Source: an uncultured Gemmatimonadales bacterium (GTDB lineage Bacteria > Gemmatimonadota > Gemmatimonadetes > Gemmatimonadales > GWC2-71-9). From it: DNA of 64,000 bases. Positions 1 to 64,000 of this stretch are shown in pieces (the first letter of the stretch is position 1; every line of letters begins with the position of its first letter). The notes beneath the pieces were generated by a model. That model was given only the letters and a program-made list of their open reading frames with translations. It was not told where the DNA came from and ran no database searches. The stretch spans positions 27,500-91,499 of the forward strand of contig CAWJOB010000001.1 of assembly GCA_963844445.1 (NCBI GenBank). The letters are read 5' to 3'. A program made the position numbers and the translations under genes.

Positions 1-80
1 ATCGCGGTCACCGCCTCGAGCAGCGAGCGTGCCTCGGCTCCGAGGGCGGTTGAGGTGGGGGTCACCCGCACAGTCTGTCC

Positions 81-520
81 CTACGCCGGGCGGCGCACCG
101 GCAGGTGCTCCCACGGGTCCCAGCCGCCACCCAGCTGCCGCCCGCTGACCTCGGTCCACGGGATGCGTACGACGAGGTTGCGCTGGCCCGCCGCCCAGGG
201 ACGCGGTGCCAGGACCGGGCGATCTCGGAGAGCTCCTCGTGGTCGTCGACGAAGGACGCCCGACCCCGCACCACGACGCTCCAGCCGCGCTCGAGCTCGT
301 AGTCGAACTGGTCGACCTCGAAGCACACCTGGGCGTCGCGGCCGTAGGTGCCCAGCAGGCTGTAGGCGGTGGTGCGGACGAGGATCGAGTCGCCGTCCAC
401 GGCGTAGTTCACCGGGACGATGTGGGTGCCGGTGGGCGTGCCGAGCGCCACCCGCCCGGCCATGCCGGCGCCGAGCAGTCGTGTGCAGTCCTCGTGGGAG
501 AGGTCGTGGGTGGTGAGCAT
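81..520 (-). CDS. Pyridoxamine 5'-phosphate oxidase-family (FMN-binding split-barrel) protein; reading frame interrupted near 205-222
   Basis: The gene starts at ATG 520. 'MLTTHDLSHEDCTRLLG...THIVPVNYAVDGDSILVRT' is typical of PPOX-like proteins. The C-terminal 'RPWAAGQRNLVVRIPWTEVSGRQL' continues in the frame of ORF 81..1073, so a 1-nt indel is implied. Confidence 0.7.
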
Positions 521-594
521 GGGAGCCTCCTTCGGCCGGACTCCCAGCCTCCCTGCCCGGTGGCGTCGCGGGCAGGGTCGAAGGTCCCGAACGG

Positions 595-1531
595 CTAGGG
601 CGTCGGAGTCGGTGATCAGCCCGCCGGTCGTCGGCTGGTAGGGGTTGAGCCCGTGGTCGATGGCGTACTGCTTGAGGTAGCCCTCCTGGCCCAGGACCTT
701 GATCCGCTCGGCGATCTTCGCGGCCTCGGCCTTCTCCACCTCGATCTGCGCCTGCGCGGCCTTCACCTGGGCGGCGGCCTCGGCCTCCTTGGCCTTGGCG
801 CGGGCGACGGCCTCCTGCTGGGCGACGAGCGCGGCCTTCACCTCCTCCGGCGGGACAGGCTTCTGCAGGGTGATGGCGAAGTCGGTGAAGAACTCCTCGT
901 CGCCGTCGATCTGGCGGCCGACCAGCTCGGGCATCTGCTCGAGCACCTCCTGCTCCCACTGCGCCTTGACGGCCGGGTCGGTGTAGAGCTCGGTGTAGGT
1001 GTAGTTCTGGCTGGCGCGGTCGATCGCGGTCTCCAGCGGCCGGCTGATGTAGACGCTCAGCATCTGCAGCCACCCGGCCGAGCCGTTGCCGTCGGTGGAG
1101 TCCATGTAGGCGGCGTAGCGGTTGCCGATCAGGTCGTGGAACTTCTGCAGCGTCTTGCAGTCGGTGTTGAGCAGGAACGCCGCGACCCCGTCGACCGACA
1201 TCTCGATGCCGTCCTTGCTGACGAAGGTCACCATCGGCCGGTCGCCGCCCTCGCCGAAGACGTAGTTGCGCTGGCTCTTGGGGTAGGAGTAGTGCTTGTC
1301 GCCGGGGCCGTCCCAGGCGCGCGTCGAGCTCGACACGCAGTCCTTGAAGCTGCGCGGCGTGAAGGCGCCGTCGCTGTAGTGCAGGGCCACCTGGTCGGGG
1401 CCGGTCGAGACGGTGGTCGGCCGGACGAAGATCAGCGTCCCGACCCCGAGGACCAGCAGCAGGATGACTCCGCCCGACGCCTTGCGCAGTGCGCCGGCCC
1501 GGCTGGCGATCTTGTTCGTCGTGGTCGACAT
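595..1531 (-). CDS. SPFH/band-7 domain membrane protein; 3' end uncertain
   Basis: The gene starts at ATG 1531 with 'MSTTTNKIASRAG...' and has an N-terminal TM helix ('GGVILLLVLGVGTLIFV'). An Ala/Glu/Lys coiled coil follows ('AKAKEAEAAAQVKAAQAQIEVEKAEAAKIAE'). There is no in-frame stop before the next gene. The nearest stop (595-597) is out of frame, suggesting an indel near the 3' end. Confidence 0.6.
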
Positions 1532-1538
1532 CGGGTCC

Positions 1539-1736
1539 TCAGGCGTCGGGGCCGCTGGAGAGGCGGCGGTGGTGGGTCGTGATCTCGTCGATGATGATCG
1601 TGGAGAGCTCGGGGGAGACGTCGCGGTGCTGCCACGCCGTCTCGCGCAGCTGCTCGATGAAGGCGTCGCGCTCGGCGAGCTCGCGCGGAGCAGCGGGCGG
1701 GGCGACCGCGGGCGCCGACCCGGCGCCGACGGACAT
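1539..1736 (-). CDS. Hypothetical small protein, possibly with an N-terminal TM extension up to ~1800 in other frames
   Basis: This 65-aa ORF has strong GC3 bias and lies directly upstream of the SPFH gene. A hydrophobic 'MTALLLLL..VVLIGVGLLG' segment lies upstream in shifted frames. Confidence 0.4.
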   Translation of the reverse strand: MSVGAGSAPAVAPPAAPRELAERDAFIEQLRETAWQHRDVSPELSTIIIDEITTHHRRLSSGPDA

Positions 1737-1905
1737 GCGCCCGGCCCAGAAGGCCGACGCCGATCAGCACGACGCACGAGGAGGAGCAGCAGCGCGGTCA
1801 TGCGCGCATCCTGCCCTGTCCGGGGTCGTCGAACCCTGATTTCCCCACTGGTCCAGAGCATCTTCGAGCGCACTCGACGTTGACGGCCCGGTCTAGCGTG
1901 GAGAC

Positions 1906-3307
1906 GTGACTGACCCGAACACCCAGCACCCCGCAGCAAGCACCCTCGGCCAGCTCCGCGCCAGCGGCCACGAGCTGAAGACGCTCCGCGAGGAGCTCCG
2001 CGACAACCTGCTCGCCCGGTTGCGCAGCGGCGAGGATCCGTGGCCCGGCCTGCACGGCTTCTCCGAGACCGTCGTCCCGCAGGTCGAGCGCGCCCTGCTC
2101 GCCGGCCACGACATCGTGCTGCTCGGCGAGCGCGGCCAGGGCAAGACCCGGCTGCTGCGCTCGCTGGTCGGCCTCCTCGACGAGTGGTCACCGGTGATCT
2201 CCGGCTCCGAGCTCGGCGAGCACCCCTACGAGCCGATCACCGTCACGTCCCAGCAGGCGGCGGCGACGTACGGCGACGACCTGCGGATCTCGTGGCGGCA
2301 CCGCGACGAGAGGTACGCCGAGAAGCTGGCGACGCCGGACACGTCGGTCGCCGACCTGATCGGCGACGTCGACCCGATGAAGGTGGCGGAGGGCCGTCAC
2401 CTCGGCGACCCGGAGACCATCCACTTCGGGCTGATCCCGCGCAGCCACCGCGGCATCGTCGCGATCAACGAGCTGCCCGACCTCGCCGAGCGGATCCAGG
2501 TCGCGATGCTCAACGTGATGGAGGAGCGCGACATCCAGATCCGCGGCTACATCCTCCGGCTGCCGCTCGACGTGCTCGTCGTCGCCAGCGCCAACCCCGA
2601 GGACTACACCAACCGCGGCCGGATCATCACCCCGCTCAAGGACCGCTTCGGCGCCGAGATCCGCACCCACTACCCGCGCGAGGTCGACGAGGAGATCGCC
2701 GTCATCGAGCAGGAGGCCGACCTCGTCGCCGAGGTGCCGGCGTACCTCGCTCGAGGTGCTCGCCCGGTTCACCCGCAACCTCCGCGAGTCCCAGGCCGTC
2801 GACCAGCGCTCGGGCGTCAGCGCCCGCTTCGCGATCGCCGGCGCCGAGACCATCGCCGCCGCCGCGCTGCACCGGGCGACCACGCAGGGCGAGGACGAGG
2901 CCGTGGCCCGCGTCGTCGACCTCGAGACGGCGGTCGACGTGCTCGGCGGCAAGATCGAGTTCGAGACCGGCGAGGAGGGTCGCGAGGCCGAGGTGCTCAC
3001 CCACCTGCTCCGCACCGCCGTCGCCGAGACCGTCCGCGCCCACCTCGCCGGCATCGACCTGCGGCTGCTGGTCGAGGCGATCGAGGAGGGTGCGATGGTC
3101 AGCACCGGTGCCCGCGTCGGTGCGCGCGACTTCCTCGCCGGCCTGCCGGTGCTGGGCGAGTCGGACCTCTACGACGCGGTGTGCGACCGGCTCGGCGCGA
3201 CCAACGACGGCGAGCGCGCGGCCGCGATCGAGCTCGCGCTCGAGGGCCTCTACCTCGCCCGCAAGATCGGCAAGGACACCGACGCCGGGGAGACCGTCTA
3301 TGGCTGA
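1906..3307 (+). CDS. AAA+ ATPase (ChlI/MoxR-like, sigma-54-interaction-type fold), partner of the vWA protein; frameshift near 2745-2760
   Basis: It starts at GTG 1906 and carries Walker A 'GERGQGKT', 'VAINELPDL' and 'ASANPEDYTNRGRIITPLKDRFG'. The N-part lies in ORF 1906..3318 and the C-part ('LARFTRNLRESQAVDQRSGVSARF...') in ORF 2756..3307. Confidence 0.75.
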
Positions 3308-3830
3308 CGCCTGCCTGACGCCGCCCTCGTCACGCTCCGCGCCGGCACCGTCGACGACATCCCGGCGCTCGTCGCGCTCGGCCGCGCCGTCGTGCCGCCG
3401 ACCTACGGCCCGATCGACGCGGCGTACGCCCAGCGGATGATCGACGAGTGGTGGACGCCCGAGGTGTTCACCCGGTCGATGCAGACCAACGCGCACGTCG
3501 TCGCCGAGGTCGACGGGGAGGTCGTCGCGCTCGCCAACGATCGGCCGGCTGTCGCGGTCCTACCGCGACTTCCCGCACGTCAGCGGCGACCGCGAGGTGA
3601 TGTGGAAGCTCTACGTCCACCCCGACCACCACGGCCGCGGCATCGGCAGCCGGCTGCTGGCCGAGGTCGAGTCGCGCGTCGAGGGCGACGAGCTGTGGCT
3701 CGAGGTCGTCGACGGCAACGAGCAGGCCTTCGCGTTCTACCGCGCGCCGCGGCTTCGAGCGAGGTCGAGCGCGACCCCGGACGCGGCCGTGGCCCGACGA
3801 CGTGTGGATGAGGAAGGTGCTGCCGGTGAG
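3300..3830 (+). CDS. GNAT-family N-acetyltransferase; at least 2-3 apparent frameshifts, boundaries approximate
   Basis: 'VTLRAGTVDDIPALVALGRAVVPPTYGPID', 'REVMWKLYVHPDHHGRGIGSRLLAEVE' (acetyl-CoA motif) and 'NEQAFAFYRA.GFE' are spread over three frames (ORFs 2040.., 3392.., 3597..). Confidence 0.6.
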
Positions 3831-5831
3831 CCGCTTCACGAAGTACGCCGGCGGCGACCCGCTCGCGCCGCCGGTCGACCTCGCCGACGCGCTCGACGCG
3901 ATCGGCCAGGACGTGATGGCCGGCTACTCGCCCGAGCACGCGATGCGCGAGTACCTCCGGCGCGGCGGCACCGACCAGACCGGGCTCGACGAGCTGCAGC
4001 GCCAGGTCGCCCAGCGGCGGCGCGACATCCTCCAGCGCAACAACCTCGACGGCACCATGCAGGAGGTGCGCGAGCTCCTCGACAAGGCGGTGCTGGCCGA
4101 GCGCGGCCAGCTCGCCCGCGACATCACGATGTCGGACGAGGACCGCGACTTCCGCGAGATGGTGCTGGACAACCTGCTCGCCGTCCACCGCGGCCGCGGT
4201 GAGCGAGCTGGCGTCGTACGACTGGCAGTCCGCCGAGGCGCGCGAGGCCTACGAGCAGATCAAGGACCTGCTCGGCCGCGAGCTGCTCGACCAGCGGTTC
4301 GCCGGGATGAAGCAGGCGCTCGAGGGCGCGACCGACGAGGACCGGGCGGCCGTCGCCGAGATGCTGTCCGACCTCAACGACCTGCTCGAGAAGCACGCCG
4401 CGGGTGGAGGACACCGACGAGGAGTTCGCCGACTTCATGGAGAAGCACGGCGACTTCTTCCCCGAGAACCCGCAGGACATCGACGAGCTGCTCGACTCGC
4501 TCGCCCAGCGCGCCGCGGCGGCCCAGCGGATGCTCAACTCGATGACCGAGGAGCAGCGCCAGGAGCTGATGGAGCTCTCGCAGCAGGCGTTCGGCTCGCC
4601 GCAGCTGATGGAGCAGCTGGCCCGGATGGACGCCAACCTCCAGGCGCTGCGGCCGGGCGAGGACTGGTCGGGGTCGGAGAGCTTCGAGGGGGACCAGGGG
4701 ATGGGGCTCGGCGACGGCACGGGCGCGCTCCAGGACCTCGCCCAGCTCGACCAGCTGTCCGACCAGCTCGCCCAGTCCTACCAGGGCGCCCGGCTCGACG
4801 ACGTCGACCTCGACGCGCTCGCCGGCCAGCTCGGCCCCGAGGCGGCCGTCGCCGCGAAGACCCTGCAGGAGCTCGAGCAGGCGCTGCGCGACAGCGGCTA
4901 CCTCAAGCGCGGGTCCGACGGCGAGCTCCGGCTCTCGCCGAAGGCGATGCGCCAGCTCGGCAAGGCGCTGCTGCGCGACGTGGCCGACCGGATGAGCGGT
5001 CGCTCCGGCGGCCAGCGCGAGACGCGTACGACGGGCCTGGCGGGCGAGCCGTCCGGCGCCACCCGGCGGTGGGAGTTCGGCGACACCGAGCCGTGGGACG
5101 TGCCGCGCACGATCACCAACGCGGTGCTGCGCGAGGGCGGCGCCTCACCGGTGCGGATCCAGGTCGACGACATCGAGGTCGTCGAGACCGAGGCCCGCAC
5201 CCAGGCGGCCGTCGCGCTGCTGGTCGACACGTCGTTCTCGATGGCGATGGACGGGCGGTGGGTGCCGATGAAGCGCACCGCCCTCGCCCTGCACCAGCTC
5301 GTCCGCTCGCGCTTCCGCGGCGACGACCTCCAGCTGATCGCGTTCGGCCGGCACGCCCAGGTGATGGAGATCGAGCAGCTCACCGGGCCTCGACGCGCCG
5401 CTGGGACAAGGGCACCAACCTCCACCACGGCCTGCTGCTCGCGAACCGGTTCTTCCGCAAGCACCCCAACGCCCAGCCGGTGCTGCTGGTCGTCACCGAC
5501 GGCGAGCCGACCGCGCACCTCGAGCCCGACGGCGAGGTGTGGTTCTCCTACCCGCCGCACCCGCTGACGATCGCCCACTCGGTGCGCGAGCTCGACGCGG
5601 CCGCGCGGCTCGGGGCGCAGGTGACGTTCTTCCGGCTCGGCGAGGACCCCGGCCTGGCGCGCTTCATCGACTCGATGGCCCGTCGGGTCGACGGCCGGAT
5701 GGTCAGCCCCGAGCTCGACGACCTCGGCGCCGCGGTGGTCGGGTCCTACCTCGGCTCGCGCGGCCCCGGCACGTCGTACCGCGAGCACTTCGGCGACTTC
5801 TACGGCGGTCGGCCGGGGCTTCTGGGTCTAG
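3829..5831 (+). CDS. von Willebrand factor type A (vWA) domain protein; about 4 apparent frameshifts (~4195, ~4400, ~5395, ~5820)
   Basis: 'VSRFTKYAGGDPLAPPVDLADALDAIGQDVMAGYSPEHAM' starts at GTG 3829. It has MIDAS-like 'ALLVDTSFSMAMDGRW' and 'VLLVVTDGEPTAHLE'. The homologous sequence hops between ORFs 3802.., 4199.. and 4404... Confidence 0.75.
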
Positions 5832-5841
5832 CCGGGATGCA

Positions 5842-6258
5842 TCACGGGCGGAGCCGGCCGCCTCGAGCATCCGCAGCAGCTCGGCGCCCATGTGCTCGAT
5901 GACGGCCTGGAGCGCCTTGGCGGGCCGGACCATCACCGTGAAGTCGACGATCTGGCCGTCGTCGTCCCACGTGATCATGTCGATCCCCGGAGACGTCGAG
6001 GCCGCCGACCTCCGTACGGAACTGCAGCACCGCCGAGTCCTCGCCGAGCCACTCGCGCTCGTAGGTCAGCGCCGGTCCGAGCACCGTGAACGCGGCCGTC
6101 AGGTAGCCGACCACCGTGTCGCGGCCGACCTGCGGCGTGTGCACGGCCGGGCTGCGGAAGACCGCGTCCTCGGCGACCAGCCCGGGCAGGCCGGCGGGGT
6201 CGCGGCTCTCGACGACGGCGTGCCAGCGGGCGAGGCTGCGGCGTGCATGGACGTCCAT
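5842..6258 (-). CDS. NTF2/SnoaL-like domain protein; frameshift near 5985, 3' end uncertain
   Basis: The gene starts at ATG 6258 with 'MDVHARRSLARWHAVVESRDPAGLPGLVAEDAVFRSPAVH...'. It continues as 'MITWDDDGQIVDFTVMVRPAKALQAVIEHMG' in ORF 5703..5978. Confidence 0.6.
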   Translation of the reverse strand: MDVHARRSLARWHAVVESRDPAGLPGLVAEDAVFRSPAVHTPQVGRDTVVGYLTAAFTVLGPALTYEREWLGEDSAVLQFRTEVGGLDVSGDRHDHVGRRRPDRRLHGDGPARQGAPGRHRAHGRRAAADARGGRLRP

Positions 6259-6303
6259 GGCGTCATCGTGCCACCCGACGCGCGGTCTGGCAGGGTCTGG
6301 GCC

Positions 6304-7463
6304 GTGGAGCTGCGAGACCTGCCGCGCGTCGTCTGGGCGCTGGCGGTGGCGAGGTTCGTCTCGTCGGCCGCGTCGTTCACGATGCTCTTCCTCACGCTCT
6401 ACCTCACCGGTCCGCGCGAGATGTCCACCTTGACGGCCGGCCTCCTCGCCGGCACGGTCGGGATCGGCTTCCTGGTCGGGCAACTTCACCGGCGGCCGGT
6501 GGGGCGACCGCTACGGCCACCGCCGGGTCCTGCTCACCGCGAGCTCGACCGGCGGCCTCATGCTCGTCGTCGTACCCCTCGTGCCGCTGTGGGTGCTCGT
6601 CGGGCTGCTGCCCGTGCAGGCCTACCTGATGGCGACGGGGTCGGTGTCGTCCGGTGCGCTGTCGGCGCTCGCGGTCCCGCGCGGCCAGCGGCGTACGTCG
6701 GTCGCGGTCGGGCGGGCCGCCTCCAACGCCGGGTTCGTGCTCGGGCCGCCGCTGGGTGCGCTGCTCGTCGCGTGGAGCTATGACGCGATGTTCGTCGTCG
6801 ACGGGCTGGCCGTGATCGTCGTGCGGTTCGCGCTGAGCCGGGTGCTGCCGCGCGACGCGCCCGACGTCGGCGACGCCCGCGCGCCCGGCCACGGCCTGCT
6901 GCAGGCGCTGCGGCTCGACCGCCCGCTGGTGGTGCTGCTGGTCGGCGTCGTGCTGGTCGACCTGGTCTACCGCCAGCTCTACTCGACCCTGCCGCTCCAC
7001 CTGCGCGACTCCGGCCAGCCGGTCTGGCTCTACGCCACGGTGATCGCCGTCGGCTCCGCGCTGATCCTCGTGCTGGAGATCCCGGTGACGCAGTGGCTGC
7101 AGGGGCAGGGCGCGTACGGCGTCATCGCCCTCGGCTACGCACTCGTGGGTGTCGGCACCGCGATGTTCGCGCTGCCGGTCTCGGTCGCGTCGGTGGTGCT
7201 GGCGATGGTGCGTGCTCACCGCCGGCGAGATCCTCTACAAGACCACCGCCACCGCACACGTGCTCGACCAGGCGCCCGACCACCTCGTCGGCCAGTACCA
7301 GGGCCTCTACACCGGCGCCGCCACCAGCGGGACGCTGCTCTCCGCGCCGATCGGCACGGCGGTCTACGCCGCCGCGCCCGACCTGCTCTGGCCGCTGATG
7401 GCGGCGCTGGCGCTCGCCGCGGCCGGGTTCGTCCTGCTGGCGCGGCGGGTGTCGGCGGGCTAG
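6304..7463 (+). CDS. MFS transporter; frameshifts near ~6485 and ~7210
   Basis: Multiple TM segments run across ORFs 5539..6783, 6560..7525 and 7149..7463. Examples are 'VWALAVARFVSSAASFTMLFLTLYLTG', 'GRAASNAGFVLGPPLGALLV' and 'LTAGEILYKTTATAHVLDQAP'. Confidence 0.65.
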
Positions 7464-8816
7464 GCCGTCGGCGAACCCCGGCAGCGACTCCTCGAGGATC
7501 TCGCGGAAGGGCGCGGTCGCGTTGAGCTGGCTCAGCATGCCGATCGCGCCGATCCAGGTGCGGTGGATGAGGAGGTAGGACGTCGGGAGGTTGAGCTTGA
7601 GCGCGAGGGTGAACGCCTCCGACTTCGGGTCGTTGACCCGCTCGAACTGCTCGCGCATCCACTCGCGCGTGAAGGTGAAGCGGTCCTGCGCGGCGGGCTC
7701 GACGAACGGGGCGAGGTAGGACAGGACCATGGCCGGGTCGACCTCGATCTTGTCCTTGATGAACCCCTCCTCGCGCAGCCCGGCGACGAGCGACTGCTCG
7801 TCGGCCTCGAGGGCGATGCGCAGCAGGCGGCCGGTCGCCGGCGGCATGGTGCCGCCCTCGAGGCGGGCGACCGCGCCGAAGTCCAGCACCCCCATCCGGC
7901 CGAGGCCGCCGTCGGGCGCCGGGAGGATGCGGAAGTTGCCGGGGTGCGGGTCGGCGTGGAGCATGCCGGTCAGCCGGGGGCCCTCGAACAGGAACCGCAC
8001 GAAGAGCTCGCCGTAGTGGTCGCGCTCCTCCTGCGTCCCCTCGCGGATCACGTGGGCCAGCGAGTACGGGGAGTCCAGCCACTCGGTCACGAGCACCTGC
8101 TCGCCCACCGACACCACGGCGGGCACCACGATGTCGGGGTGGTCGGCGAAGGCCTCGGCGTACGCCGCCTGCGCCTCGGCCTCCAGCGCGTAGTCGAGCT
8201 CGTCGGCCGCACGCGCCTGCAGCTCGGCCACCAGGGGCTTGATGTCGAGCCCGGGGAAGACCGGCGCGACGCTGCGGGCGACCCGGGCGATCTGGCGCAG
8301 GTCGGACATCAGCGCCTCGCCGGCGCCGGGGTACTGCACCTTGACCGCGACGTCGCGCTCGGCGCCGTCGTCCAGCGCGTGGTCGAGCCACCGGCCCCGG
8401 TGGACCTGGCCGATCGAGGCGGCCGCCGTCGGCGCGCCGTCGAGCCAGACCAGCCGCTCGCGCCAGTCGGCGCCGAGGTGGGTCGTCAGCTGCTGGCGCA
8501 CGGTCGAGGTGGGCATCGGGGGAGCGGAGTCCTGGAGCGCGGTGAGGTGCTCGCGGTAGGGAGCGGCGAGCTCCTCGGGCAGCGCCGACTCCAGCACGCT
8601 GAGGGCCTGGCCGAACTTCATCGCCCCGCCCTTGAGCTCGCCCAGCGTGCGGAACAGCTGCTCGGCCGTGCGCTGCTGGACCTCGCTCAGCACCACGTCG
8701 GCGTTGCGTCCGCCGAGGCGCTTGCCGAACCCGATCGCGGTGCGACCGGCGTACCCCAGGGGCAGCGCCGCGAGGCGTGCCGTGCGGGCGGCGGCCTTGC
8801 GTGGGAGCTCGGTCAT
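7461..8816 (-). CDS. ABC1/UbiB-family atypical protein kinase; 3' end runs on without an in-frame stop
   Basis: The gene starts at ATG 8816. It carries 'AAASIGQVHRGRW', 'VAVKVQYPGAGEAL' and 'MLHADPHPGNF'. The expected stop shares the CTAG at 7460-7463 with the convergent MFS gene but is out of frame. Confidence 0.8.
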
Positions 8817-8946
8817 GGACCCATCATCCCCTCGACGCGCAATCCGGATGCGGCCGGGCACCGAACGGGAGTACGCGCACGGGCGTGACCTGGCGCACGC
8901 TGCGTCGTTGAGCGGGGCAACACCTCACACCCTCGGGAGGGACCAC

Positions 8947-10414
8947 GTGCGACTCACGACCACGCTCGCCTGCACGGCGAGCATCCTCGCCGCCACGGCG
9001 GCCTTCGGCGCCGGCGGCACCGCCACGGCAGCCGTGTCCGGCGCCCCGCAGCCGGCCAACGTCTCCGACTTCCTCGCCGGCCAGCTCACCGGCCTGACCG
9101 GGAGGACCACCGTGCTCGTCCACGGGACGAGCATCACCGCGGCCCGCCAGGCGGTCGCCGCGACGGGCATGGCGAAGAAGGGCGAGTACAAGGGCATCGG
9201 CGTCGTGATCGCCAACGCGACGAAGTCGCAGATCTCGGCGGTCCGCACGCAGAGCGGGGTGACGTACGTCGAGGGCGGCGCGCAGCCCATCGAGTTCTTC
9301 CAGGAGACGTCCAACACCGCGACCCGCGGTGCGGAGGCGGCCTCGACCCTGACCGGTGCCAACGGCAGCCCGCTCACCGGCAAGGGCGTCAGCGTCGCGG
9401 TCATCGACTCCGGCGTCGACCCGACCCACCCCTACTTCAAGGAGGCCGACGGCTCGTCCGCCGTCGTCGCCAACCTCAAGGCGCTCTGCGAGCCGCTGAC
9501 CGAGACCTGCTCGGTCCAGAAGCTCCCGAACATCGTCGACACCGACACGCTGTCGCTCGGCGGCCACGGCACCCACGTCAACGGCATCGTGGCCGGTCGC
9601 CCGACCACGCTGACCGACGGCGGCAAGCTCCAGGGTGCCGCCCCCGGCGCCAAGCTGGTCTCGATCTCGACCGGTGCCGGCATCGTGATCCTCGGCGCCG
9701 ACTCCGCGCTCAACTGGGTGCTCGAGAACCACGCCGCTCCGTGCGGCGCCGGCGTCCCGGCCTCGACCTGCCCGCCGATCAAGGTCACCAACAACTCCTA
9801 CGGCCCGACCGGTGGCGGCGAGTTCGACCCCGAGTCGGCCACCGTCAAGCTCCAGCGGGCGCTCGCCGCCGCAGGGCGTGGTGACCGTCTGGGCGGCCGG
9901 CAACGACGGCGGCGACGGCTCCGAGAGCCTCACCAACCCGCCCGGCCAGGACCCGACCGGCGGCATCCTCTCGGTGGCGTCGTTCTACGACCAGGACACC
10001 GGCACCCGCGACGGCATGGTCTCCGACTACAGCTCGCGCGGCCTGTCCTCGGACGCCTCGACCTGGCCGGACATCTCGGCGCCCGGTGAGAACATCACCT
10101 CGTCGTGCCGTCTCTACCTGGCGATCTGCGCGACCGGCCTCGACCCGCGCAACGGTCCCGGCCTGCTGGACATCGGCACCTTCAACACGATCAGCGGCAC
10201 GTCGATGGCTGCCCCGCACATCGCGGGCATCGTCGCGCAGCTGTTCCAGGCCAAGCCCTCCGCGACCCCCGCCGACATCGAGCGGGCGCTGAAGGTCTCC
10301 GCCTACAAGTACACCGACGGGGCCGGCTACCAGTCCGGTCCGCTGGGCACCACGTCGTACGACAAGGGCTACGGCCTCGTCGACGTCGTCGCCGCCGTCG
10401 CGGCACTGGGGTGA
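8947..10414 (+). CDS. Secreted subtilisin-like (S8) serine protease; frameshift near ~9870
   Basis: It starts at GTG 8947 with a signal-like 'VRLTTTLACTASILAATAAFGAGG'. The Asp/His/Ser triad motifs are 'VAVIDSGVD', 'GGHGTHVNG' and 'SGTSMAAPHIAG'. The C-part lies in ORF 9812..10414. Confidence 0.8.
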
Positions 10415-10477
10415 CCACCCAGGGCTGACACAGACCCTCCAGGGGGGAGCCACCGCGCAACAGGGGCGCGGTGGAAG

Positions 10478-10520
10478 GAGCGGGCGGGAGCGAGAGCTCC
10501 CGCCCGCTCTCCTGTTTGCG
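10478..10520 (+). terminator. Rho-independent-type terminator hairpin downstream of the S8 protease
   Basis: A perfect 14-bp GC-rich stem GAGCGGGCGGGAGC/GCTCCCGCCCGCTC has a GAGA loop and is followed by TCCTGTTTGCG. A second 9-bp hairpin lies at 10450-10474. Confidence 0.6.
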
Positions 10521-10531
10521 AGACTGCCCGC

Positions 10532-10816
10532 ATGGAGCTGGAGTTCAGCGGTGACGTGGTCGAGTGGCGCGGCCCCGCGCCCTACTACTTCGTGCCGCTC
10601 CCGCTCGACGCCGCCGACCTCGTCGACGAGGTCAAGGCGGAGGTCGTCTACTGGGGCGTCGTGCCGGTGCGGGCGTGGATCGGCGGCACCGAGTTCACCA
10701 CCTCGATGTTCCCGCGCGAGGAGACCTGGTTCCTGCCGGTGAAGGACGCCGTGCGCAGGGCCGAGGCGATCGGCCTCGGCGACGTGGTCGACGTACGCCT
10801 CCAGGTCGGGCGGTAG
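10532..10816 (+). CDS. DUF1905-domain protein
   Basis: This intact 94-aa ORF has 'WRGPAPYYFVPLP...VYWGVVPVRAWIGGTEFTTSMFPREETWFLPVK', characteristic of DUF1905. Confidence 0.75.
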   Translation: MELEFSGDVVEWRGPAPYYFVPLPLDAADLVDEVKAEVVYWGVVPVRAWIGGTEFTTSMFPREETWFLPVKDAVRRAEAIGLGDVVDVRLQVGR

Positions 10817-10819
10817 GCC

Positions 10820-11596
10820 TCAGCCGACGGCGGCGCGGGCGGCGCGGGCGCGACGAGCCGTCAGGTAGAGGCTCAGCACGACGTAGTAGGCGACGTAGGC
10901 CACCGAGATCGCGAGCCAGACGACGCTCGGGTCGGGCGCCTGCACGAGCAGCACCGCGTAGCTGACCAGCCAGAGGCAGGTCAGGACGAGCGTGGGCGCC
11001 TGCAGGGTGGTGGTGCGCGAGGGGTAGACGTAGCCGATGGGCACGAAGACGAGCACCGCGCACACCAGCAGCACGGCCGCGGCGGCCGTCGGCGACAGGT
11101 CGAGCACGTAGATGTAGAACGCGGCGATGTTCCAGTAGCTCGGGAAGCCGAGGAACAGGTGGTCGTCGGTCTTCGCGTCGACCCGGCAGAACTGGTACGC
11201 CGACGCCAGCAGCGGCACCACCGCGAGCACCTTCGCCGAGGCCCCGTCGCCGAGCAGCCCGGTGCTCCACAGCAGCACCATCGGGAGGAACGCGTAGGTG
11301 AGGTAGTCGACGATGTTGTCGAGCAGCGCCCCGTCGAACCACGGCACGTGGCGCTTCACCTGCACCCAGCGCGCGAGCATGCCGTCCGTGCCGTCGACGA
11401 CCATGGTGGCGAGGAAGAGCCAGAGGCACCGGGTGGTGTCGCCCTCCATCACCGCGACGACGGCGAGGAACGCCAGCACGAAGCCCGAGGCCGTGTAGGC
11501 GTGCACGAGCCAGGAGGCGATCGTCGGGAAGGTGCTGCCGTGGGGAGGCCACGTCCCTCCTCGGTCGTTGGTGTGTGCCGTCGAGAGGGGGATCAT
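10820..11596 (-). CDS. CDP-alcohol phosphatidyltransferase family protein (phosphatidylcholine-synthase-like)
   Basis: The CDP-alcohol motif is 'DGTDGMLARWVQVKRHVPWFDGALLDNIVD'. It has multiple TM helices. The likely start is ATG 11596 ('MIPLS...'). Confidence 0.75.
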   Translation of the reverse strand: MIPLSTAHTNDRGGTWPPHGSTFPTIASWLVHAYTASGFVLAFLAVVAVMEGDTTRCLWLFLATMVVDGTDGMLARWVQVKRHVPWFDGALLDNIVDYLTYAFLPMVLLWSTGLLGDGASAKVLAVVPLLASAYQFCRVDAKTDDHLFLGFPSYWNIAAFYIYVLDLSPTAAAAVLLVCAVLVFVPIGYVYPSRTTTLQAPTLVLTCLWLVSYAVLLVQAPDPSVVWLAISVAYVAYYVVLSLYLTARRARAARAAVG

Positions 11597-11697
11597 GTCA
11601 GACGGAGCCGCCGGAGATGCAACCTTCGCCGGTGCGTTCCGCGTCCTCAAGGTGCATCGGGACGATCCGGTGCACGACACGAGAAACGGAAAGCACC

Positions 11698-12248
11698 ATG
11701 CGTACGACCATCCTGAGCGCCGCGACCCTGACGATCGCCGCCCTCGCCCTGACCCAGCTCGCCCCGGCCAACGCCGACGGCATCGGCGTCGAGGACCCGC
11801 AGGACCTCGACCACGGCGTCGACCTGCGCTCCGTGGAGGTCCAGCACGGCGGCCGCAACGTGGTCGTCACCACGACGCACACCGACCTGGTGGAGTCCTT
11901 CCGCAGTCCGGCTCGTCGGGCGCGGTCTTCATCGACACCGACCCGACCGACGCCGGCCCGGAGTACGTCTTCGCCGGCGGCTACTTCGTCGGCACCGACT
12001 ACACGCTGCTCCACACCGACGGCTTCGCCACCGCCGCGTGGGGCGAGCCCGGTCGAGGGGTCCTACCGGATGCGGATCGACTACGACGCCGACCAGGTGC
12101 GGATGCGGATCTCCCGCGACGCGATCGGCTCGCCGGACGAGGTCCGGGTCGCCGTACGCGTCGCCGGCTCCCGCCCCGAACGGCAGCAACACGCAAGCGC
12201 GACTGGCTCGGCGAGCCGCGCAGCTTCACCGACTGGGTGGCCCAGTAG
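11698..12248 (+). CDS. Secreted hypothetical protein; about 3 apparent frameshifts
   Basis: It starts at ATG 11698 with the signal peptide 'MRTTILSAATLTIAALALTQLAPANA'. Coherent sequence alternates between ORFs 11575..12384 and 11532..12248 ('SSGAVFIDTDPTDAGPEYVFAGGYFVGTDYTLLHTDGF'). Confidence 0.5.
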
Positions 12249-12251
12249 GGC

Positions 12252-12593
12252 CTACTTGACCTCGCGGACCTCCTGCGGCCACCCGCAGCCCTCGGCGATC
12301 CTGGCGGCCCACTCCCGGGCCTCCTCGATCGTCTCGACCTCGATGATCGTGATGCCGCCGAGGTACTCGGTCACCTCGGTGTAGGGGCCGTCGGTCACCA
12401 GCATCTCCCCGCTGGTGCCGTCGGCGCTGAAGGCCAGCGACATGTCCTCGACGAGGCCGCCGGCGAACACCAGGACGCCTGCCTTCTCCATGTCGCGGAC
12501 GACGGCCGTGGACGGCTCGACGCGGGTCTGGTACCACTCCGCGGGGTGGTCACCGACCCACTGCTGCATGAAGTAGATGGCGTACTGGGTCAT
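12252..12593 (-). CDS. YciI-family (YCII-related) protein
   Basis: This intact 113-aa ORF has 'DGPYTEVTEYLGGITIIEVETIEEAREWAARIAE', typical of the YCII domain. Confidence 0.75.
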   Translation of the reverse strand: MTQYAIYFMQQWVGDHPAEWYQTRVEPSTAVVRDMEKAGVLVFAGGLVEDMSLAFSADGTSGEMLVTDGPYTEVTEYLGGITIIEVETIEEAREWAARIAEGCGWPQEVREVK

Positions 12594-12687
12594 GGCTGCT
12601 CCTCGGTCCCGGGGCCGCCCGTGCGGCCCTCCGACACTCTGACGGACGAGCCCGGCCGAAATCGACAGGCCGGCTCGGCGAAGGGCT

Positions 12688-13561
12688 TCAATCCGTGCCG
12701 GCCGCGTCGAGCACGGAGGTGACGGCCTCGCACGACGACGTCGGGTTCCTCGCGGGGCACCTCGTGGCCGCTGTGCTCGGCGATGACGCGGCGCCCGTCG
12801 GGGACCGACCGGGCCAGGTCCTGCTGCAGCTCGTCGCGCAGCCGGTCGAACAGCTCGCGTCGTAGCCGGGAGGCCATCCCGAGGCGATGCCCGCCGAGAC
12901 GACGACCAGCGGCACGGCCGGAAGGGGTCCGGCCTCCGCGATCTCCGCGACGCTGGCGAACGGGTCCATGCCCTCGGGGTTGCCGAGCGCCGAGGCGCGG
13001 TCCTCCTCGATCTGGCGGCGCGTCAGGTGCTCCTCGAAGATCGGGATCTCCTCCGGGTGGAGGGACTCCACGAGCACGAGCCCGGCGACCTCGTCGGGGA
13101 AGGTGGACGCGTACTGCTGGGTGATGAGCCCTCCGAACGAGAAGCCGACGATGACGTACGGCCCCGGCAGCTCGGCGGCCTCGACGAGGGCGTGCAGGTC
13201 CTCGACAGCCTGGGTGGTCGTCCGGGGCGCGGACGCGGGCACGCTCCCGCCGGTGCCCGCACGGTCGTAGGAGCAGACCCGGGTCCTCTCCGCCAGGGCG
13301 GGCTGGACGTCGCTCCCACGTGCGCAGGTCGCCACCGAGGCCCGCCTCGAGGATCACCGTGGGCGAGCCGGTGCCGGTGCAGCTGAGCTGCAATGAGCGA
13401 CCGCCGATGTCCACCTGCCTGGGCCCTTCCGCGCTCGGGGTGGTGACGGCCGGCGTGGCCGTGTCCTGCTCGTCCGGCTCCGCCGGGGTGGCGCAGGCGG
13501 CCAGCGCGATCGCGAGGGTGGATGCCGCGAGGATCGCGACGATGGAGCGCCGCGTGCTCAT
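12688..13561 (-). CDS. Alpha/beta-hydrolase lipoprotein; about 3 apparent frameshifts
   Basis: It starts at ATG 13561 with the lipobox 'LAIALAAC'. It has 'TVILEAGLGGD' and the nucleophile elbow 'VIVGFSFGG'. The C-terminal 'VIAEHSGHEVPREEP' is in another frame. Confidence 0.7.
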
Positions 13562-14281
13562 GACAGCGGCCGGAGGTCGAAGTCGTCGTCGGACATCCGG
13601 AGCAGGACGACCGAGACGTAGGTCATCGCCACTGCCGTCATGGTCCACGACAGGGCGGGCTGGACGTTGCCGAGGCTGCAGCGGTGCGAACTCCACGAAC
13701 GGGCTGGCCATCATCAGCACCGCCAGCCAGCGCGGCGCCAGGTCCGCCTCTCCAGAACAGCACGCCCACGGCGATCCGCCCGAGGGTGATGAAGAGCAGG
13801 AAGGGATCAGGTACGGCGTCGTCCACGGACCGCCCGACACGAGGCTCACGTACTCGCTGATCCGGCTCGGGTCGAGGCCTGCTCGAGGCCGGCCACGACG
13901 AGGAGGTCGGAGCCGGGGTTGGCCGCGGCCAGCAGCCCGGCGAGCCCCATCCACGAGCCGAGCACGGCGGCGAGCACCGGCCGGGACCGCCTCAGCGCCA
14001 CCACCAGGGCGACGGCGCCCGGGACGAACGTGAGCGGGAACAGCAGCTGGGGCACGAGGAGCGCCTCCACGAGCCCCCGGTGCGCGGTGACCTCGGCGAC
14101 GGCCTGGCCGACGGTTCCGGTCAGGGGCACCGGGGTGAGCCAGTTCGTGAGGCCGATCAGGGCCGCCCCGCAGGGGGCGAGCACGGCGAGCAGGACCCGC
14201 CAGTACGTGCGCGCATCTCTCGACGATGTCGGGGACGCAGTGACGACGACCGGCGTGGGTCGTCGGGGTCGGGGTGGTCAT
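13558..14281 (-). CDS. Polytopic membrane protein of unknown function; several apparent frameshifts
   Basis: Hydrophobic segments ('LAPCGAALIGLTNWLTPVPLTG', 'LLFPLTFVPGAVALVVAL', 'FLLFITLGRIAVGVLFW') are spread over three minus frames. Its stop overlaps the hydrolase start in an ATGA (13558-13561). Confidence 0.45.
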
Positions 14282-14418
14282 GGGTGGCTCCTTCGAGCAC
14301 GGTGGATGGATTCCTCCACCGTGGTTCCGGAGTCGTCCCGCCTCCCAGAGGAGCCGTTCCCTGACCGGCGGGAACGCGTTCCCTTCCTCCGCGGGACCGG
14401 AGTCGTCAGGATGAGCGC

Positions 14419-16406
14419 ATGACACGCCCCGGGAGCCGGCTGCTGGCCGCGGCGATGCTTGTCGGGGCGTTCGCCCTGACCGTCGCCTCGGTGGTGTTCG
14501 CCGTCCTGGGCGGCGCTGGGCCTGCAGTGGGCGGTGGACAACTTCGTCGTGTCGAACACCCTGATCGGCGCGTCCATGGCGGCCGCGGGCTGGCCCGTCG
14601 CGACCTACCGCCCGAGGAACCCGGTGGGCTGGCTGCTGCTGGTCGGCGGGGTGGCGTACCTCGCGTCGGCTGCCGGACTGGTGGTGCTGGTGTGGGCGGG
14701 CCCCGACCCGTCGCACGGGTGGGTGCGGGTGGTGGCGACGCTGGTGAACGCCGGGTTCCCGATCCCGGTCGCACTGTCCCTCCCGGTGTCGCTGCTGCTG
14801 CTGCCGGACGGCCGGCTGCCGTCCGCTCGGTGGCGACTCGTGGCCCTGCCCGCGGCCGTCGGCGCGGTCGGCTTCCTGGCGTCGTCCCTGGTGGATCCCG
14901 CCGGTGGACTGTCGGCCGAGGCCGGTGCCCGTGACCTCGTCGCGGACGTCGACATGGGAGCGCTGGGAGGTGTGGCCGCGGCCTGCATGGTGATCACCTA
15001 CCTCAGCGCCATCGCCGCCCTCGTGCTGCGCTACGTCCGCGGGGACCAGCAGCTCCGGCGCCAGCTCCTGTGGATCGTCCTGGCCGCGGCTCCTGCTGCT
15101 GGCCGGGGTGGGGGTCGACTCCTTCCTGACCGAGGGAGACACCCTGTGGGGGGTCCTGCCGCTCGTCTTCCTGCCCGTGTCGATGACCATCGCCGTGCTG
15201 CGTCACCGTCTCCTCGACATCGAGGTCGTGGTCTCCAGGTCGTTGCTCTACCTGGCCCTGACCGGCCTGGTCCTGGCGTCGTACTCGGCCGTCGTCGTCA
15301 TGCTCGACTCCGTCTTCCGGACCCGGGTCGCCGCGACGCCCGCCATCGCCGCGCTCGCGATCGCCATCGCCTTCAACCCGGTGCGGAGCGTGCTCCAGCG
15401 CGGCATCGAGCGTGCCGTCTTCGGGGCGCGACGCGACCCCGTCCGGGCCCTGTCCGCCGTGGGTGAGCAGCTCGGGAGCGGCTCCGGGCTGCCGGAGATG
15501 CTCGCGGTGGTGTGCGAGGTCCTGCGTCTCCCCGCCGCGGCGATCGTCGTGCACGACCGGGTCGAGGCTGCCCACGGGGAGCTGCCGGCGACGTGCCACC
15601 GCACGGAGCTACGGCACGGCGACCAGGTGCTCGGCGAGCTCGTCGTCGGCCTGCGACGCGGCGAGTCCCGGGTCAGTGCGGCCGACGCGCAGGTCCTGTC
15701 GCTGCTGTCGGCGCCGGTGGCCGCCGCGGTGCACGCGGCGGCACTGGCGGAGGAGGTGCACCGTTCCCGGGCCAGGATCGTGAGCGGGCGCGAGGAGGAA
15801 CGACTGCCGCCTGCGACGGGACCTGCACGACGGGCTGGGCCCGGTCCTCACCGGTGTCGTGCTGAACGCGGATGCCGCCCGGCACCTGCTGGCGAGCGAC
15901 CCGTCGCGCAGCGCCGACCTCCTGGACCAGCCTCCGCGACCAGACCGTCGGCGCGGTCGCCGACATCCGGCGCCTGGTGCACGAGCTGAGGCCGCCGGTG
16001 CTCGACGGTCTCGGACTGGTCGGGGCGCTGCGTGAGCACGCCGTCGGCATCAACCGTCGACTGGACGGCCATCCGCTCCGGGTCGAGATCACTGCTGACG
16101 GTGGGATCGACACCGTCGGAGCCGCCGCGGAGGTCGCGGCGTACCGCATCGTCACCGAGGCGCTGACCAACGTCGTCCGCCACTCCACCGCCACCACCGT
16201 CACGGTCCACCTGGCGACGTCGACCGGGGTCGCTCCGCCTCGAGGTGCACGACGACGGCCACAACGACCAGGACTGGGCGCCCGGGATCGGGCTGACCTC
16301 GATGCAGGAGCGCGTCGACGAGCTCGGCGGCACGAGTGAGGCGCACGGCGACCCGTCAGGGGGAGTCGTCGTCGTCGAGCTCCCGCTGGCGGCGGTGTCG
16401 TCGTGA
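14419..16406 (+). CDS. NarL-type sensor histidine kinase (HisKA_3 + HATPase_c); about 5 apparent frameshifts
   Basis: The N-terminal half is multi-TM. The H-box region is 'REEER..LRRDLHDGLGPVLTG', followed by 'AAYRIVTEALTNVVRHS' and 'GIGLTSMQERVDELGG'. The sequence hops among ORFs 14419.., 14534.., 15108.. and 15872... Confidence 0.75.
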
Positions 16407-17050
16407 GCCTGCGGATCGTCGTCGCCGACGACCACGGCGTCGTGCGCGACGGGATCGCGGCACTGTTGTCGGCCATCGACGGGTTCGAGCTCGTGGGAAC
16501 GGCCGCCACCGGGGAGGAAGCCGTCCGGGCTGCCGTCGAGCTGCGGCCCGACGTGCTGGTCATGGACATCGAGATGCCGGGCGGCAACGGCATCGACGCC
16601 ACCGCCAGGCTGCAGACCCTGGCGCCCGAGGTCGCGGTGCTCGTGCTCACCATGTTCGACGACGACGCCTCGGTGTTCGCCGCCATCCGGGCCGGCGCGC
16701 TCGGCTACGTGCTGAAGGGCTCCGAGTCAGGCTCGATGATCAGGGCCATCGAGGCGGTCGCGGCCGGTGAGGCGATCCTCGGGCCGGGACTCGCACGGCG
16801 GACCTTGTCCTTCCTGTCGGCCCCTCGCCCGGACAGTCCCTTCCCCGAGCTGTCCGAGCGCGAGCGAGCGGTCCTCGACCTCCTTGCAGCGGGCCGTTCG
16901 AACCACGAGATAGCCGCGCGTCTCTCCGTCTCGGTCAAGACGGTGAACAACCACGTGAGCAGCGTCTACGCCAAGCTGCGGGTCGCGGGCCGACCTGAGG
17001 CCATCGTCCGTGCCCGCGAGGCCGGACTGGGGCAGGCCGACCCGGGCTGA
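16403..17050 (+). CDS. NarL/LuxR-family response regulator
   Basis: This intact 215-aa ORF has the receiver motifs 'IVVADDH' and 'DVLVMDIEMPGGNG'. Its LuxR HTH is 'LSERERAVLDLLAAGRSNHEIAARLSVSVKTVNNHVSSVYAKL'. Its GTG overlaps the kinase stop (GTGA). Confidence 0.9.
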   Translation: MSLRIVVADDHGVVRDGIAALLSAIDGFELVGTAATGEEAVRAAVELRPDVLVMDIEMPGGNGIDATARLQTLAPEVAVLVLTMFDDDASVFAAIRAGALGYVLKGSESGSMIRAIEAVAAGEAILGPGLARRTLSFLSAPRPDSPFPELSERERAVLDLLAAGRSNHEIAARLSVSVKTVNNHVSSVYAKLRVAGRPEAIVRAREAGLGQADPG

Positions 17051-17052
17051 CC

Positions 17053-17838
17053 TCAGCGGTTCGCGTCGTCGCGCACCAGCCGGAGCCACCCGAGGAGCCA
17101 GCGCGCCGACCGCCCACACGGCCATGGTGACGATCGCCGAGGTCCGGGTCATGTCCTCGCCGATCGACTCGCCCGTCAGCAGGAAGATCGCGCCGGTGCC
17201 GGGCAGGACCGAGGCCAGGTCGAGCATCCACTCGTAGGGGAACTGCGGCAGCGCGAGCGGCAGGAGCAGCACGAGCAGGAAGACGGTGATGAGGGCGCCG
17301 GCCGTGCTCCGGAGCGCGAACCCCAGCCCGGCGGCGAGGGCCGTGCCGGCGCCGAAGACGATCCCGGTCGTGCCGACCACGTCGAGGCCCTCGTCGAGCG
17401 GCATGCGTGAGGATGTCCGCCGCCATCGCGTGGGCTGCGGCCGCGCAGGCGACCGCGAGGAGCATCCCGACGAGGGTCGCCGTCCCGACGACGACGAGTG
17501 CGCGTGCCGCGAAGAGGGTCGTACGACGCGGCGTCCACTGCAGCGTCGGCACGATGCCGGCGGTGCCGTAGTCCGCGGTGACGGCGAGCAGCGCGAGCGC
17601 CAGCAGGACGAGCTGGGTCGGGCAGCGCGGCGATGGACGGGGCGACCCAGGCGGGCTCGCCGACGGGCGGGACCACGTCGCCCGCGGCGTCGTTGCCGGC
17701 GATCAGGCCGAGCCCGACCATGGCGACGGTCGCCGCCGCCACGAGCCACCACGTGGCCTTCACGGTCCACAGTCGCGTCCACTCGGCGCGGCAGGTCCGT
17801 CCCAGGACGAGGGCCGGGGAGGTCGTCGCGGCGCTCAT
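17053..17838 (-). CDS. ABC-2-type transporter permease; about 3 apparent frameshifts
   Basis: It starts with 'MSAATTSPALVLGRTCRAEWTRLWTVKATWWLVAA'. Later TM segments lie in ORFs 16935..17552 and 16727..17782. The start overlaps the ATPase stop (ATGA at 17835-17838). Confidence 0.65.
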
Positions 17839-18755
17839 CGGGCCGCCTCCGCCGCGGCGCCGTGGAACTCGACGCTGTCGCTGGTGAGCTCGAGGAACGC
17901 CTGCTCGAGCGACTGCTCGACGTCGGAGAGGTGGTGCAGCGGCAGGCCCCAGGCGAGGGCGAGGTCGCCGATCTCGGCGGCGGTGCCGCCCTCGACGTGC
18001 GCCTCGGACTCGTCCACGCGGGTGACCCCGAGCCCGCGCTGCTCGAGCCGCGGGACGAGCGCGCCGAGCTGCGTGCTGCGGACGCGTACCCGCCGACCGC
18101 CGAGCCCCTGCAGGATCTCCGCCGTGGTGGCGTCGGCCACCAGGCGGCCGCGTCCGATCACGACGAGCCGGTCGGCGGTCTGCTGCATCTCGCTCATCAG
18201 GTGGCTCGAGACCAGCACGGTGCGCCCCTCGTCGGCGAGCCGTCGCAGCAGCTCGCGGATCCAGCGGACCCCGTCGAGGTCGAGCCCGTTGATCGGCTCG
18301 TCGAAGAGCACGACCCTCGGGTCCCCGAGCAGGGCGGCGGCGATGCCGAGCCGCTGCCGCATGCCGAGCGAGTAGCCCTTCACGCGGCGCCTGGCCGCCC
18401 CACCGAGGCCGACCTGGTCGATGACCTCGTCGACGCGGCGGTCGCCGATGCCGTTGGTCCGGGCGGCCACGCGCAGGTGGTTGCGCCCGGTCCGCCCCGG
18501 GTGGACCGCACCCGCGTCGAGCAGCGCGCCGACCTCGCGCAGCGGCTCGGCGTACGACGCGAACGGGCGCCCGTGCACCAGCGCCCGCCCGGCGGTCGGC
18601 CGGTCCAGCCCGAGCACCATCCGCATCGTGGTGGACTTCCCGGCCCCGTTGGGGCCGAGGAACCCGGTCACCAGCCCCGCCTCGACGTCGAAGCTCAGGT
18701 CGTCGACGGCGACCACGTCGCCGTACCTCTTCGTCAGTCCCCGGACCTCGATCAC
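17835..18755 (-). CDS. ABC transporter ATP-binding protein
   Basis: This intact 306-aa ORF has Walker A 'GPNGAGKST', the signature 'YSLGMRQRL' and Walker B 'VVLFDEP'. Confidence 0.9.
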   Translation of the reverse strand: MIEVRGLTKRYGDVVAVDDLSFDVEAGLVTGFLGPNGAGKSTTMRMVLGLDRPTAGRALVHGRPFASYAEPLREVGALLDAGAVHPGRTGRNHLRVAARTNGIGDRRVDEVIDQVGLGGAARRRVKGYSLGMRQRLGIAAALLGDPRVVLFDEPINGLDLDGVRWIRELLRRLADEGRTVLVSSHLMSEMQQTADRLVVIGRGRLVADATTAEILQGLGGRRVRVRSTQLGALVPRLEQRGLGVTRVDESEAHVEGGTAAEIGDLALAWGLPLHHLSDVEQSLEQAFLELTSDSVEFHGAAAEAAR

Positions 18756-18878
18756 AGCTGCCTCCGCACCCTCGTCCGACCTGTTCGGACTCGTCGCGAC
18801 GACGCTAGGAGCCGGACTGGTCGGGAGTGGTGGAGACGATGTGGAGATCGTGCGGAGGTTGGCGCCCCTCCGCCGGCG

Positions 18879-19530
18879 TCAGGCGGTCTCGGGGAACTTC
18901 ACGCCCGTGTTGGCGTGGCAGCGGTAGCCGAAGGGGTTCTTGGCGAGGTACTGCTGGTGCGGCGTCCTCGGCGTAGAAGTACGGCGTCTCGCTGGCGGGG
19001 CGGATCTCGGTGGTGATCTCGCCGAGGCCGCGGCGGGCCAGCTCGTCGCCGTACGCCTTGGTCAGCTCGCGCGCGGTCTGCTCCTGCTCCGGGGTCGTCC
19101 AGTAGATCGCGGAGCGGTACTGGGTGCCGACGTCGTTGCCCTGGCGCATGCCCTGGGTCGGGTCGTGGATCTCGAAGAACCTCTTGAGCAGGTCGGCGTA
19201 GGACACCACGGAGGGGTCGAAGACGACACGGATCGCCTCGGTGTGGCCGGTGTGGCCGCTGCAGACCTCTTCGTAGGTCGGGTTCGGCGTGCTGCCACCG
19301 GCGTAGCCCACGGACGTCGACCAGACGCCCGGCAGCTGCCAGTAGATCTCCTCGGCGCCCCAGAAGCAGCCGAGGCCGAGGACGGCGACCTCGTGGCCGG
19401 CCGGGACCTCGTCGGTGACGACGGGGGTGTGGAGGACCACGTGCTCCCCGAGGGTCCACATCGCCTGCGTACGGCCGGGCAGGGCCTGGTCGGGCGTGGG
19501 CAGGGTGGCGGGCTTGCCGAATCCGAACAT
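18879..19530 (-). CDS. msrA: Peptide-methionine (S)-S-oxide reductase MsrA; frameshift near ~18955
   Basis: It has '[28 protein letters not shown]' and '[13 protein letters not shown]'. The conserved C-terminus '[26 protein letters not shown]' is readable only after a 1-nt shift. Confidence 0.85.
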
Positions 19531-19685
19531 GCCCCCATCATCCCCGGTCGGACAAGCCCGGCCCACGGTGTCTACGTGGAATTACGTGGTCTAGACGTCG
19601 TGCTGCCACCGATGTGCCACGTCGACGGTCGGGGCAGAGTCGGCCGCACGCATCCGTACGAACACATCGTGGAAGGTCTCGCTCA

Positions 19686-20372
19686 ATGCAGATTCGAAAA
19701 GGCTCCTACGCCAACGTTGCATCCACCCTCGCTCTCGTCGTCGCGCTCGGGGGCCGCAGCTTTGCCGCGGTCGCCATCGCCAAGAACTCGGTCGGCTCGC
19801 CGCAGATCATCAACTCCTCCATCAAGAGCGCCGACGTCAAGAACGGCGGGCCCAAGGCGGTCGACTTCAAGGCCGGTGAGCTCACGGGCGGCGCTGTCGG
19901 CCCCGCCGGTCCTGCCGGTCCATGCCGGACCTGCGGGCGCAACTGGACCTGCGGGCGCAACTGGACCTGCGGGCGCAACTGGCCCGGCCGGGCCGAAGGG
20001 CGAGCCCGGCGCGGCGATCGCAGTGGCCAGCTACGCCGCCGACGGCACCAAGCTCATGTCGAAGGTCGACGGGGTCAACCTCGCGTGCTCCGGGTTCTGC
20101 CTGACGCCCTCCCGGCGGATCCGGGTCGCCAAGCTCGCGACGGGTCGCTACTGCCTCCACGTCGAGAAGAACGTCGGGACGATCTTCGCTCCTAACTACC
20201 AGCCCTATGTGTCGGCCGCCGATCGACTACGTCGCCAACGTGACGCTCAACGGCAGCGCGCCGGGCTTCGCCCAGCAGTGGGGCTCATCGTGAGACCAGC
20301 GGTTTCGACCTGTACACCTTCACCAGCGCCGGCGCCGCTGCGGACCGCGCTTTCAACGTCATCATCAACTGA
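19686..20372 (+). CDS. Secreted collagen-like (Gly-X-Y) repeat protein; at least 3 apparent frameshifts
   Basis: It starts at ATG 19686 with a signal/TM 'ANVASTLALVVALGG'. The G-X-Y run is 'GPAGPAGP..GPAGATGPAGATGPAGATGPAGPKGEPG'. The C-terminal globular part ends '...FNVIIN'. Confidence 0.6.
19927..19980 (+). repeat. Perfect 18-bp tandem repeat x3 (GGACCTGCGGGCGCAACT) encoding GPAGAT
   Basis: The repeat was read directly from the sequence and lies inside the collagen-like gene. Confidence 0.95.
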
Positions 20373-20447
20373 CGTCGGCTCCTGAGCGACGATCACTCCG
20401 ACGCCAACTCGGCGGCGATCCTCGCGCCTGCTCGATCCGATCGAGGA

Positions 20448-20482
20448 GGAACGGCCGCCACCCGTGGGGTGGCGGCCGTTCC
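20448..20482 (+). terminator. Perfect 16-bp GC-rich hairpin between the collagen-like gene and metB (putative terminator)
   Basis: GGAACGGCCGCCACCC-GTG-GGGTGGCGGCCGTTCC. No clear U-tract follows, so its function is uncertain. Confidence 0.45.
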
Positions 20483-20519
20483 GCTGTCCGGCTCCGAGCG
20501 CTGGGTCTACGCTCGACCG

Positions 20520-21246
20520 GTGACCCAGGAACGTGCCAACAAGACCGGTTTCGAGACGCGTGCGATCCACGCCGGCTACGAGCCCGACCCGATGACCGGG
20601 GCGGTCAACCCGCCCATCTACGCCAGCAGCACCTACAAGCAGGACGGCGTCGGCGGCCTGCGCGGCGGCTACGAGTACAGCCGCTCCGCCAACCCCACGC
20701 GTACGGCGCTCGAGGGCGCGCTCGCGGCCGTCGAGGACGGCGAGAAGGGGTTCGCCTTCGCCTCCGGCCTGGCCGCCGAGGACGCGATCATCCGGGCGCT
20801 CACCGCGCCCCGGCGACCACGTGGTCATCCCCGACGACGCCTACGGCGGCACGTTCCGCCTCTTCGACAAGGTCGCGAAGCTCTGGGGCACTCGCCTACA
20901 GCGCCGGCGCCCGTCGCCGACACAGACGCCGTGGCCGCGGCGATCGAGCCGGGCCGCACCAAGCTGGTCTGGGTCGAGACGCCCACCAACCCGATGCTCA
21001 CGATCGGCGACATCGAGGCGCTCGCCACGATCGCCCACGACGCCGGCGCCCTGCTCGTCGTCGACAACACCTTCGCCTCGCCCTACCTCCAGCAGCCGCT
21101 CACCCTCGGCGCGGACGTGGTCGTGCACTCGACCACGAAGTACGTCGGCGGGCACAGCGACGTCGTCGGGGGAGCGGTCGTCGTGCGCGACCTCGACCTC
21201 GCCGACAAGATCGGCTTCCACCAGAACGCCATGGGCGCAGTGGCCA
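20520..21246 (+). pseudogene. metB: Cystathionine gamma-synthase/lyase (PLP, Cys/Met-metabolism family), 3'-truncated at ~21246 and frameshifted (~20810, ~20895)
   Basis: It has 'GFETRAIHAGYEPDPMTGAVNPPIYASSTY' and 'HSTTKYVGGHSDVVGG' (PLP-lysine region). It ends at 'FHQNAMGAV', where homology and GC content break. Roughly the last third of the protein is missing. Confidence 0.8.
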
Positions 21247-23077
21247 GTAGCAATACGGAGATGTTCTGCTGCGTGCCTTCGTTCAGTTCTACGTATTGCT
21301 CAGGCAGGCTCAGGCCAGCGCTTAAAGTAAAATTTGCGCCACTGAACTCGTTAAGCACACCATTGCGATCCGGAACAACAGCGAACTTTGCATACCAAGA
21401 CGTCCACCAGTCGTAGTTATTCTCATAGAGCAGCGCAAAAGAATACGTCAGCTTGTTGGCGCCGTCGGTCAAGTCAGACGTTAACAAGCCAGCCTGTATT
21501 TCCAAGAATCCAGGCATGTAAACTGGAATACTTGGGTGCGGTACAATGAATCCGATGTGACCCTGAACGGCTTCATGGGGCCAAGCTGTAAACCCCCAAG
21601 TAAGCAACCGAGACATGGAAGACCCATCAAAGAACGTGTCCTTCCAAGCAGGACGCACCAGATGGTCCTTAGTTATCGCCACCGCTTGTCCGGTAAATAG
21701 TGAGTGACGCCAGATCTCTCGCTTTGCGCGACCGCGACCGTGCTCATTTCCGTTATGGTCCACGTGCGACAAGTCTTTTGTGTATAGGAGCAGAATGCCC
21801 TTCTGGTAGCCATTCGAGGTGTATGGTGAAGGGCTTGCACCAAGCCTTGTGCTGTCTACCAGAGCGCCAAGTGCAGAATCGATGGTCGCTGACTGCTTAA
21901 GGTAAAAAACTCTATGGCCAGCATTGTTAACTAGGCACCTAGGTCGGACTGCGTATCCGAGAAGCTCACCTTCCCTCTCGATACGGTGGGATTCCAACTT
22001 ACGACACAGAATGTTCAAACTGTCCACCGCATCGACCAGCTTTTGGAGGGTACTAACAGGGATCAACGCATACAGAAATTCTTGTGGCTCACTGTAATCC
22101 ATCCCCGGTGGCTTTGGATCGAGCCGCAGGGTTGTCGCCGCAATGGTATCTCGAACGACCTGCATGTCACTAGTGAAAGTCCCACGCCAACCAAACCCAG
22201 AGAGCGCCTGAACGTCGCGAGTCCCCCAGCCATGATGCAAATTCCAGTTTGCATCAACGCCGGGTGTAAATTTCCCGAATGGGGGCATGTCCGGGGCACT
22301 GGAGTGTCCACCCAATTCCACCAATACGTGCGTTTGTAAGCTCTTGGCAGCTTGGCGACCGCCTAACACTAGGACGTTGTTAGGCGTACGCCCGGAGTGG
22401 CCAGCCCCCACCACTATGCGGAAATCACAGGCTAGCTGCGCTCGCTGCGGGATAAAGACAAACACCATTTCTATGTCTTCTGGGTGCCCTACCAATCCCT
22501 TGTCTCGAACGAAGTAGTAGTAGTACTCCAGCACTTGGAGCGGCGCCGCGCGGATTGTGTCAGCGAGATCGCGAGTCCGCCACTGTGTGCCACGCCAGAA
22601 GCGGTTCCACTGGAGCGGGTCATCCTTCAAGAAACGCCAAATCCTGCCATGCTCGTCCGCCGAGAGTTGGCGCACCTGGTAGAAAACGGCTGCGGCCGGT
22701 GGCTTTATCCTTCGAGCACCTCTCGCGTCTAATGCTCCCGCGCGTTGATAGACCGTGTCCAACCAATTGAGACTCAGTTGTTCATTCGTATTGAGCGTGA
22801 CAAGTGGAGTGTCCACTTGCGAGTTGATCGCGCGCGCTCCAGAGGAATCCATGCGCGCCAGGGCTGGGAGGTACGGGACGGTCGGATAATGTTCCTCCCC
22901 AGGCGCAAAATGGAGCACCGGAGCGAATAGTCGCGCCAGCTCGGGTGCCTCGGCGCCCTCGGGTATGGAGCAGACCTGGGTCCGCTGACTGGTGAGGGAG
23001 TCACTTTGCTGGGCGAGAGCTGTTTCGCATAATAGGGCGGAAGAACAGAGTCCTGCTGAAGCACACAGAAGGCGCAT
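21247..23077 (-). CDS. Secreted Vps62/DUF946-like protein with a beta-strand-rich C-terminal region; 3' end truncated at the ~21246 breakpoint
   Basis: It starts at ATG 23077 with GGAGG 7 nt upstream and the signal peptide 'MRLLCASAGLCSSALLCETALAQQ'. 'FAPVLHFAPGEEHYP', 'GHPEDIEMVFVFI', 'VVGAGHSG' and 'VELGGHSSAPD' resemble the Vps62 pattern. The ORF only stops after reading antisense into metB. Confidence 0.55.
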
Positions 23078-23468
23078 TGGTGACCTCCGCTAAGATGCCC
23101 ACGACGGGCCCTCGATTGGTTAGCGACTACGCCGCTGCCACCATGCCGACGGAGGGGCTGTCCTCCTACCCGCAATCCACCGGTGATCTGGATGAATGGC
23201 AGATCGCGGGAGCTGTCTTCGGGAATGATGCCGTCCGGCCCGAACACGTACTTTATGCCGGGCCGGACTCCGAAGAAGAGATCGGCGTCGAGGGCGGTGG
23301 CGCTGCCACCGTTCTGAATGAGCCCGAGCAGATTGCTCGGAAGCGGTCGTGCAGCCCTCGGTAGTCAGCGAAGTGTCCTCCGGCTGGGTCGTGTAGGTGT
23401 CATCGCATTCTACGCCTGGCCGCCCCCTCAACGCGGGCGTCTTTCTCGGAGCGGAGACTGGTTGCCGC

Positions 23469-23826
23469 TCACGCCTTCTGCTTCGCCGTCTCGATCCCAA
23501 GCAGCGCCAGGATCGCGGTGAAAAGCACCTCGAAGCCGCGAAGCAGCGTCTTGCTCGACTCCGCATGCCCCTGCTTGCCCTCCAGGTAGAGAGCGACGCC
23601 GAAGACCCCGGCGGCAAGGAGGAAGGCCACAGCCACGCGGCCCCACCGCGGGCTAGGAGTCGGGCCGCTTTCCTACCGCCGGCGCCCCGCACCATGCCCG
23701 ACGCCTCACGCTTCCGCGTGGCCGGGTCGGCGATGCTTTCCCTCCCCAAAGCCTGCTCCAGGAGATCCTCAACTTCGAATTCGGTGCGTGGACTCCCGCC
23801 TCGGCCGGCGCGTAGAAGATGCCCAT
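23469..23826 (-). CDS. Small membrane protein, hypothetical; 2 apparent frameshifts
   Basis: It starts at ATG 23826 with a GGAGG RBS. 'TEFEVEDLLEQALGRESIADPATRKREASG' is followed by the TM 'VAVAFLLAAGVFGVALYLEG' and '...LFTAILALLGIETAKQKA', in different frames. Confidence 0.4.
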
Positions 23827-23834
23827 GCGGCCTC

Positions 23835-24438
23835 CTATTGTTGTACGGCTTTCCGGGTCGTGTCGGGCGCCGGCAGGAGGGTCTTCGAGAACTTTTGCGG
23901 TAGCCCCAGCCGCACCTCTCCCGCCGGACAATCGGACTCGGCCCAGGTCTCGGCGAAGCGTGTTCTGCTCACCTGGAAAGAGTCCACCAGTTTCGGGACC
24001 TCGAGGGCGATCAGCTCACGTTCCGCCAGCTTGGCGCACAGGGGCTGAGGGTGGCATCCTCCTCGTGCCGGAACTTGGCGTTCAGCGCCGTGAGCAGGCC
24101 TCCCCCGGCCGCGAGAATTCCGGTGATGGTCGCCTTCTCGCCGTCCTCGATGCCCGTGGCGGCGACGCCCAGCGACCCCGCGCTGAGGAGCAGCGCTCCG
24201 AACACGTACCAGTCGCGGTCGCGGCGCTGCGCCAGCGACGCCTCGATGTCCAGCAGGCGGAGCTCGTCAGCCCATCGATGTAAGGGGGCATGATCGCCCT
24301 GATCGTGGTGTCGGGACTCTTCAGCGCCGCGGCTTTCAGCGACTCCACCAGCGGACGCATATTGTCCCGCACTGCCGCACCCCCGCAGCCCGCCGCGAAC
24401 AAGACGAGGAGGACGCAACCGATCGCGCGAGGAAGCAT
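23835..24438 (-). CDS. Lipoprotein, hypothetical; 2 apparent frameshifts
   Basis: It starts at ATG 24438 with the lipobox 'LLVLFAAGC'. It continues as 'ADELRLLDIEASLAQRRDRDWYVFGALLLSAGSLGVAATG' and 'AKLAERELIALEVPKLVDSF' in shifted frames. Confidence 0.4.
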
Positions 24439-24797
24439 GGTTCGTACGCTCCCTTCTAGGTAAGCTGTCTCGGCGGCGGCCGGCGTGACTCCAGCAGTAA
24501 CCTCACCATCCCCAGCGGACACTATGCGGGTAGGGAAAGCCAACGCACGCCTATCACCTGACGCCTCCCGTCATGCGGTTCACAACTGGAGACGGGTTCT
24601 GGTCGAAGCTTGACGCCGAGCGCTTCGCGACTATGTCTATCGAGATCAGGCTTGATACTGGGCGGCATTGCAGAGCTGCTGGATTGCCCAGCATGTGGGA
24701 TAATGCGTCTTGTTGTCGCCGGTTCGACTCTACTAAGCAAAAGCCCGGGCCCGGCGGAAAGGGCTAAATTGCGAACAAATAGGGCCCCAAATGCGAC

Positions 24798-25190
24798 ATG
24801 ATCGGTGGGAGGGCGGAGGCGCTGGCGAGCGAGGAGCCGGCGGTGCTGGCGCGGGTGGAGCAGAACCTGGGGATGCTGGCGGCGGACCGGGGGGAGCCGG
24901 GGCAGGCGGCGGCCCACTATGATGCCTGCGAGCGGCTGGCGGAAGCCAGTAAGGACGCGCACCTCTTAGCCCTGTGCCTGCTCAACCGGGCGGAGGTGCT
25001 GGTGGCGCTGGGCCGGAGCGGTGAGGGGCGGCGGGACGTGGAGGCGGCGGACGTGCACCGGGTGCTGGGACTCTGCGACCGGGCGGAGGGACTACTGGGC
25101 CAGGCGGAGGTGCGGCTGGCGCAAGGCGCGGGAGCTGGCCGGAGATCACCCGGCTCGCGGCTGACGGAAGCGGAGGCGGCGCGGGACCAT
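24798..25190 (+). pseudogene. Fragment of a TPR-repeat protein gene (very high GC island)
   Basis: 'LARVEQNLGMLAADRGEPGQAAAHYDACERLAEASKDAHLLALCLLNRAEVLVALGR' is TPR-like. There is no plausible N-terminus or complete C-terminus, and the GC content is sharply higher than both flanks. Confidence 0.5.
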
Positions 25191-25220
25191 GACCCCACCC
25201 TATTCCCATTCCGCCGCACG

Positions 25221-25664
25221 CTATATAGCGAAGGCAAACGCGTAGCGACCGTCTGGAAATCTGACCTGTGGCCACCAAGCGTCGTTTGTCCCGCGGCCAT
25301 CGTTCACTCTAAGAAGAAAGAGTGTGATCTTGTCGTCGGGGACCCTCCCCGCCTCTCCTCCGTCCAGAATGCCTTGGGTTTCGCGACGGTCCTCTTTTAG
25401 CCCTCGATCGCGAGCGACGTACAGGTAACCTGTCTTGTGCTCGTGCAGCTTCGCGAATTGCGCAATAGACTCTCCAACTGCCACAGGATTCCATACCCGC
25501 TCCGACTTCCGCTGATCAGGTACTGTAAGGGCGATCAATACCTGCAAGTCCTCGATTGGCGCTTCGACATACTGTTTGTCCACGACATGGCCGTTGAGCC
25601 TCTTGTTGATCTTTTCCGTGGACGCGCGCGGGCCGGCGCTTGCCGGTGGTGCAGGATCCGCCAT
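25221..25664 (-). CDS. Hypothetical protein (alternative TTG start at 25766)
   Basis: The ORF runs from ATG 25664: 'MADPAPPASAGPRASTEKINKRLNGHVVDKQYVEAPIEDLQVLIALTVPDQ...KTGYLYVARDRGL...'. I recognise no family. It is divergent from the HNH gene. Confidence 0.4.
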   Translation of the reverse strand: MADPAPPASAGPRASTEKINKRLNGHVVDKQYVEAPIEDLQVLIALTVPDQRKSERVWNPVAVGESIAQFAKLHEHKTGYLYVARDRGLKEDRRETQGILDGGEAGRVPDDKITLFLLRVNDGRGTNDAWWPQVRFPDGRYAFAFAI

Positions 25665-25752
25665 TCTTCGTAGGACTGGACCGACAATCCGTTTCGCTAA
25701 TAGTGCACCTCTCGACGTCGAGGGGCCGATCGCGTCGGATCCGGTTGTCCAA

Positions 25753-25772
25753 TCAAGGAAGGTCAAGGAAGG
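25753..25772. repeat. Tandem 10-bp duplication TCAAGGAAGG x2 in the divergent intergenic region
   Basis: The repeat was read directly from the sequence and lies about 25-45 nt upstream of the candidate HNH start codons (GTG 25796 / 25817). It contains an SD-like AAGGAAGG. Confidence 0.9.
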
Positions 25773-25795
25773 TCGGGGATGGGGTTCTACAATCA

Positions 25796-26865
25796 GTGAC
25801 GGGCGGGAGAGAATGCGTGGCTGACACCAACACTCATGGGCTTTCGCGGCACATCCCGACCGAGATCAAGCGCCAGGTCCGACGCCGGTCGAGGTTCGGC
25901 TGTGTCGTCTGCCGTCGGGGCTTCTACCAGTACGAGCATATCGACCCGCTCTTCGAGGATGCCCGCGAGCACGACCCGGCGCGGATCTGCTGTCTCTGTG
26001 GAGGCTGTCACGATGACGTGACACGGGGGCGCATCTCGAAGGCGTTGGTTGCCGTGAGATATACCGAGGTGCAGCAGAGCTCTCCGGAATCCGTGCAGCC
26101 ACCCATTGGACCACTCGACTTTCACGACGGTCGCGCTGAGCTCGCAATCGGCCGGCTGTTATATAGCCCAGCCGTCGAATCGGTGCTCCAATACCACGGT
26201 CGCAACATTATCCGGGTGCAGCCGAGCAAGCGACTCGATGAGCCAGGCAAGATCACGGCATCCTTCACTGATCACCGGGGAGAAGAGATCCTGCGGTTGG
26301 AGGAGAACGAGTGGGTAGGCTCCCTGAACGCATGGGATATCGACGTGGTCGGACCGAAGCTCACCGTGCGGCATGCTGGCGGCTCGGTCGCCCTCCAACT
26401 ACGTCTTGATCCGCCGGACGGATCGTCGTCGAATGGCTGGATATGCGCATCGGCAACGGACACGTCCTGGCAACGGAGGAGACCTATGCGATCGGTCGAT
26501 ACACTGGTCGCGGAGATGAGGTGCATTGGGTCCACGCCCATCTCAGAATCGCTCGAAGCACACCCGCGGGTATCGCTCTGGACTTCGCAACCCCCGGCAT
26601 TCTTGAGGTGCGGGATGCACGATGGACCGGCAGGGGAGGGTCGGAGATGGCTACCAAGGATCGGCGTACGGTCCTCCACGCGACGGCTGGAATTATGGTG
26701 AAGCCGCTCGACATCGCGATCGCCAGCTACTGCGGGACGTTCGAGTTGGCAGAACTGGCGATGGGGCCCGCCACTCTGACTCGCCTCCGGCAGGTCATTG
26801 TGAGCCATCCGGATCAGATGCCCCGTTTCATCAGCACAGGACGGCTATCCCCAGACACCCCGTGA
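25796..26865 (+). CDS. HNH endonuclease-domain protein with an uncharacterised C-terminal domain; frameshift near ~26420
   Basis: 'RSRFGCVVCRRGFYQYEHIDPLFEDAREHDPARICCLCGGCHDDV' has the CxxC...H...CxxCH layout of HNH. The C-part ('RIVVEWLDMRIGNGHVLATEETY...') lies in ORF 26443..26865. Confidence 0.65.
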
Positions 26866-27284
26866 TGCGGGATCGACAGTGGGCTTCCTGACGCGGCTGG
26901 CCTGCCGATCGAGCCGGAGTTCCTGGAGGCGGAGTCGGAGGGCCCGGCCTGGTGGGCCAGGCCCGGGAACAGCTCCTAGCGAGCGGTACGGGTGGCAACT
27001 TGGATCTCGATCAGGCCCGGCGTGAGGCGGCCCACCGGGTCGTCGTTTCGAAGGTGCGTCAGAGCCTCGACACCTCAAGCGGCAGTCCGGCGGACTTGGC
27101 TCGCAGTAACGTTTCCCAGTAACAAACGAGCCGGCGCGGGCTGGCGCCGGCTGGCGGTAAAGGGCACCTAAGTCCTTGAGTTACGCCGGCGGGCGCTACT
27201 CGTCGCCGGGCTTAGGCGGTTGATGAGCGTGAGGTCGGTAGTATTGGGAGGACAACCTGCAAGAAGGGCTCGGAAGCTGAGAAC

Positions 27285-28679
27285 CTATATCCGCCCTGCC
27301 TTCCATATTCCGCCCCCTGGCCAGCTCACTCTCTTGGACCGCGCAGGTCCGATTTGAACCGTAGATTCTAGATGCCCTGTATCACTAATCAAGCGTCGAA
27401 CAGCAACTGAGGAAACGGTCACCTCAACAAGCGAAGGGTCGAACTGAGTGCCTTTGCATTTCTGAAGCTCCGCAATTACGACATCCAGGCCAAGACGCTT
27501 ACGGTAAGGTCTGTCGGTGGTCATTGCATCGATCGTGTCCGAGATCAGGATGATTCTGGCCGCCAGTGGGATGGTCTTGCCCGAAAGACCGTCAGGATAG
27601 CCTTGACCGTCCCATCGTTCGTGATGATGACGCACTGAGTCCTGAATGAACCCGCGAAACTTGGAAATGATCCCGACTAGATCCGCACTTTTAACGGAAT
27701 GAGTCTGCATAAGGGCAGTCTCTTCGGGGGTAAGGCGGGCCTCTTTACGAAGCAACGGTGCAAACTCTTCGTGAATCTTTCCGACGTCGTGGAGCAAGGC
27801 CGCTGTTTCCACCTGCTCGATTTCCCGTGCAGGGAGGCCCAATTCGACAGCGATCGCCCTGGACATTTCACTGACACGAAGCGAGTGCCCAGACGTGTAT
27901 GGATCACGAGCCTCGATGGCTTTCACCATAACCTGCAGGAGCTCTTGCCCACTGTCTTGCAGCTGGTGGTACAACCCGTAGACATGGCGCACCGCAACAA
28001 TGGGAAGTATGACCCCGATCAAGCCGAGTGAGCCGAAACCGACCCAAACCTCGAACCTTGTGTAAAGCCAAGCAACCATGACTGCCAAGGCGCTGGCCCC
28101 GAGATCGTAAACGAGCACGCCCCGGGTATTCAAGTTCCATACCTCGCGGAACGCTCGCCCTGAACTCAGCACGACCACACTGTTGACCGCAGTCGCATTC
28201 ACAATGAAATAGACGGCCGCAAAGACGAAGAACAGACCTAGGTCTCGTTGCACTGCCTCAGAGGCTAGAACACCGCCTGTCATCAGGTATGCTGGTGGAA
28301 ACTGGCCGCCCAAGGCCTGATATACGAGCGCTGCAAGCGCGACGGTCAAAATCCGCTGTGATACATTGAAAACAACCTTGATTACCGGATTACCTCGCGC
28401 TAACTCCCCTAGAAAGGTGGAAACAGCAGCTACTATCGCTGCCCACCAGCCCCCGAAGAGGAGAGCGGCGGACATGTGCATGATGAAGGAGAGGGAACCC
28501 TTGGCGGAGAGACGAGCTTGGGTGTGAAGGCCTTCAAGTAAGCTTGCTACAAAGACAAACGTTGCGATGGGCCACCAGCCTGGGAAATCAAGGCCAATCT
28601 CCCTGAGAGTGGCGCCCACGGCAACGCTTGCGGCAGCAATGCCACCAACGAAAAGCCGGATTCGCACGTCGGTGGACAT
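27285..28679 (-). CDS. Membrane-anchored HD-GYP domain c-di-GMP phosphodiesterase
   Basis: This intact 464-aa ORF has about 7 N-terminal TM helices. It carries 'HSLRVSEMS', 'LLHDVGK' and 'HHERWDGQGYPDGL'. GC was about 47% in a hand-counted sample. Confidence 0.85.
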   Translation of the reverse strand: MSTDVRIRLFVGGIAAASVAVGATLREIGLDFPGWWPIATFVFVASLLEGLHTQARLSAKGSLSFIMHMSAALLFGGWWAAIVAAVSTFLGELARGNPVIKVVFNVSQRILTVALAALVYQALGGQFPPAYLMTGGVLASEAVQRDLGLFFVFAAVYFIVNATAVNSVVVLSSGRAFREVWNLNTRGVLVYDLGASALAVMVAWLYTRFEVWVGFGSLGLIGVILPIVAVRHVYGLYHQLQDSGQELLQVMVKAIEARDPYTSGHSLRVSEMSRAIAVELGLPAREIEQVETAALLHDVGKIHEEFAPLLRKEARLTPEETALMQTHSVKSADLVGIISKFRGFIQDSVRHHHERWDGQGYPDGLSGKTIPLAARIILISDTIDAMTTDRPYRKRLGLDVVIAELQKCKGTQFDPSLVEVTVSSVAVRRLISDTGHLESTVQIGPARSKRVSWPGGGIWKAGRI

Positions 28680-29071
28680 AGAGTACAGGGTCAGGAAATC
28701 CCGGTCTTACAATTGACCTTAGCTCCAGGTCAGGCCTTCAACCTTGCACAGATTAGCAAGAGCGTTGGCCAGGAACGCGAGCCACTGAATCTTCAACATG
28801 AGCGTCACCCCCGTGTAGGAAATCATTAACTCGGGAAGTGGCAACCTCGCTACGGCCGCCAGACGCTCCGCTCAAACAATTTTTCCGCTAGCACTCCGCT
28901 GGGCTCGTTTGCTACGTACTACCGTGACCGGGATCCCCTAACCTTGTGTTCCTTTCAATGATGGGTGGGCCTGCCGGCTCCCCCACAACCGCCCCTGATC
29001 GCTGTCGATAGTATGAATCCAGAAACGCTGGTCCGTAAGACCAGTCCACCCGCTCACTGCCGCCCGGCCCC

Positions 29072-29844
29072 CTAGGGCCGCCGGGCCTCGGTCCACCGGT
29101 TGGTCGCGTCCAGCACCGCGAACACCGCCGCCCGCTCCGCGCTCTCCTTGATCTCCGCCGAGCCGGTCAGCAGCGAGCGTCTCCCGCCCCCCCAGCCCCT
29201 GCACCGCCACGAACGCGAACTCCCGGTCGAACGCCTCCACGATCTTGGCGCCCTCGAGCGCGATGGAGAAATCCGTCAGCAGGCGGTCGATCACCACCAC
29301 CGACGCCTTCGCCGCCGCCTCCACCCGGTTCCGCGGCGTGTCCGAGGTCTCCTCCTCCGCCGTCTCGGTCTGCCCCCGGAACGACAGCGTCACCGTGATC
29401 ACCAGCCGGTGCGGCCGCTTGGCCGGCGCCACCGACATGGTCTCGAACAGGAGCGCCCGCTGGAGCATCTTGTCCCGCACCACGTCCCGCTCCAGCAGCT
29501 CGATCGGCCGCACCTCCGCCGTCTGCGCGATGCTGATCTTGCGGTGGTCCACCTTGAGCCCGAGCTGCGCCAGCAGCGCCGACTCGATGTTCCGCACCAG
29601 CTGCTTCGGCCTGGAGCCCGGCATGGGCCAGGATGTGGATCTCGCTCACCTCGCCCAGCGGCGTGGTCACCACCCGCGCCGAAAGGATGCCCTCGAGGCT
29701 GGTGAGCAGGTTCTCCGCCCGCCTGACGCCCCAGGGATCCGGAATGGACTCGGCCGACCCGCTGGCCCGCGGCTGACCCGGCTGCGGCGGCTGGTCCACG
29801 TTCACTGGCCCGCTTGGTCTCGGACTGAATCCCGTCACGGCCAT
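29072..29844 (-). CDS. Hypothetical protein, last gene of the Fe-S/GGDEF operon; frameshifts near ~29625 and ~29165
   Basis: It starts at ATG 29844. 'AENLLTSLEGILSARVVTTPLGEVSEIHILA' continues as 'SRPKQLVRNIESALLAQLGLKVDHRKISIAQ...' and ends '...AVFAVLDATNRWTEARRP' (stop 29072-29074). Confidence 0.5.
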
Positions 29845-29906
29845 ATACCCCGCTTCCAGGTTTCATGCGTTCAGGTAGGCGAAGGGGGTCGCCTTCATGC
29901 CACCGC

Positions 29907-31670
29907 TCATGCTACCGCGTTCCGTCCCGCGGCCTTGGCGCGGTACAGCGCGCGGTCGGCCGACACCAGCAGGTCCACCTCCGCCGGCTCCTTCGGATCG
30001 AACTCCGCCAGCCCGATGCTCACCGTGATCAGCCCCGGCGGATAGCCCATCCGGCGGCCGGTGCCCTCGATCCCCGCGCGCAGCGCCTCCGCCACCCGCG
30101 CCCCGCCCTCCAGGTCGGTGCGGGTGAGGATCACCACGAACTCGTCGCCGCCGTACCGGGCCGCCACGTCCGAGGCGCGGACCGCGTTCCGGATCTCGCC
30201 CGCCACCGCGCGGAGAATGTCGTTCCCCGCCTCGTGGCCGTACTGGTCGTTCACTTCCTTGAAGCGGTCCAGGTCGAGGAAGAGGACCGCGAACCCCTCG
30301 TCGCTGCGCTTGCTGCGCTCGATCTCGAACGCCAGCTGGTCCCGCAGCACCCGGTAGGTGCTCAAGCCCGGTCATGGGCGTCCACCGCCGCCGCCCGCTG
30401 CGCCTCGTCCGCCCGGCGCTCCTGGAACGGGGTGCACTGCCGCATGCTCGCCCGGCCCAGCGCCGCCGCCTCCGCGAACCGCTGGCAGGTGTCGAAGCCG
30501 CAGGCCCGGCAGTCCCAGGCCCGGCCGTTGGGACCCTTGCCGATCTGCTCCAGGACCGCCGCCACCGCCTCGGGCTCCGCCTTCACCCGCCGCGGCTTGA
30601 TGGCGAAGGTGGCCCCGATGCTCGCCACCACCGAGGCGTCCACCACCGGGAACCGGCTCCGGGGCGGCTCGGTGCTCGCCACCAGCTCCCGCCGCCAGTA
30701 CAGCTCCTCGTGCGGGCCCGACAGCGGATGGTCCAGCGCCCCCTCCGTCGAGAGGATGTCCACGAAGCCGAGGTCCATCCGGTCCACCGCGACCGCCCGG
30801 GACAGCGCCTGGAGCGCGTCGAGGCCCCGGATCTTCCGGAACCGCCGGCTGGAGTACCGCGACTCGTCCAGCAGCGCCAGCGGCAGCCCGCCCGCCGTGC
30901 TCAGGTGCCGCCGCCGCTCCTCCGGCACCCGCTCGAAGAAGGTCGGCTGGGCCAGGAGGCCCACCCCACGGATCCGGAAGAGCTGCTCCAGGTCGCCGAA
31001 GGTGATCGCCGCGTCCAGGTCGCTGGTGTCCACCGGGGGACAGATCCCGGCATACGCGATTCTGAGTCCCGGTGCGGTACAGCGCTCGCAGGTATCGCGC
31101 CTCGGCCACCGCGGGCACCGTCACCGGCGCCAGATAGGGCACCAGCTCGGGGTACTGGGTCCGCACCGTCTCCACCACCACCGGGTCGGTGGAGCGGATC
31201 AGGGTGCCCCACGGCTCCTCTTCCAACAGCTTAAGATATTCCGCGGCAACGAGTTCGTCGCCGATGACGCCCCGGGTCACCGCCCGGAAGCCGGCGGCGT
31301 AGCAGGCGTTGATGAGCTGTTCGGGGGTGGCCGGATAGAAGTGGGCCACCGACTCCGGGCTCAGGATCAGGATCCCGTCGCCCTGCGAGGCAATGGCGAG
31401 AGCCTTGCCGATTTCGCCATTTACCTTGACCGCCCCGTGCGGACAGGCCGGGAGGCACTGGCCGCAGCGAATGCACGCTTCGTCCACCACCTGCAATAGC
31501 AGCGGCTCGTCGCCGGCCACCGCAATCGCATCGGTGGGGCACACGCGCACGCATGCCAAGCATGCGACACAGAGCTCCGCGTCGATCGCGAAATTCAAGG
31601 GTACCCTGGACAGGGGGAGTCGGGAGACCTTGGCAATTTGACGGGCCGGGCACCCGACTGTCAAGACCAC
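29907..31670 (-). CDS. Fe-S sensor diguanylate cyclase: 2x[4Fe-4S] ferredoxin + degenerate [FeFe]-hydrogenase large-subunit-like domain + C-terminal Cys-rich Fe-S motif + GGDEF; frameshifts near ~31065 and ~30375
   Basis: The ferredoxin motifs are 'CVACLACVRVCP' and 'CIRCGQCLPACP'. 'LIRSTDPVVVETVRTQYPELVPYLAP' aligns to the hydrogenase 'TSCCPGW..YPEL' region. 'CRACGFDTCQRFAEAAALGRASMRQC' follows. The GGDEF domain has 'RYGGDEFVV' and 'RASD' five residues upstream. The start codon is uncertain. Confidence 0.7.
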
Positions 31671-31737
31671 GGATGGTGTAAAACAGTGATACAGTAGAAC
31701 TTAGCCGACCGGACCCCATGCCTCTTAGACAGCTAAG

Positions 31738-33249
<1,512 letters not shown>

Positions 33250-33414
33250 GGGGGGAAAATAAGCGAGCGGACAGGCGGGCGGGCGAGGCCTTGGCCTTCG
33301 GGGCGGCGGCGCTGTAAGCCCTGGCGACAATGCCGGGGGGCAGCACATTGATTGCGACGACGTGATCGAGCTGCTGACGAACCGAAGGCGCCCTTTCGCG
33401 ATGAAAGGCAGACG

Positions 33415-34059
33415 ATGGTTACGCCAATCGACGAAGAGCCGGTCGCTCCGGAGACGGAGGAGGGCTTTCCGACAGTTCGTGACGCGTTGATCGGCCTGGC
33501 ACTCGGCCTCGGGCTACTCTATCTGGGTACCTGGTTTTCGTCCTGGTGGCTTCGGTGGCCGACCATCGGCCTCGGGGTCCTGTTCGTGCTGGTGATGACC
33601 GCATACATCGTTGCGGCCAGCTGGGAGAGGATATCGGGTCCCGCGAAGCGGGTGGTGAGCCGGGTACGCGGCCACGTCCGAACCGATCCGCAGCTTGGGA
33701 CGCTGTTCCGCGACGTCAAGTCCGAGTCGTGGGAGGGTGCCTTCGCATCTGCGAACGGAACCATCGAGCTCCTCATTTCCGGCCAGGACGAGCCCGAGCC
33801 GGCGCTGGTCGCCCGCGCGCGTGAGGTCGTCGCGGAGTTTCCGGCTCTCCAGCGTCGAGTCGATGAGTACCTCACCGGCGCGGCGGCGGAAGACGCTGAG
33901 CTCGCGGCAGAGATCAGCGCACTGCGGGTTTCGAGCCTGCATTTCTATTGGCCCGAGCGGCCCGACGAGGTCGAGATCGAGTTCGAGATGGGGCCGGACG
34001 AAAAGTACTGGACCTGCATCTACGCGGGCGGCGAGCTGAAGGATCTGAACTTCGACTGA
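33415..34059 (+). CDS. Hypothetical membrane protein (2 TM helices + cytoplasmic domain)
   Basis: It starts at ATG 33415. The TM helices are 'ALIGLALGLGLLYLGTWF' and 'TIGLGVLFVLVMTAYIVAA'. The C-terminus is '...LHFYWPERPDEVEIEFEMGPDEKYWTCIYAGGELKDLNFD'. Confidence 0.5.
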   Translation: MVTPIDEEPVAPETEEGFPTVRDALIGLALGLGLLYLGTWFSSWWLRWPTIGLGVLFVLVMTAYIVAASWERISGPAKRVVSRVRGHVRTDPQLGTLFRDVKSESWEGAFASANGTIELLISGQDEPEPALVARAREVVAEFPALQRRVDEYLTGAAAEDAELAAEISALRVSSLHFYWPERPDEVEIEFEMGPDEKYWTCIYAGGELKDLNFD

Positions 34060-34160
34060 TACCGTCCGATGCGGAACGCGCTGCTCGGGGTGACCGCGCC
34101 TTGCTGGCGTCGGGCCGGAGATCGACGCAGATTCACAGCACCTCCTCCGCCGCGGTACGA

Positions 34161-36785
34161 GTGACCGCACCACCGTCGCAGATCACCGATGCACTCCGGG
34201 ACCGCTACGTGCTCGAGCGCGAGCTCGGCGCGGGCGGGATGGCGACCGTCTACCTGGCCCAGGACGTCAAGCACCATCGCAAAGTGGCACTCAAGGTGCT
34301 CCGCGCGGAGCTCGCCGCGGTGATCGGGGCCAAGCGCTTCCTTCAGGAGATCGAGACCACCGCCAACCTCCAGCATCCCCACATCCTCCCCCTGCACGAC
34401 TCGGGGGAGGTCGGTGGCACCGCATTCTACGTCATGCCCTACGTGGAAGGCGAGTCGCTCCGCGACGGTCTGAGGCGGGACAAGCAGCTCCCCATCGAGG
34501 TGGCGGTCCGGATCGCCACGGAGGTGGCGAGCGCGCTCGACTATGCACACCGGAAGGGCGTGATCCACCGCGACATCAAGCCGGAGAACATCCTGCTGCA
34601 CGAGGGGCAGGCGCTGGTGGCCGACTTCGGTATCGCGCTCGCCCTGAGCACCGCCGGCGGCACTCGGATGACCGAGACCGGCCTCAGTCTTGGCACCCCG
34701 CACTACATGAGCCCGGAACAGGCCATGGGCGAGCGGGAGATCACCGGGCGCTCGGATGTCTACGCCCTGGGCTGCGTGCTCTACGAGATGCTCACCGGGG
34801 ACCCGCCGTTCATCGGCTCGACCGCCCAGGCGATCGTGGCCCAGGTGGTGACGGAGGCGCCCCGGCGGCTCATTCCCCGGCGGCACACCATTCCGCCTCA
34901 CCTCGAGGCGGCGGTGCTGCGGGCGTTGGAGAAGCTCCCGGCCGATCGGTTCGCGTCTCCGGCCGACTTCGCGCGGGCGCTCCAGGTGCCGGGAGAGCCC
35001 ACTCAGGTGGCCGCATCCCGAGCCCGCCGGCGGGTCCCCCGGGCAGCCCTCACCTGGATCGCGGGCGCCGCCGTGGCACTGCTCCTGATGGGTGGGGCGA
35101 TCTGGTATCTCACGGGTTCGCGCGGTGGCACACGGCCCCTGGTCGCGAGCCTTCTGCCGCCGGCCGGCTGCGTGTTCGGTGAGGTGACCACCAGAAATCT
35201 GGTCCAGCTCTCACCCGATGGCCGCACGCTGGCCTTCATCGCCGCCTGCGGCGAGGACCAGTCCATCTGGATCCGCTCGCTCGACACCGGTGAGAGCCGC
35301 CGGCTCGCCGGCACGGCGGGAGCGCTCTATCCGTTCTGGGCACCGGACGGCCGCAGCCTCGGCTTCTTCGCGGCGGAACGGCTGAAGCGGATCGACCTCG
35401 AGGGAGGGGCAATCCGTGACCTGGCGCCTGCCCCGGACGGCCGGGGCGGGAGCTGGAGCCGCTCCGGGACGATCCTGTATGCGCCGGACGTGTCCGGCGC
35501 GCTCTACCAGGTATCGGCCGCGGGCGGGAATCCGGAGCCTGCCACGCGCCTCCCGGAAGACACGGACACCGTGACCCACCGGCTGCCTCATTTCTTGCCT
35601 GATGGCAAGCACTTCCTGTTCAGTCGCGGGTCGGGGGTCGGGGCGAAGGGCGAGCTGATGGGAGGCACGCTGGGTTCCTCGGAAACCCGCCAGCTACTCG
35701 ATCATGCGTCCAACGTCACCTACGCCGATGGCTTCCTCTTCTACGCCCACGATGGCGTACTCCTCTCCCAACCGTTCGACCCGGACGCTTTGCAGTTCAG
35801 AGGAACTGCGATCGCCTTGGCGCCAGCCATCGAATCCTGGCCTTTCCGATTTCTGGGCAACTATTCGTATGCCCGCGGACGGCTGGTGTACCGGGAGGCG
35901 GCCCTGCCCGAAGCCCGCCTCGAGTGGTTGGATCCGAGCACCGGCGCCAGGACCACGCTGCTGGAACGGGGGCCCTACACCGCGATGCGCCTCTCGCCCG
36001 ACGGACGGCGGCTCCTGGTGGCGCGGCCCGAAGGCCGGAGCTCCCTGGAAAACGTCTGGTTGTACGAGCCGGTCCAGGGTGGCTGGAGCCGGCTCTCCCG
36101 AGAGGCCCAAGTCCAGTACCACTTCGCCTGGTGGCCGGGCGGTCGCCGGGTCGTCCTCCAGGCAGAGAACGACTCGTCCGTCCGATTCCTCTCCCTCGAT
36201 GGCGGGGAGCTGGAGACCGCCACCCCGGCTCGCAGCGATGCTCCAATCCTGGCCGATTGGGCGCCTGATGGGTCCTATGCCCTCGGTCACCGCCAGGCTC
36301 GGGAGACCGGCTTCGATCTCATTCGATGGAGCGGGGTGCGGGACAGTATGCGCATCCAAGTGCTCTACGCCACCCCGGCGAACGAGCAGTTTCCGCGGGT
36401 CTCTCCGGATGGCCGGTATGTCGCGTATCTCTCGGACCAGAGTGGCCGCAACGAGGTGTACCTCGCCCAACTGCCGGCCGCGACCACCCAGCTCCAGGTG
36501 TCCCTTGCCGGTGTCGAGGGAGGTGCGCGCGGTCCGCTGGCCTGGAGCCGGCAAGGGCGAGCGCTGTATTTTCTCGGCCCCGGCGGCACCCTGCTCTCGG
36601 TACCGGTGGTCACCTCGCCGGAGCTTCGCATTGGCAAACCCACCCCGGTCCCGGGCGCCCCGGCGCATATCGGCGCCCTCGAGGCCGCCTCCGACGGCCG
36701 ACTCCTGCTGCTGTACGATGACCAGTCTGCGGCGGCGCCGCTGACCCTGGTCGAGAACTGGACGGCCCGGCTGCAGACTCGCTGA
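34161..36785 (+). CDS. Ser/Thr protein kinase with TM helix and TolB-like beta-propeller (PD40/WD40-like) periplasmic domain
   Basis: It has 'GAGGMATVYLA', 'VALKVL', 'HRDIKPEN', 'DFGIA' and 'GTPHYMSPEQ'. Then come the TM 'WIAGAAVALLLMGGAIWYL' and repeated 'SPDGR..AF' propeller motifs. The ORF is intact. Confidence 0.85.
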   Translation: MTAPPSQITDALRDRYVLERELGAGGMATVYLAQDVKHHRKVALKVLRAELAAVIGAKRFLQEIETTANLQHPHILPLHDSGEVGGTAFYVMPYVEGESLRDGLRRDKQLPIEVAVRIATEVASALDYAHRKGVIHRDIKPENILLHEGQALVADFGIALALSTAGGTRMTETGLSLGTPHYMSPEQAMGEREITGRSDVYALGCVLYEMLTGDPPFIGSTAQAIVAQVVTEAPRRLIPRRHTIPPHLEAAVLRALEKLPADRFASPADFARALQVPGEPTQVAASRARRRVPRAALTWIAGAAVALLLMGGAIWYLTGSRGGTRPLVASLLPPAGCVFGEVTTRNLVQLSPDGRTLAFIAACGEDQSIWIRSLDTGESRRLAGTAGALYPFWAPDGRSLGFFAAERLKRIDLEGGAIRDLAPAPDGRGGSWSRSGTILYAPDVSGALYQVSAAGGNPEPATRLPEDTDTVTHRLPHFLPDGKHFLFSRGSGVGAKGELMGGTLGSSETRQLLDHASNVTYADGFLFYAHDGVLLSQPFDPDALQFRGTAIALAPAIESWPFRFLGNYSYARGRLVYREAALPEARLEWLDPSTGARTTLLERGPYTAMRLSPDGRRLLVARPEGRSSLENVWLYEPVQGGWSRLSREAQVQYHFAWWPGGRRVVLQAENDSSVRFLSLDGGELETATPARSDAPILADWAPDGSYALGHRQARETGFDLIRWSGVRDSMRIQVLYATPANEQFPRVSPDGRYVAYLSDQSGRNEVYLAQLPAATTQLQVSLAGVEGGARGPLAWSRQGRALYFLGPGGTLLSVPVVTSPELRIGKPTPVPGAPAHIGALEAASDGRLLLLYDDQSAAAPLTLVENWTARLQTR

Positions 36786-36838
36786 GAGGGCGGCTCCGGC
36801 TAGTTGTGGGGATCACGTTTTGGATGGAGGAGGTTCCC

Positions 36839-37390
36839 ATGCTGGGTAGAACCATCATCGTGCTGCTCGTGGGTCTGGCCGGCGTCGCAAGCGCGCAGGA
36901 AACACCGGTACGGGTGTATCCAAGAGAGCGCCTGATGTCGCTCACCGCCGGGGTGGGCAACGCCATGGGCTGGTTCGGTGCACAGGGCGAACGCTATTTC
37001 CTGGACGAGCGGCTCTCGATCTTCCTGGGCGTGGGGTACACCCCGCAGATCGACCCGGGCGATCCCACCGGCCCCACCTTCGCGGCAGGACTTCGCAGCT
37101 TCACGTCGGGCCTGAAGCACCGCCTCTTCCTGGAGGCCTCGGCCTCTCAAGTGCAGGTGGAAACCGAGGGCGCCGACGGCGGCAGGCGGCTCTACGGGCC
37201 GGGGCTTCAGGCGGGTTACCAGTTCGTCTCCGTCGGCGGGTTCACGGCGATGGTGTCGGTCGGCGCGGGGTATGCCCTGGGAGTCCCTCGCGGCGGAGAC
37301 CCGTGGGCGACGCAGGTCGGATTGGGCCTGGGCTATACCTGGCGCCGGCCGGCGAAGGCGTCAGGGCCGTTCGACCGGCGGCGGATGTAG
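36839..37390 (+). CDS. Small secreted beta-barrel-like protein, hypothetical
   Basis: It starts at ATG 36839 with GGAGGAGG upstream and the signal peptide 'MLGRTIIVLLVGLAGVASAQ'. Its segments are Gly/aromatic-rich and alternating. Confidence 0.5.
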   Translation: MLGRTIIVLLVGLAGVASAQETPVRVYPRERLMSLTAGVGNAMGWFGAQGERYFLDERLSIFLGVGYTPQIDPGDPTGPTFAAGLRSFTSGLKHRLFLEASASQVQVETEGADGGRRLYGPGLQAGYQFVSVGGFTAMVSVGAGYALGVPRGGDPWATQVGLGLGYTWRRPAKASGPFDRRRM

Positions 37391-37398
37391 GCAGAAGG

Positions 37399-38022
37399 AT
37401 GACCACCGACCCCGAGAAGCATTGGGAAACCATCTATCGAACGCAGGCCCCCACCGAAGTAAGCTGGTACCAGCCCGAGCCTCGCGTCTCATTGGACCTG
37501 ATCCGCCGCGTCGCATCCGACCTCGACGCCCCGATCATCGACGTGGGCGGCGGCGCCTCGCTGCTGGTGGATGGTCTGTTGGACGCGGGCTACCGCGATG
37601 TCACGGTCCTCGACCTCGCCCCGACCGCGCTCGCCCTCGCCCGGCAGCGGCTCGGTGAACGGGCCGACCGGGTGACGTGGATGGCGGCGAACGTGATCAC
37701 GACATCGCTCCCCGCCGCGAGGTATGCGGTGTGGCATGACCGGGCCGTGTTTCACTTTCTTCTCGACCCTGCCGATCGCTCGCGCTACGTCGCCCAGACG
37801 CGCCGCTCGGTACGCTCGGGCGGTCACGCCATCGTGGCGAGCTTCAGCCCCGAGGGGCCGCCGAGGTGCAGCGGCCTCGAGGTGGTGCGCTACTCGCCTG
37901 ACGCGATGCACGCCGAGTTCGGGAATGGCTTTCGTCTGCTGGACACCGTACGGGAGGACCACCAGACGCCCTCCGGCGCGACCCAGGCGTTCGTCTACTG
38001 CCTCTGCCGTGTGGACGGCTGA
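37399..38022 (+). CDS. Class I SAM-dependent methyltransferase
   Basis: It has motif I 'IIDVGGGASLL', followed by 'DVTVLDLAPTAL' and 'AVFHFL'. Confidence 0.8.
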   Translation: MTTDPEKHWETIYRTQAPTEVSWYQPEPRVSLDLIRRVASDLDAPIIDVGGGASLLVDGLLDAGYRDVTVLDLAPTALALARQRLGERADRVTWMAANVITTSLPAARYAVWHDRAVFHFLLDPADRSRYVAQTRRSVRSGGHAIVASFSPEGPPRCSGLEVVRYSPDAMHAEFGNGFRLLDTVREDHQTPSGATQAFVYCLCRVDG

Positions 38023-38283
38023 GGAGTAGTTGGAACGCTTGCGACCACCCACCCTCACGGGTATTGTTCCGCCGCTTCCCTAGCAGAGCCCACACCCCGG
38101 AAGACCCGTCTCAGGGTCGTCCACCAAGTCTCTCGGGCAACGAGCTCCGACGTCACGACCGGATCTTTTCAGTCGCCGCCTTTCCGGGCAGCCGCATGCT
38201 CATGCGCGCCCGGAACGGGCAGCCGGCGATTCGCTCTCTTGCAGCTCATGCCTTTGGTAAGTCCCCCGGACTTGGAGACCCGC

Positions 38284-39132
38284 ATGTCACACCGTCCCTG
38301 GCTCGCTCCCGTGGTACTCTTGTGTCTCACCTCAGCGCCGGCCGTTGCCGCCGCGCAGGAGGCCTCCCCTGACCTGTCCCCGCCGAAGGTGCTCCAGATC
38401 TTCGTGGAGTCGGTGAAGCCCGGAAAGGGCGCCGCCCACGAAAAAGTCGAGACCGGCTGGCCCGCGGCCTTCCGCAAGGCCAAATGGCCGACCCGCTACC
38501 TGGGCATGACCTCGATGAGCGGATCGGGTGAGGCGTGGTTCCTGTCGGGCTACGATTCCTTCGCCGCCCTGGAGGCCGACAACGCGAACGTGGAGAAGAA
38601 CCCGGTATTGGCGCGGGAGCTCGAGCGCCTCTCGCAGGCGGACGGGGACATGCTCTCGGCCACCCGCGGCGTCCTCGCCAGCTACCGCCCGGACCTGAGC
38701 TACCGGCCCGACATCGACGTGGGCTCGATGCGCTACTTCGCCCTCACCATCATCACCCTGAAGCCGGGGTACGACAGCGCCTACGCGGACGTCAGGAAGC
38801 TGGTCAACGCCGCGCACGACAAGGCGAGCATGGACGAGCACTGGGCCATGTACCAGGTCGCGTCCGGCATGCCCGGGTCCACCTACCTGCTGCTGATTCC
38901 GATGAAGTCGCTGCAAGAGGCGGATGCGGCCAAGGAGAGCCACGGCAAGGCCTACGGTGACGCGCTCGGCGAATCGGGCCGGTCGCAGCTTCGGGAGTTC
39001 GCCCGCACCGGCATCGAGTCCACCGACTCGAAGCTCTTCGCCTTCAGCCCCAAGATGAGCTATCCCAGGGACGAATGGGTGGCGAAGGACCCGAAGTTCT
39101 GGGCGCCCAAGGCGGTGACGGCAGCGAAGTAG
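38284..39132 (+). CDS. Secreted hypothetical protein
   Basis: It starts at ATG 38284 with the signal peptide 'MSHRPWLAPVVLLCLTSAPAVAAAQ'. The ORF is intact and I recognise no family. Confidence 0.5.
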   Translation: MSHRPWLAPVVLLCLTSAPAVAAAQEASPDLSPPKVLQIFVESVKPGKGAAHEKVETGWPAAFRKAKWPTRYLGMTSMSGSGEAWFLSGYDSFAALEADNANVEKNPVLARELERLSQADGDMLSATRGVLASYRPDLSYRPDIDVGSMRYFALTIITLKPGYDSAYADVRKLVNAAHDKASMDEHWAMYQVASGMPGSTYLLLIPMKSLQEADAAKESHGKAYGDALGESGRSQLREFARTGIESTDSKLFAFSPKMSYPRDEWVAKDPKFWAPKAVTAAK

Positions 39133-39179
39133 CAGGGGGGTAACGGTTCCGGGGGCCCGCGGCGTGCTACATTGGAGCC

Positions 39180-41015
39180 GTGGCCGTGGATCTCCGGGAC
39201 CAGCTCCAGCACTCGCTCGGCGATGCCTACCGGATCGAGCGCGAGCTCGGCGGCGGCGGGATGTCCCGCGTCTTCCTGGCGCTGGAGACGTCGCTCGAGC
39301 GCCAGGTCGTCGTCAAGGTATTGCTGCCCGAGCTGGCGGCCGGGGTGAGCGTCGAACGGTTCCGCCGCGAGATCTACCTCGCCGCCCAGCTCCAGCATCC
39401 CCACATCGTTCCCCTCCTCGCCGCCGGCGAGTCGGTCGGCCTGCCCTACTTCACCATGCCGTACGTGGACGGCGAGTCGCTGCGCGCCCGCCTGCTCCGC
39501 GACGGTGACCTACCGGTGGCCGAATCGATCCGGGTGCTGCGCGACGTCGCCTCCGCGCTGGGCTACGCCCACACCCGGGGCGTGGTGCACCGCGACATCA
39601 AGCCCGACAACGTGCTGCTCTCCCACGGCGTGGCCGTGGTCACCGACTTCGGCGTGGCCAAGGCGCTCACCGTCAGCAGCGAGCCGGAATCGCCCCTCAA
39701 GAGCCACAGGATCACCTCGATGGGCGTGACCCTCGGCACCCCGGCCTACATGGCGCCGGAGCAGGGCGCGGCCGACCCGGCGATGGACCACCGGGTGGAC
39801 CTCTACTCCTTCGGGGTCATGGGGTACGAGATCCTGACGGGCCAGACGCCCTTCACCGGGCGGAGCCCGCAGGCGATGCTCGGCGCCCACATCGTGGCGC
39901 TGCCGGAGCCGGTGGCGTCCCGCCGCCCCGGCATGCCGCCGCTGCTGGCCAACCTGATCATGAAGTGCCTGGAGAAGCGCCCGTCCGACCGGCCGCAGAC
40001 CGCGGGCGAGATCATGAACGCGCTCGACATGCTGTCCACGCCGAGCGGCGGCACGGTGCCGATCACCGCGGTGCGGAGCTCGCAGTCCGGAGCGCTGTGG
40101 ACGGAAGCCGCGGCCCCCACCCGGCGCAGCCTCGGGCTTCTGGCGGCGGCGCTGGTCGTGCTGGGTGGCGCGGCGCTGTGGGCCTGGCCCCGGTGGGCCG
40201 AGCCGCCGGCGCCGCCGGCCGAACCGGAGACCGCGATCGCGACGCCCACGCCGGCGCCCGCGCCGGCCGCGGAGCCTCCGGTGGCACTGCCCGCGCCGCC
40301 GCGCACGCCTTCGCCACGAGTCGAGCGGCGGCGCCCCCTGCCCGCCCCTCCGTCCGCATCGACCTCATCGGCCAGGGAGGACTCCGCGCTGGTGGTCCGG
40401 CTCCGGGAGCAGGCGGCGGGCGCCCGCACGCGCGCCGTCGCCGGAGGTGTCGGCGACACGGTGATCGCACGGGGCGACTCGAGCGTCGCGCGGGCCGAGT
40501 CGCTCGCGGCCCAGGGGCACGCCGCAGAGGCGGCGGCGCAGCTCTCCAGCGCCACGACGCTCTGGTCGAGCGCCGCGGAGGCGGCGCGGCAACCGCCGGC
40601 GCGCTTCCAGTCGCCCGAGACCACCTCGGCTCCTACTCCGGCCCCGGCACCGGCACCGGCCAAGGACACCACCCCTCTCCCCGCTCCGGACCCGGCGATG
40701 CAGATCCGGGTCCTGTTCGAGGAGTACGGGGCCGGGATCGAGGCGCGGAGCGTCGAGGCGATTCGGCGGGCCTACCCCGGCCTGTCGCCGGAGCGGGCCC
40801 GCGAGTGGGAGGAGTTCTTCAAGGGAGTGACCGACGTCCGGGTGGACCTGAACGTGGCCGGCCTGAAGGTGAACGGCGACGCGGCCGAGGCGCGGCTCAC
40901 CGGGGTCTACGTCTTCGACAACCCGAGCACCCATCGAACCCAGCGCGAGCCCGTGGACTTCCAGGCGTCGCTGCGGCGGGTGGGCAATCGGTGGCGCATC
41001 ACGTCGCTGCGCTGA
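39180..41015 (+). CDS. Ser/Thr protein kinase with Pro/Ala-rich linker and C-terminal NTF2/SnoaL-like domain
   Basis: It has 'GGGGMSRVFLA', 'HRDIKPDN', 'DFGVA' and 'GTPAYMAPEQ'. The TM is 'LGLLAAALVVLGGAALWAW'. The C-terminus is 'IRVLFEEYGAGIEARSVEAIRRAYPGLS...NRWRITSL'. Confidence 0.85.
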   Translation: MAVDLRDQLQHSLGDAYRIERELGGGGMSRVFLALETSLERQVVVKVLLPELAAGVSVERFRREIYLAAQLQHPHIVPLLAAGESVGLPYFTMPYVDGESLRARLLRDGDLPVAESIRVLRDVASALGYAHTRGVVHRDIKPDNVLLSHGVAVVTDFGVAKALTVSSEPESPLKSHRITSMGVTLGTPAYMAPEQGAADPAMDHRVDLYSFGVMGYEILTGQTPFTGRSPQAMLGAHIVALPEPVASRRPGMPPLLANLIMKCLEKRPSDRPQTAGEIMNALDMLSTPSGGTVPITAVRSSQSGALWTEAAAPTRRSLGLLAAALVVLGGAALWAWPRWAEPPAPPAEPETAIATPTPAPAPAAEPPVALPAPPRTPSPRVERRRPLPAPPSASTSSAREDSALVVRLREQAAGARTRAVAGGVGDTVIARGDSSVARAESLAAQGHAAEAAAQLSSATTLWSSAAEAARQPPARFQSPETTSAPTPAPAPAPAKDTTPLPAPDPAMQIRVLFEEYGAGIEARSVEAIRRAYPGLSPERAREWEEFFKGVTDVRVDLNVAGLKVNGDAAEARLTGVYVFDNPSTHRTQREPVDFQASLRRVGNRWRITSLR

Positions 41016-41022
41016 TCCGCCC

Positions 41023-42354
41023 TCAGAAGGTGTACTCGAACCCCAGGGTATAGAGCACGTCGGGGCGCATGCCCCCGCGATTCAGCGGGAAGGCGCCATT
41101 CGCCACCACGGTGACGGCCCGGGGGATGGTGAGCTTGAGCCCCAGCGACGCGTTGATGATGTCGTCCCGGCGGTCGGGGATGCTGGAGGTGCGGATGGTA
41201 CGCCGGAACGGCTCCTCCAGCACCACGTCTCCCGGCACCGGGATCTCGCTGGACCCGACCGGAAACTCCGAGATGAGGTCGGCCGCGAGGGTGGCCCACG
41301 ACGCGAGGAGCTGGTCGAAGCCGGCGGTCAGGAGGAACACGTCGGGCTCGAGCTCGCGCCCGCGGTACTGGTAGCCGACGTTGGCGTGGGGCGAGAAGTC
41401 GCCCAGCCGGGCGGAGATGATGCCGAGCCCGCGAAGCGCCACCGCGCCCGATCCCCGCAAGTCCTCCTCGCTGCCGGTGGGGAACCGCCCTTCGGCGAGC
41501 AGCGCCAGCGAGACCGGCGAGGCCTCGCGCAGGTTCACCTTGAGCCTGGCCGACACGTCGCCCAGGCCGGACGAGGAGCCTTCGACGAAGCGGGTGGCGG
41601 TGAGGACCGGGTCGTCCTCGGTGCCGGCGAAGAAGTGGGGCGGCGGACCGGTGGCGCCGAACGGAACGATGGTGGCGGTGCTGGTGCCGCGGAGCGAGGT
41701 CCGGACCACGGGCAGCACGACACCGAGATCGATCCGGTCGTTGACCCCATAGGTGAGCGCGAACGCCGTCACGTCCACGTTCACGTCGAGGCCGAGGGTG
41801 AAGTCGATCACCTCGTTCTCGAAGGTGGGAACGCCGTAGAGGCTGCAATCCCCCCCGAAGATGGCGTCGCAGGAGGGGAAGTCCACGTTGGAGTGGGTGA
41901 AGACCAGCGGCACGGCGTCGAGCGGCACGCCGCGCAGCGTCTCGTAGTGGAGCCCGGTGCGCGCGAGGCTCACGAACAGCCTGCCCGAGCCGAGCGTCTG
42001 GGCCCGCTCGGCATAGATGGGGCCGGCCGAGATGGAGGTGCGGACCGGGGTGGCGCCCTCGAACCGGAAGGTCTCGCCCCCGCTCGACGCGCTGACCGGA
42101 ACGTTGGCGACGTTGCTGCCGATCGAGTTGGTGAGGAACGAGATGATGGTCGCATTGCCCTCGACGGCGGCGGGAATGAAGTGATCGCCGTGGGGCTGAA
42201 TGCCGGGGTTGTCCGACCCGCCGGACCCGCCGAGGAAGAGGACCTCGTCGCCCTGGCCGAAGATGAAGAGGTCGGTGAGACGATCCTCCAGCGCCTGGGC
42301 GCGGAGCGGAGAGGCCGCGAGGAGGAGGAGCAGACAACAGGGCAGGGAACGCAT
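41023..42354 (-). CDS. Outer-membrane beta-barrel protein, hypothetical
   Basis: It has the signal peptide 'MRSLPCCLLLLLAASPLRAQA' and alternating beta-strand pattern. It ends with the terminal '...LYTLGFEYTF' (C-terminal Phe). Confidence 0.6.
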   Translation of the reverse strand: MRSLPCCLLLLLAASPLRAQALEDRLTDLFIFGQGDEVLFLGGSGGSDNPGIQPHGDHFIPAAVEGNATIISFLTNSIGSNVANVPVSASSGGETFRFEGATPVRTSISAGPIYAERAQTLGSGRLFVSLARTGLHYETLRGVPLDAVPLVFTHSNVDFPSCDAIFGGDCSLYGVPTFENEVIDFTLGLDVNVDVTAFALTYGVNDRIDLGVVLPVVRTSLRGTSTATIVPFGATGPPPHFFAGTEDDPVLTATRFVEGSSSGLGDVSARLKVNLREASPVSLALLAEGRFPTGSEEDLRGSGAVALRGLGIISARLGDFSPHANVGYQYRGRELEPDVFLLTAGFDQLLASWATLAADLISEFPVGSSEIPVPGDVVLEEPFRRTIRTSSIPDRRDDIINASLGLKLTIPRAVTVVANGAFPLNRGGMRPDVLYTLGFEYTF

Positions 42355-42393
42355 GAGTACCCAACCTCCGATTTTCGATTTGTCGCGCGGAAC

Positions 42394-42879
42394 CTAATGC
42401 CCGGCGCTCTCACCTCTCACCAGCTGCACCGCGTGCTCCACCAGCTCCTCCAGCACGGCGAGTCCGTCGCGGACGCCGCCGGGGCTGCCGGGGAGGTTGA
42501 CGATGAGGGTGCGGCCGCGGACGCCGGCGGTTCCCCGGGAGAGCGCCGCCCGGGGGAATCGCGGTAGCACGGTCACCCGGAGCGCCTCGGCGATGCCCGG
42601 CGCCTCTTTTTCGAGAATGGCCCGGGTGGCCTCGGGAGTGACGTCGCGGGAAGTGAGCCCGGTGCCGCCGGTGGTGAGCACCAGGTCGGCCTGGTCGCCG
42701 TCGGCCCAAGCGGCCAGCGCGCCGGCGATGGGACCGGTCTCGTCGGGCACCAGCGCGCGCGCGGCGAGGGTGTAGCCCTTGCCCGCGGCCCAGCTCGCGA
42801 TCGCGTCGCCCGAGGTGTCGGCCCGCTCGCCGCGGCTGCCGGCGTCGGAGATGGTGAGGATGGCAAGGCGCAGGGGCAT
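42394..42879 (-). CDS. mog: Molybdenum cofactor biosynthesis protein MogA/MoaB family
   Basis: It starts at ATG 42879. It has 'LAILTISD', 'DLVLTTGGTGLTSRDVTPEA' and 'LIVNLPGSPGG'. Confidence 0.8.
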   Translation of the reverse strand: MPLRLAILTISDAGSRGERADTSGDAIASWAAGKGYTLAARALVPDETGPIAGALAAWADGDQADLVLTTGGTGLTSRDVTPEATRAILEKEAPGIAEALRVTVLPRFPRAALSRGTAGVRGRTLIVNLPGSPGGVRDGLAVLEELVEHAVQLVRGESAGH

Positions 42880-42891
42880 AGTCGGAACAGC

Positions 42892-42960
42892 GGGAACGGT
42901 GAACAGTGAAAGGTGAACGGGATCGACTTTCCCGTTCACCTTTTACTGTTCACTGTTCAC
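42892..42960. repeat. Long imperfect palindrome built from GTGAAC(A/G) heptads (copy 1), between gcvT and mog
   Basis: The inner stem is a perfect 14 bp, AAAGGTGAACGGGA/TCCCGTTCACCTTT, with a 7-nt loop. It extends to about 30 bp with G-U pairs and one mismatch. The right arm contains the gcvT stop (42957-42959). Confidence 0.85.
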
Positions 42961-44066
42961 GTTTTTCTGGCGGTTCCTTTGGTGTAGAACGGCCGTTTCA
43001 CCACCTCCGCCGGAATCTTCTCGCCCCGGCACTCCACCTCGAACTTGGTGCCCACCTTCGCGGCGTCGGCCGGGAGGTACGTGGTGCCGATGGCCTGGCC
43101 GAGGGAGGGGCTCATGGTGCCGCTCCGGACGACGTCCACGTCGCGCCCGGCGTGGTAGACCGGGTAGCCGTGGCGGGGGAAGCCGCGGCCGTCGAGCCGG
43201 AACCCGACCAGCTTCCGGGTGACGCCGCGCTGCTTCTGTTCCCGGAGCGCCTTGTCGCCCATGAACGGGGAGCCCTTGTCGAGCTTGACGATCCAGCCGA
43301 GCCCGGCCTCGAGCGGCGTGATGGTGTCGTCGATGTCGTTGCCGTAGAGGGCGTAGCCCATCTCCAGCCGGAGCGAGTCGCGGGCGCCGAGGCCGATCGG
43401 CTTGGCGCCGGCGTCGGTGAGCGCCTTCCACAGGGCGACGGTGTCGCGGTCGCGGCAGTAGAGCTCGAAGCCGTCCTCGCCGGTGTAGCCGGTGCGGGAG
43501 ATGAAGCACTGGGCGCCGGCCACCTTGCCGACGTCGAAGTGGTAGTAGCCGATGTCGTCGAGCCGGGTGTCGGTGAGCGGCTGGAGCAGCGCCTGCGCCG
43601 TGGGGCCCTGGACCGCGAGCAGGCCCACCTCGTGGCGAGATGTCCTTGAGGCGGACGTTGGCGCCGCCCTTCTGCTTCACGATGTGCTCCCACGCCCGGG
43701 CGACGTTCGACGCGTTGACCACGATCATCAGCTTGTCGTCGAACCGGTAGACGGTGCAGTCGTCCACGAACGTCCCCTCGGGCGTGAGGATCGCGGAGTA
43801 CTGCACCCCGCCCGCCTCCAGCGCCGAGACGTCGTTGCAGGTGACCCGGTTGACGAGGGCGTTCCGGTCGGGGCCGGTGATCTCGAACTCGCCCATGTGG
43901 GACACGTCGAAGACGCCCGCCGAGGTGCGCACCGCGTGGTGCTCGGCCAGGATGCCGCCGGCGTACTGCACCGGCATATCCATCCGGCGAAGGGGACCAG
44001 CTTGGCGCCCAGCGCCTTGTGGGTGTCGTACAGGGCCGTTCGGCGCAGGCCCGTCGTGGAGGTCAT
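42957..44066 (-). CDS. gcvT: Glycine cleavage system aminomethyltransferase GcvT; frameshifts near ~43985 and ~43635
   Basis: 'MTSTTGLRRTALYDTHKALGAKLVPFAGW' is followed by 'DMPVQYAGGILAEHHAVRTSAGVFDVSHMGEFEITG' and then 'LLAVQGPTAQALL...FISRTGYTGEDGFE', across three frames. Confidence 0.85.
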
Positions 44067-44093
44067 GCGAGATACCCGTTGAGGGAAAAGCGG

Positions 44094-44170
44094 GAACAGT
44101 GAAAAGTGAACAGTAAAAGGGAGAAGCGAATCAGTCCGTCCCGTTCACTTTTCACTGTTCACCGTTCACG
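44094..44170. repeat. GTGAAC-heptad palindrome (copy 2), between argF and gcvT
   Basis: A perfect 18-bp inverted repeat GAACAGTGAAAAGTGAAC (44094-44111) / GTTCACTTTTCACTGTTC (44143-44160) has a 31-nt spacer. The right arm is nearly identical to copy 1 and contains the argF stop (44152-44154). Confidence 0.85.
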
Positions 44171-45078
44171 CTGTCAGGGTTCATGAGTGTCGCCATCAGC
44201 GCTTTCTGGGCATGCAGGCGGTTCTCGGCCTGGTTCCAGACCCTGGACTGCGGGCCCTCGATCACCGCTTCCGAGACCTCCTCGCCGCGGTGGGCGGGGA
44301 GGCAATGAAGGAAGATGGCGCTCTTGTCGGCGGTGTCCATGAGCGCCTGGTCCACGATGTAGCCCTGGAAGGCGCGGACCCGCTCCTCCTGCTCCTGCTC
44401 CTGCCCCATCGAGGCCCACACGTCGGTGTTGACCACGTGGGCGCCGCGGACGGCCTCGCGCGGGTCGGTGGTGAGGGTGACCTCGGTGAGCTTCCGGTTG
44501 CGCTCCAGGATCTCGGGGTTCGGCGTGTAGCCGTCGGGACAGGCCAGCCGCAGCTCGAAGCCCAGGGTGCCCGCGGCGTTGAGCCAGCTGTTCGCCATGT
44601 TGTTGCCGTCGCCGATCCAGGCCACGGTCTTCCCCTCCCAGCCGCCGATGCTCTCGCGGATGGTCAGCAGGTCGGCCAGCACCTGGCAGGGATGGAGCAG
44701 GTCGGTGAGGCCGTTGATCACCGGGATGGAGGCGAAGCGGGCCAGCTCCTCGACGTCCGCATGGTCGAAGGTGCGGATCATGATCCCGTCGAGATAGCGG
44801 GACAGCACCCGCGCGGTGTCGCGGATCGGCTCGCCGCGGCCGAGCTGGATGTCGCGGGAGGAGAGGAAGAGCGCGTGTCCGCCGAGCTGGAAGGCGCCGA
44901 CCTCGAAGGAGACCCGGGTGCGGGTGCTGCTCTTGGCGAAGATCATCCCCAGCGTCTTCCCGGCGAGCGGCTTCCCGGCGTAGTCGCGCCGCTTCATGCG
45001 GGCGGCGAGATCGAACAGGGAGAGCAGCTCGGGGCGAGTGAGATCGGGAATGGCGAGGAAGTGGCGGGTGGAACTCAT
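44152..45078 (-). CDS. argF: Ornithine carbamoyltransferase
   Basis: This intact 308-aa ORF has 'SSTRTRVSFE', 'HPCQVLADL' and 'FLHCLPAHRGEEV'. Confidence 0.9.
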   Translation of the reverse strand: MSSTRHFLAIPDLTRPELLSLFDLAARMKRRDYAGKPLAGKTLGMIFAKSSTRTRVSFEVGAFQLGGHALFLSSRDIQLGRGEPIRDTARVLSRYLDGIMIRTFDHADVEELARFASIPVINGLTDLLHPCQVLADLLTIRESIGGWEGKTVAWIGDGNNMANSWLNAAGTLGFELRLACPDGYTPNPEILERNRKLTEVTLTTDPREAVRGAHVVNTDVWASMGQEQEQEERVRAFQGYIVDQALMDTADKSAIFLHCLPAHRGEEVSEAVIEGPQSRVWNQAENRLHAQKALMATLMNPDSVNGEQ

Positions 45079-45109
45079 GGCGTGCCTATTGTAGTCGCCA
45101 CCCCCCGGC

Positions 45110-46675
45110 CTATGGAAGCCCGACGCTGCGCTGGATCCGGGCGAACCGCCGGTCGCCGCGCAGCCGGTCGAGGCGGGGGTCCAGGCTCAGGTACACCAGC
45201 TGTCCCGCGCGGTCGGCCACCGCTTCCTCCAGCCAGGCGAAGGCCCGCCGGGTATCGCCCCGCGCCTCGGCGATGCCGGCGAGCAGGTAGGGCGACACGT
45301 ACCGGTCGGCCGAGAGGGAGTCGAGCTTGGCCAGCACCGCGGCGGCGTCCTCCGGCCGGCCGTCGAGCGCGTGGGCGCGGCCCAGCGACGCGAGCAGCTC
45401 GAGGTCACCCGGCGCGCGGTCGAGCGCGGCGCGGTAGTGGGACTCGGCCAGCTCGTGGTCGCCCAGCATCTCGGCCAGGAGGCCGAGCTGATACCGCGGG
45501 CCGGCGAGCGATGTATCCGCCGCCAGCGCCCGCTCGAGGCTCTCCCGGGCGTCGGCGTACCGCCGGGTGTACAGGTAGAGCCGGCCGAAGTGCGCGATCG
45601 TCTCCGGATCGAGCGGGCTCAGGTCCAGGGCCCGGCGCGCGTGCACCTTGGCCTCATCCCGGCGGCCGAGGGCCATGAGGAGCAGCGAGTACCAGCGGTG
45701 CACCTCGGGGCTGCTGGGGTCGATGACCAGCGCGCGCTGGAAGGCCGAGTCGGCGCCGTTCCATTCCCAATCGTAGAGGAAGCGGACCAGGCCGACCGTC
45801 CCGTGGGCGACGGCGAGCGTGCTGTCGAGCGCGAGCGCGCGGATCGCGGCGGTCCGGGCGGCCGGCATCGCGTCGGCCGGCCGGGCGCCCTCGGCGGTGG
45901 CCCGCAGCGCGTGCGCGGCGCCGAGGCCGGCCCAGGCGAGCGCGAAGTTGGAGTCGAACTGGATCGCTTCCTGGAACAGCATGGTCGCGCGGGTCGGATC
46001 GGCCGCGCCGGGCCGCGCCATGGCGTGCCGGCCCCGGAGGTAGGCCGTGTAGGCGTCGAGGCTCGAGGTCGGCGCCGCGGCGGCAGGAAGGGGACCGGCG
46101 CCCCGTATCCGGAGCGCCGCCACCACCGACCGGGCGATCTCCTGCTCCACCGCGAAGACCTCGCCGGGGAGCCGCTCGTAGGTTTCCGACCACAGGTCGA
46201 AGCCCTCGCGCACGCTCACCAGGTGCGCGGTGACGCGGAGGCGGTCGCCTGCCAGCCGCACGCTGCCCTCGAGCACCGTGGCGACGTCGAGCCGGCGGCC
46301 GGCCTCGCGGGGGTCCTCGCTCCGGCGCCTGACCGCGAACGCGGAGGAAGGCGCGGCGACCCGGAGGCCGGGCATCCGGCCGAGCGCGGCGGTCAGCTCC
46401 TCCGTCATGCCGTCGCTGAAGTACTCGTTGGCGGAGTCGGGACTCGCGTTGACCAGCGGGAGCACGGCGATGGAGCTGGGCCTCGGCTCGGTCACGATGG
46501 CGGCGGGCGCGGGCCGCGGCGCGCTGTAGCGGAGCCAGAGGGTGACGCCGAAGAGGGCCAGGACGGCGAAGGAGAAGAAGGCCCAACGGGGCGAGACGCG
46601 CAGGAACGCGATCCGCTCGGTGGTATCGAGCGCGGGGGGAGGCTGCTGCGCGGACGGATCGGTCGGGTGAGTCAC
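45110..46675 (-). CDS. Membrane-anchored TPR-repeat protein with TolB-N-like periplasmic module
   Basis: It starts at GTG 46675 with the TM 'WAFFSFAVLALFGVTLWL'. It has 'SIAVLPLVNASPDSANEYFSDGMTEELT' followed by TPR repeats. Confidence 0.7.
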   Translation of the reverse strand: MTHPTDPSAQQPPPALDTTERIAFLRVSPRWAFFSFAVLALFGVTLWLRYSAPRPAPAAIVTEPRPSSIAVLPLVNASPDSANEYFSDGMTEELTAALGRMPGLRVAAPSSAFAVRRRSEDPREAGRRLDVATVLEGSVRLAGDRLRVTAHLVSVREGFDLWSETYERLPGEVFAVEQEIARSVVAALRIRGAGPLPAAAAPTSSLDAYTAYLRGRHAMARPGAADPTRATMLFQEAIQFDSNFALAWAGLGAAHALRATAEGARPADAMPAARTAAIRALALDSTLAVAHGTVGLVRFLYDWEWNGADSAFQRALVIDPSSPEVHRWYSLLLMALGRRDEAKVHARRALDLSPLDPETIAHFGRLYLYTRRYADARESLERALAADTSLAGPRYQLGLLAEMLGDHELAESHYRAALDRAPGDLELLASLGRAHALDGRPEDAAAVLAKLDSLSADRYVSPYLLAGIAEARGDTRRAFAWLEEAVADRAGQLVYLSLDPRLDRLRGDRRFARIQRSVGLP

Positions 46676-46740
46676 CCGTAACTATAGGCCCGCGGATGGC
46701 GGCCTGGCCAGCGGGACAGCGGGGTGTAGGTTACCCCGGC

Positions 46741-49245
46741 ATGACGATTCCTGCCCGTGGTATCCTCACCGCATTGCTGCTCTGCCCCGCCCCGCTCGCC
46801 GCGCAGGACACGACGGTCGTGGTCGTCCGGGCGGCGCGCATGCTCGACGTCTCGACCGGCCGGATGGTGAGCCCCGCGGCGGTCACCGTGAAGGCCGGGC
46901 GGATCGAAGCCGTCGGCGGCGCCGCTCCAGCCGGGGCTCGCACCGTGGATCTGGGCGACGTGACCCTGCTGCCGGGCCTGATCGACCTGCACACCCATCT
47001 CACCGGCGACCTCTCCACCGCCGACTGGATCGCGGAGCCGGTGCGGGGCACGCCGTCGAGCTGGGCGCTCCGCGGCGCGATGAACGCGCGGATCACGCTC
47101 CGGGCCGGGTTCACCACGGTGCGCGACATCGGCGCCGGCGGGTTCTCCGACGTGGCGCTGATGCGGGCGATCGACGCCGGGTTCATCCCGGGTCCGCGCG
47201 TGGTGCCCTCGGGGCACGCCGTCGGGATCACCGGCGGGCACTGCGACGACACCGGCTGGGCGCCGGGGGTCGCGGAGAAGGGACCCGAGGGCGGCGTGGC
47301 CGACGGGCCGGAGGCCGTCACCCGCGCGGTGCGCTACCAGATCAAGCACGGCGCCAAGGTCATCAAGCTCTGCGCCACCGCGGGGGTGCTCTCCTTCGAG
47401 GGCTCGGTCGGGGCGCAGCAGATGGGCGACGACGAGCTCGCGGCCGCCGTCAGGGAGGCGGCGCGGCACGGCGTGCCCGTCGCCGCGCACGCGCACGGCC
47501 CCGAGGGGATCCTCGCCGCGGTGCGCGCCGGCGTGACGTCCATCGAGCACGGGACCATCCTGACGCCGCAGGTGCTCGCCGCGATGCGGGAGCGAGGCAC
47601 CTGGCTGGTGCCGACGCTCTACGTGCGCGACGCGATCCGCCGCGACCTGCTGCCCGCGCCGATCCGGGCCAAGATGGACCAGGTCACCCCGCTGATGGAC
47701 CAGAGCTTCCGGCTGGCGCTCAAGTCGCGGGTGAAGATCGCGTTCGGCACCGACGCCAGCGTGTATCCCCACGGGCAGAACGCGCGGGAGTTCGCCGTGC
47801 GGGTCAGGCTGGGGCAGACTCCGCTGGAGGCGGTGCGCGGCGCCACGGTGTACGCCGCCCAGGTGCTCGGCGTAGACGACCGCGGTGTGATCGGCGTGGG
47901 GAAGCTGGCAGACCTCGTCGCCGTGAGCGGGGATCCGCTGCGCGACATCGGTGCGCTGGAGCGGGTGGTCTTCGTGATGAAGGGCGGCGTGGTGAGCCTG
48001 GCCCAGGCTGAGCGAGGGGGCGTCGCGCCGGCGCCCGCCGCCACGGCCTCCGCGGTCGTGGTGCGGGCGGCGCGGATGGTGGACGTGGAGCGCGGCGTGG
48101 TGGTGAGCCCGGGCGTGGTGGTGGTGGACAGCGGGCGGATCACGTCGGTCGGGGCGTCGGGGATTCCGGCGGGCGCCCCGACCATCGATCTCGGCGACCT
48201 GACCCTGCTGCCCGGGCTGATCGACGCGCACACCCATCTCACCGGCGACACCGATCGCGGGTGGCCGCTGCGGGCCGCGCAGGAGACGCCGGGCGATCGC
48301 GCGCTGCGCGGCGCGCGGAACGCCGGCCTGACGCTTCGCGCCGGCTTCACCACGGTGCGGGACCTCGGCGCGTCCGACTTCGCCGACGTCGCGCTGATGC
48401 GCGCGATCGACGACGGCTGGGTGCCGGGACCGCGGGTGATCCCGGCCGGTCACGCCATCGGCATCACCGGCGGGCATTGCGACGAGACCGGCTGGGCGCC
48501 GGGCGTGCTCCGTCGCGGGGTCGAGCAGGGCATCGCGGACGGGCCGGACGGGGTGACGGCCGCGGTCCGGCACCAGGCCAAGTACGGCGCCAAGGTGATC
48601 AAGATCTGCGCGACGGCCGGGGTGCTCTCGCACGACGCGACCGTGGGCGCCCAGCAGCTCTCCGACGCCGAGATGGAGGCGGTGGTGGAGGAGGCGGTGC
48701 GGCACGGGCTCCGGGTGGCCGCGCACGCGCACGGGGCCGAGGGGACCGTGGCCGCGATCTCGGCGGGGGTGAACTCGATCGAGCACGGCTCCATGCTCAA
48801 CGACGAGGCACTGGCGCTGATGAAGGAGCGCGGCACCTGGCTGGTTCCGACCACGGGGCTGCGCGACATCGAGCTGCCGGATCTGCCGCCGGCGATCCTG
48901 GCCAAGCGGCGCTCGATCGCCACGGTGGCGAAGGAGAGTCTCCGCCGGGCGATCAAGGCGGGGGTGAAGATCGCGCTGGGGACCGACGCGGGCGTGCTGC
49001 CGCACGGCACCAACGGGCGCGAGGTGGCGGCGATGGTGGACCGGGGCATGACGCCGGTGGACGCGCTCCGGGCGGGCACCCTGGGCGCGGCCGAGCTGCT
49101 CGGAGTGAGCGACCGCGGGGTGATCGCGGCGGGTAAGCTGGCGGACCTGATCGCGGTGGAGGGGAACCCGCTGGAGGATCCGACGGCGGTGCAGCGGGTG
49201 GGGTGGGTGATGAAGGGAGGGGTGGTGGAGCGGAGTGTTCGATGA
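46741..49245 (+). CDS. Secreted tandem (duplicated) amidohydrolase-family protein
   Basis: It has a signal peptide 'MTIPARGILTALLLCPAPLAAQ' followed by two complete amidohydrolase units (~46810-47990 and ~48050-49245). Each unit has 'HTHLTGD', 'AAHAHG', 'SIEHG' and 'GTDA'. Confidence 0.85.
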   Translation: MTIPARGILTALLLCPAPLAAQDTTVVVVRAARMLDVSTGRMVSPAAVTVKAGRIEAVGGAAPAGARTVDLGDVTLLPGLIDLHTHLTGDLSTADWIAEPVRGTPSSWALRGAMNARITLRAGFTTVRDIGAGGFSDVALMRAIDAGFIPGPRVVPSGHAVGITGGHCDDTGWAPGVAEKGPEGGVADGPEAVTRAVRYQIKHGAKVIKLCATAGVLSFEGSVGAQQMGDDELAAAVREAARHGVPVAAHAHGPEGILAAVRAGVTSIEHGTILTPQVLAAMRERGTWLVPTLYVRDAIRRDLLPAPIRAKMDQVTPLMDQSFRLALKSRVKIAFGTDASVYPHGQNAREFAVRVRLGQTPLEAVRGATVYAAQVLGVDDRGVIGVGKLADLVAVSGDPLRDIGALERVVFVMKGGVVSLAQAERGGVAPAPAATASAVVVRAARMVDVERGVVVSPGVVVVDSGRITSVGASGIPAGAPTIDLGDLTLLPGLIDAHTHLTGDTDRGWPLRAAQETPGDRALRGARNAGLTLRAGFTTVRDLGASDFADVALMRAIDDGWVPGPRVIPAGHAIGITGGHCDETGWAPGVLRRGVEQGIADGPDGVTAAVRHQAKYGAKVIKICATAGVLSHDATVGAQQLSDAEMEAVVEEAVRHGLRVAAHAHGAEGTVAAISAGVNSIEHGSMLNDEALALMKERGTWLVPTTGLRDIELPDLPPAILAKRRSIATVAKESLRRAIKAGVKIALGTDAGVLPHGTNGREVAAMVDRGMTPVDALRAGTLGAAELLGVSDRGVIAAGKLADLIAVEGNPLEDPTAVQRVGWVMKGGVVERSVR

Positions 49246-49624
49246 GGGAGAGGAGGGGTGTTACGGTGGGTTTGTCTATCCCAAAGCCTAGTGGCTACCC
49301 CGGCGAGCGCATTTCTTCGCCTTCCCTGGAATTAGGGGGAGAAGTTTACCAGGATGCTCGGCCGGAAGTGTCGGAATCGCGAAGCTCCGAGATCCTCTTG
49401 CCAGTATTCACTGATGCCCCTCACTTGCAGGTTCTACTTGCCCCCGGTGATCTCATGGACCCATGTGGTATGGTGCGCGAACTATCGCTCGATCAGCCTC
49501 TGATAGGTGTCAGTGCCCAGGTCGTCACGGTCTTCTTTGACCTCCCACTGCAGCAGGCATATGTTAACCCCTGCCTACCATCAATCATCACGCAGTCCCC
49601 GCGTCGCCCCTAACACGGGAGGGT

Positions 49625-50107
49625 ATGATGCCACGCTTCGCCTTTCTTTGCTGCGCGGCCGTCCTCGTTGGCTGCACCAAGTCCGAGGACCGAGCCGTCG
49701 ACGACCAAACTGCGATGGATACGGCGGCGGCACCCGAAACGCCGGCAGTGCCCGCCACGATCTCACTCGCCGATGTTGCTGGCAAGTGGAAGGTTCGTTC
49801 GACCGATGAGGCCGGAGGGAACGTGGTCGAGACGGAGTTGGTCGCTACCGCCGACACCTCGGGTTGGACTATGACCTTCCGAAACCGGAAACCCGTTCCG
49901 GTGCACGTCGTCGCGGTAGCGGGTGATAGCATCGTCACCGAGGCAGGTCCGTACGAGAGTTTTATAAGCAAGGGCGTCCAGGTCACAACACGCACCGTGA
50001 ATCGCCTTCAGGATGGCAAGCTCGTGGGCACAATCGAGGCTCGGTATGCGACGAAAGCCGGAGACTCGGTAGCCATTCGGCCGACTGAGGGAACGCGCGC
50101 CCCATAA
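49625..50107 (+). CDS. Lipoprotein, hypothetical
   Basis: It starts at ATG 49625 with the lipobox 'AAVLVGC'. The ORF is an intact 160 aa. Confidence 0.55.
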   Translation: MMPRFAFLCCAAVLVGCTKSEDRAVDDQTAMDTAAAPETPAVPATISLADVAGKWKVRSTDEAGGNVVETELVATADTSGWTMTFRNRKPVPVHVVAVAGDSIVTEAGPYESFISKGVQVTTRTVNRLQDGKLVGTIEARYATKAGDSVAIRPTEGTRAP

Positions 50108-50292
50108 CGGCGACGCCGGGATGCCTCCCGGCACTTGCAGGGTTCTTCCGCGGCCGGACCGTCGTAAAGCTCACCATCCGCGGCTCGCTGGAATTCGACA
50201 CAGAAGCTCGCACGCCTTGAAGGGTTAGAAATGAGCAGGATGTTCAGGGAAGGTTGGTGCTGAACGGCCGAGCCGGTGTGCGGTCCAGAGGA

Positions 50293-50850
50293 TTACCGGT
50301 CATCGCGGCCCCGTTTGGCACACGCCGCCAAGAAGGGGCCGCGGTACCTCTCGAGGCCTGCGACCGGAAACTCTGCTGTCGTCTTGGAGGATCCTGCTCC
50401 GTCGGCATACTCGATAACTGCGCGCTGGCGACCGCTGAGGATCGCGAGCATGGAGTCTTGGGGAATAGTGAGGACCACCTGCCCACCTGACGCGGTTGTT
50501 CCGGCGAAGCCGGGAATGCGGCGAGGTGGATCCGCGTCCAGCTTCAGCCGTGTCTCCACACTGCCCTGCCGGAGCGCTTGGCCCGTCATGATCGTGCTGC
50601 TCGTCTGGCCTCGGAGACAATCGAAGCTCAGCATGACGGTGTCCGTCCGCGCCGCGCCTTGGGGCCCCTCCTTGCCGACGGCTCTAAGCCACGAGGTCTG
50701 GCGCATGCCGCCGTCAATCTCGGACCGGATCGTGTCCACCTTGAATTGCCATGCGTCCGTGCCGGAGCGAGGATCGTGACCACCGCAGCCCGCCACTAGC
50801 ACGATGGCTGAAAGAGTCGCTCGCAGGCTCAGTCCGGGAGCAGGCGCCAT
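50293..50850 (-). CDS. Lipoprotein, hypothetical
   Basis: It starts at ATG 50850 with the lipobox 'IVLVAGC'. It lies 31 nt downstream of the receiver gene on the same strand. Confidence 0.5.
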   Translation of the reverse strand: MAPAPGLSLRATLSAIVLVAGCGGHDPRSGTDAWQFKVDTIRSEIDGGMRQTSWLRAVGKEGPQGAARTDTVMLSFDCLRGQTSSTIMTGQALRQGSVETRLKLDADPPRRIPGFAGTTASGGQVVLTIPQDSMLAILSGRQRAVIEYADGAGSSKTTAEFPVAGLERYRGPFLAACAKRGRDDR

Positions 50851-50881
50851 AGTGACCACATCACCTCGCCGTCGACCAGAA

Positions 50882-51289
50882 CTAGACCTTGCCCGACTGG
50901 TGTGCGACCAAATCTCTGACCTTCTCAAGAAGTTGATCTGGGGTAAAGGGCTGCCGTATGGTGGGCACATCATCGAGCAAACCGTCGGGGTTTGGCATTG
51001 GGTCGCCGACATGCAGGATTGGCAATTCCGGTCTCTTGCTTCGGACTCCCTTGATGAGCTCTCGGTTGGTCACGACGCCCCACCGAGTATTGGTGACCAA
51101 AAGATCCAACTCGGGGATCAGGAGGGCCAACTCGCAGGCCGACTCACCATCGTAGGCGGCGAAAACGCAGTGCCCAGCGTCGCGGAGTGTGGTGACCAGG
51201 AAGGCCATGAGCGCGGGATCGTCGTCGGTGACGACGATTCGCCAGGGCCGGGAGGACACGACTGTCACGGGAAATCCTTCGCCCGGCAA
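50882..51289 (-). CDS. Single-domain response-regulator receiver with Asn at the phospho-acceptor position
   Basis: It has 'RIVVTDDDPALM', 'LDLLVTNTRWG' (D replaced by N) and 'RQPFTPDQLLEKV'. The start is TTG 51289 or GTG 51268. Confidence 0.7.
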   Translation of the reverse strand: MPGEGFPVTVVSSRPWRIVVTDDDPALMAFLVTTLRDAGHCVFAAYDGESACELALLIPELDLLVTNTRWGVVTNRELIKGVRSKRPELPILHVGDPMPNPDGLLDDVPTIRQPFTPDQLLEKVRDLVAHQSGKV

Positions 51290-51544
51290 GGACGGCCGGG
51301 AGCGGCAGATCAGTGGAGCGAGTGATCCCTAAAGCCTACCGCCTGGGACGCGTGAGCGGCAGGTCAGGTATGCGTCCTCCCTGCCGGGTGCCTCATCGCG
51401 GCGGCGCATCGGCTCCGTCTCACACCCGCCTCCTCGCCCTGGCCGACCGCCGTACTGCGCTATATCGTGTATTCGCCGCACCGCCTGCCGTGCGGGATTC
51501 GCCCGCGCGTCCCGGGCTCCGCGGCGTCTTCGGAGGGACGCATC

Positions 51545-52081
51545 ATGCGCAGCACGTTCATACCGTTGGCCGCCCTCGGCCTGCTCCTCGGGTGTGGGGG
51601 CGGTGCCGACCGAACCGCCGATCGCGAGCCTGGCGCAGCGGCCGACCAGTCCCAGGCCGACACAATGGCGTCGGCGTCCACGGCGGACACCGCGAGCGAT
51701 GGCGGGCTCACTTGGGGGCCGGCGCCGCCCGGTCTCCCCGCTGGAGCCCAAGCGGCGGTGGTCTCGGGCGACCCGACCAAGGCCGGCCCCTTCACTGTTC
51801 GGCTCGACATGCCGCCGGACTACGTGATTCGCCCGCACCATCACCCCACGAGCGAGGAGCTCCGCCTGGTCGAGGGCACAGTTCATGTAGGCCATGGGGC
51901 AAAGTGGGATGAGCAGGCCATGAAGGCGATTGCCACGGACAAGCCAGTGACGATGGGCGCCAAGGAGCCTCACTTCCTGCACGCTGCCAGCCGCGTCGTC
52001 CTGGAGGTCCAGAGCACAGGCCCCTTCGCGATCACCTACGTCGACCCGAAGGACGATCCGCGGACCGGCTCAACGCCTTGA
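51545..52081 (+). CDS. Cupin-domain lipoprotein
   Basis: It starts at ATG 51545 with the lipobox 'LLLGC'. It has 'PHHHPTSEELRLVEGTVHVGHG' and 'PHFLHA'. Confidence 0.6.
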   Translation: MRSTFIPLAALGLLLGCGGGADRTADREPGAAADQSQADTMASASTADTASDGGLTWGPAPPGLPAGAQAAVVSGDPTKAGPFTVRLDMPPDYVIRPHHHPTSEELRLVEGTVHVGHGAKWDEQAMKAIATDKPVTMGAKEPHFLHAASRVVLEVQSTGPFAITYVDPKDDPRTGSTP

Positions 52082-52153
52082 GCCGGCGATCGTGCCTTCC
52101 TCGCGGCGGCCGACCCTCGGCCTGCGGACGCGGGATAGGCTGATGCACAGCGC

Positions 52154-52190
52154 AAGGGGTCAGCCTTCACAGACTGACCCCTTTGTGTTT
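52154..52190. terminator. Bidirectional rho-independent-type terminator between convergent genes
   Basis: A perfect 10-bp stem AAGGGGTCAG/CTGACCCCTT with a 10-nt loop is followed by TGTGTTT on the + strand. Confidence 0.6.
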
Positions 52191-52210
52191 ACCCCTCTGG
52201 TGCGCGATGG

Positions 52211-52444
52211 CTAAGATCGTCGAGCTGCGTCTGGCAGAGGTCGCATGGCCCCGTCTTCCGTCACCTCGATGCGGCGCACGTCCAGCGGTCCCACTGCCGC
52301 GTCCCATTCCTCGTAGGTGAACCCGAGCCCCGATTCACCGGGATGTATCGTCTCCTCGAAGTCACCCTTAGTGTGGCCGATTTCGCTGCGCGTCTGCAAG
52401 ATGAGCCTGGCGCCGGTCTTGGTCCTCCTGACAGAGATCATCAT
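52211..52444 (-). CDS. Hypothetical small protein
   Basis: It starts at ATG 52444: 'MMISVRRTKTGARLILQTRSEIGHTKGDFEETIHPGESGLGFTYEEWDAAVG...'. It lies 17 nt downstream of YPYL protein A. Confidence 0.4.
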   Translation of the reverse strand: MMISVRRTKTGARLILQTRSEIGHTKGDFEETIHPGESGLGFTYEEWDAAVGPLDVRRIEVTEDGAMRPLPDAARRS

Positions 52445-52461
52445 AAAGCACGACACTTTCC

Positions 52462-52680
52462 TCAGGCGAGGTCCGCGGCGGTCGCCGGCCCCCCGCGGAA
52501 CACGAAATCTTGGTCTGAGAGAACCCGATTCACGCGATTCACGGCCGCGGCGGGGATTCCCCGGTACTCTGCCACCAGCGCCGCGAGGCGACCGGCAGCC
52601 GTCCACATACGTGCTGGTAGGTATGGGTACGACTCGACCGCGGTGGGCTTAAGTGCAGCTTCACGAACAGGTTGCGCCAT
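52462..52680 (-). CDS. Small 'YPYL...FxFRG' protein, paralogue A (unknown family)
   Basis: It starts at ATG 52680. 'ESYPYLPARMWTAAGRLAALVAE...LSDQDFVFRGG' aligns with the product of 55051..55332. Confidence 0.5.
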   Translation of the reverse strand: MAQPVREAALKPTAVESYPYLPARMWTAAGRLAALVAEYRGIPAAAVNRVNRVLSDQDFVFRGGPATAADLA

Positions 52681-52917
52681 GACAACTCCCACGATTCGGC
52701 GGTGGGCAATTCCACCTCCGCCTTCGTGATACACACTACGCGAGCGTTGCACCTGATGATGTGAGCCGGCCCACCATCCTCAGCGCTCCATAGAACGCGG
52801 GCGACCCTCGCCGAGCGGGCGATAGGTGCTGAACGGTTTGTAGAGGTTGGGTAGGTCTTCCGGCGGACCCCTTCGCTTCGCTGAATGGGGATTGACGCTT
52901 CCGCCGACCTCTCTTCG

Positions 52918-53085
52918 TCAGGCTGCCCCGCGCTCTTGCTGGTCCACGTCTTCCGCCGTCCGTTCGTGCTCGCGGTACCACTCCTCCGACTGCTCATCGG
53001 CCGCGCCTCCGGCGGCACAGATGGCGCAGATCGCGATGATGAGGCAAGCCCAGACGAAGGCGAGCACCCCAAGCACTGAGAGCAT
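52918..53085 (-). CDS. Small single-TM protein, hypothetical (below the ORF-track length cutoff)
   Basis: Manual translation from ATG 53085 gives 'MLSVLGVLAFVWACLIIAICAICAAGGAADEQSEEWYREHERTAEDVDQQERGAA'. Confidence 0.35.
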   Translation of the reverse strand: MLSVLGVLAFVWACLIIAICAICAAGGAADEQSEEWYREHERTAEDVDQQERGAA

Positions 53086-53311
53086 ACAATCAGGCGCCGC
53101 AACCGGGATGCCGTACTGCGAGGATTGGGCAGCTCTCAGGCAAGCAACGGGTTAGCCCGGACAGCTGCACGGAGCGCCGGAGCGCGGCTCTCTCATCCTG
53201 CAGTGACACCTCATGCAGTGGCTGCAATGCGCTGCAGACGACTGCGATCACAACGGCAGCTGTTTCGTGAACCCCAGCTCGTGCTCCGCTCAGGCCGCCG
53301 GCCCACCCTGG

Positions 53312-53794
53312 TCAATGTGGTCCGAGGATCCGCCGGCGCGTTCGCTCTCTACGCGCTGTGACCGAGTGGAGCGTGGGAATGGGACGAACTGGCCCCAGGA
53401 GTGCCATCAGCGCGCCGAACAGGTCGGCGAGCCGGATGGGTTTGAGCAGGTGCGGGAGGTCCCGGTAGCCGCCGAGGAGCTCGGCGCTGCGGGGCTCCTG
53501 GAGGTCCGCTATGAGAATCACGCGCATGGTGTGGTCGAGCTCCAGAACGCGCTCCAGCAGCTCGCCACCATCCCTCTCTGTCATCCCCAGGTCGGCAATC
53601 AAGACGCTCACCCCTCGGGGATGACTCTGGACGAACCGGAGCGCGTCGGCTCCCCGCCGGCAACTGCGGGTCGGGTAGCCCAAGCCTCGAATCATGCGGC
53701 TGATCCCGAGGCGTTCAGCATGGTCGGCGTCCACGACGAGAACTAGAGGACCGGGGTGCAGAGGGGCGATGGCGGCGCCAGCAGAGTCGGACAT
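53312..53794 (-). CDS. Single-domain response-regulator receiver
   Basis: It starts at ATG 53794. It has 'LVLVVDADHAE', 'VLIADLGMTERDG' and 'LLKPIRLADL'. Confidence 0.7.
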   Translation of the reverse strand: MSDSAGAAIAPLHPGPLVLVVDADHAERLGISRMIRGLGYPTRSCRRGADALRFVQSHPRGVSVLIADLGMTERDGGELLERVLELDHTMRVILIADLQEPRSAELLGGYRDLPHLLKPIRLADLFGALMALLGPVRPIPTLHSVTARRERTRRRILGPH

Positions 53795-53952
53795 GAGGAC
53801 CCCGAGGACATCGAGAGCTATCCGGTATCTGGGTCCTCGCCACGTCGAGGACTGATACGATGAGCCGCGAGGCACCCCGAATGCCCGCCGGTGCAGGATA
53901 GCCCGGCCGTCCCGCCAGAGGCTGTGACGTAGACCACCAGAGCCGGCCCCCC

Positions 53953-54378
53953 CTAGGGAGTGGCGGGAGTCCGACTCTCCCGCTTGGGCCTGCCTGGCAT
54001 TTCAAGCGCAATCTCGATGAGCTCCTCGACTTGGCCACTCGCGAAAGGCTTCTGAAGGAGCGGCACCTTCCGGCCCTTCGCGCCCACTGGCATCAGCCCG
54101 GCAGGGGAGTAGGCAGACATGAGGATCACGGGGAGACCAGGATACTCTTCGGCAATGACGGCTGCGAACTCGGTGCCGTTCATGTCCGGCATTACGATGT
54201 CCGACAGCACCAGATCCAGGCTGCCGCGCCGCATTCGGACCACCTCGAGCGCTTCGCGGCCATGGCTGGCCTCGAGGACGGTATGGCCCCGAGCGATCAG
54301 CTGACTCCGGAGTGTGACGCGAACGCCGTCTTCGTCATCCACGATGAGGATCGTGCCGGTACGATGGGGATGAGACAT
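53953..54378 (-). CDS. Single-domain response-regulator receiver (canonical CheY-like)
   Basis: It starts at ATG 54378. It has 'ILIVDDEDGVR', 'DLVLSDIVMPDMNG', 'VILMSAY' and 'LLQKPF'. Confidence 0.8.
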   Translation of the reverse strand: MSHPHRTGTILIVDDEDGVRVTLRSQLIARGHTVLEASHGREALEVVRMRRGSLDLVLSDIVMPDMNGTEFAAVIAEEYPGLPVILMSAYSPAGLMPVGAKGRKVPLLQKPFASGQVEELIEIALEMPGRPKRESRTPATP

Positions 54379-54532
54379 GACGCCTCCAAGCACAAGGGCA
54401 TGGATCGGCGCCTCTCCCCACGAGAAGAGACTGTTGCGGTGGACAGTTGCCCGAGAAGCTAGTCTAGCGCACTGACTAGGGCTCGCAAGAGTAAGCGTCG
54501 AGCGGGTCCCGAATACCATCCTCCTCGCCGGT

Positions 54533-54946
54533 CTAGCGTGAGCCGTTCGCGGCCTTCCCGTTAAGGATCGGCGCAACAGCCTCCCGTAGGTTCCTGACCG
54601 TGAAGGGTTCGCGCAGTATCGGCACGTCTTCGGGAAGCTGGGCTTCTGCCTCCGGAGAGGACCGACCGAGGTTGGCGAGATAGATGATGGGCAGGGTGGG
54701 CAGCCGCTTGCGGAGATACAGGATCAGCTCAACGCCGTCCGAGCCCTCGACCTTGGTATTACAAATGACTAGATCGCAGGTGCCCAGGCCCATGGCCAGC
54801 TGCGTAGCGGAGAGTACATCGTAGGCGTGGAACACGGCGTGGCCATCGTCCCGCAGCGTCTGGAGTATCATGTCGACTATGCGGCGGTCCTCGTCGGCGA
54901 CGACAATGTGCCGGCCGGTGAAAGCCGGTGGAATCCGGGCACACAT
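54533..54946 (-). CDS. Single-domain receiver with Asn at the phospho-acceptor position (paralogue of 50882..51289)
   Basis: It starts at ATG 54946. It has 'HIVVADEDRRIV', 'CDLVICNTKVEG' and 'LREPFTVRNLREAV'. Confidence 0.7.
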   Translation of the reverse strand: MCARIPPAFTGRHIVVADEDRRIVDMILQTLRDDGHAVFHAYDVLSATQLAMGLGTCDLVICNTKVEGSDGVELILYLRKRLPTLPIIYLANLGRSSPEAEAQLPEDVPILREPFTVRNLREAVAPILNGKAANGSR

Positions 54947-55050
54947 TGTAAGCCTTAGGACCCGGGAGACATCCGGGAGTGGCAGGCAGCGGAGGGACTG
55001 CAACTACCCTTAAGATACCGCCGTGTACCGGTGAAAGGGTCGGTGAGGCA

Positions 55051-55332
55051 CTACGAGGCATCCTCCCGGCGGCGCGGGCCGGCGGGTGGCCTGAACTCAC
55101 TGCCCCGAAACTCGAAGTGATCTGGGTCGAGCGCCCGCTCTCTGCTGATGAACCTGCCGTCCGGGCGACCCAGGATGTTGGCTACCACCCGTTCGGACAG
55201 CACCGCCGCCGATTCCCAGATCCCCGGTACCAGGTAGGGGTACTGGCCGGTAAACTCGGGCCGGAGCCGTGCCTCCCGCGAGCCTGACTTGGCGCGGGAG
55301 GGTTCCAATTCTGGTCCAGGAGTGATCAGCAT
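55051..55332 (-). CDS. Small 'YPYL...FxFRG' protein, paralogue B (unknown family)
   Basis: It starts at ATG 55332 and has 'GQYPYLVPGIWESAAVLSERVVANILGRPDGRFISRERALDPDHFEFRGSE'. Confidence 0.5.
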   Translation of the reverse strand: MLITPGPELEPSRAKSGSREARLRPEFTGQYPYLVPGIWESAAVLSERVVANILGRPDGRFISRERALDPDHFEFRGSEFRPPAGPRRREDAS

Positions 55333-55369
55333 CGGCGTCTCCTGTTGCGAAGGAGGATTCTGGCCTGGC

Positions 55370-56650
55370 TCATTTGATGAAGACCACCGCCACCTCATTG
55401 GCCACCAGGGCGGTGCGCCCATCCGCGGTAAACACCACGTTGCGGGGCGTGCCACCGACGAGGAGGGTTTTCAGCGGTGCGCGCGACGCTCGGTCGAGTA
55501 TTCGGACTTCACCGACTTGGGCCAGAAGCAGATAGATCTGAGCGCCATCCGGCGTGAGCCCGAGGCCATACCCCGCCGTGCCGAAGCTGAGCTGGGTGAC
55601 GTCACCGGAGGCTACATTCACGATGTCCAATCCGTGCACCTCGTTGGCCACGTACAGCTCACCTCCGTCCGGGGCGACAGCCAGCCGCTGCGGCATTCCA
55701 CCGAGAGGGTAGGTGCGGGTGATCGTGTTCGTGGCCGGATCGATGGCCACTACGGTCCCCGCGTCCCGGGAGCTCACGTAGAGGACATCGCCGTCGGGAC
55801 TGAAGGCCAGCCCATTCGCGGCCGCCCCGACGGGGAGTGTGGTGACGACCTCATAGGTGCCAGCATTGACGACGTAGAGGGTACCGTCGGCGGTGGTCAC
55901 GTAGACGCGCTGGCCATCCGGCGCGACCAGGAGGTTGAACCCATCACTGGTCAGGGGGACGGCAGTGACGAGGGTGTTCGTGATAGCGTCCACCACCGCC
56001 AGACCGCGACCGGTTTGGAGCGTCGCGAAGACCGCGGTGCCGGCAGGATTGAACGCCACGTGCGGCGGCGTGAGACCGACTTCCACCGGCGAGTCGAAGG
56101 TCATGGTCGCCACGTCGCCCCTGATCAACGAACTGCTGCCGATGAGCGCGGCATAGGCAACGCCACTCGAGGCCACAGCCACACCGTAGGGACCTCCGCT
56201 CAAGAGGATCGTGCGCGCAACCACCCCGGCGGGATGTGCAACCGGCAGCACCGTGCACGCGACGGTGAGTATCACCTCGATCGTCTGATTGACTGCCAAG
56301 GTGACCGGGCGCGGGTTGTCACCGGTGAGGCTGCAATTCTGGGCAAGGCCAGTCAGCTGGAGTGAGTGCTCGCCCTGAGCAAGGCCGGTCAGAGTGAGAC
56401 TCTCGCTGACGCCTATGCTGCTGGATGGGTTCCCGTCGAGGGAGAAGCTGTAGCCGTCGGGATCAGCATCTGGACCGGTGGTGGACGTGGTGAGTCGGAG
56501 CGCCGCTGAACCAAGTTCATCGGGTGGCTCGGTGTTCCCGCCGCACGCGATCGTGGCTGCCGCAAGGACGCACCAGAGCCGCCGGCCGAGCAGGCGGTTG
56601 GCGCGGGCTGCAGCACCCAGCGAAGCGTCGTCGAGGGTTTCCGGGCTCAT
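55370..56650 (-). CDS. Lipoprotein with Ig-like region and YVTN-type beta-propeller repeats
   Basis: It starts at ATG 56650 with the lipobox 'AATIACG'. The repeats include 'PDGQRVYVTTADGTLYVV', 'SPDGDVLYVSSRDAGTVVAID' and 'APDGGELYVANE'. Confidence 0.75.
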   Translation of the reverse strand: MSPETLDDASLGAAARANRLLGRRLWCVLAAATIACGGNTEPPDELGSAALRLTTSTTGPDADPDGYSFSLDGNPSSSIGVSESLTLTGLAQGEHSLQLTGLAQNCSLTGDNPRPVTLAVNQTIEVILTVACTVLPVAHPAGVVARTILLSGGPYGVAVASSGVAYAALIGSSSLIRGDVATMTFDSPVEVGLTPPHVAFNPAGTAVFATLQTGRGLAVVDAITNTLVTAVPLTSDGFNLLVAPDGQRVYVTTADGTLYVVNAGTYEVVTTLPVGAAANGLAFSPDGDVLYVSSRDAGTVVAIDPATNTITRTYPLGGMPQRLAVAPDGGELYVANEVHGLDIVNVASGDVTQLSFGTAGYGLGLTPDGAQIYLLLAQVGEVRILDRASRAPLKTLLVGGTPRNVVFTADGRTALVANEVAVVFIK

Positions 56651-56771
56651 GGAAATCCTGACCTGGAAGCCTGGGCGCGGGTGCCCATGGGCGGTGGTTT
56701 ATGGAGGATGCGACCAATGTACGTGAGCGCGCGAGCCCGAGGAAGATGATGAGAATTGCACCAACATCGTT

Positions 56772-59285
56772 GTGAGCAAGTCCGACGATGCGACCCACAC
56801 CGCAATCGAGAAACCGGCATTCCTGACCGGTGTGTTTCTGATCACCTTCTCGATCCTGGTGTTCCAGATCGCCCAGACCCGCATTCTGTCGGTCATTGCC
56901 TGGTATGCCCTGGCCTTCTTCGCTATCAGCGTGGCCATGCTGGGCATGACCGTCGGCGCGGTATGGGTCTATCTGCGGCCCGAACGGTTCCAGCCGCAGA
57001 GCTTGCCCGCGAACCTGACGAACCACGCATTGGCCTGCGCGGTCAGCATTCCCGCCTCCCTCATGGTCCAGTTCTCCCTGATCACCAGCATCTCGCTTTC
57101 GGCTTCGACGGTGATTTCCTGGGGCCTGCTGACGGCGGCAATGGCCGTGCCCTATGTCTTCGCCGGCATCGTGGTGAGCCTGGCGCTGACGCGCGGGCCT
57201 TTCCCGGTGGCCGAGGTCTATGGCGTCGACCTGTTGGGGGCGGCGCTGGGCTGCGTGGCGGTGGTGTTGCTCCTGAATGTGTTGGATGCTCCGACGACCG
57301 TCATGTGCACCGGCGTTGTCGCTGCTCTTTCTGCCTGGTATTTCGACGCCTCGGCGCGCGAGTCGGGCCGGGAGAAGCAGCGCCTCCGCCCATGGTGGCA
57401 GCGTCCGGGGTTGGTTCTGTCGGCTCTGCTGGTGCTGACCTTGCTCAACGCCCTGACTCCGGTGGGCCTGCGTCCCATCCTGGTGAAGGGCACCGTGGAG
57501 TTCTCCGGGTTGGACCGCTTCGAGAAGTGGAACTCCTATTCGCGCGTCGTGGCGACGCGGCCGGCCACGGTTCGGCCGCATCTCTGGGGCCCCTCGCCGA
57601 AGTTGCCCAGGGATCTCGTCACCCAGCAGGCGATGCTGACCATCGACGGCATGGCCAGCTCGGCGATGTATCACTACGACGGCACGCGCGAGACTCTTGA
57701 TTTCCTGCACTACGACCTGGTGAATCTGGCGTACAATCTGCCGGGCATATCCAAAGCCGCGATCATCGGCGTCGGCGGCGGTCGCGACATCCTATCGGCG
57801 CACGCGTATGGAGTGCCGCAGATCACCGGCGTGGAGCTCAATCCCATTTTCATCGACCTGCATACCCGCGATGGCTTCTACAAGAGCTTTTCCAACTTGA
57901 CGGCGCTGCCCAACCTGAAGCTGTACGTCGACGACGCCCGCAGCTGGTTCGCCAGCACCGAGCAGAGATTCGACCTGATCCAGATGAGCATGATCGACAC
58001 CTGGGCGGCGACCGGTGCGGGAGCGTTCAGCCTCAGCGAGAACGGGCTCTACACACTGGAGGGCTGGCGAGCTTTCCTGGAGACGCTCGAGGATGACGGT
58101 GTCTTTACCGTCAGCCGGTGGTACGATCCCGGTGACGTCAACGAGACAGGTCGCATGATCGGCCTGGCCACGGCGACCCTGCTGGATGCCGGTGTGGCGG
58201 ACGCGCGGCCCTATCTGTTCGTCGCCCGCGCCGATCATATCGCGACCCTGCTGCTGTCCAAGCGTCCGTTTACCGCTGATCAGCTGCATGTCCTGCACGG
58301 CGCGATCGACCGGCTCGGTTTCCGCGTGCTGTTGGCACCCGACCGTCCTGCCACGTCCGAGCTCCTGGCCGCGATGGTCGGCAGCAAGGACATAGCCAGC
58401 CTGAACGACATCTCGTCGCGCGCCTATCTCGATCTCACCGTGCCCACCGACGACCGGCCCTTTTTCTTCAACCAGCTGCGCTTCTCCGACATTCCGAACG
58501 CGGTCATGCGTTGGCTCCGCGGCGACTACTTCGCGGGTGTGATCAGAGGCAATCTGCTGGCGTCAGCGGTTCTGATCCTGATCCTGTTCATCTCCATTGT
58601 CGCGGTGAGCGGCACCATTCTCGTGCCGCTGTTGGGTGCAGTGCGGCATCGACCCCTACCCCTGATGGTCGCTGGGAGCGCCTATTTTTCGTTGATCGGT
58701 ATGGGATTCATGCTGGCGGAGATCGCGCTGCTGCAGTACTTCAGCATCTATCTCGGACATCCCATCTACGCGCTCGGGGTGTGTCTGTTCAGTCTGATCC
58801 TGGCGACCGGCCTGGGAAGCCTCGCTTCGAGCCGGGTCGATGTCGGCTCGCCGCGCGGCATGTTGATGTGGAGCGCCGCAGTTGTGGTGTATCTGGTAGG
58901 CGTTCAGCAATGGCTGGCGGACGTGTTCCATGCGACGACCGACCGCGATCTCCCGGTGCGCATCGCGGTATCCCTTCTGGTGGTGATGCCCCTAGGCTTC
59001 CTGCTTGGATTCGCCTTTCCCACGGGCATGAAGCTGGTCGAAGCGGTGGACAAGGAGCCGGCGCCTTGGTTCTGGGGCATCAACGGCGCTACCGGCGTCC
59101 TCGCCTCGGTGCTGGCGGTGATGCTGAGTATGGCGTTCGGTATCCGGGTGACACTCTTGGTGTCGAGCCTGTGCTACCTCGGCTTGATCCCGGCCGGCTA
59201 TGCGCTGAGGAGCCTGCAACAGCCAGGCCGAGCGCCACTCGCGTCGCCTCGATCGCCGCGTTTACCCGCTCCCAGTCCGCCATGA
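56772..59285 (+). CDS. Polytopic membrane protein with central spermidine-synthase-like (class I MTase fold) domain
   Basis: This intact 837-aa ORF starts at GTG. It has N- and C-terminal multi-TM blocks. The centre carries 'AAIIGVGGGRDILSA', 'ITGVELNP' and 'FDLIQMSMIDTWAATGAGAFSLSENGLYT'. Confidence 0.75.
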   Translation: MSKSDDATHTAIEKPAFLTGVFLITFSILVFQIAQTRILSVIAWYALAFFAISVAMLGMTVGAVWVYLRPERFQPQSLPANLTNHALACAVSIPASLMVQFSLITSISLSASTVISWGLLTAAMAVPYVFAGIVVSLALTRGPFPVAEVYGVDLLGAALGCVAVVLLLNVLDAPTTVMCTGVVAALSAWYFDASARESGREKQRLRPWWQRPGLVLSALLVLTLLNALTPVGLRPILVKGTVEFSGLDRFEKWNSYSRVVATRPATVRPHLWGPSPKLPRDLVTQQAMLTIDGMASSAMYHYDGTRETLDFLHYDLVNLAYNLPGISKAAIIGVGGGRDILSAHAYGVPQITGVELNPIFIDLHTRDGFYKSFSNLTALPNLKLYVDDARSWFASTEQRFDLIQMSMIDTWAATGAGAFSLSENGLYTLEGWRAFLETLEDDGVFTVSRWYDPGDVNETGRMIGLATATLLDAGVADARPYLFVARADHIATLLLSKRPFTADQLHVLHGAIDRLGFRVLLAPDRPATSELLAAMVGSKDIASLNDISSRAYLDLTVPTDDRPFFFNQLRFSDIPNAVMRWLRGDYFAGVIRGNLLASAVLILILFISIVAVSGTILVPLLGAVRHRPLPLMVAGSAYFSLIGMGFMLAEIALLQYFSIYLGHPIYALGVCLFSLILATGLGSLASSRVDVGSPRGMLMWSAAVVVYLVGVQQWLADVFHATTDRDLPVRIAVSLLVVMPLGFLLGFAFPTGMKLVEAVDKEPAPWFWGINGATGVLASVLAVMLSMAFGIRVTLLVSSLCYLGLIPAGYALRSLQQPGRAPLASPRSPRLPAPSPP

Positions 59286-59317
59286 CCAGCCGCCGGCGAT
59301 CACGATCTCGGTAAGTC

Positions 59318-60166
59318 TTAGCCCGATGCACGCGCGACTAAATAGGCGTACAGCTGGCGGAGCTCCTGGTCGGTAAAATGGCTGAACCGCTGGCGTGCCA
59401 CCGAGCTCATCAGGGGCAATTCACGGTTGCCAATCGCCGTGCCCGTCTGCATGAAACGCCTGAAGGTCTCCAACGAGTAGCCCGCGGCGATTTGCAGGTT
59501 GGGAGCAGGGCCACTCCCGCCAAGGTCGAGTCCGTGGCATTCGGTGCAGCTGGTCCGTGCCAGGTACCCTCCTGGCGCAGTGGAGTCGTCCTTCTGGGGC
59601 CACATGCCGTCAAGCCGGGCGGCGCGACGCACCAGCTCAGCCGCGGGCCGCAACTGTCCCGCGACGAAGGCGATCCGGGCAACCGGACCCAGACGCCGCT
59701 CGGGTGCCAGCCCTGGACGGGGTGATACGCTGCGGAGATAAGCGAGGATCCGGCCGAGATCCTCGTCGGTCAACCCGCTGAACATCTCCGAGGGCATGCC
59801 GATGACGCTGGAGCCATCGGGGAGTACTCCACGCCGGATGATGCGCGCGAGGTCGGCATTGGAATACCTGCGCACGGCGGCGGTCAGGCTCGGCGCGATC
59901 AGGCGGGCGAGAAGCAGGTTGTCGATGAACACCCCACCCTCAATCTGCATCCCGTGGCAACCGCCGGAGCAACCGCGAATCAGGGCGAGCCGTCGGCCCT
60001 CGAGTACCGATTGTGAGTCGCTGGGCACAGAGATGTCTACTCGCGGCTCTACATAGGTCCTGCGGAGAAGCCGCTCAGACAGGAGGTACACGATCGCACT
60101 GCCCACAACCAGCAGGAGCAGGCTCGAGAGGAGCCCGACGCGCAACCAGTGGTAGATGGCCTTCAT
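59318..60166 (-). CDS. Membrane-anchored dihaem c-type cytochrome
   Basis: It starts at ATG 60166 with an N-terminal TM helix. The two CxxCH motifs are 'CSGGCH' and 'CTECH'. Confidence 0.8.
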   Translation of the reverse strand: MKAIYHWLRVGLLSSLLLLVVGSAIVYLLSERLLRRTYVEPRVDISVPSDSQSVLEGRRLALIRGCSGGCHGMQIEGGVFIDNLLLARLIAPSLTAAVRRYSNADLARIIRRGVLPDGSSVIGMPSEMFSGLTDEDLGRILAYLRSVSPRPGLAPERRLGPVARIAFVAGQLRPAAELVRRAARLDGMWPQKDDSTAPGGYLARTSCTECHGLDLGGSGPAPNLQIAAGYSLETFRRFMQTGTAIGNRELPLMSSVARQRFSHFTDQELRQLYAYLVARASG

Positions 60167-60275
60167 GGCTCCGTCCGAACTGTGGGCGGATCGCGGCTCG
60201 ATCGCCCTCTCGCCGCTGTCGCAGCGATTCTGGGGAGCCGCGGTCCGGCGACTTCGAGCTTAGAACAGACTGAGT

Positions 60276-60767
60276 TCAGGGTCCCACTGGACTGGGACCG
60301 CTGTCCCCGGGATCACCGTCCTCCAGCTCCTTGGTACCGAGATAGGTCCCTTTCTGGGCATCGTAGAGATTGATCCGAATGACCACCCCGGCCCGCTGCG
60401 GGTGCGTGACGCGGACGTGCACCACCCGCGTGTCATCCTTCGGCCGATAGAGCACCCAGGTACCGGGTGGCGCGCTCGCGCCGGCTTTCCCGCACTCCTG
60501 CGGCGGCGGCTGTGCGCCTGCCTCACGGTCGGGATACCACACTCGACATTCTCCGGGTCGGGGAAGCTGCGCCTCCGGAATACCGAGTGGTCCGACCTTA
60601 TCACGGTCCCCTTGGGCTTGGCGTTCCTCGATCTCGATCACCTCCGCATCGGGCGCGGGCGGCGTGGACCGTGGAGCGCAGGCCGACAGGGCCAAGACAA
60701 TCAGTGCAGTGGACACCAGGGCTATCGACGGACAGGCGCAGGCTCGCAATGGGCTTCCACAGGTCAT
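60276..60767 (-). CDS. Lipoprotein, hypothetical
   Basis: It starts at ATG 60767 with the lipobox 'VLALSAC'. It has 'GIPEAQLPRPGECRVWYPDREAGAQPPP'. Confidence 0.5.
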   Translation of the reverse strand: MTCGSPLRACACPSIALVSTALIVLALSACAPRSTPPAPDAEVIEIEERQAQGDRDKVGPLGIPEAQLPRPGECRVWYPDREAGAQPPPQECGKAGASAPPGTWVLYRPKDDTRVVHVRVTHPQRAGVVIRINLYDAQKGTYLGTKELEDGDPGDSGPSPVGP

Positions 60768-60826
60768 GGGGCCATCCCTAGATATGCCGTTATTGCCGGA
60801 ACTCCTCCACCACGAGCGCGATCGCG

Positions 60827-61483
60827 TCAGGACCCCAGCTCCAGCATGAACCCCACCCGGGCCAGCATGTCTGCCTGAAAACCGGAATCAAAGGTGGGCC
60901 CTCCTTCCTGGCGCAAGCGGAGCGAGTACAAGTAGCTCTGGAAGCCGAGCGTCAGGTGCGCGTGCCGTACCAGGGCGAAATCGCTGCCCAGACCGAGGAC
61001 GCCCGCGACATTGCTCGGCCGTTCATAGGCCTCGTAGAAGTCGCCGCTGCGCCGAACTACCCCCACTCCCGCGCCCACGTGTACCCGCCCCTGAAGCGAG
61101 GGAACATCGAGGGGGACAAGGAGCTGTAAGGCGCCGGCACTGACCCGCGCGGACTGCTCCGCATCCTGTGACCCGAACTGCTCTCGGGTCCGCACCACAC
61201 TGGAGGTGGTCCCCCACTGGACGGAGAGCCCAATACGCGAGACGAACCAAACCGTCCCCTGCGCACCGACCGCGACCGCTGTGCCCTGGCGGCTCCTCGC
61301 GGGCGGCAGCTCGAACGGACCCGGAAAGGGGGCGCTGGGAAACGAACCTATGGGGGCGTAGAAGCCCACATAGGGTCCAACGTCGAACCGCACCTGGGCG
61401 GCGATTGCGCCTGGAGTGAGATGGCCGAGCAGCACGGCGCCGAGGCTCAGCCACTGATGGCGGCAGAGGTGGGGTGACGTCAC
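60827..61483 (-). CDS. Small outer-membrane beta-barrel protein, hypothetical
   Basis: The candidate start is GTG 61483 with a signal-like 'LSLGAVLLGHLTPGAIAAQ'. The strands alternate, and the C-terminal strand is '...ARVGFMLELGS'. Confidence 0.45.
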   Translation of the reverse strand: MTSPHLCRHQWLSLGAVLLGHLTPGAIAAQVRFDVGPYVGFYAPIGSFPSAPFPGPFELPPARSRQGTAVAVGAQGTVWFVSRIGLSVQWGTTSSVVRTREQFGSQDAEQSARVSAGALQLLVPLDVPSLQGRVHVGAGVGVVRRSGDFYEAYERPSNVAGVLGLGSDFALVRHAHLTLGFQSYLYSLRLRQEGGPTFDSGFQADMLARVGFMLELGS

Positions 61484-61668
61484 CCTGGCTTCTTCTCCGG
61501 TGTGGAAGCAAAGCGGAAACCTACACGCGCCGGTGCAGGGATCGTCAGGGCGGGCACGCCGGTGTCCTGCCGCACGGCAGCAACAAGCGGGAGGTGCCAT
61601 CCTTCGGTGGACCGGAACGATGGAATGTGAATCCGCTGGAGGGGGATGTCCATTAGAAAGGGACGGCG

Positions 61669-62493
61669 ATGAGGGAGGAGCTGCAGAGCCTGCAAGAAGC
61701 TTTGGGGAACCGCTATCAGTTGTCTCGAGAAATCGGTCATGGCGGGATGGCGACCGTGTTCCTGGCGGAAGATACCGCACGCGGGATGCTCGTAGCGATC
61801 AAGGTGCTCCGGCGCGAGCTGACTGCGATTCTCGGGTCCACCCGGTTTCAGCGGGAGATCGAGATTCTCTCCCGGCTCGAGCACCCGAACATCGTGCCGG
61901 TGCTCGATTCGAGGCAGGCCGGAGCGCGGCTCTACTTTGTCATGCCCTACATTTCCGGCGACAGCGTTCGCGGACGGCTCGTGCAACAAGGGCCGTTCCC
62001 TTTGGAGGAGGTAATTCGGATCGCTACCGACGTCGCCGGAGCGATCGACTACGCACACGCCCAGGGGGTGCTGCACCGCGACATCAAGCCGGAAAACGTC
62101 CTGCTCGAGGGGCCCCGGGCGCTGGTGTGCGATTTCGGCGTCGCTCGTGCCATCGAGGTGGCCGGTGCCGAGTCGAGCTCGTCGAGTGGACTCGTGGTCG
62201 GCACTCCAGCGTACATGAGCCCGGAGCAGGCCACCGGGGGCGAGGTGGACGGACGGTCGGACATCTACTCCCTGGGGTGCGTGATCTACGAGATGCTGGT
62301 GGGTGACCCGCCCTTTGCCGGCGCGACGGCCCAGGCCATTCTCGCACGGAAGCTGGGTGAGAGGCCGCGAAACCTTCGCACGGGACGGCCGGATGTGCCC
62401 CGCGACGTCGAGGCAGCCGTGTTCCACGCACTGGATAAGGATCCGACCAGGAGACCGGCGAGCGCCGGCCTGCTGGTCGAAATGATGACCTGA
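61669..62493 (+). CDS. Ser/Thr protein kinase (catalytic domain only)
   Basis: This intact 274-aa ORF has 'GHGGMATVFLA', 'VAIKVL', 'HRDIKPEN', 'DFGVA' and 'GTPAYMSPEQ'. Confidence 0.85.
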   Translation: MREELQSLQEALGNRYQLSREIGHGGMATVFLAEDTARGMLVAIKVLRRELTAILGSTRFQREIEILSRLEHPNIVPVLDSRQAGARLYFVMPYISGDSVRGRLVQQGPFPLEEVIRIATDVAGAIDYAHAQGVLHRDIKPENVLLEGPRALVCDFGVARAIEVAGAESSSSSGLVVGTPAYMSPEQATGGEVDGRSDIYSLGCVIYEMLVGDPPFAGATAQAILARKLGERPRNLRTGRPDVPRDVEAAVFHALDKDPTRRPASAGLLVEMMT

Positions 62494-62639
62494 GGTGCGT
62501 GGAGGCGCTACCCCCAGCTTGATGACAATGCCCCACCATCGCGGAAACACATTCCGGCCAGAACCTCCAGCATCGCTCCGAGTCCGTACGCGATGAAGAA
62601 CGATCCGAGAACCCAGATCGGATGCACATGCTCGACGTC

Positions 62640-62769
62640 CGCAGGGCCGAGGCGCTCGAATTCGCCGGACGTGCCGCCCGCGGTCGAGGCGGCCATCCGG
62701 CGCGCACTGGCGAAGCTCCCCGAGCGGCGCCCTGCCAGCGCGATGGAGTTCGTAGACCTACTTCGGTGA
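62640..62769 (+). pseudogene. C-terminal remnant of a second Ser/Thr kinase gene
   Basis: Manual translation gives 'SPDVPPAVEAAIRRALAKLPERRPASAMEFVDLLR*'. This parallels 'RPDVPRDVEAAVFHALDKDPTRRPASAGLLVEMMT*' of the upstream kinase. No N-terminal kinase sequence precedes it. Confidence 0.55.
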
Positions 62770-62844
62770 GCACCAGCGGGGGCGCGGCAGCGCCAGATCA
62801 GCGCTGCCACGTCCGGGGAGCGACCGACCTTCGCCAGGTTGCGC

Positions 62845-63078
62845 TCAGGGCTTGTAAGGTGGCTTCGGCGGGGGTGATACCCCGGTCGGCGTACCACCCG
62901 CGAGATCATCTAGCGCTTCTATCACTTCCAGTCCCCACGCTTCCCAGGCCGCGGCCCAAGCGTTCAGGGTTTCGCATTGCTGTTTCGGTCCGCCGCCGGG
63001 ACAGTCGACAGGCTCATAGGGATCGGGCTTGGCTCTCGTCGCCTTCCCATGAGGTCCCTTTGCTTTTTCGCTCTTCAT
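62845..63078 (-). CDS. Hypothetical small protein
   Basis: This 77-aa ORF reads 'MKSEKAKGPHGKATRAKPDPYEPVDCPGGGPKQQCETLNAWAAAWEAWGLEVIEALDDL...'. I recognise no family. Confidence 0.35.
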   Translation of the reverse strand: MKSEKAKGPHGKATRAKPDPYEPVDCPGGGPKQQCETLNAWAAAWEAWGLEVIEALDDLAGGTPTGVSPPPKPPYKP

Positions 63079-63096
63079 GTGCAGCCCCCTTTTCGG

Positions 63097-64000
63097 CTAG
63101 TGAGAGTGGACTCCGACCGCCACCGGTCGCGGCGCGTCCAGCCGCTTCAACCTCGACCGGTAGCGAGCGGCGAGATCGGCCCGCCCCATTGCCTCGGCAG
63201 CCCTAGCGCGCACCTCGAGGCTCCGCCGCAGATGCAGCAGATATACCAGTGGCTGAGGCGAGTCTATTTGCGATGCCACGCGGAGCGCGTCAGCGAAGCG
63301 CCGTTTAGCGAGGAGCAGTTCCGCCAACACCATGCGCTCCTCGCCGAGCGACTCCTCGAGCTGCCACTCGATGTCCGTTCCGGGTGCGGTGGCCCTCAGC
63401 TTCTCCAACATTCTGAGCGCCTCGTTGGAGTCCCCCGCCAAGAGGGGCAGGCGGGCGGCCAAGGTCGCGGCCGCCAACGAGTCTATCCTCCCCTGAGATG
63501 AATCGCGCTTAGTCTCGAGGGCTCCGACAATCGCCGCCAACGCGGCCGAATCACCGATACGCGCGGACCACCCACCCAGCAGCCATAGCCTTGGCGTGTC
63601 CAATCGCTGGTACTCGCGACCCAAGGCCGCCGCCTGAGTCCGGGCCTCAGCGTGAAATCCAGCCCCGGAGGCGGCGTCGAGCAGGAACAGAAGTCGGCCG
63701 GGAAGGCCGGCCGCTGACTCAGAGGTGAGGAGGGCGGAGACCTCCCGGCTCCGTCCCAGGGCGATCCAGAGACTCTGCAAGCCCACGAGCGCACCCCAGC
63801 GCTCGCCCACCAGGGTAGGGTCGACCTGCAGGACCGCGTGGAACGCCGCTTCGCCGCATTCGGGCTGGGATGCGCCGACAGCGAGGAGCTTCCCGGCCGC
63901 AAGCACGTCCAGGGCGTTGTGCCGAGTCGCGCCGGCCCAATCGACCGACCGGGTTCCGCCCCGGACGCATTGGACCATGAGACCCAACGGGTTCCCCAGC
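63097..64000 (-). CDS. Helical-repeat (TPR-like) protein, 5'-partial (open to the window edge)
   Basis: The reading frame stays open through position 64000. It is rich in Ala/Leu helical repeats ('EALRMLEKLRATAP', 'LAELLLAKRRFADALRVA'). Confidence 0.5.
   Translation of the reverse strand, partial: LGNPLGLMVQCVRGGTRSVDWAGATRHNALDVLAAGKLLAVGASQPECGEAAFHAVLQVDPTLVGERWGALVGLQSLWIALGRSREVSALLTSESAAGLPGRLLFLLDAASGAGFHAEARTQAAALGREYQRLDTPRLWLLGGWSARIGDSAALAAIVGALETKRDSSQGRIDSLAAATLAARLPLLAGDSNEALRMLEKLRATAPGTDIEWQLEESLGEERMVLAELLLAKRRFADALRVASQIDSPQPLVYLLHLRRSLEVRARAAEAMGRADLAARYRSRLKRLDAPRPVAVGVHSH

Follow-up and report, generated by a model that had tools for sequence, protein, structure and literature searches.

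The window, the whole 64,000-nt stretch of DNA analysed here, consists of two parts that meet near position 21,245. The left-hand block (1-21,245) is Nocardioides-type chromosomal DNA, with 72% GC and a GC3 of about 0.97. A preliminary description of this DNA had called the block actinobacterial, and its relatives and synteny now narrow this to Nocardioides: a scan of genome contigs found 80 related loci, the best of them, in MFD01275.bin.1.263, at 98% amino acid identity, and blastn revealed synteny with Nocardioides genomes over 1-12,705 at 87-92.5% nucleotide identity. The closest relatives are Nanopore-only MAGs assembled with Flye and Medaka in the Microflora Danica project (PMC12313526). 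The tetranucleotide profiles of the two halves of the block correlate with each other at r=0.92, and with the rest of the window at 0.37-0.76. The host to the right is marked as Gemmatimonadales by an intact NtrC-type regulator, which has a 100% match on a public 1,373,692-bp contig and whose named matches, at 85-93% identity, are Gemmatimonadales. This one contig (NCBI, ENA) bears Nocardioides-type proteins, Gemmatimonadales-type proteins and the frameshifted products of the window.

Frame switches in the block were located by a GC3-based Viterbi procedure and by two alignment approaches, one a multiple alignment of the DNA with that of six Nocardioides relatives, the other a frameshift-aware protein-to-DNA procedure of our own that used intact orthologues (Table 1). 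We count 41 or more small indels in the block, a density of about 2 per kb, and no fewer than 39 break genes; of the 41, about 35 are +1, one is +2, three are -1 and two are ambiguous, making ~85% insertions, at ~12:1 over deletions. Their density is high and nearly uniform across the 21 kb. The preliminary description had counted about 35 switches; we find one at or near every site it listed, and a larger total. The frameshift-aware alignment it proposed recovers intact orthologues once the indels are removed, and the start/stop overlaps it pointed out (ATGA 13558-13561, GTGA 16403-16406, ATGA 17835-17838) are present. Four of its five intact genes stand (DUF1905, YciI, the response regulator and the ABC ATPase); the fifth, the CDP-alcohol phosphatidyltransferase gene, has an insertion near its start, and its ORF appears intact solely because of a spurious upstream start. 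Only the shortest genes are thus spared, as a random process at ~2 per kb would leave them.

Table 1. Features of the window and the lesions found in them (positions counted from the first nucleotide of the window).
Feature	Position	Strand	Lesions and remarks
PPOX			shift at 206
SPFH			stop lost at ~615
Small gene	1541-1890		shifts 1754, 1773
Intergenic indels in block	1532, 1902
AAA+ (MoxR-like) gene	1903..3304	+	one +1 insertion at 2748
GNAT			shifts 3536, 3745
vWA-domain gene	3829..5828	+	five +1 insertions: 4176, ~4407, 5388, 5397, 5809
SnoaL/NTF2			shift 5989
MFS			shifts 6478, 7211
UbiB/ABC1-like gene	7465..8816	-	+1 insertion ~7464, two codons before stop; otherwise intact
S8 peptidase gene	8916..10411	+	+1 insertion at 9871
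CDP-alcohol phosphatidyltransferase gene	10826..11549	-	+1 insertion at 11535, ~codon 5
Secreted protein			shifts 11905, 12048, 12174, 12194
Alpha/beta hydrolase gene	12595..13563	-	three shifts: ~13313, ~12885, 12679
Sensor histidine kinase gene	14440..16406	+	five +1 insertions: ~14510, 15090, 15807, 15928, 16226
ABC-2 permease gene	17059..17838	-	three +1 insertions: 17098, 17405, 17622
msrA gene	18882..19570	-	+1 insertion at 18960
Collagen-like gene			~3 shifts
metB-like gene (cystathionine gamma-synthase family)	20510..21245	+	shifts 20805, ~20894; cut at junction
Junction, Nocardioides-type / Gemmatimonadales-type DNA	21238..21255
Gene of uncharacterised family, no Pfam domain	21247..23077	-	last ~30 codons missing at junction
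Second error cluster, same insertion type	28690..31650		ten 1-nt insertions, vs syntenic intact L161, L162
218-255 aa gene	29836-29075		broken by two 1-nt insertions
Fer4/FeS/GGDEF gene (Pfam)	31596-29910		broken by three 1-nt insertions
Sigma-54-dependent NtrC-type regulator	31741..33249	-	intact; Pfam Sigma54_activat
gcvT gene	42963..44064	-	+1 insertion 43635, shift ~43978

Individual genes illustrate how completely the reading frames can be restored. The AAA+ protein finds an uninterrupted 454-aa match in all 80 relatives, the two frames of the window meeting at 2748-2750. The corrected vWA protein (666 aa) covers 100% of hundreds of intact Nocardioides proteins of 663-678 aa, the best at 96%; in independent assemblies it found no intact copy belonging to the same strain, its best match being 96% identical. 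The same five shifts in the kinase gene are required by each of five full-length homologues (660-721 aa), and the publicly called kinase fragment P0092 (293 aa) has out-of-frame sequence at its end. Joined, the hydrolase pieces yield one Abhydrolase_6 match, in which residues 74-279 align to profile positions 6-217 of 217, and the 220-aa frameshifted product of the ABC-2 permease gene occurs in a public protein collection. The UbiB-like protein aligns over 450 aa at 96% identity to that of locus L001 with zero internal shifts; its C-terminus reads GFADA* in relatives and GFADGLARR... in the window, where the +1 insertion makes the ORF run on to 7122. This 1.35-kb gene was missing from the earlier list.

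At the junction, local GC drops from ~0.70 to ~0.50 within ~60 nt. The metB-like gene stops there after ~245 of ~390 codons; homologues at three loci (L030, L031 and L041) align as far as window positions 21,242-21,248 and extend further in their own surroundings. On the other side lies a 664-aa ORF with 41 homologues, the only named one being from Gemmatimonadales, and these run ~30 aa past the junction. The taxonomic discordance, Nocardioides to the left and Gemmatimonadales to the right, coincides with this point. No integrase, transposase, tRNA or repeat is found at the junction or within the block, and tRNA and Rfam scans of the window gave zero matches. Because the junction cuts one gene on either side, we infer a misjoin, the contig probably being a chimeric join at ~21,245. 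Neither the foreignness of the block to the rest of the contig nor the gene-cutting junction figured in the preliminary description.

The Gemmatimonadales-type part carries errors of its own, likewise of the insertion type and grouped in two clusters, one at 28.69-31.65 kb and the other in gcvT. Seven gene-breaking shifts lie in 29-64 kb, five in 29.07-31.1 kb and two in gcvT, and intergenic indels are present at 28692-28950 and 31652. The joined gcvT pieces match GCV_T over profile positions 21-254 of 255, and the homologue at locus L161, 369 aa long, is intact. In 29-64 kb, about 20 kb of ORFs are free of shifts. The far cleaner state reported earlier for this region, with about six switches, is thus confirmed; the unevenness of the indel load is real, but the cluster at 28.69-31.65 kb means that the high-error zone is not bounded simply at 21.2 kb. 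Apparent shifts in a kinase at 39180-41015 were dismissed as alignment noise in a Pro/Ala-rich linker since the ORF is continuous, and a Pfam search of 22.8-26.9 kb gave no convincing match.

Genuine decay leaves nonsense codons and deletions, raises dN/dS and erodes codon bias, and natural bacterial gene decay is reportedly deletion-biased, as Mira, Ochman and Moran are said to have found in 2001. The block resembles the mass pseudogenisation of Mycobacterium leprae and of recent host-restricted symbionts in its many broken genes, here set in a syntenic actinobacterial block, but we judge the other marks of real pseudogenisation to be absent. Not one in-frame stop occurs across 2,424 aligned codons; dN/dS is 0.134-0.149 between window and relatives, and 0.128-0.157 among the intact relatives L001-L004; GC3 is kept at ~0.97. 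No sign of relaxed selection is therefore to be seen. Reductive evolution would be expected to show deletion bias as well as nonsense mutations, and the block has ~36 insertions to 3 deletions; nor is lineage-specific substitution accelerated, the window lineage being the slower in relative-rate tests. These results agree with the earlier statement that conserved sequence and GC3 bias continue undamaged beyond each switch, and with its view of the lesions as either technical or very recent; the insertion excess, lack of nonsense codons and intergenic indels favour the former.

Homopolymers, one of the places where the preliminary description had suggested looking, hold few of the insertions: runs of three or more identical bases contain only 3 of the 17 that could be placed precisely. 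Homopolymers were therefore rejected as the explanation, and the classical homopolymer error model is a poor fit. A column polymorphic among relatives adjoins 14 of the 17 (background 0.49, p=0.005), and at 9 both alleles stand in tandem (background 0.19, p=0.002), a figure that depends on the aligner's gap placement; at 11905, for example, the window has AG+TCC where relatives have either AGC or TCC. The block is also short of private sites: it has 73 private substitutions and 4 private amino acids, the relatives 236-321 and 17-28 each; in Tajima relative-rate tests p ranges from 1e-8 to 1e-23, and ~99% of alignment sites match at least one relative. So low a private-site count would be expected of a population consensus. 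The short-branch signal is weaker but present in the Gemmatimonadales part (270 private sites vs 395 and 503), and is thus not specific proof of strain mixture, which is likely rather than proven. A mosaic of near-identical segments from the sampled relatives was rejected, no 500-column bin exceeding ~98% identity to any relative; shared derived alleles were not decisive as a test of mixture, incongruent patterns being equally common among the relatives themselves.

The 21-kb frameshift-riddled block is best explained as an assembly artefact, not as decay of its genes. With a probability of roughly 0.9, judged from the assembled sequence, the frameshifts are consensus errors of a long-read metagenome assembly and the 21.2-kb block is Nocardioides DNA misjoined to a Gemmatimonadales contig. 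That the indels are technical is argued by the restored orthologues, the insertion excess, the zero stops, the unchanged dN/dS and the intergenic indels. We infer that sequencing platform and pipeline were of the long-read kind. Behind the block consensus there were probably few reads, or a mixture of reads from several related Nocardioides populations; at points of disagreement between them, the consensus or polishing step would have retained an additional base, and the resulting scattered +1 insertions would split nearly all genes longer than ~1 kb. A mixed-population origin of the insertions is likely. Fragmented copies of block proteins are also found on other public contigs, and one protein, P0093, looks frameshifted.

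Watson and Warr are said to have reported in 2019 that indel errors in long-read assemblies fragment genes. Gene-fragmenting indels in Nanopore and PacBio assemblies are described in the Kastor paper (PMC12007338) and by Sereika et al. (PMC9262707); the block shares with them ORFs split by single-base indels, orthologues restored by correction, the lack of accompanying substitutions and a density that varies along the contig. Classical Nanopore errors are homopolymer deletions, whereas ours are mainly insertions and mostly outside homopolymers, a departure from the textbook profile that speaks against reading the block as an artefact. A closer precedent for the position of the errors is haplotype collapse: Flye merges related genomes into one strain-oblivious consensus (PMC8302730), collapsed variant alleles create indel errors and apparent frameshifts, as in a collapsed T. 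brucei assembly (PMC8445201), and in these cases haplotype separation removes the apparent frameshifts (PMC8445201, PMC8302730). Common to them and the block are errors adjoining variant sites and a consensus without private variants; but those cases were a diploid eukaryote or two-strain mock communities, and here a swarm of soil Nocardioides would be involved. GUNC addresses the problem of chimeric contigs and MAG contamination (cited in PMC12313526), and the window resembles such cases in that phylum, GC and tetranucleotide profile change abruptly inside a single contig and genes are truncated at the breakpoint. Unlike the usual chimeric contig, this one has a foreign segment whose consensus is much poorer than that of the neighbouring part, and frameshift density alone suffices to detect it.

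It is possible, though doubtful, that the errors are ordinary low-coverage long-read errors in a single Nocardioides strain, with no mixture, the block being perhaps a poorly polished stretch. The errors form clusters separated by clean stretches, as they would in unpolished segments; low-coverage MAGs have, according to the Microflora Danica authors, a low coding density associated with Nanopore data (PMC12313526); and the short branch is not unique to the block. Yet read errors in a single strain should add private mismatches, and private substitutions are 3-4 times fewer in the block than in its relatives; the enrichment of insertions at sites variable among relatives, and their dominance over deletions, also count against this.

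That the join is artefactual but the frameshifts real, reflecting sudden mass pseudogenisation in a Nocardioides lineage (an insertion-biased mutator, or relaxed selection in a symbiont), is very improbable. The high, nearly uniform density over 21 kb would suit it, as would the frameshifted appearance of the related P0093, but selection has not been relaxed (GC3, dN/dS of 0.13-0.15 and absence of stops), a mutator should have more private substitutions and the block has fewer than any relative, both-allele indels at polymorphic sites point to a consensus process, and the housekeeping genes msrA, metB and UbiB are struck as often as accessory ones. Still harder to credit is that a Gemmatimonadales genome really did receive, by recent horizontal transfer, at least 21 kb of Nocardioides chromosome, whose useless genes would now be undergoing inactivation by frameshifts: one contig does bear both parts, and frameshifts without accompanying substitutions fit very recent events, but the junction and block lack any mobility gene, tRNA or repeat, genes are cut on either side, the ~12:1 insertion bias is opposite to that of natural bacterial decay, and native Gemmatimonadales genes such as gcvT bear the same type of error. 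Substitutions normally outnumber indels ~10:1, and ~40 indels with neither a nonsense codon nor a change in dN/dS would be unexpected. Least probable of all is a correct contig in which illegitimate recombination would recently have brought at least 21 kb of Nocardioides chromosome into a Gemmatimonadales cell and an insertion-biased mutational process would inactivate the foreign genes before substitutions accumulate.

The significance of an assembly artefact here is one of data hygiene, not biology. The public contig of 1.37 Mb, which is probably listed under Gemmatimonadales, has at least 21 kb of Nocardioides sequence. The ~20 genes of that sequence have been cut into dozens of false fragments, which have already entered protein databases (e.g. 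P0043, P0092); this swells the numbers of orphan proteins and pseudogenes, and could pass for inter-phylum gene transfer. Clustered non-homopolymer +1 insertions, together with adjacent variable sites and too few private substitutions, form a signature that could be flagged automatically and find similar regions.

Throughout the leftmost 21.2 kb, the codon-position GC profile and a seven-state Viterbi segmentation show the coding signal (GC3 ~0.97) hopping between frames of the same strand, and the pieces translated across these hops read as continuous proteins. A genome scan with the AAA+ query returned 80 Nocardioides-type loci, and in 80/80 the gene aligns over 454 codons with no interruption; ranking highest were MFD01275.bin.1.263 (98% at the amino acid level), MFD01275.bin.2.52, N. 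potassii and MFD01275.bin.2.148, and positions 1-12,705 are syntenic with the best-matching loci at 87-92.5% nucleotide identity. The preliminary description had counted about 35 frame switches in this block and proposed frameshift-aware alignment against homologues. We placed the lesions by multiple DNA alignment, tblastn and a purpose-written frameshift-aware protein-to-DNA alignment against intact orthologues; these confirm the shifts and raise the count to at least 41 small indels, about 2 per kb, at least 39 of them gene-disrupting. The histidine kinase requires the same five +1 corrections against 5 different full-length homologues; the joined pieces of the hydrolase, PPOX, SnoaL and GNAT genes yield single Pfam matches that span the joins; and the corrected vWA protein covers intact Nocardioides proteins of 663-678 aa, which number in the hundreds, over 100% of their length, the best at 96% identity.

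The start/stop overlaps reported earlier are present in the sequence. Only the DUF1905, YciI, response regulator and ABC ATPase genes (285-921 nt) are untouched, about what would survive if lesions fell at random at 2 events per kb. The CDP-alcohol transferase had been counted as a fifth intact gene, but has an insertion near codon 5; a 1.35-kb UbiB-like gene had been overlooked, and its sole lesion is an insertion two codons ahead of the stop. The SPFH gene appears to have lost its stop through the same kind of insertion.

Close Nocardioides relatives differ in gene content within this region. A 6.2-kb accessory segment (12,670-18,877), comprising a hydrolase, a membrane protein, a histidine kinase with LuxR-type regulator and an ABC-2 transporter, is absent from the related loci L002, L004 and L015, in which YciI leads directly to msrA; the MFS transporter gene (6,277-7,466), present in L003 and L014 and missing from L001, L002, L004 and L015, is a second such presence/absence polymorphism.

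The indels of the block comprise about 35 +1 insertions, one +2, three -1 and two ambiguous cases, and two of them fall in intergenic spacers (1532 and 1902). In the multiple DNA alignment, a strict filter leaves 13 1-nt insertions that are private to the window; the relatives have 0-5 such insertions apiece. No in-frame stop was found in 2,424 aligned codons, and dN/dS of the window against its relatives (0.134-0.149) equals that among the intact loci L001-L004 (0.128-0.157). Natural bacterial decay is biased towards deletions, and substitutions are roughly tenfold commoner than indels. With 40 insertions but neither a nonsense codon nor any relaxation of constraint, the lesions are thus unlike the products of evolution, and of the two origins first suggested, technical or extremely recent, the technical one is supported; we put the probability of a technical artefact at about 0.9. 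The proposed test of whether the indels sit in homopolymers came out largely negative, only 3 of the 17 precisely placed insertions being in base runs of three or more.

As to how such an artefact might arise, reads from several related populations merged into one consensus would give a sequence with few changes of its own and with extra bases where the relatives differ. Of the same 17 insertions, 14 abut a column variable among the relatives (background 0.49, p=0.005), and nine hold the two alleles next to each other (background 0.19, p=0.002), a statistic that depends on gap placement; among these nine are AG+TCC at 11905 (either AGC or TCC in relatives) and T+C at 5809. Private substitutions number 73 in the block, compared with 236-321 in each of four relatives; for private amino acids the figures are 4 and 17-28, and the relative-rate tests are highly significant. 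At about 99% of its bases the block agrees with one or more of the relatives, although identity to any single relative is only 90-92%. The MFD01275 sample alone contributes seven Nocardioides-like species-level MAGs to the genome-scan matches. Flye collapses related genomes (PMC8302730), and collapsed variant alleles produce apparent frameshifts as well as indels (PMC8445201). For the Microflora Danica MAGs, assembly used Flye --meta --nano-hq and one Medaka round, without short-read polishing, and their authors linked low coding density in MAGs of low coverage to Nanopore sequencing (PMC12313526). Since the short-branch effect also appears, more weakly, in the Gemmatimonadales part, the tandem-allele count varies with gap placement, and the window's contig need not belong to Microflora Danica, we give a mixed-population consensus even odds of being the specific cause, with plain low-coverage error as its main alternative.

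Errors right of the junction at ~21,245 were read off the intact proteins of two Gemmatimonadales contigs, L161 and L162, a comparison which shows the block's type of error recurring in native Gemmatimonadales genes (Table).

Table. Errors in the Gemmatimonadales part and GC blocks of the window
Feature	Position	Observation
Fer4/FeS/GGDEF gene	31067, 30379, 30365	three +1 insertions
Adjoining 218-255 aa gene	29611, 29178	two +1 insertions
gcvT	43635, ~43978	two shifts
Intergenic DNA	between 28,692 and 31,652	five further 1-nt insertions
GC block 1	1-21.2 kb	~72% GC
GC block 2	21.2-29 kb	57-65% GC
GC block 3	29-49 kb	~70% GC
GC block 4	49-64 kb	~65% GC

About 20 kb of ORFs in this part are free of shifts (NtrC, HD-GYP, an outer-membrane protein, OTCase, a TPR protein, MoCF, two Ser/Thr kinases, an amidohydrolase, a beta-propeller protein, an 837-aa protein and a 664-aa ORF), where 2 events per kb would predict about 40; the load is therefore strongly non-uniform. 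The contrast originally drawn at 21.2 kb stands to that extent, but the load is patchy rather than divided at one boundary. The intact 837-aa membrane protein (56,772-59,285) has an identical copy in an independent Logan assembly (run ERR11592907); a further public contig, of 714 kb, has it split into fragments of 309, 366, 402 and 119 aa.

At the junction itself, homology to Nocardioides metB ends at 21,242-21,248, after ~245 of ~390 codons, and over tens of bases local GC drops from 0.70 to 0.50. The 664-aa minus-strand ORF on the other side belongs to a family whose sole named member is from Gemmatimonadales, and its homologues run ~30 residues beyond the window's switch to antisense metB; the family has 41 homologues, ~600-aa proteins with no Pfam domain. 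Tetranucleotide correlation is 0.92 between the block's halves, 0.37-0.76 between it and the other blocks, and 0.59-0.81 among the latter. At 90% clustering the block's proteins group with Nocardioides proteins, and matches of 85-93% identity to the sigma-54 activator encoded right of the junction are from named Gemmatimonadales. L161 and L162 are syntenic with 27.3-33.3 kb, and L161 also with 39.2-46.7 kb. By these measures the block, which is real Nocardioides-type sequence in origin, is not part of its neighbour. Exact look-ups place intact proteins from all GC blocks on a single public contig of 1,373,692 bp, present in NCBI and ENA, including a 100% match to the sigma-54 activator. A real illegitimate insertion of the block is possible but improbable; no integrase, transposase, tRNA or repeat was found at the junction, and scans of the whole window found no tRNA or Rfam family. 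A misjoin is the simplest reading, and frameshifts and junction together are best explained as assembly products, with no biological feature behind them.

A public 442-aa copy of the kinase on a different contig (P0093), 91% identical to 15,084-15,797, goes into out-of-frame sequence and then returns, so that related Nocardioides sequence seems to have been mis-assembled elsewhere too. Within the Gemmatimonadales part, 21,250-27,300 is low in GC (57-65%; GC3 ~0.6), with no convincing gene at 22.8-26.9 kb. Beside HD-GYP, L161 and L162 carry an AAA_16/TPR gene of 1,101-1,109 aa for which the window has no equivalent, and 33,300-39,150, which encodes a fusion of a Ser/Thr kinase with PD40 (TolB-like) repeats as well as other genes, is an insertion relative to L161. 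The 849-aa amidohydrolase (46,696-49,245) is a single ORF in which a full Amidohydro_1 unit occurs twice in tandem. The 562-aa protein encoded at 29,910-31,596 (minus strand) combines ferredoxin-type Fe-S, iron-hydrogenase-like, FeS and C-terminal GGDEF diguanylate cyclase domains; its gene adjoins the sigma-54 regulator, an arrangement kept in L161 and L162.

Follow-up and report, generated by a model that had tools for sequence, protein, structure and literature searches.

The window, by which we mean the whole 64,000-nt stretch of DNA analyzed here, contains two convergent genes that face each other across a 55-nt non-genomic spacer at 21,246-21,300 and that both lack their 3' ends. On the left, the plus strand carries the first two-thirds of a metB-like gene, and on the right the minus strand carries most of a gene for an uncharacterized secreted protein. 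The features of the locus, including the two chromosomal segments that meet there, are collected in Table 1.

Table 1. Features at and around the join, in coordinates of the 64,000-nt window
Feature	Position	Strand	Remarks
Nocardioides (Actinomycetota) chromosomal segment	1..21245		About 72% GC; assigned by synteny
metB-like gene (Cys/Met-metabolism PLP enzyme), 5' two-thirds	20520..21245	+	3'-truncated; Pfam PF01053
AGTA	21246..21249	+	4 nt; relatives have GGGC at the same place
GCAATACG	21250..21257	+	Read-end (bottom-strand) ligation adapter of Oxford Nanopore, GCAATACGTAACTGAACGAAGT: first 8 nt, exact match
GAGATGTTCTGCTGCGTGC	21258..21276	+	19 garbled nt separating the two adapter pieces
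CTTCGTTCAGTT(CT)ACGTATTGCT	21277..21300	+	Read-start (top-strand) ligation adapter of Oxford Nanopore: final 22 nt, interrupted by a 2-nt insertion
Secreted hypothetical protein gene	21301..23077	-	592 native codons; no Pfam family; 3'-truncated
Gemmatimonadales chromosomal segment	21301..64000		Shown for 27.3-49.2 kb; presumed for 21.3-27.3 kb and 49.2-64 kb

Two convergent genes without their 3' ends

The metB-like gene may start at a GTG at 20520 or at another at 20469, the latter being the start taken in the public gene call. The plus-strand open reading frame (ORF) that contains it (20469..21416) covers positions 1-237 of the 381 in the Pfam profile Cys_Met_Meta_PP (PF01053), and when more than 40 actinobacterial loci were aligned at nucleotide level, the homology nearly always stopped at 21,235-21,248, most often at 21,245. 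About 145 codons are gone from the 3' end. The profile and the alignments agree with an earlier, sequence-only reading of this DNA, according to which metB is truncated near 21,246 and has lost about its last third. That reading also noted that the truncation would fall if the C-terminus lay in another frame downstream; a six-frame search of the window with the C-terminal 145 amino acids of the Nocardioides flavus MetB found nothing (best E = 0.96), and the truncation stands. The 315-aa product of the ORF (20469-21416, plus strand; P0291) opens as MetB and continues into adapter sequence and antisense DNA, and this read-through protein is held verbatim in the public protein collection (NCBI and ENA). 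Alignment with three relatives, ending at 21245, places three 1-nt insertions in the gene, at approximately 20805, 20890 and 20909.

On the minus strand, a 664-aa ORF (21083..23077) starts at an ATG at 23077 that is preceded by a GGAGG ribosome-binding site, and its N-terminus resembles a signal peptide. Forty-one homologues were found, one of them in a Gemmatimonadales metagenome-assembled genome (MAG), with a best identity of 41%; the protein search turned up no close public relative. Most are about 600-650 aa long and end in a conserved '...RxDL...RVxWE...FRQ' that is absent from the window copy in the alignment; in keeping with the earlier reading, the ORF has no stop of its own. Translation shows that its native codons stop at 21,301, past '...SAGLSLP', which implies that about 45-50 codons are missing. 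Beyond this point, the residues 'EQYVELNEGTQQNISVL' correspond to adapter in reverse reading, and antisense metB is translated as well. An end at about 21,250, originally taken from the protein alignment, was dropped in favor of 21,301 after the adapter had been recognized and the translation inspected. The two genes are therefore not cut at the same point, as had been proposed, but 55 nt apart, on either side of the spacer.

An exact-sequence look-up did not find the 664-aa ORF in the public protein collection; its 334-nt tail overlaps the read-through metB ORF, and it was probably dropped by the gene caller for this reason. The family to which it belongs, uncharacterized, secreted, about 600-650 aa in length and without a Pfam model, displays invariant motifs such as GHxxDIE, GGHSSxP and WGTRD, and adjoins a gene for a neutral/alkaline ceramidase (Ceramidase_alk) in two relatives (L084, 10001-11983; L085, 10001-11893).

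Nanopore adapter sequence in the spacer

Read base by base, the spacer consists of AGTA GCAATACG GAGATGTTCTGCTGCGTGC CTTCGTTCAGTTCTACGTATTGCT. Its most informative part is the segment next to the secreted-protein gene. Here 21277-21300 agrees with the end of the read-start adapter (AATGTACTTCGTTCAGTTACGTATTGCT) at 22 of 22 bases, with one 2-nt insertion. The read-start pattern occurs once in the window, compared with no occurrence in 100 shuffles, and its local alignment at the junction reaches a score of 38, whereas the background does not exceed 22; none of the 86 related loci that were fetched contains it. Position 21301, directly abutting the start adapter, is the first base of coding sequence of the Gemmatimonadales type.

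The read-end adapter is the weaker of the two features. The piece GCAATACG amounts to 8 of the 22 nt of this adapter, and with about 0.8 occurrences expected per window it is unremarkable alone. It is placed 4 nt past the end of the metB homology and 19 nt ahead of the start adapter, and the 8-mer has two copies in the whole window, both in the junction, the second being its reverse complement within the start adapter. The preceding AGTA might comprise the final, miscalled bases of the Nocardioides fragment together with a probable dA-tail: an A directly 5' of GCAATACG would be expected from dA-tailing prior to adapter ligation. For the 19 nt between the two pieces, GAGATGTTCTGCTGCGTGC, a resemblance to the adapter leader TCTGCTTGGGTG (10 of 12 positions) was considered and rejected as not significant, given that 304 of 2000 shuffles score equally, and these bases are treated as uninterpretable basecalls.

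On the plus strand, the order at the join is thus insert, short end-adapter piece, long start-adapter piece, insert. Both adapter sequences are given in the Porechop_ABI preprint, which assigns one to read starts and the other to read ends, and two further papers print longer versions. In the same preprint, an adapter in the middle of a read is a recognized sign of a chimeric read, and the Badread defaults quoted there make start adapters commoner and more complete than end adapters in nanopore reads. The combination of a short end adapter with a long start adapter at the join fits this known asymmetry.

Genomic context on the two sides of the join

Chromosomal housekeeping genes run for tens of kilobases in lineage-typical order on each side of the join, including msrA and metB on the left and argF and gcvT on the right. 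Among the matches listed for species-representative genomes, the clean part of metB is closest to Nocardioides flavus (95% amino-acid identity). The genome of N. flavus CGMCC 1.12791 (L001) is collinear with the window at 4457-12650, 18874-19931 and 20447-21245, with 82-90% nucleotide identity. A closer relative, contig_26576 of ENA ERZ25039469 (L086), is collinear with 4711-21245 at 87-92% nucleotide identity, stopping exactly at 21,245. Past this position, L086 and N. flavus have in common the rest of metB and approximately 9 kb of downstream genes, a neighborhood that is not found in the window. The ABC ATPase gene further upstream (17835-18755) encodes a protein that falls into a cluster with one from a Nocardioides sp.

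Within the left flank, a block of some 4.4 kb (12675-17050) is missing from both L086 and N. flavus. Its GC is as high as that of its surroundings, and it encodes, among other things, a fragment of an alpha/beta-hydrolase and a response regulator of the LuxR type. The block is probably strain-specific content; its edges revealed no adapter remnant.

To the right of the join, the ornithine carbamoyltransferase (OTCase) encoded at 44152-45186 is 90-93% identical to proteins of Gemmatimonadales MAGs and 97% identical to an ENA protein. The 12.9-kb ENA contig that encodes the latter (L081) matches the window at 36243-49202 with 95.3% nucleotide identity, and L082, a contig of 1.11 Mb in the same sample, is syntenic with 28776-46638. 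The gene order common to L082 and the window comprises TPR, argF, gcvT, MoCF, a hypothetical gene, a Ser/Thr kinase, a sigma-54 activator and an Fe-hydrogenase-like/GGDEF gene, followed by a 255-aa gene and MASE9/HD-GYP; the right side as a whole encodes a sigma-54 activator, Ser/Thr kinases and cytochrome c, among others. Judging by contiguity and gene content, the stretches at 21.3-27.3 kb and 49.2-64 kb probably come from the same Gemmatimonadales genome as well. The two inserts at the join thus come from different organisms of different phyla. By synteny and protein identity, the left side is Nocardioides and the right side, as shown for 27.3-49.2 kb, Gemmatimonadales.

The change in composition is equally abrupt. 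GC is about 72% from position 1 to approximately 21.2 kb. In 200-nt windows it is 0.71-0.73 at 20.8-21.2 kb, falls to 0.50 at 21.3-21.6 kb and lies at 0.50-0.55 from 21.3 kb; the lower-GC block extends from 21.3 to 28.9 kb, after which GC is back at about 70%. The drop of some 20 points described previously is reproduced (about 0.71 to 0.50), but its reading as the mark of a foreign insertion does not hold up, the low GC being at least partly native. The MASE9/HD-GYP gene (27285-28679, minus strand) has a GC of 0.56 in the window and of 0.54 at the same position in L082 (20597-20906), and its neighbors are at about 0.70 in both; it is a conserved low-GC gene and no recent import. This makes the GC step at about 28.9 kb a native trait of the lineage, and the low-GC block goes with the Gemmatimonadales DNA. 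The same step was considered as a second chimeric join, a possibility ruled out by L082, in which the genes follow in identical order and HD-GYP is likewise low in GC. A tetranucleotide discontinuity, the other compositional check that had been suggested, separates the sides only weakly, with z-score correlations of 0.69-0.79 among left-hand blocks and of 0.52-0.70 between the left and 29-49 kb, and was given no weight.

Two further regions of the right flank differ in composition from their surroundings. At 24798-25200 (plus strand), inside the lower-GC block, a short TPR-like ORF has a GC of 0.74-0.77 and a GC skew of about +0.27, and the DNA around it at 23.1-24.8 kb displays no clear coding frame. 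After the amidohydrolase gene, GC is approximately 0.64-0.65 at 49300-56500, and the tetranucleotide profile of this segment correlates poorly with that of every other block (0.20-0.39); no adapter match was found in it.

Both flanks carry frequent frameshifts relative to orthologues. At least 11 were found in about 12 kb on the left, or about 0.9 per kb (single-base, at approximately 5389, 5397, 5810, 5987, 9871, 11691, 11912, 18960, 20805, 20890 and 20909), and six in about 11 kb on the right, or about 0.5 per kb (single-base, at approximately 29177, 29615, 30375, 31065, 43633 and 44000), in the gcvT, Fe-hydrogenase-like/GGDEF and 255-aa genes. The two densities are too alike to be taken as a sign of unequal read depth across the join, and decay of metB as a pseudogene after a real truncation was likewise ruled out: genes on both sides are similarly frameshifted, so the frameshifts in metB are errors and not the trace of an old pseudogene. 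Their frequency on both sides points to a noisy long-read consensus, probably of low coverage, a condition under which one chimeric read could bridge two contigs. With consensus accuracy low throughout, gene calls on this contig are unreliable.

The HD-GYP protein, the OTCase, the Nocardioides-type MsrA, the ABC ATPase and the 315-aa product were in each case traced by exact-sequence look-up to a public contig 1,373,692 bp long. From the identical length and the identical sources (NCBI, ENA), both sides and the join appear to lie on one deposited contig, and the presence of the 315-aa read-through product in the public collection indicates that the chimera predates the excerpting of the window.

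Origin of the join and comparison with known systems

The breakpoint is almost certainly a sequencing and assembly artefact, marked by nanopore adapters, that joins Nocardioides DNA to Gemmatimonadales DNA and holds no biology. An end adapter followed by a start adapter is the order left by two DNA molecules recorded in one nanopore read, and the errors of raw-read level in the scar, namely the 2-nt insertion and the 19 garbled bases, suggest that very few reads support it, possibly one. Mis-assembly or the joining of unrelated sequences was the explanation preferred in the sequence-only reading, and it is borne out by the succession of the two adapters together with the switch of phylum.

We infer a single-read origin, either as a physical chimera or as an unsplit signal. 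A single nanopore read would have recorded two unrelated molecules, a Nocardioides fragment ending within metB and then a Gemmatimonadales fragment starting within the secreted-protein gene. Two molecules passing the pore in succession may have been left unsplit by the software, or adapter-bearing ends may have been ligated to each other. The read would have retained little of the end adapter of the first molecule and most of the start adapter of the second. With its internal adapters undetected, it would have been left unsplit, and a long-read metagenome assembler could then have used it as a bridge, fusing a contig of Nocardioides with one of Gemmatimonadales.

The best-surviving alternative, itself very improbable, is a join made in silico after assembly, during scaffolding, binning, submission or the cutting of the 64-kb window, with no single read behind it; the sequence-only reading had named concatenation as well. 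The abrupt switch in sequence class would be expected from such a join, but concatenation would not account for pieces of both adapters in between and normally leaves Ns, of which the window contains none. Moreover, the read-through product (NCBI, ENA) lies on a single 1,373,692-bp contig, and the window was therefore not spliced. A variant in which two contig ends with untrimmed adapters were merged through the 22-nt adapter complementarity retains a small residue of probability, and would still be an adapter-mediated artefact.

Real illegitimate recombination or inter-phylum transfer, by which a Nocardioides block entered a Gemmatimonadales chromosome or the reverse and both genes were cut, is scarcely credible. 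Truncation of both genes without mobile-element machinery is what end-joining would leave, and the join does appear to sit in a deposited contig. Against this, the exact place of the join is taken up by synthetic Oxford Nanopore adapter. The Nocardioides core DNA to its left is unameliorated and syntenic for at least 21 kb, the core DNA of Gemmatimonadales to its right is syntenic over more than 20 kb, and the metB frameshifts, with comparable ones in neighbors on both sides, give no sign of old decay. The synthetic DNA at the join effectively excludes the recombination option that the sequence-only reading had kept beside mis-assembly. To rescue it, the 55 nt would have to be adapter-like by coincidence or through secondary contamination and at least 21 kb of Nocardioides DNA would have to have entered a Gemmatimonadales genome by very recent end-joining, a combination to which we give next to no weight.

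There is likewise almost nothing to commend the insertion of a genomic island or insertion sequence into metB, with the remainder of the gene further downstream, a scenario that the lower-GC block at 21.3-28.9 kb and the return to about 70% GC could bring to mind: the window encodes no metB C-terminus in any frame, the DNA beyond 28.9 kb is that of Gemmatimonadales and not of Nocardioides, the 28.9-kb GC step is also present in a related Gemmatimonadales genome, and integrase, transposase, tRNA, terminal inverted repeat and target duplication are all lacking. The window has no tRNA and no Rfam hit, domain searches of the ORFs at 21-31 kb yielded neither integrase nor transposase, and the junction is flanked by no meaningful repeats, direct or inverted, and shows no terminal repeat or target duplication. 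The repeat and domain searches agree with the earlier reading, which saw no terminal inverted repeats, target-site duplication, integrase or transposase. Neither the marks of an integrase-mediated island (integrase, tRNA or attachment site, flanking direct repeats) nor those of an insertion sequence or transposon (transposase, terminal inverted repeats, target-site duplication, a gene resuming beyond) were found at the junction.

Being almost certainly an adapter-marked artefact, the join is of no biological interest but is useful for quality control. The deposited 1.37-Mb contig (NCBI, ENA) appears to combine two phyla, and genome bins, taxonomy, pangenome and gene-transfer analyses that use it would go astray. 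Public protein collections already include the nonsensical 315-aa 'metB' product. A search of long-read assemblies for adapter remnants in internal positions, at breakpoints betrayed by truncated convergent genes, would be a cheap and specific way to detect such chimeras.

The closest known counterparts are the chimeric nanopore reads with middle adapters that are handled by Porechop and Porechop_ABI, with which the join shares an end adapter followed by a start adapter between unrelated inserts and the standard ligation-kit adapter pair. Here, however, the chimera is seen not in a raw read but in a deposited metagenome contig of 1.37 Mb, as part of its consensus, with no more than 8 nt of the end adapter left and 2 nt inserted into the start adapter. 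Inter-genome misassemblies in long-read metagenomes and MAGs similarly unite two phyla in a contig, and gene content, synteny and composition change bluntly from one to the other. Most of those described occur at shared repeats or conserved genes, whereas the two sides of this join have no sequence in common there, and the cause is directly legible in the adapter scar. The junctions of genomic islands and of illegitimate recombination resemble this one in the abrupt GC change and the truncated genes at the boundary, but here integrase, tRNA, direct repeats and gene continuation are lacking, and the boundary is occupied by synthetic DNA.

Follow-up and report, generated by a model that had tools for sequence, protein, structure and literature searches.

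Two paralogous stand-alone pseudo-receivers with asparagine at the acceptor site in a strain-variable segment of a Gemmatimonadales genome

What can a receiver do once its phosphorylatable Asp has been replaced by Asn and no histidine kinase is encoded beside it? This question is raised by a locus in a 64-kb stretch of DNA from an uncultured Gemmatimonadales bacterium, referred to here as the window. The minus strand at positions 50882–54946 encodes four single-domain receivers, R1, R2, R3 and R4, within 4 kb (Table 1, which gives the revised gene starts). All four ORFs match Pfam Response_reg, in line with the original prediction of four stand-alone receivers on one strand. R1 scores 21.3 bits, below the gathering score of 30.2; it is nonetheless secured as a receiver because a PDB phmmer search gave an E-value of 9e-11 and because it is 41% identical to R4 (E 2e-22). 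The end predicted for R1, 50882, was correct, and its start was moved from 51289 to 51268.

Table 1. Features of the locus and their coordinates in the window.
Feature	Coordinates	Strand	Description	Evidence
R1	50882..51268	-	128-aa stand-alone pseudo-receiver, R4 paralogue	PDB phmmer; similarity to R4
Hairpin	52156..52181	-	Strong GC-rich hairpin	RNAfold -24.3 kcal/mol, 13-bp stem
orf77	52211..52444	-	77-aa ORF, no assigned function	Predicted as a gene in the corresponding public contig
YPYL2	52462..52680	-	72-aa YPYL1 paralogue, downstream of R2	37% identity over 59 aa, E 1e-8
R2	53312..53794	-	160-aa degenerate receiver	Pfam 41.1 bits; alignments
R3	53953..54378	-	141-aa canonical single-domain receiver	Pfam 69.6 bits; alignment
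R4	54533..54946	-	137-aa stand-alone pseudo-receiver	Pfam PF00072 35.3 bits; CheY and PDB alignments
YPYL1	55051..55332	-	Small basic protein, unannotated family	159 homologues at 65-88% identity
Propeller	55370..56650	-	YncE-like beta-propeller lipoprotein, lipobox 'IACGG'	Pfam YNCE 39.8 bits; other propeller families
Ser/Thr kinase	61669..62493	+	Hanks-type, kinase domain only, 274 aa	Pfam Pkinase E 2e-51

R1 and R4 were predicted to be paralogues in which Asn replaces the acceptor Asp, and both statements hold. They also share a 43-nt DNA match. Alignments with CheY and Spo0F, and HMMER alignments with solved receivers, place an Asn of R4 at the exact position of CheY D57 ('DLVICNTKVEGSDG' versus 'LVISDVNMPGMDG'). 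The same is true of R1, which aligns 'DLLVTNTRWG' with 'DLLVTDVGLPG' of a solved receiver; in its match to the hybrid-kinase receiver 28tm_A, Asn faces Asp and Gln faces Lys. None of these alignments places a substitute Asp near the acceptor site of either protein. R4 retains the acidic pair (D18/E19), and has N63 at the acceptor site, A91 at the position of CheY T87 followed by N92, and E113 at the position of CheY K109, with I110 three residues before it. R1 has Asp at both acidic positions, Asn at the acceptor site, Gly at the Thr position and Gln at the Lys position. Hence, of the five catalytic residues both proteins lack three (acceptor Asp, Thr and Lys); the aromatic switch residue is absent too, and a normal His-to-Asp phosphotransfer cycle is therefore impossible for them. 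The fold is preserved: the AF2 model of R4 (pLDDT 83) is a (beta-alpha)5 structure in which the acceptor Asn closes strand beta3, and every top Foldseek match is a receiver.

The remaining two receivers were both predicted to be canonical, which is correct for R3 alone. R3 carries the full set of residues (DD, D, S and K); its closest NCBIfam models, below their cut-offs, are of the CckA-receiver and CpdR types. Its ATG start is supported because the conservation upstream is non-coding in character. R2 retains the acceptor Asp and the Lys, but has Ala in place of the second acidic residue and Ala or Asp in place of the Thr, leaving it two catalytic residues short.

The substitutions in R4 are family traits. 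The family comprises at least 754 proteins, and among the best 120 homologues (62–81% identity) the acceptor Asn is found in 111 (92%), Glu in place of Lys in 117 (97%), and D18 and E19 each in more than 114. Nine of these 120 have Asp at the acceptor site, so loss of the chemistry may not extend to every member. A block reading 'LRxDGHAVFHAYDVLSATQLA' is almost invariant, and arginines R12, R32, R79, R95, R112 and R121 are invariant or nearly so. The residue before the acceptor is Ser or Thr in 118 of the 120 and the residue after it Thr or Ser in 119; in the R4 of the window the former is Cys, not Ser. With the acidic pair retained and hydroxyls flanking the acceptor ('SNT'), binding of a metal or ligand, or an alternative phosphorylation, is conceivable. 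All 18 genome matches of R4 are to Gemmatimonadales or Gemmatimonadota metagenome-assembled genomes (MAGs). In some MAGs (L015 and L086) the R4 reading frame is split; these splits may be assembly errors. In the broader clade of R1, the Asn is retained in 55 of 79 aligned sequences. R1 and R4 are real genes under selection, with dN/dS values of 0.13 for R1 and 0.18–0.26 for R4, and values of about 0.2 argue that they are functional pseudo-receivers. They are new examples of aspartate-less receivers, a class already known but poorly understood, and within an uncharacterised clade of stand-alone pseudo-receivers they represent two lineages that separated long ago; every relative that could be assigned to a genome is from Gemmatimonadales or Gemmatimonadota. 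The family that includes R1 and R4 is large, conserved and uncharacterised, and belongs to Gemmatimonadales, which are soil bacteria.

The immediate surroundings of the receivers match the predicted order. The propeller lipoprotein is the first gene of a co-directional run and is followed by the small protein YPYL1, immediately upstream of R4, and then by R4, R3 and R2 in succession. The run ends with orf77, 17 nt past YPYL2. We found no family matches for orf77 and no homologue in any of the loci compared, and it is uncertain whether it is a real gene. The hairpin begins 30 nt beyond orf77 and is probably the end of the minus-strand transcription unit; it was overlooked by a simple terminator scan because it has no U-tract. 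YPYL1 has the family core 'REARLRPEF..YPYL.PG.W...RFISRERALDP.HFEFRG' and a dN/dS of 0.20–0.37. It has no Pfam domain and no match in NCBIfam, PADLOC or PHROG, and its AF2 model (pLDDT 69) found no match in the PDB with Foldseek. YPYL2 has 152 homologues, also unannotated, and a dN/dS of 0.09; in loci L085 and L093 it stands in tandem with YPYL1-like genes. YPYL families recur beside single-domain receivers: a receiver lies within 1 kb in four of six independently sampled YPYL contexts, and an R3 orthologue of 60–71% identity adjoins a YPYL gene in L090–L092.

Are the four receivers a set, as originally suggested? Our comparisons argue against a conserved one. The nearest homologues of R4, at 81% and 75% identity, lie in unrelated neighbourhoods, as do those of R1, and no significant enrichment of receiver genes is seen around R4 orthologues (P=0.10). 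The segment that unites two pseudo-receivers with a canonical and a degenerate receiver has a lower GC content (0.64 versus 0.74) and is strain-variable; in a 91%-identical relative, the 4.6 kb from the R4 C-terminus to the lipoprotein are swapped for other DNA. The order memb837, propeller, YPYL1 is kept in L087 at 91–92% identity. Thus, neither the R4-R3-R2 trio nor the four-gene cluster is a conserved unit.

Searching the whole window in all six frames with HMMs turned up no histidine kinase below E=1, with positive controls scoring 1e-25 to 1e-105. The prediction that 49–64 kb contains no kinase therefore stands for histidine kinases and fails for Ser/Thr kinases (Table 1). The absence of histidine kinases also describes this locus and not the R4 family, in which a histidine-kinase core is encoded no more than 3 kb from at least nine Asn-type orthologues; three of these orthologues lie 115–149 nt downstream of the kinase. 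Asn is present in all nine kinase-adjacent orthologues. Within 3 kb of R4 orthologues the density of histidine-kinase cores is 4.1 per 100 kb, compared with 1.5 further away (P=0.006), an enrichment based on nine loci, some probably of related lineages. The arrangements vary: the pseudo-receiver precedes a PAS hybrid kinase in L010 and L014 and follows a hybrid kinase in L007, while in L029 a receiver–TrxR fusion and a cNMP-binding kinase are followed, 149 nt further on, by the pseudo-receiver. Of the 28 loci whose flanks were adequate, 19 have no two-component gene within 3 kb of the R4 orthologue.

What, then, is the function of R1 and R4? With moderate confidence, we propose that they work as binding modules for other proteins in two-component circuits, independently of phosphorylation. 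The original prediction had raised possible independence from phosphorylation, and the loss of three of the five catalytic residues makes signalling without Asp phosphorylation a reasonable reading. We infer the absence of phosphorylation in R1 and R4, as well as their binding partners and biological role. The two proteins would bind other proteins constitutively, as competitors, heterodimer partners or adaptors; among the candidates for such a partner are a histidine kinase, a genuine receiver (R3 or R2, for example) and possibly the YPYL proteins. A cognate kinase, if any, would be encoded outside the window. The beta2-alpha2 and beta3-alpha3 region, conserved to an unusual degree, is a candidate binding surface. 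A review of pseudo-receivers puts forward binding to kinases or receivers as a mechanism, and singles out alpha1-beta2-alpha2 and alpha2/beta3-alpha3 as regions whose importance grows in such proteins (PMC12632262).

An alternative, which we regard as unlikely, is that R1 and R4 accept phosphate by a non-standard route, through deamidation of the Asn or phosphorylation of the 'SNT' Ser/Thr by a histidine or Hanks-type kinase. The flanking hydroxyls, the acidic metal-binding pair still present in the R4 family and the occurrence of Asn-type orthologues within kinase operons are all consistent with this. Appleby and Bourret are said to have found in 1999 that CheY D57N is phosphorylated on Ser56. 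A precedent for deamidation of an acceptor-site Asn in a receiver is cited in PMC4395418. Ser/Thr kinases lie near the R4 orthologue in L006, L007, L009 and L029, and 6.7 kb from R4 in the window; however, such kinases are common in these genomes anyway (the 64-kb window has three), and they show no enrichment around R4 orthologues (P=0.37). Moreover, with Lys replaced by Glu or Gln, Thr by Ala or Gly, a bulky Asn at T+1 and no aromatic switch, the machinery for catalysis and coupling would be missing even if an Asp were regenerated, and the Cys before N63 deprives the R4 of the window of the relevant Ser.

It is also unlikely that R1 and R4 sense a ligand, with the acidic pocket (D18, E19, N63 and E113) or an Arg-rich surface binding a divalent metal or a c-di-GMP-like nucleotide and thereby switching conformation. 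Each of these four residues is kept in over 92% of the family although phosphotransfer is lost, the six arginines persist, a cNMP-binding domain occurs in one type of adjacent kinase, and the ShkA pseudo-receiver provides a precedent by binding c-di-GMP (PMC7010744). However, we identified no recognised c-di-GMP-binding motif, and GGDEF, EAL and cyclase genes did not turn up in Pfam scans of the window, which covered 49–64 kb and selected ORFs of 34–49 kb.

Distinctly improbable is a role as proteolysis or localisation adaptors locked like unphosphorylated, active CpdR or RssB. In Caulobacter, the unphosphorylated form of CpdR is the active form, which a non-phosphorylatable receiver would mimic, and the highest-scoring NCBIfam models for R4, R2 and R3 include those of CpdR and RssB. 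Scores are far below the cut-offs, however (32 bits for R4 versus 180 for CpdR), and no Clp or Lon genes lie nearby, in the window or in the inspected related loci. We consider it very improbable that the pseudo-receivers sequester a small anti-sigma-like protein, with YPYL in a NepR-like role. YPYL proteins are conserved, small (about 70–85 aa) and often close to receivers, but their model matches no known fold. Partner switching had been part of the original prediction and is left without support: 49–64 kb and the inspected related loci contain no sigma factor, sigma-like domain, anti-sigma or STAS protein, RsbW-type kinase or PP2C protein. Finally, that R1 and R4 are decaying relics in a dispensable island, as the relative without the segment, its lower GC and the split frames might suggest, is effectively refuted by dN/dS values of 0.13–0.26, substitutions common to hundreds of homologues, intact ORFs and conserved starts.

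Protein binding without phosphorylation has parallels in known systems. RitR of Streptococcus pneumoniae (acceptor Asn53) and other aspartate-less or pseudo-receivers share with R1 and R4 the PF00072 fold and the change from Asp to Asn, which is the second most common substitution in aspartate-less receivers (16%; PMC4395418). RitR combines an OmpR-type DNA-binding domain with a redox-sensitive Cys in its linker; R1 and R4, by contrast, stand alone without output, retain both acidic residues and have Glu or Gln in place of Lys. They are orphans, as are most characterised atypical regulators (PMC12632262). In CmrRST of Clostridioides difficile, the pseudo-receiver CmrT shares an operon with the kinase CmrS and the regulator CmrR. 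L029 is similarly arranged, and the R4-R3-R2 trio can be likened to it; the proposed mechanisms, kinase binding and pseudo-receiver–receiver heterodimers, are transferable to R1 and R4. However, CmrT has a DNA-binding output domain, and the window has no kinase and an arrangement that is not conserved. WhiI and BldM of Streptomyces, in which an atypical receiver works only when paired with another receiver, offer a model for action of R4 or R1 on R3 or R2; both are DNA-binding regulators, and the pairing here is a candidate only. The FrzS pseudo-receiver of Myxococcus xanthus docks independently of phosphorylation through an unusual face, alpha3-beta4-alpha4, and the conserved region of R4 is likewise unusual. 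FrzS differs in its long coiled-coil and its membership of a chemosensory pathway; Pfam scans of 49–64 kb and selected ORFs of 34–49 kb revealed no chemotaxis-type genes. Size, fold and stand-alone architecture are shared with CheY, Spo0F, DivK and CpdR. Measured against these proteins, R1 and R4 are short of three of five catalytic residues and R2 of two, whereas R3 is an ordinary member.

All four of the minus-strand genes predicted to encode stand-alone receivers (R1 to R4) match the receiver domain. R3, R2 and R4 score 69.6, 41.1 and 35.3 bits, respectively, against Pfam Response_reg (PF00072), above its gathering score of 30.2 bits. R1, at 21.3 bits, lies under the gathering score, and its identity is secured by a match to the receiver of a solved hybrid kinase (28tm_A, E 9e-11) and by similarity to R4 (41% identity, E 2e-22); a 43-nt stretch of the R1 and R4 genes can still be aligned as DNA. 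The AF2 model of R4 (pLDDT 83) is a (beta-alpha)5 fold, with five strands alternating with helices, and the top 50 matches in a Foldseek search of the PDB with this model are all receivers or receiver-fold domains (TM 0.70-0.80). The original prediction also placed Asn at the acceptor site of the paralogues R1 and R4. This is upheld by MAFFT alignment with CheY and Spo0F, and by HMMER alignment with FleR, Spo0F and 28tm_A: an Asn (N63 in R4) falls exactly on the CheY D57 position in both proteins, and the alignments reveal no substitute Asp near the acceptor site of either. In the model of R4, the acceptor Asn terminates strand beta3, like D57 of CheY.

The metal-binding acidic pair (CheY D12/D13) is kept in R4, R1 and R3, and is not kept in R2. 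R3 has both the Thr/Ser and the Lys that contact the phosphoryl group, R2 has the Lys only, and R4 and R1 have neither. The aromatic switch residue is absent from R4 and R1, and the T+1 residue of R4 is a bulky Asn. Because of the residues that R1, R2 and R4 carry at the catalytic positions, R3 is the sole canonical receiver of the four. Hence, the expectation that the two receivers with an acceptor Asp are both canonical holds for R3 but not for R2, in which the second acidic residue (DD2) is Ala and the Thr position is Ala or Asp. A pseudo-receiver (PsR) is a receiver without the residues needed for phosphotransfer, and an aspartate-less receiver (ALR) is one without the acceptor Asp (PMC12632262, PMC4395418). 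As aligned, R1 and R4 are ALRs in this sense; R2, without DD2 and T, is a PsR as Bourret et al. 2025 define it, but not an ALR. The assignment of R1 and R4 as stand-alone aspartate-less pseudo-receivers is secure.

Features of the window, with receiver residues at the catalytic positions of CheY
Feature	Position	Strand	Acidic pair (D12/D13)	Acceptor (D57)	T87 position	K109 position	Remarks
Hanks-type Ser/Thr kinase	33948-36785						
Hanks-type Ser/Thr kinase	39180-41015						
849-aa protein	46696-49245						Two tandem, mutually similar amidohydrolase (PF01979) modules; just upstream of the GC boundary
R1 receiver, 128 aa	50882-51268	-	D-D	Asn	Gly	Gln	Lipoprotein gene follows 31 nt after R1
Cupin-like gene	51467-52081	+					Between hairpin and R1
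Strong hairpin	52156-52181						After orf77; -24.3 kcal/mol
orf77, 77 aa	52211-52444	-					
YPYL2	52462-52680	-					YPYL1 paralogue; 631-nt gap separates R2 and YPYL2
R2 receiver	53312-53794	-	D-A	Asp	Ala or Asp	Lys	
R3 receiver	53953-54378	-	D-D	Asp	Ser	Lys	
R4 receiver, 137 aa	54533-54946	-	D-E	Asn	Ala	Glu	
YPYL1	55051-55332	-					Small protein without annotation
YncE-like beta-propeller lipoprotein	55370-56650	-					Heads the run
837-aa polytopic membrane protein	56772-59285						Divergent to the propeller gene
Hanks-type Ser/Thr kinase, 274 aa	61669-62493						Pkinase E 2e-51; nearest to the receivers

R4 has 754 homologues in the database at E<=1e-3. The best 120 of these are single-domain proteins of ~135 aa with 62-81% identity; 111 of them have an acceptor Asn and nine an Asp, more than 114 retain the acidic pair, 117 carry Glu at the Lys position, and the beta2-alpha2 block 'GHAVFHAYDVLSATQLA' is nearly invariant. 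All 18 genome matches of R4 are from Gemmatimonadales or Gemmatimonadota MAGs. With R1 as query, 1.8 billion cluster representatives yielded a looser set, with 162 matches below 1e-10. In an alignment of the R1 clade (n=79: R1, R4, CheY and 76 matches that are 100-230 aa long), 55 of the 79 sequences have Asn within the motif DLL(I/V)(T/S)NT(R/K), and 33 have a Glu preceding PFT; look-up of clusters for the wider Asn-type clade gave metagenome entries only. By this alignment, R1 and R4 are old paralogues inside one Asn-type clade. R1-type and R4-type genes are neighbours in two of the homologous loci (L003 and L015). Estimates of dN/dS are 0.18-0.26 for R4 and 0.13 for R1, and these genes are therefore not decaying; pseudogene decay is likewise contradicted by their conservation. 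In four MAG or metagenome contigs, R4 orthologues are split over two frames (L015 10001-10380, L086 7192-7633, L082 and L083); these are true pseudogenes with frameshifts, or else the assemblies are at fault. Other acceptor variants adjoin R4 orthologues or YPYL genes (L006 3137-3580 and L086 9387-9809): one receiver, of 147 aa, has Glu ('IVITEVLVPGLDG') and the other, of 140 aa, has Ser ('VVLTSLLLPVVSG').

What is the function of receivers with these substitutions? The reading with the best support is that any signalling by R1 and R4 would proceed without Asp phosphorylation; most plausibly, the two proteins would bind kinases, genuine receivers or small partners. An alternative explanation, in which R1 and R4 are phosphorylated at another site or their Asn is deamidated, has to accommodate the missing Thr/Ser and Lys contacts; we consider it improbable. 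It is just as improbable that the acidic pocket, conserved together with the substituted acceptor, senses a metal or a nucleotide. A role as CpdR-like adaptors is very doubtful: all four receivers match the NCBIfam CpdR model, but their scores (R3 59.9, R4 32, R2 29.1 and R1 26.6 bits) fall short of its cut-off of 180 bits. Every other NCBIfam match of the receivers is also far under cut-off, with no equivalog-level match to CheY.

R4, R3 and R2 lie in a co-directional minus-strand run that extends from 56650 to 52211 and comprises the propeller lipoprotein, YPYL1, R4, R3, R2, YPYL2 and a 77-aa ORF (orf77), with a hairpin at its end. The gaps separating the receiver genes are 104-158 nt. Scans of the locus for consensus promoters and terminators were uninformative in DNA of 65% GC; an Rfam search of the locus gave no match, and the hairpin was the sole RNA- or terminator-type element found. 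The ~50 nt directly 5' of the R3 start (54379-54440; 'CTCTTCTCGTGGGGAGAGGCG...') are conserved with the locus of an R3 orthologue (L090, ~582-640). Relative to the L090 upstream sequence, the stretch has indels whose lengths are not divisible by three; an R3 extended at its N-terminus is therefore rejected, and the conserved stretch is a non-coding leader or ribosome-binding region. The central region of the 837-aa membrane protein has a weak likeness, under the NCBIfam cut-off (E 1e-6), to the polyamine aminopropyltransferase spermidine synthase.

A conserved gene order is rejected for the four receivers: we sampled 18 loci from genomes and 64 from metagenomes, together with 12 contig look-ups, and found no shared R4-R3-R2 or R1 context among them. 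Contexts are unrelated for the R4 homologues nearest in sequence (L098 and L099, with 81% and 75% identity) and for the R1 homologues (L100 and L101), and one group of R4 orthologues is found between an Lrp-type regulator and a peptidase M1, downstream of ATP-synthase genes. A metagenome contig with 91% DNA identity to the window (L087) retains the genes for the 837-aa membrane protein, the propeller and YPYL1, while of R4 it has the first 44 codons. In this contig, 1.6 kb of other DNA (4088-5663) takes the place of 4.6 kb of the window (54816-50188), and the R4 C-terminus, R3, R2, YPYL2, orf77, the cupin gene and R1 are missing, up to the lipoprotein. The replacement DNA encodes a 278-aa protein with 45% identity to window 38239-39132, and a 58-nt remnant of R3 is found at 5578-5634. 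The difference between L087 and the window is a presence/absence polymorphism at the strain level. The receivers lie in a low-GC block of at least 15 kb, in which GC content is ~0.64 from ~49.3 kb to the end of the window, vs ~0.74 upstream; a second low-GC block (0.60-0.64) occupies 20-30 kb. These blocks may be flexible-genome islands; no tRNA was found in the window when one was sought at the GC boundary. Because of the unrelated contexts, the replacement in L087 and the low-GC block, we conclude that the four-receiver arrangement is a lineage-specific, dispensable juxtaposition.

YPYL1 and YPYL2 are paralogues (37% identity, E 1e-8) from two families of ~150 strongly conserved proteins each. 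The proteins are ~70-85 aa long (typically ~81 aa for YPYL1-like and ~69 aa for YPYL2-like), Arg-rich, and have invariant Y-P-Y-L...W and (H/D)F.FRG motifs; dN/dS is 0.09-0.37. Neither has a match in Pfam, NCBIfam, PADLOC or PHROG, and an AF2 model of modest confidence (pLDDT 69) has no Foldseek match in the PDB. A receiver lies less than 1 kb away in four of the six contexts sampled from YPYL1 homologues; a rough binomial estimate, at the local density of 5-8 receivers per 100 kb, is P ~0.006. The four contexts are R4-type, up100, YPYL and response-regulator genes (L086), YPYL with an R4 remnant or R4 itself (L087/L088), an R3 orthologue, a 90-aa protein and YPYL (L090-L092), and three YPYL paralogues with up100 and a response regulator (L093). 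In L034, L036/L038-L040 and L099, too, R4 orthologues have YPYL-like genes beside them, and YPYL1- and YPYL2-like genes are often in tandem with one another and next to single-domain receivers (the window, L085, L086, L090, L093 and L095). The ~100-aa protein up100, which is absent from the window and has no Pfam match, is encoded beside R4 orthologues in four loci (L025 2542-2805, L028 1288-1548, L046 9-185 and L086 7694-7996) and also in L093 (4186-4488), between or beside R4-type PsRs, YPYL genes and receivers. The association of YPYL, up100 and receivers is a lead rather than a demonstrated system.

The original prediction described a locus with no kinase. This stands for histidine kinases: a tblastn search of the whole 64 kb with four kinase cores gave no match, and the best match in a six-frame HMM search for the core had an E of 1.1, with positive controls at 1e-25 to 1e-105. 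It does not stand for kinases in general, since a Hanks-type kinase domain is encoded at 61669-62493. This kinase is a bare domain without the C-terminal TPR or propeller extensions of its relatives (490 to >1000 aa). It is one of three Hanks-type kinases in the window, of which the 945-aa one bears PD40 propeller repeats. Similar kinases occur near R4 orthologues in four loci. A link to R4 is nonetheless rejected: the likeness is generic, three such kinases occur in this window alone, and Ser/Thr kinases are not significantly enriched near R4 orthologues (P=0.37). The suggestion of partner switching is not borne out, as STAS, anti-sigma, sigma-like and PP2C proteins have no Pfam or NCBIfam match among the 49-64 kb ORFs or in the related loci that we inspected. 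No che genes (CheA, CheW or MCP) emerged when Pfam was run on 49-64 kb and on selected 34-49 kb ORFs, or from the whole-window searches for histidine-kinase cores. A defence-system origin was rejected, with one weak sub-threshold PADLOC match (R4 to PD-T4-6, E 0.0015), as was a phage origin, with a lone, insignificant PHROGs match on a neighbouring lipoprotein.

Two-component genes are absent within 3 kb in 19 of the 28 R4 loci with adequate flanks. Histidine-kinase cores are ~2.8-fold denser less than 3 kb from R4 orthologues than at 3-10 kb (nine observed, 3.3 expected; P=0.006, with loci that are not all independent), and all nine kinase-adjacent orthologues have Asn. Enrichment of other receivers is not significant (P=0.10). 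Several of these loci are operon-like: the PsR precedes a PAS hybrid kinase (L010 and L014), follows a GAF/PAS hybrid kinase (L007), or lies 115-149 nt downstream of a kinase (L029, L031 and L033). We tentatively propose, as an unlikely scheme, that Asn-type PsRs, the two YPYL families, up100 and canonical single-domain receivers form an undescribed Gemmatimonadales signalling toolkit, in which the PsRs would be adaptors that, independently of phosphorylation, connect the small basic YPYL proteins as effectors to histidine kinases or receivers. If so, output would be delivered in trans, and not through a fused output domain.

PsRs represent ~6% of bacterial receivers. Among acceptor substitutions in ALRs, Asn ranks second in frequency (16%; PMC4395418), and the 2015 ALR census includes Gemmatimonadetes. 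Almost all PsRs studied are DNA-binding regulators, and according to a 2025 review their on/off switching "remains a mystery" (PMC12632262). Our literature search found no paper that characterises the R4/R1 family, which is a new, well-defined family within the known PsR class and reveals no new signalling principle. The R4 family is of moderate interest as a compact, tractable model for this poorly understood class, with one domain, hundreds of members, and Asn/Ala/Glu at the D/T/K positions. Its conserved surface falls in a region flagged as newly important in PsRs (PMC12632262), and its natural variants include orphans as well as members of kinase operons. The family could serve to test whether stand-alone PsRs decoy kinases, join heterodimers or sense ligands. 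The YPYL proteins add two conserved, wholly unannotated small-protein families in an abundant soil lineage.

Two known systems bear comparison. The L029 locus (4954-8411) is a natural arrangement of response regulator, histidine kinase and stand-alone PsR: a receiver fused to a thioredoxin-reductase-type pyridine-nucleotide-disulfide oxidoreductase, a cNMP-binding histidine kinase and, 149 nt downstream, an Asn-type R4 orthologue. This layout resembles that of CmrRST in C. difficile (PMC12632262). In contrast, RitR-like redox ALRs combine an Asn-type ALR with an OmpR-type DNA-binding domain and a linker Cys, whereas R1 and R4 consist of the receiver domain alone.
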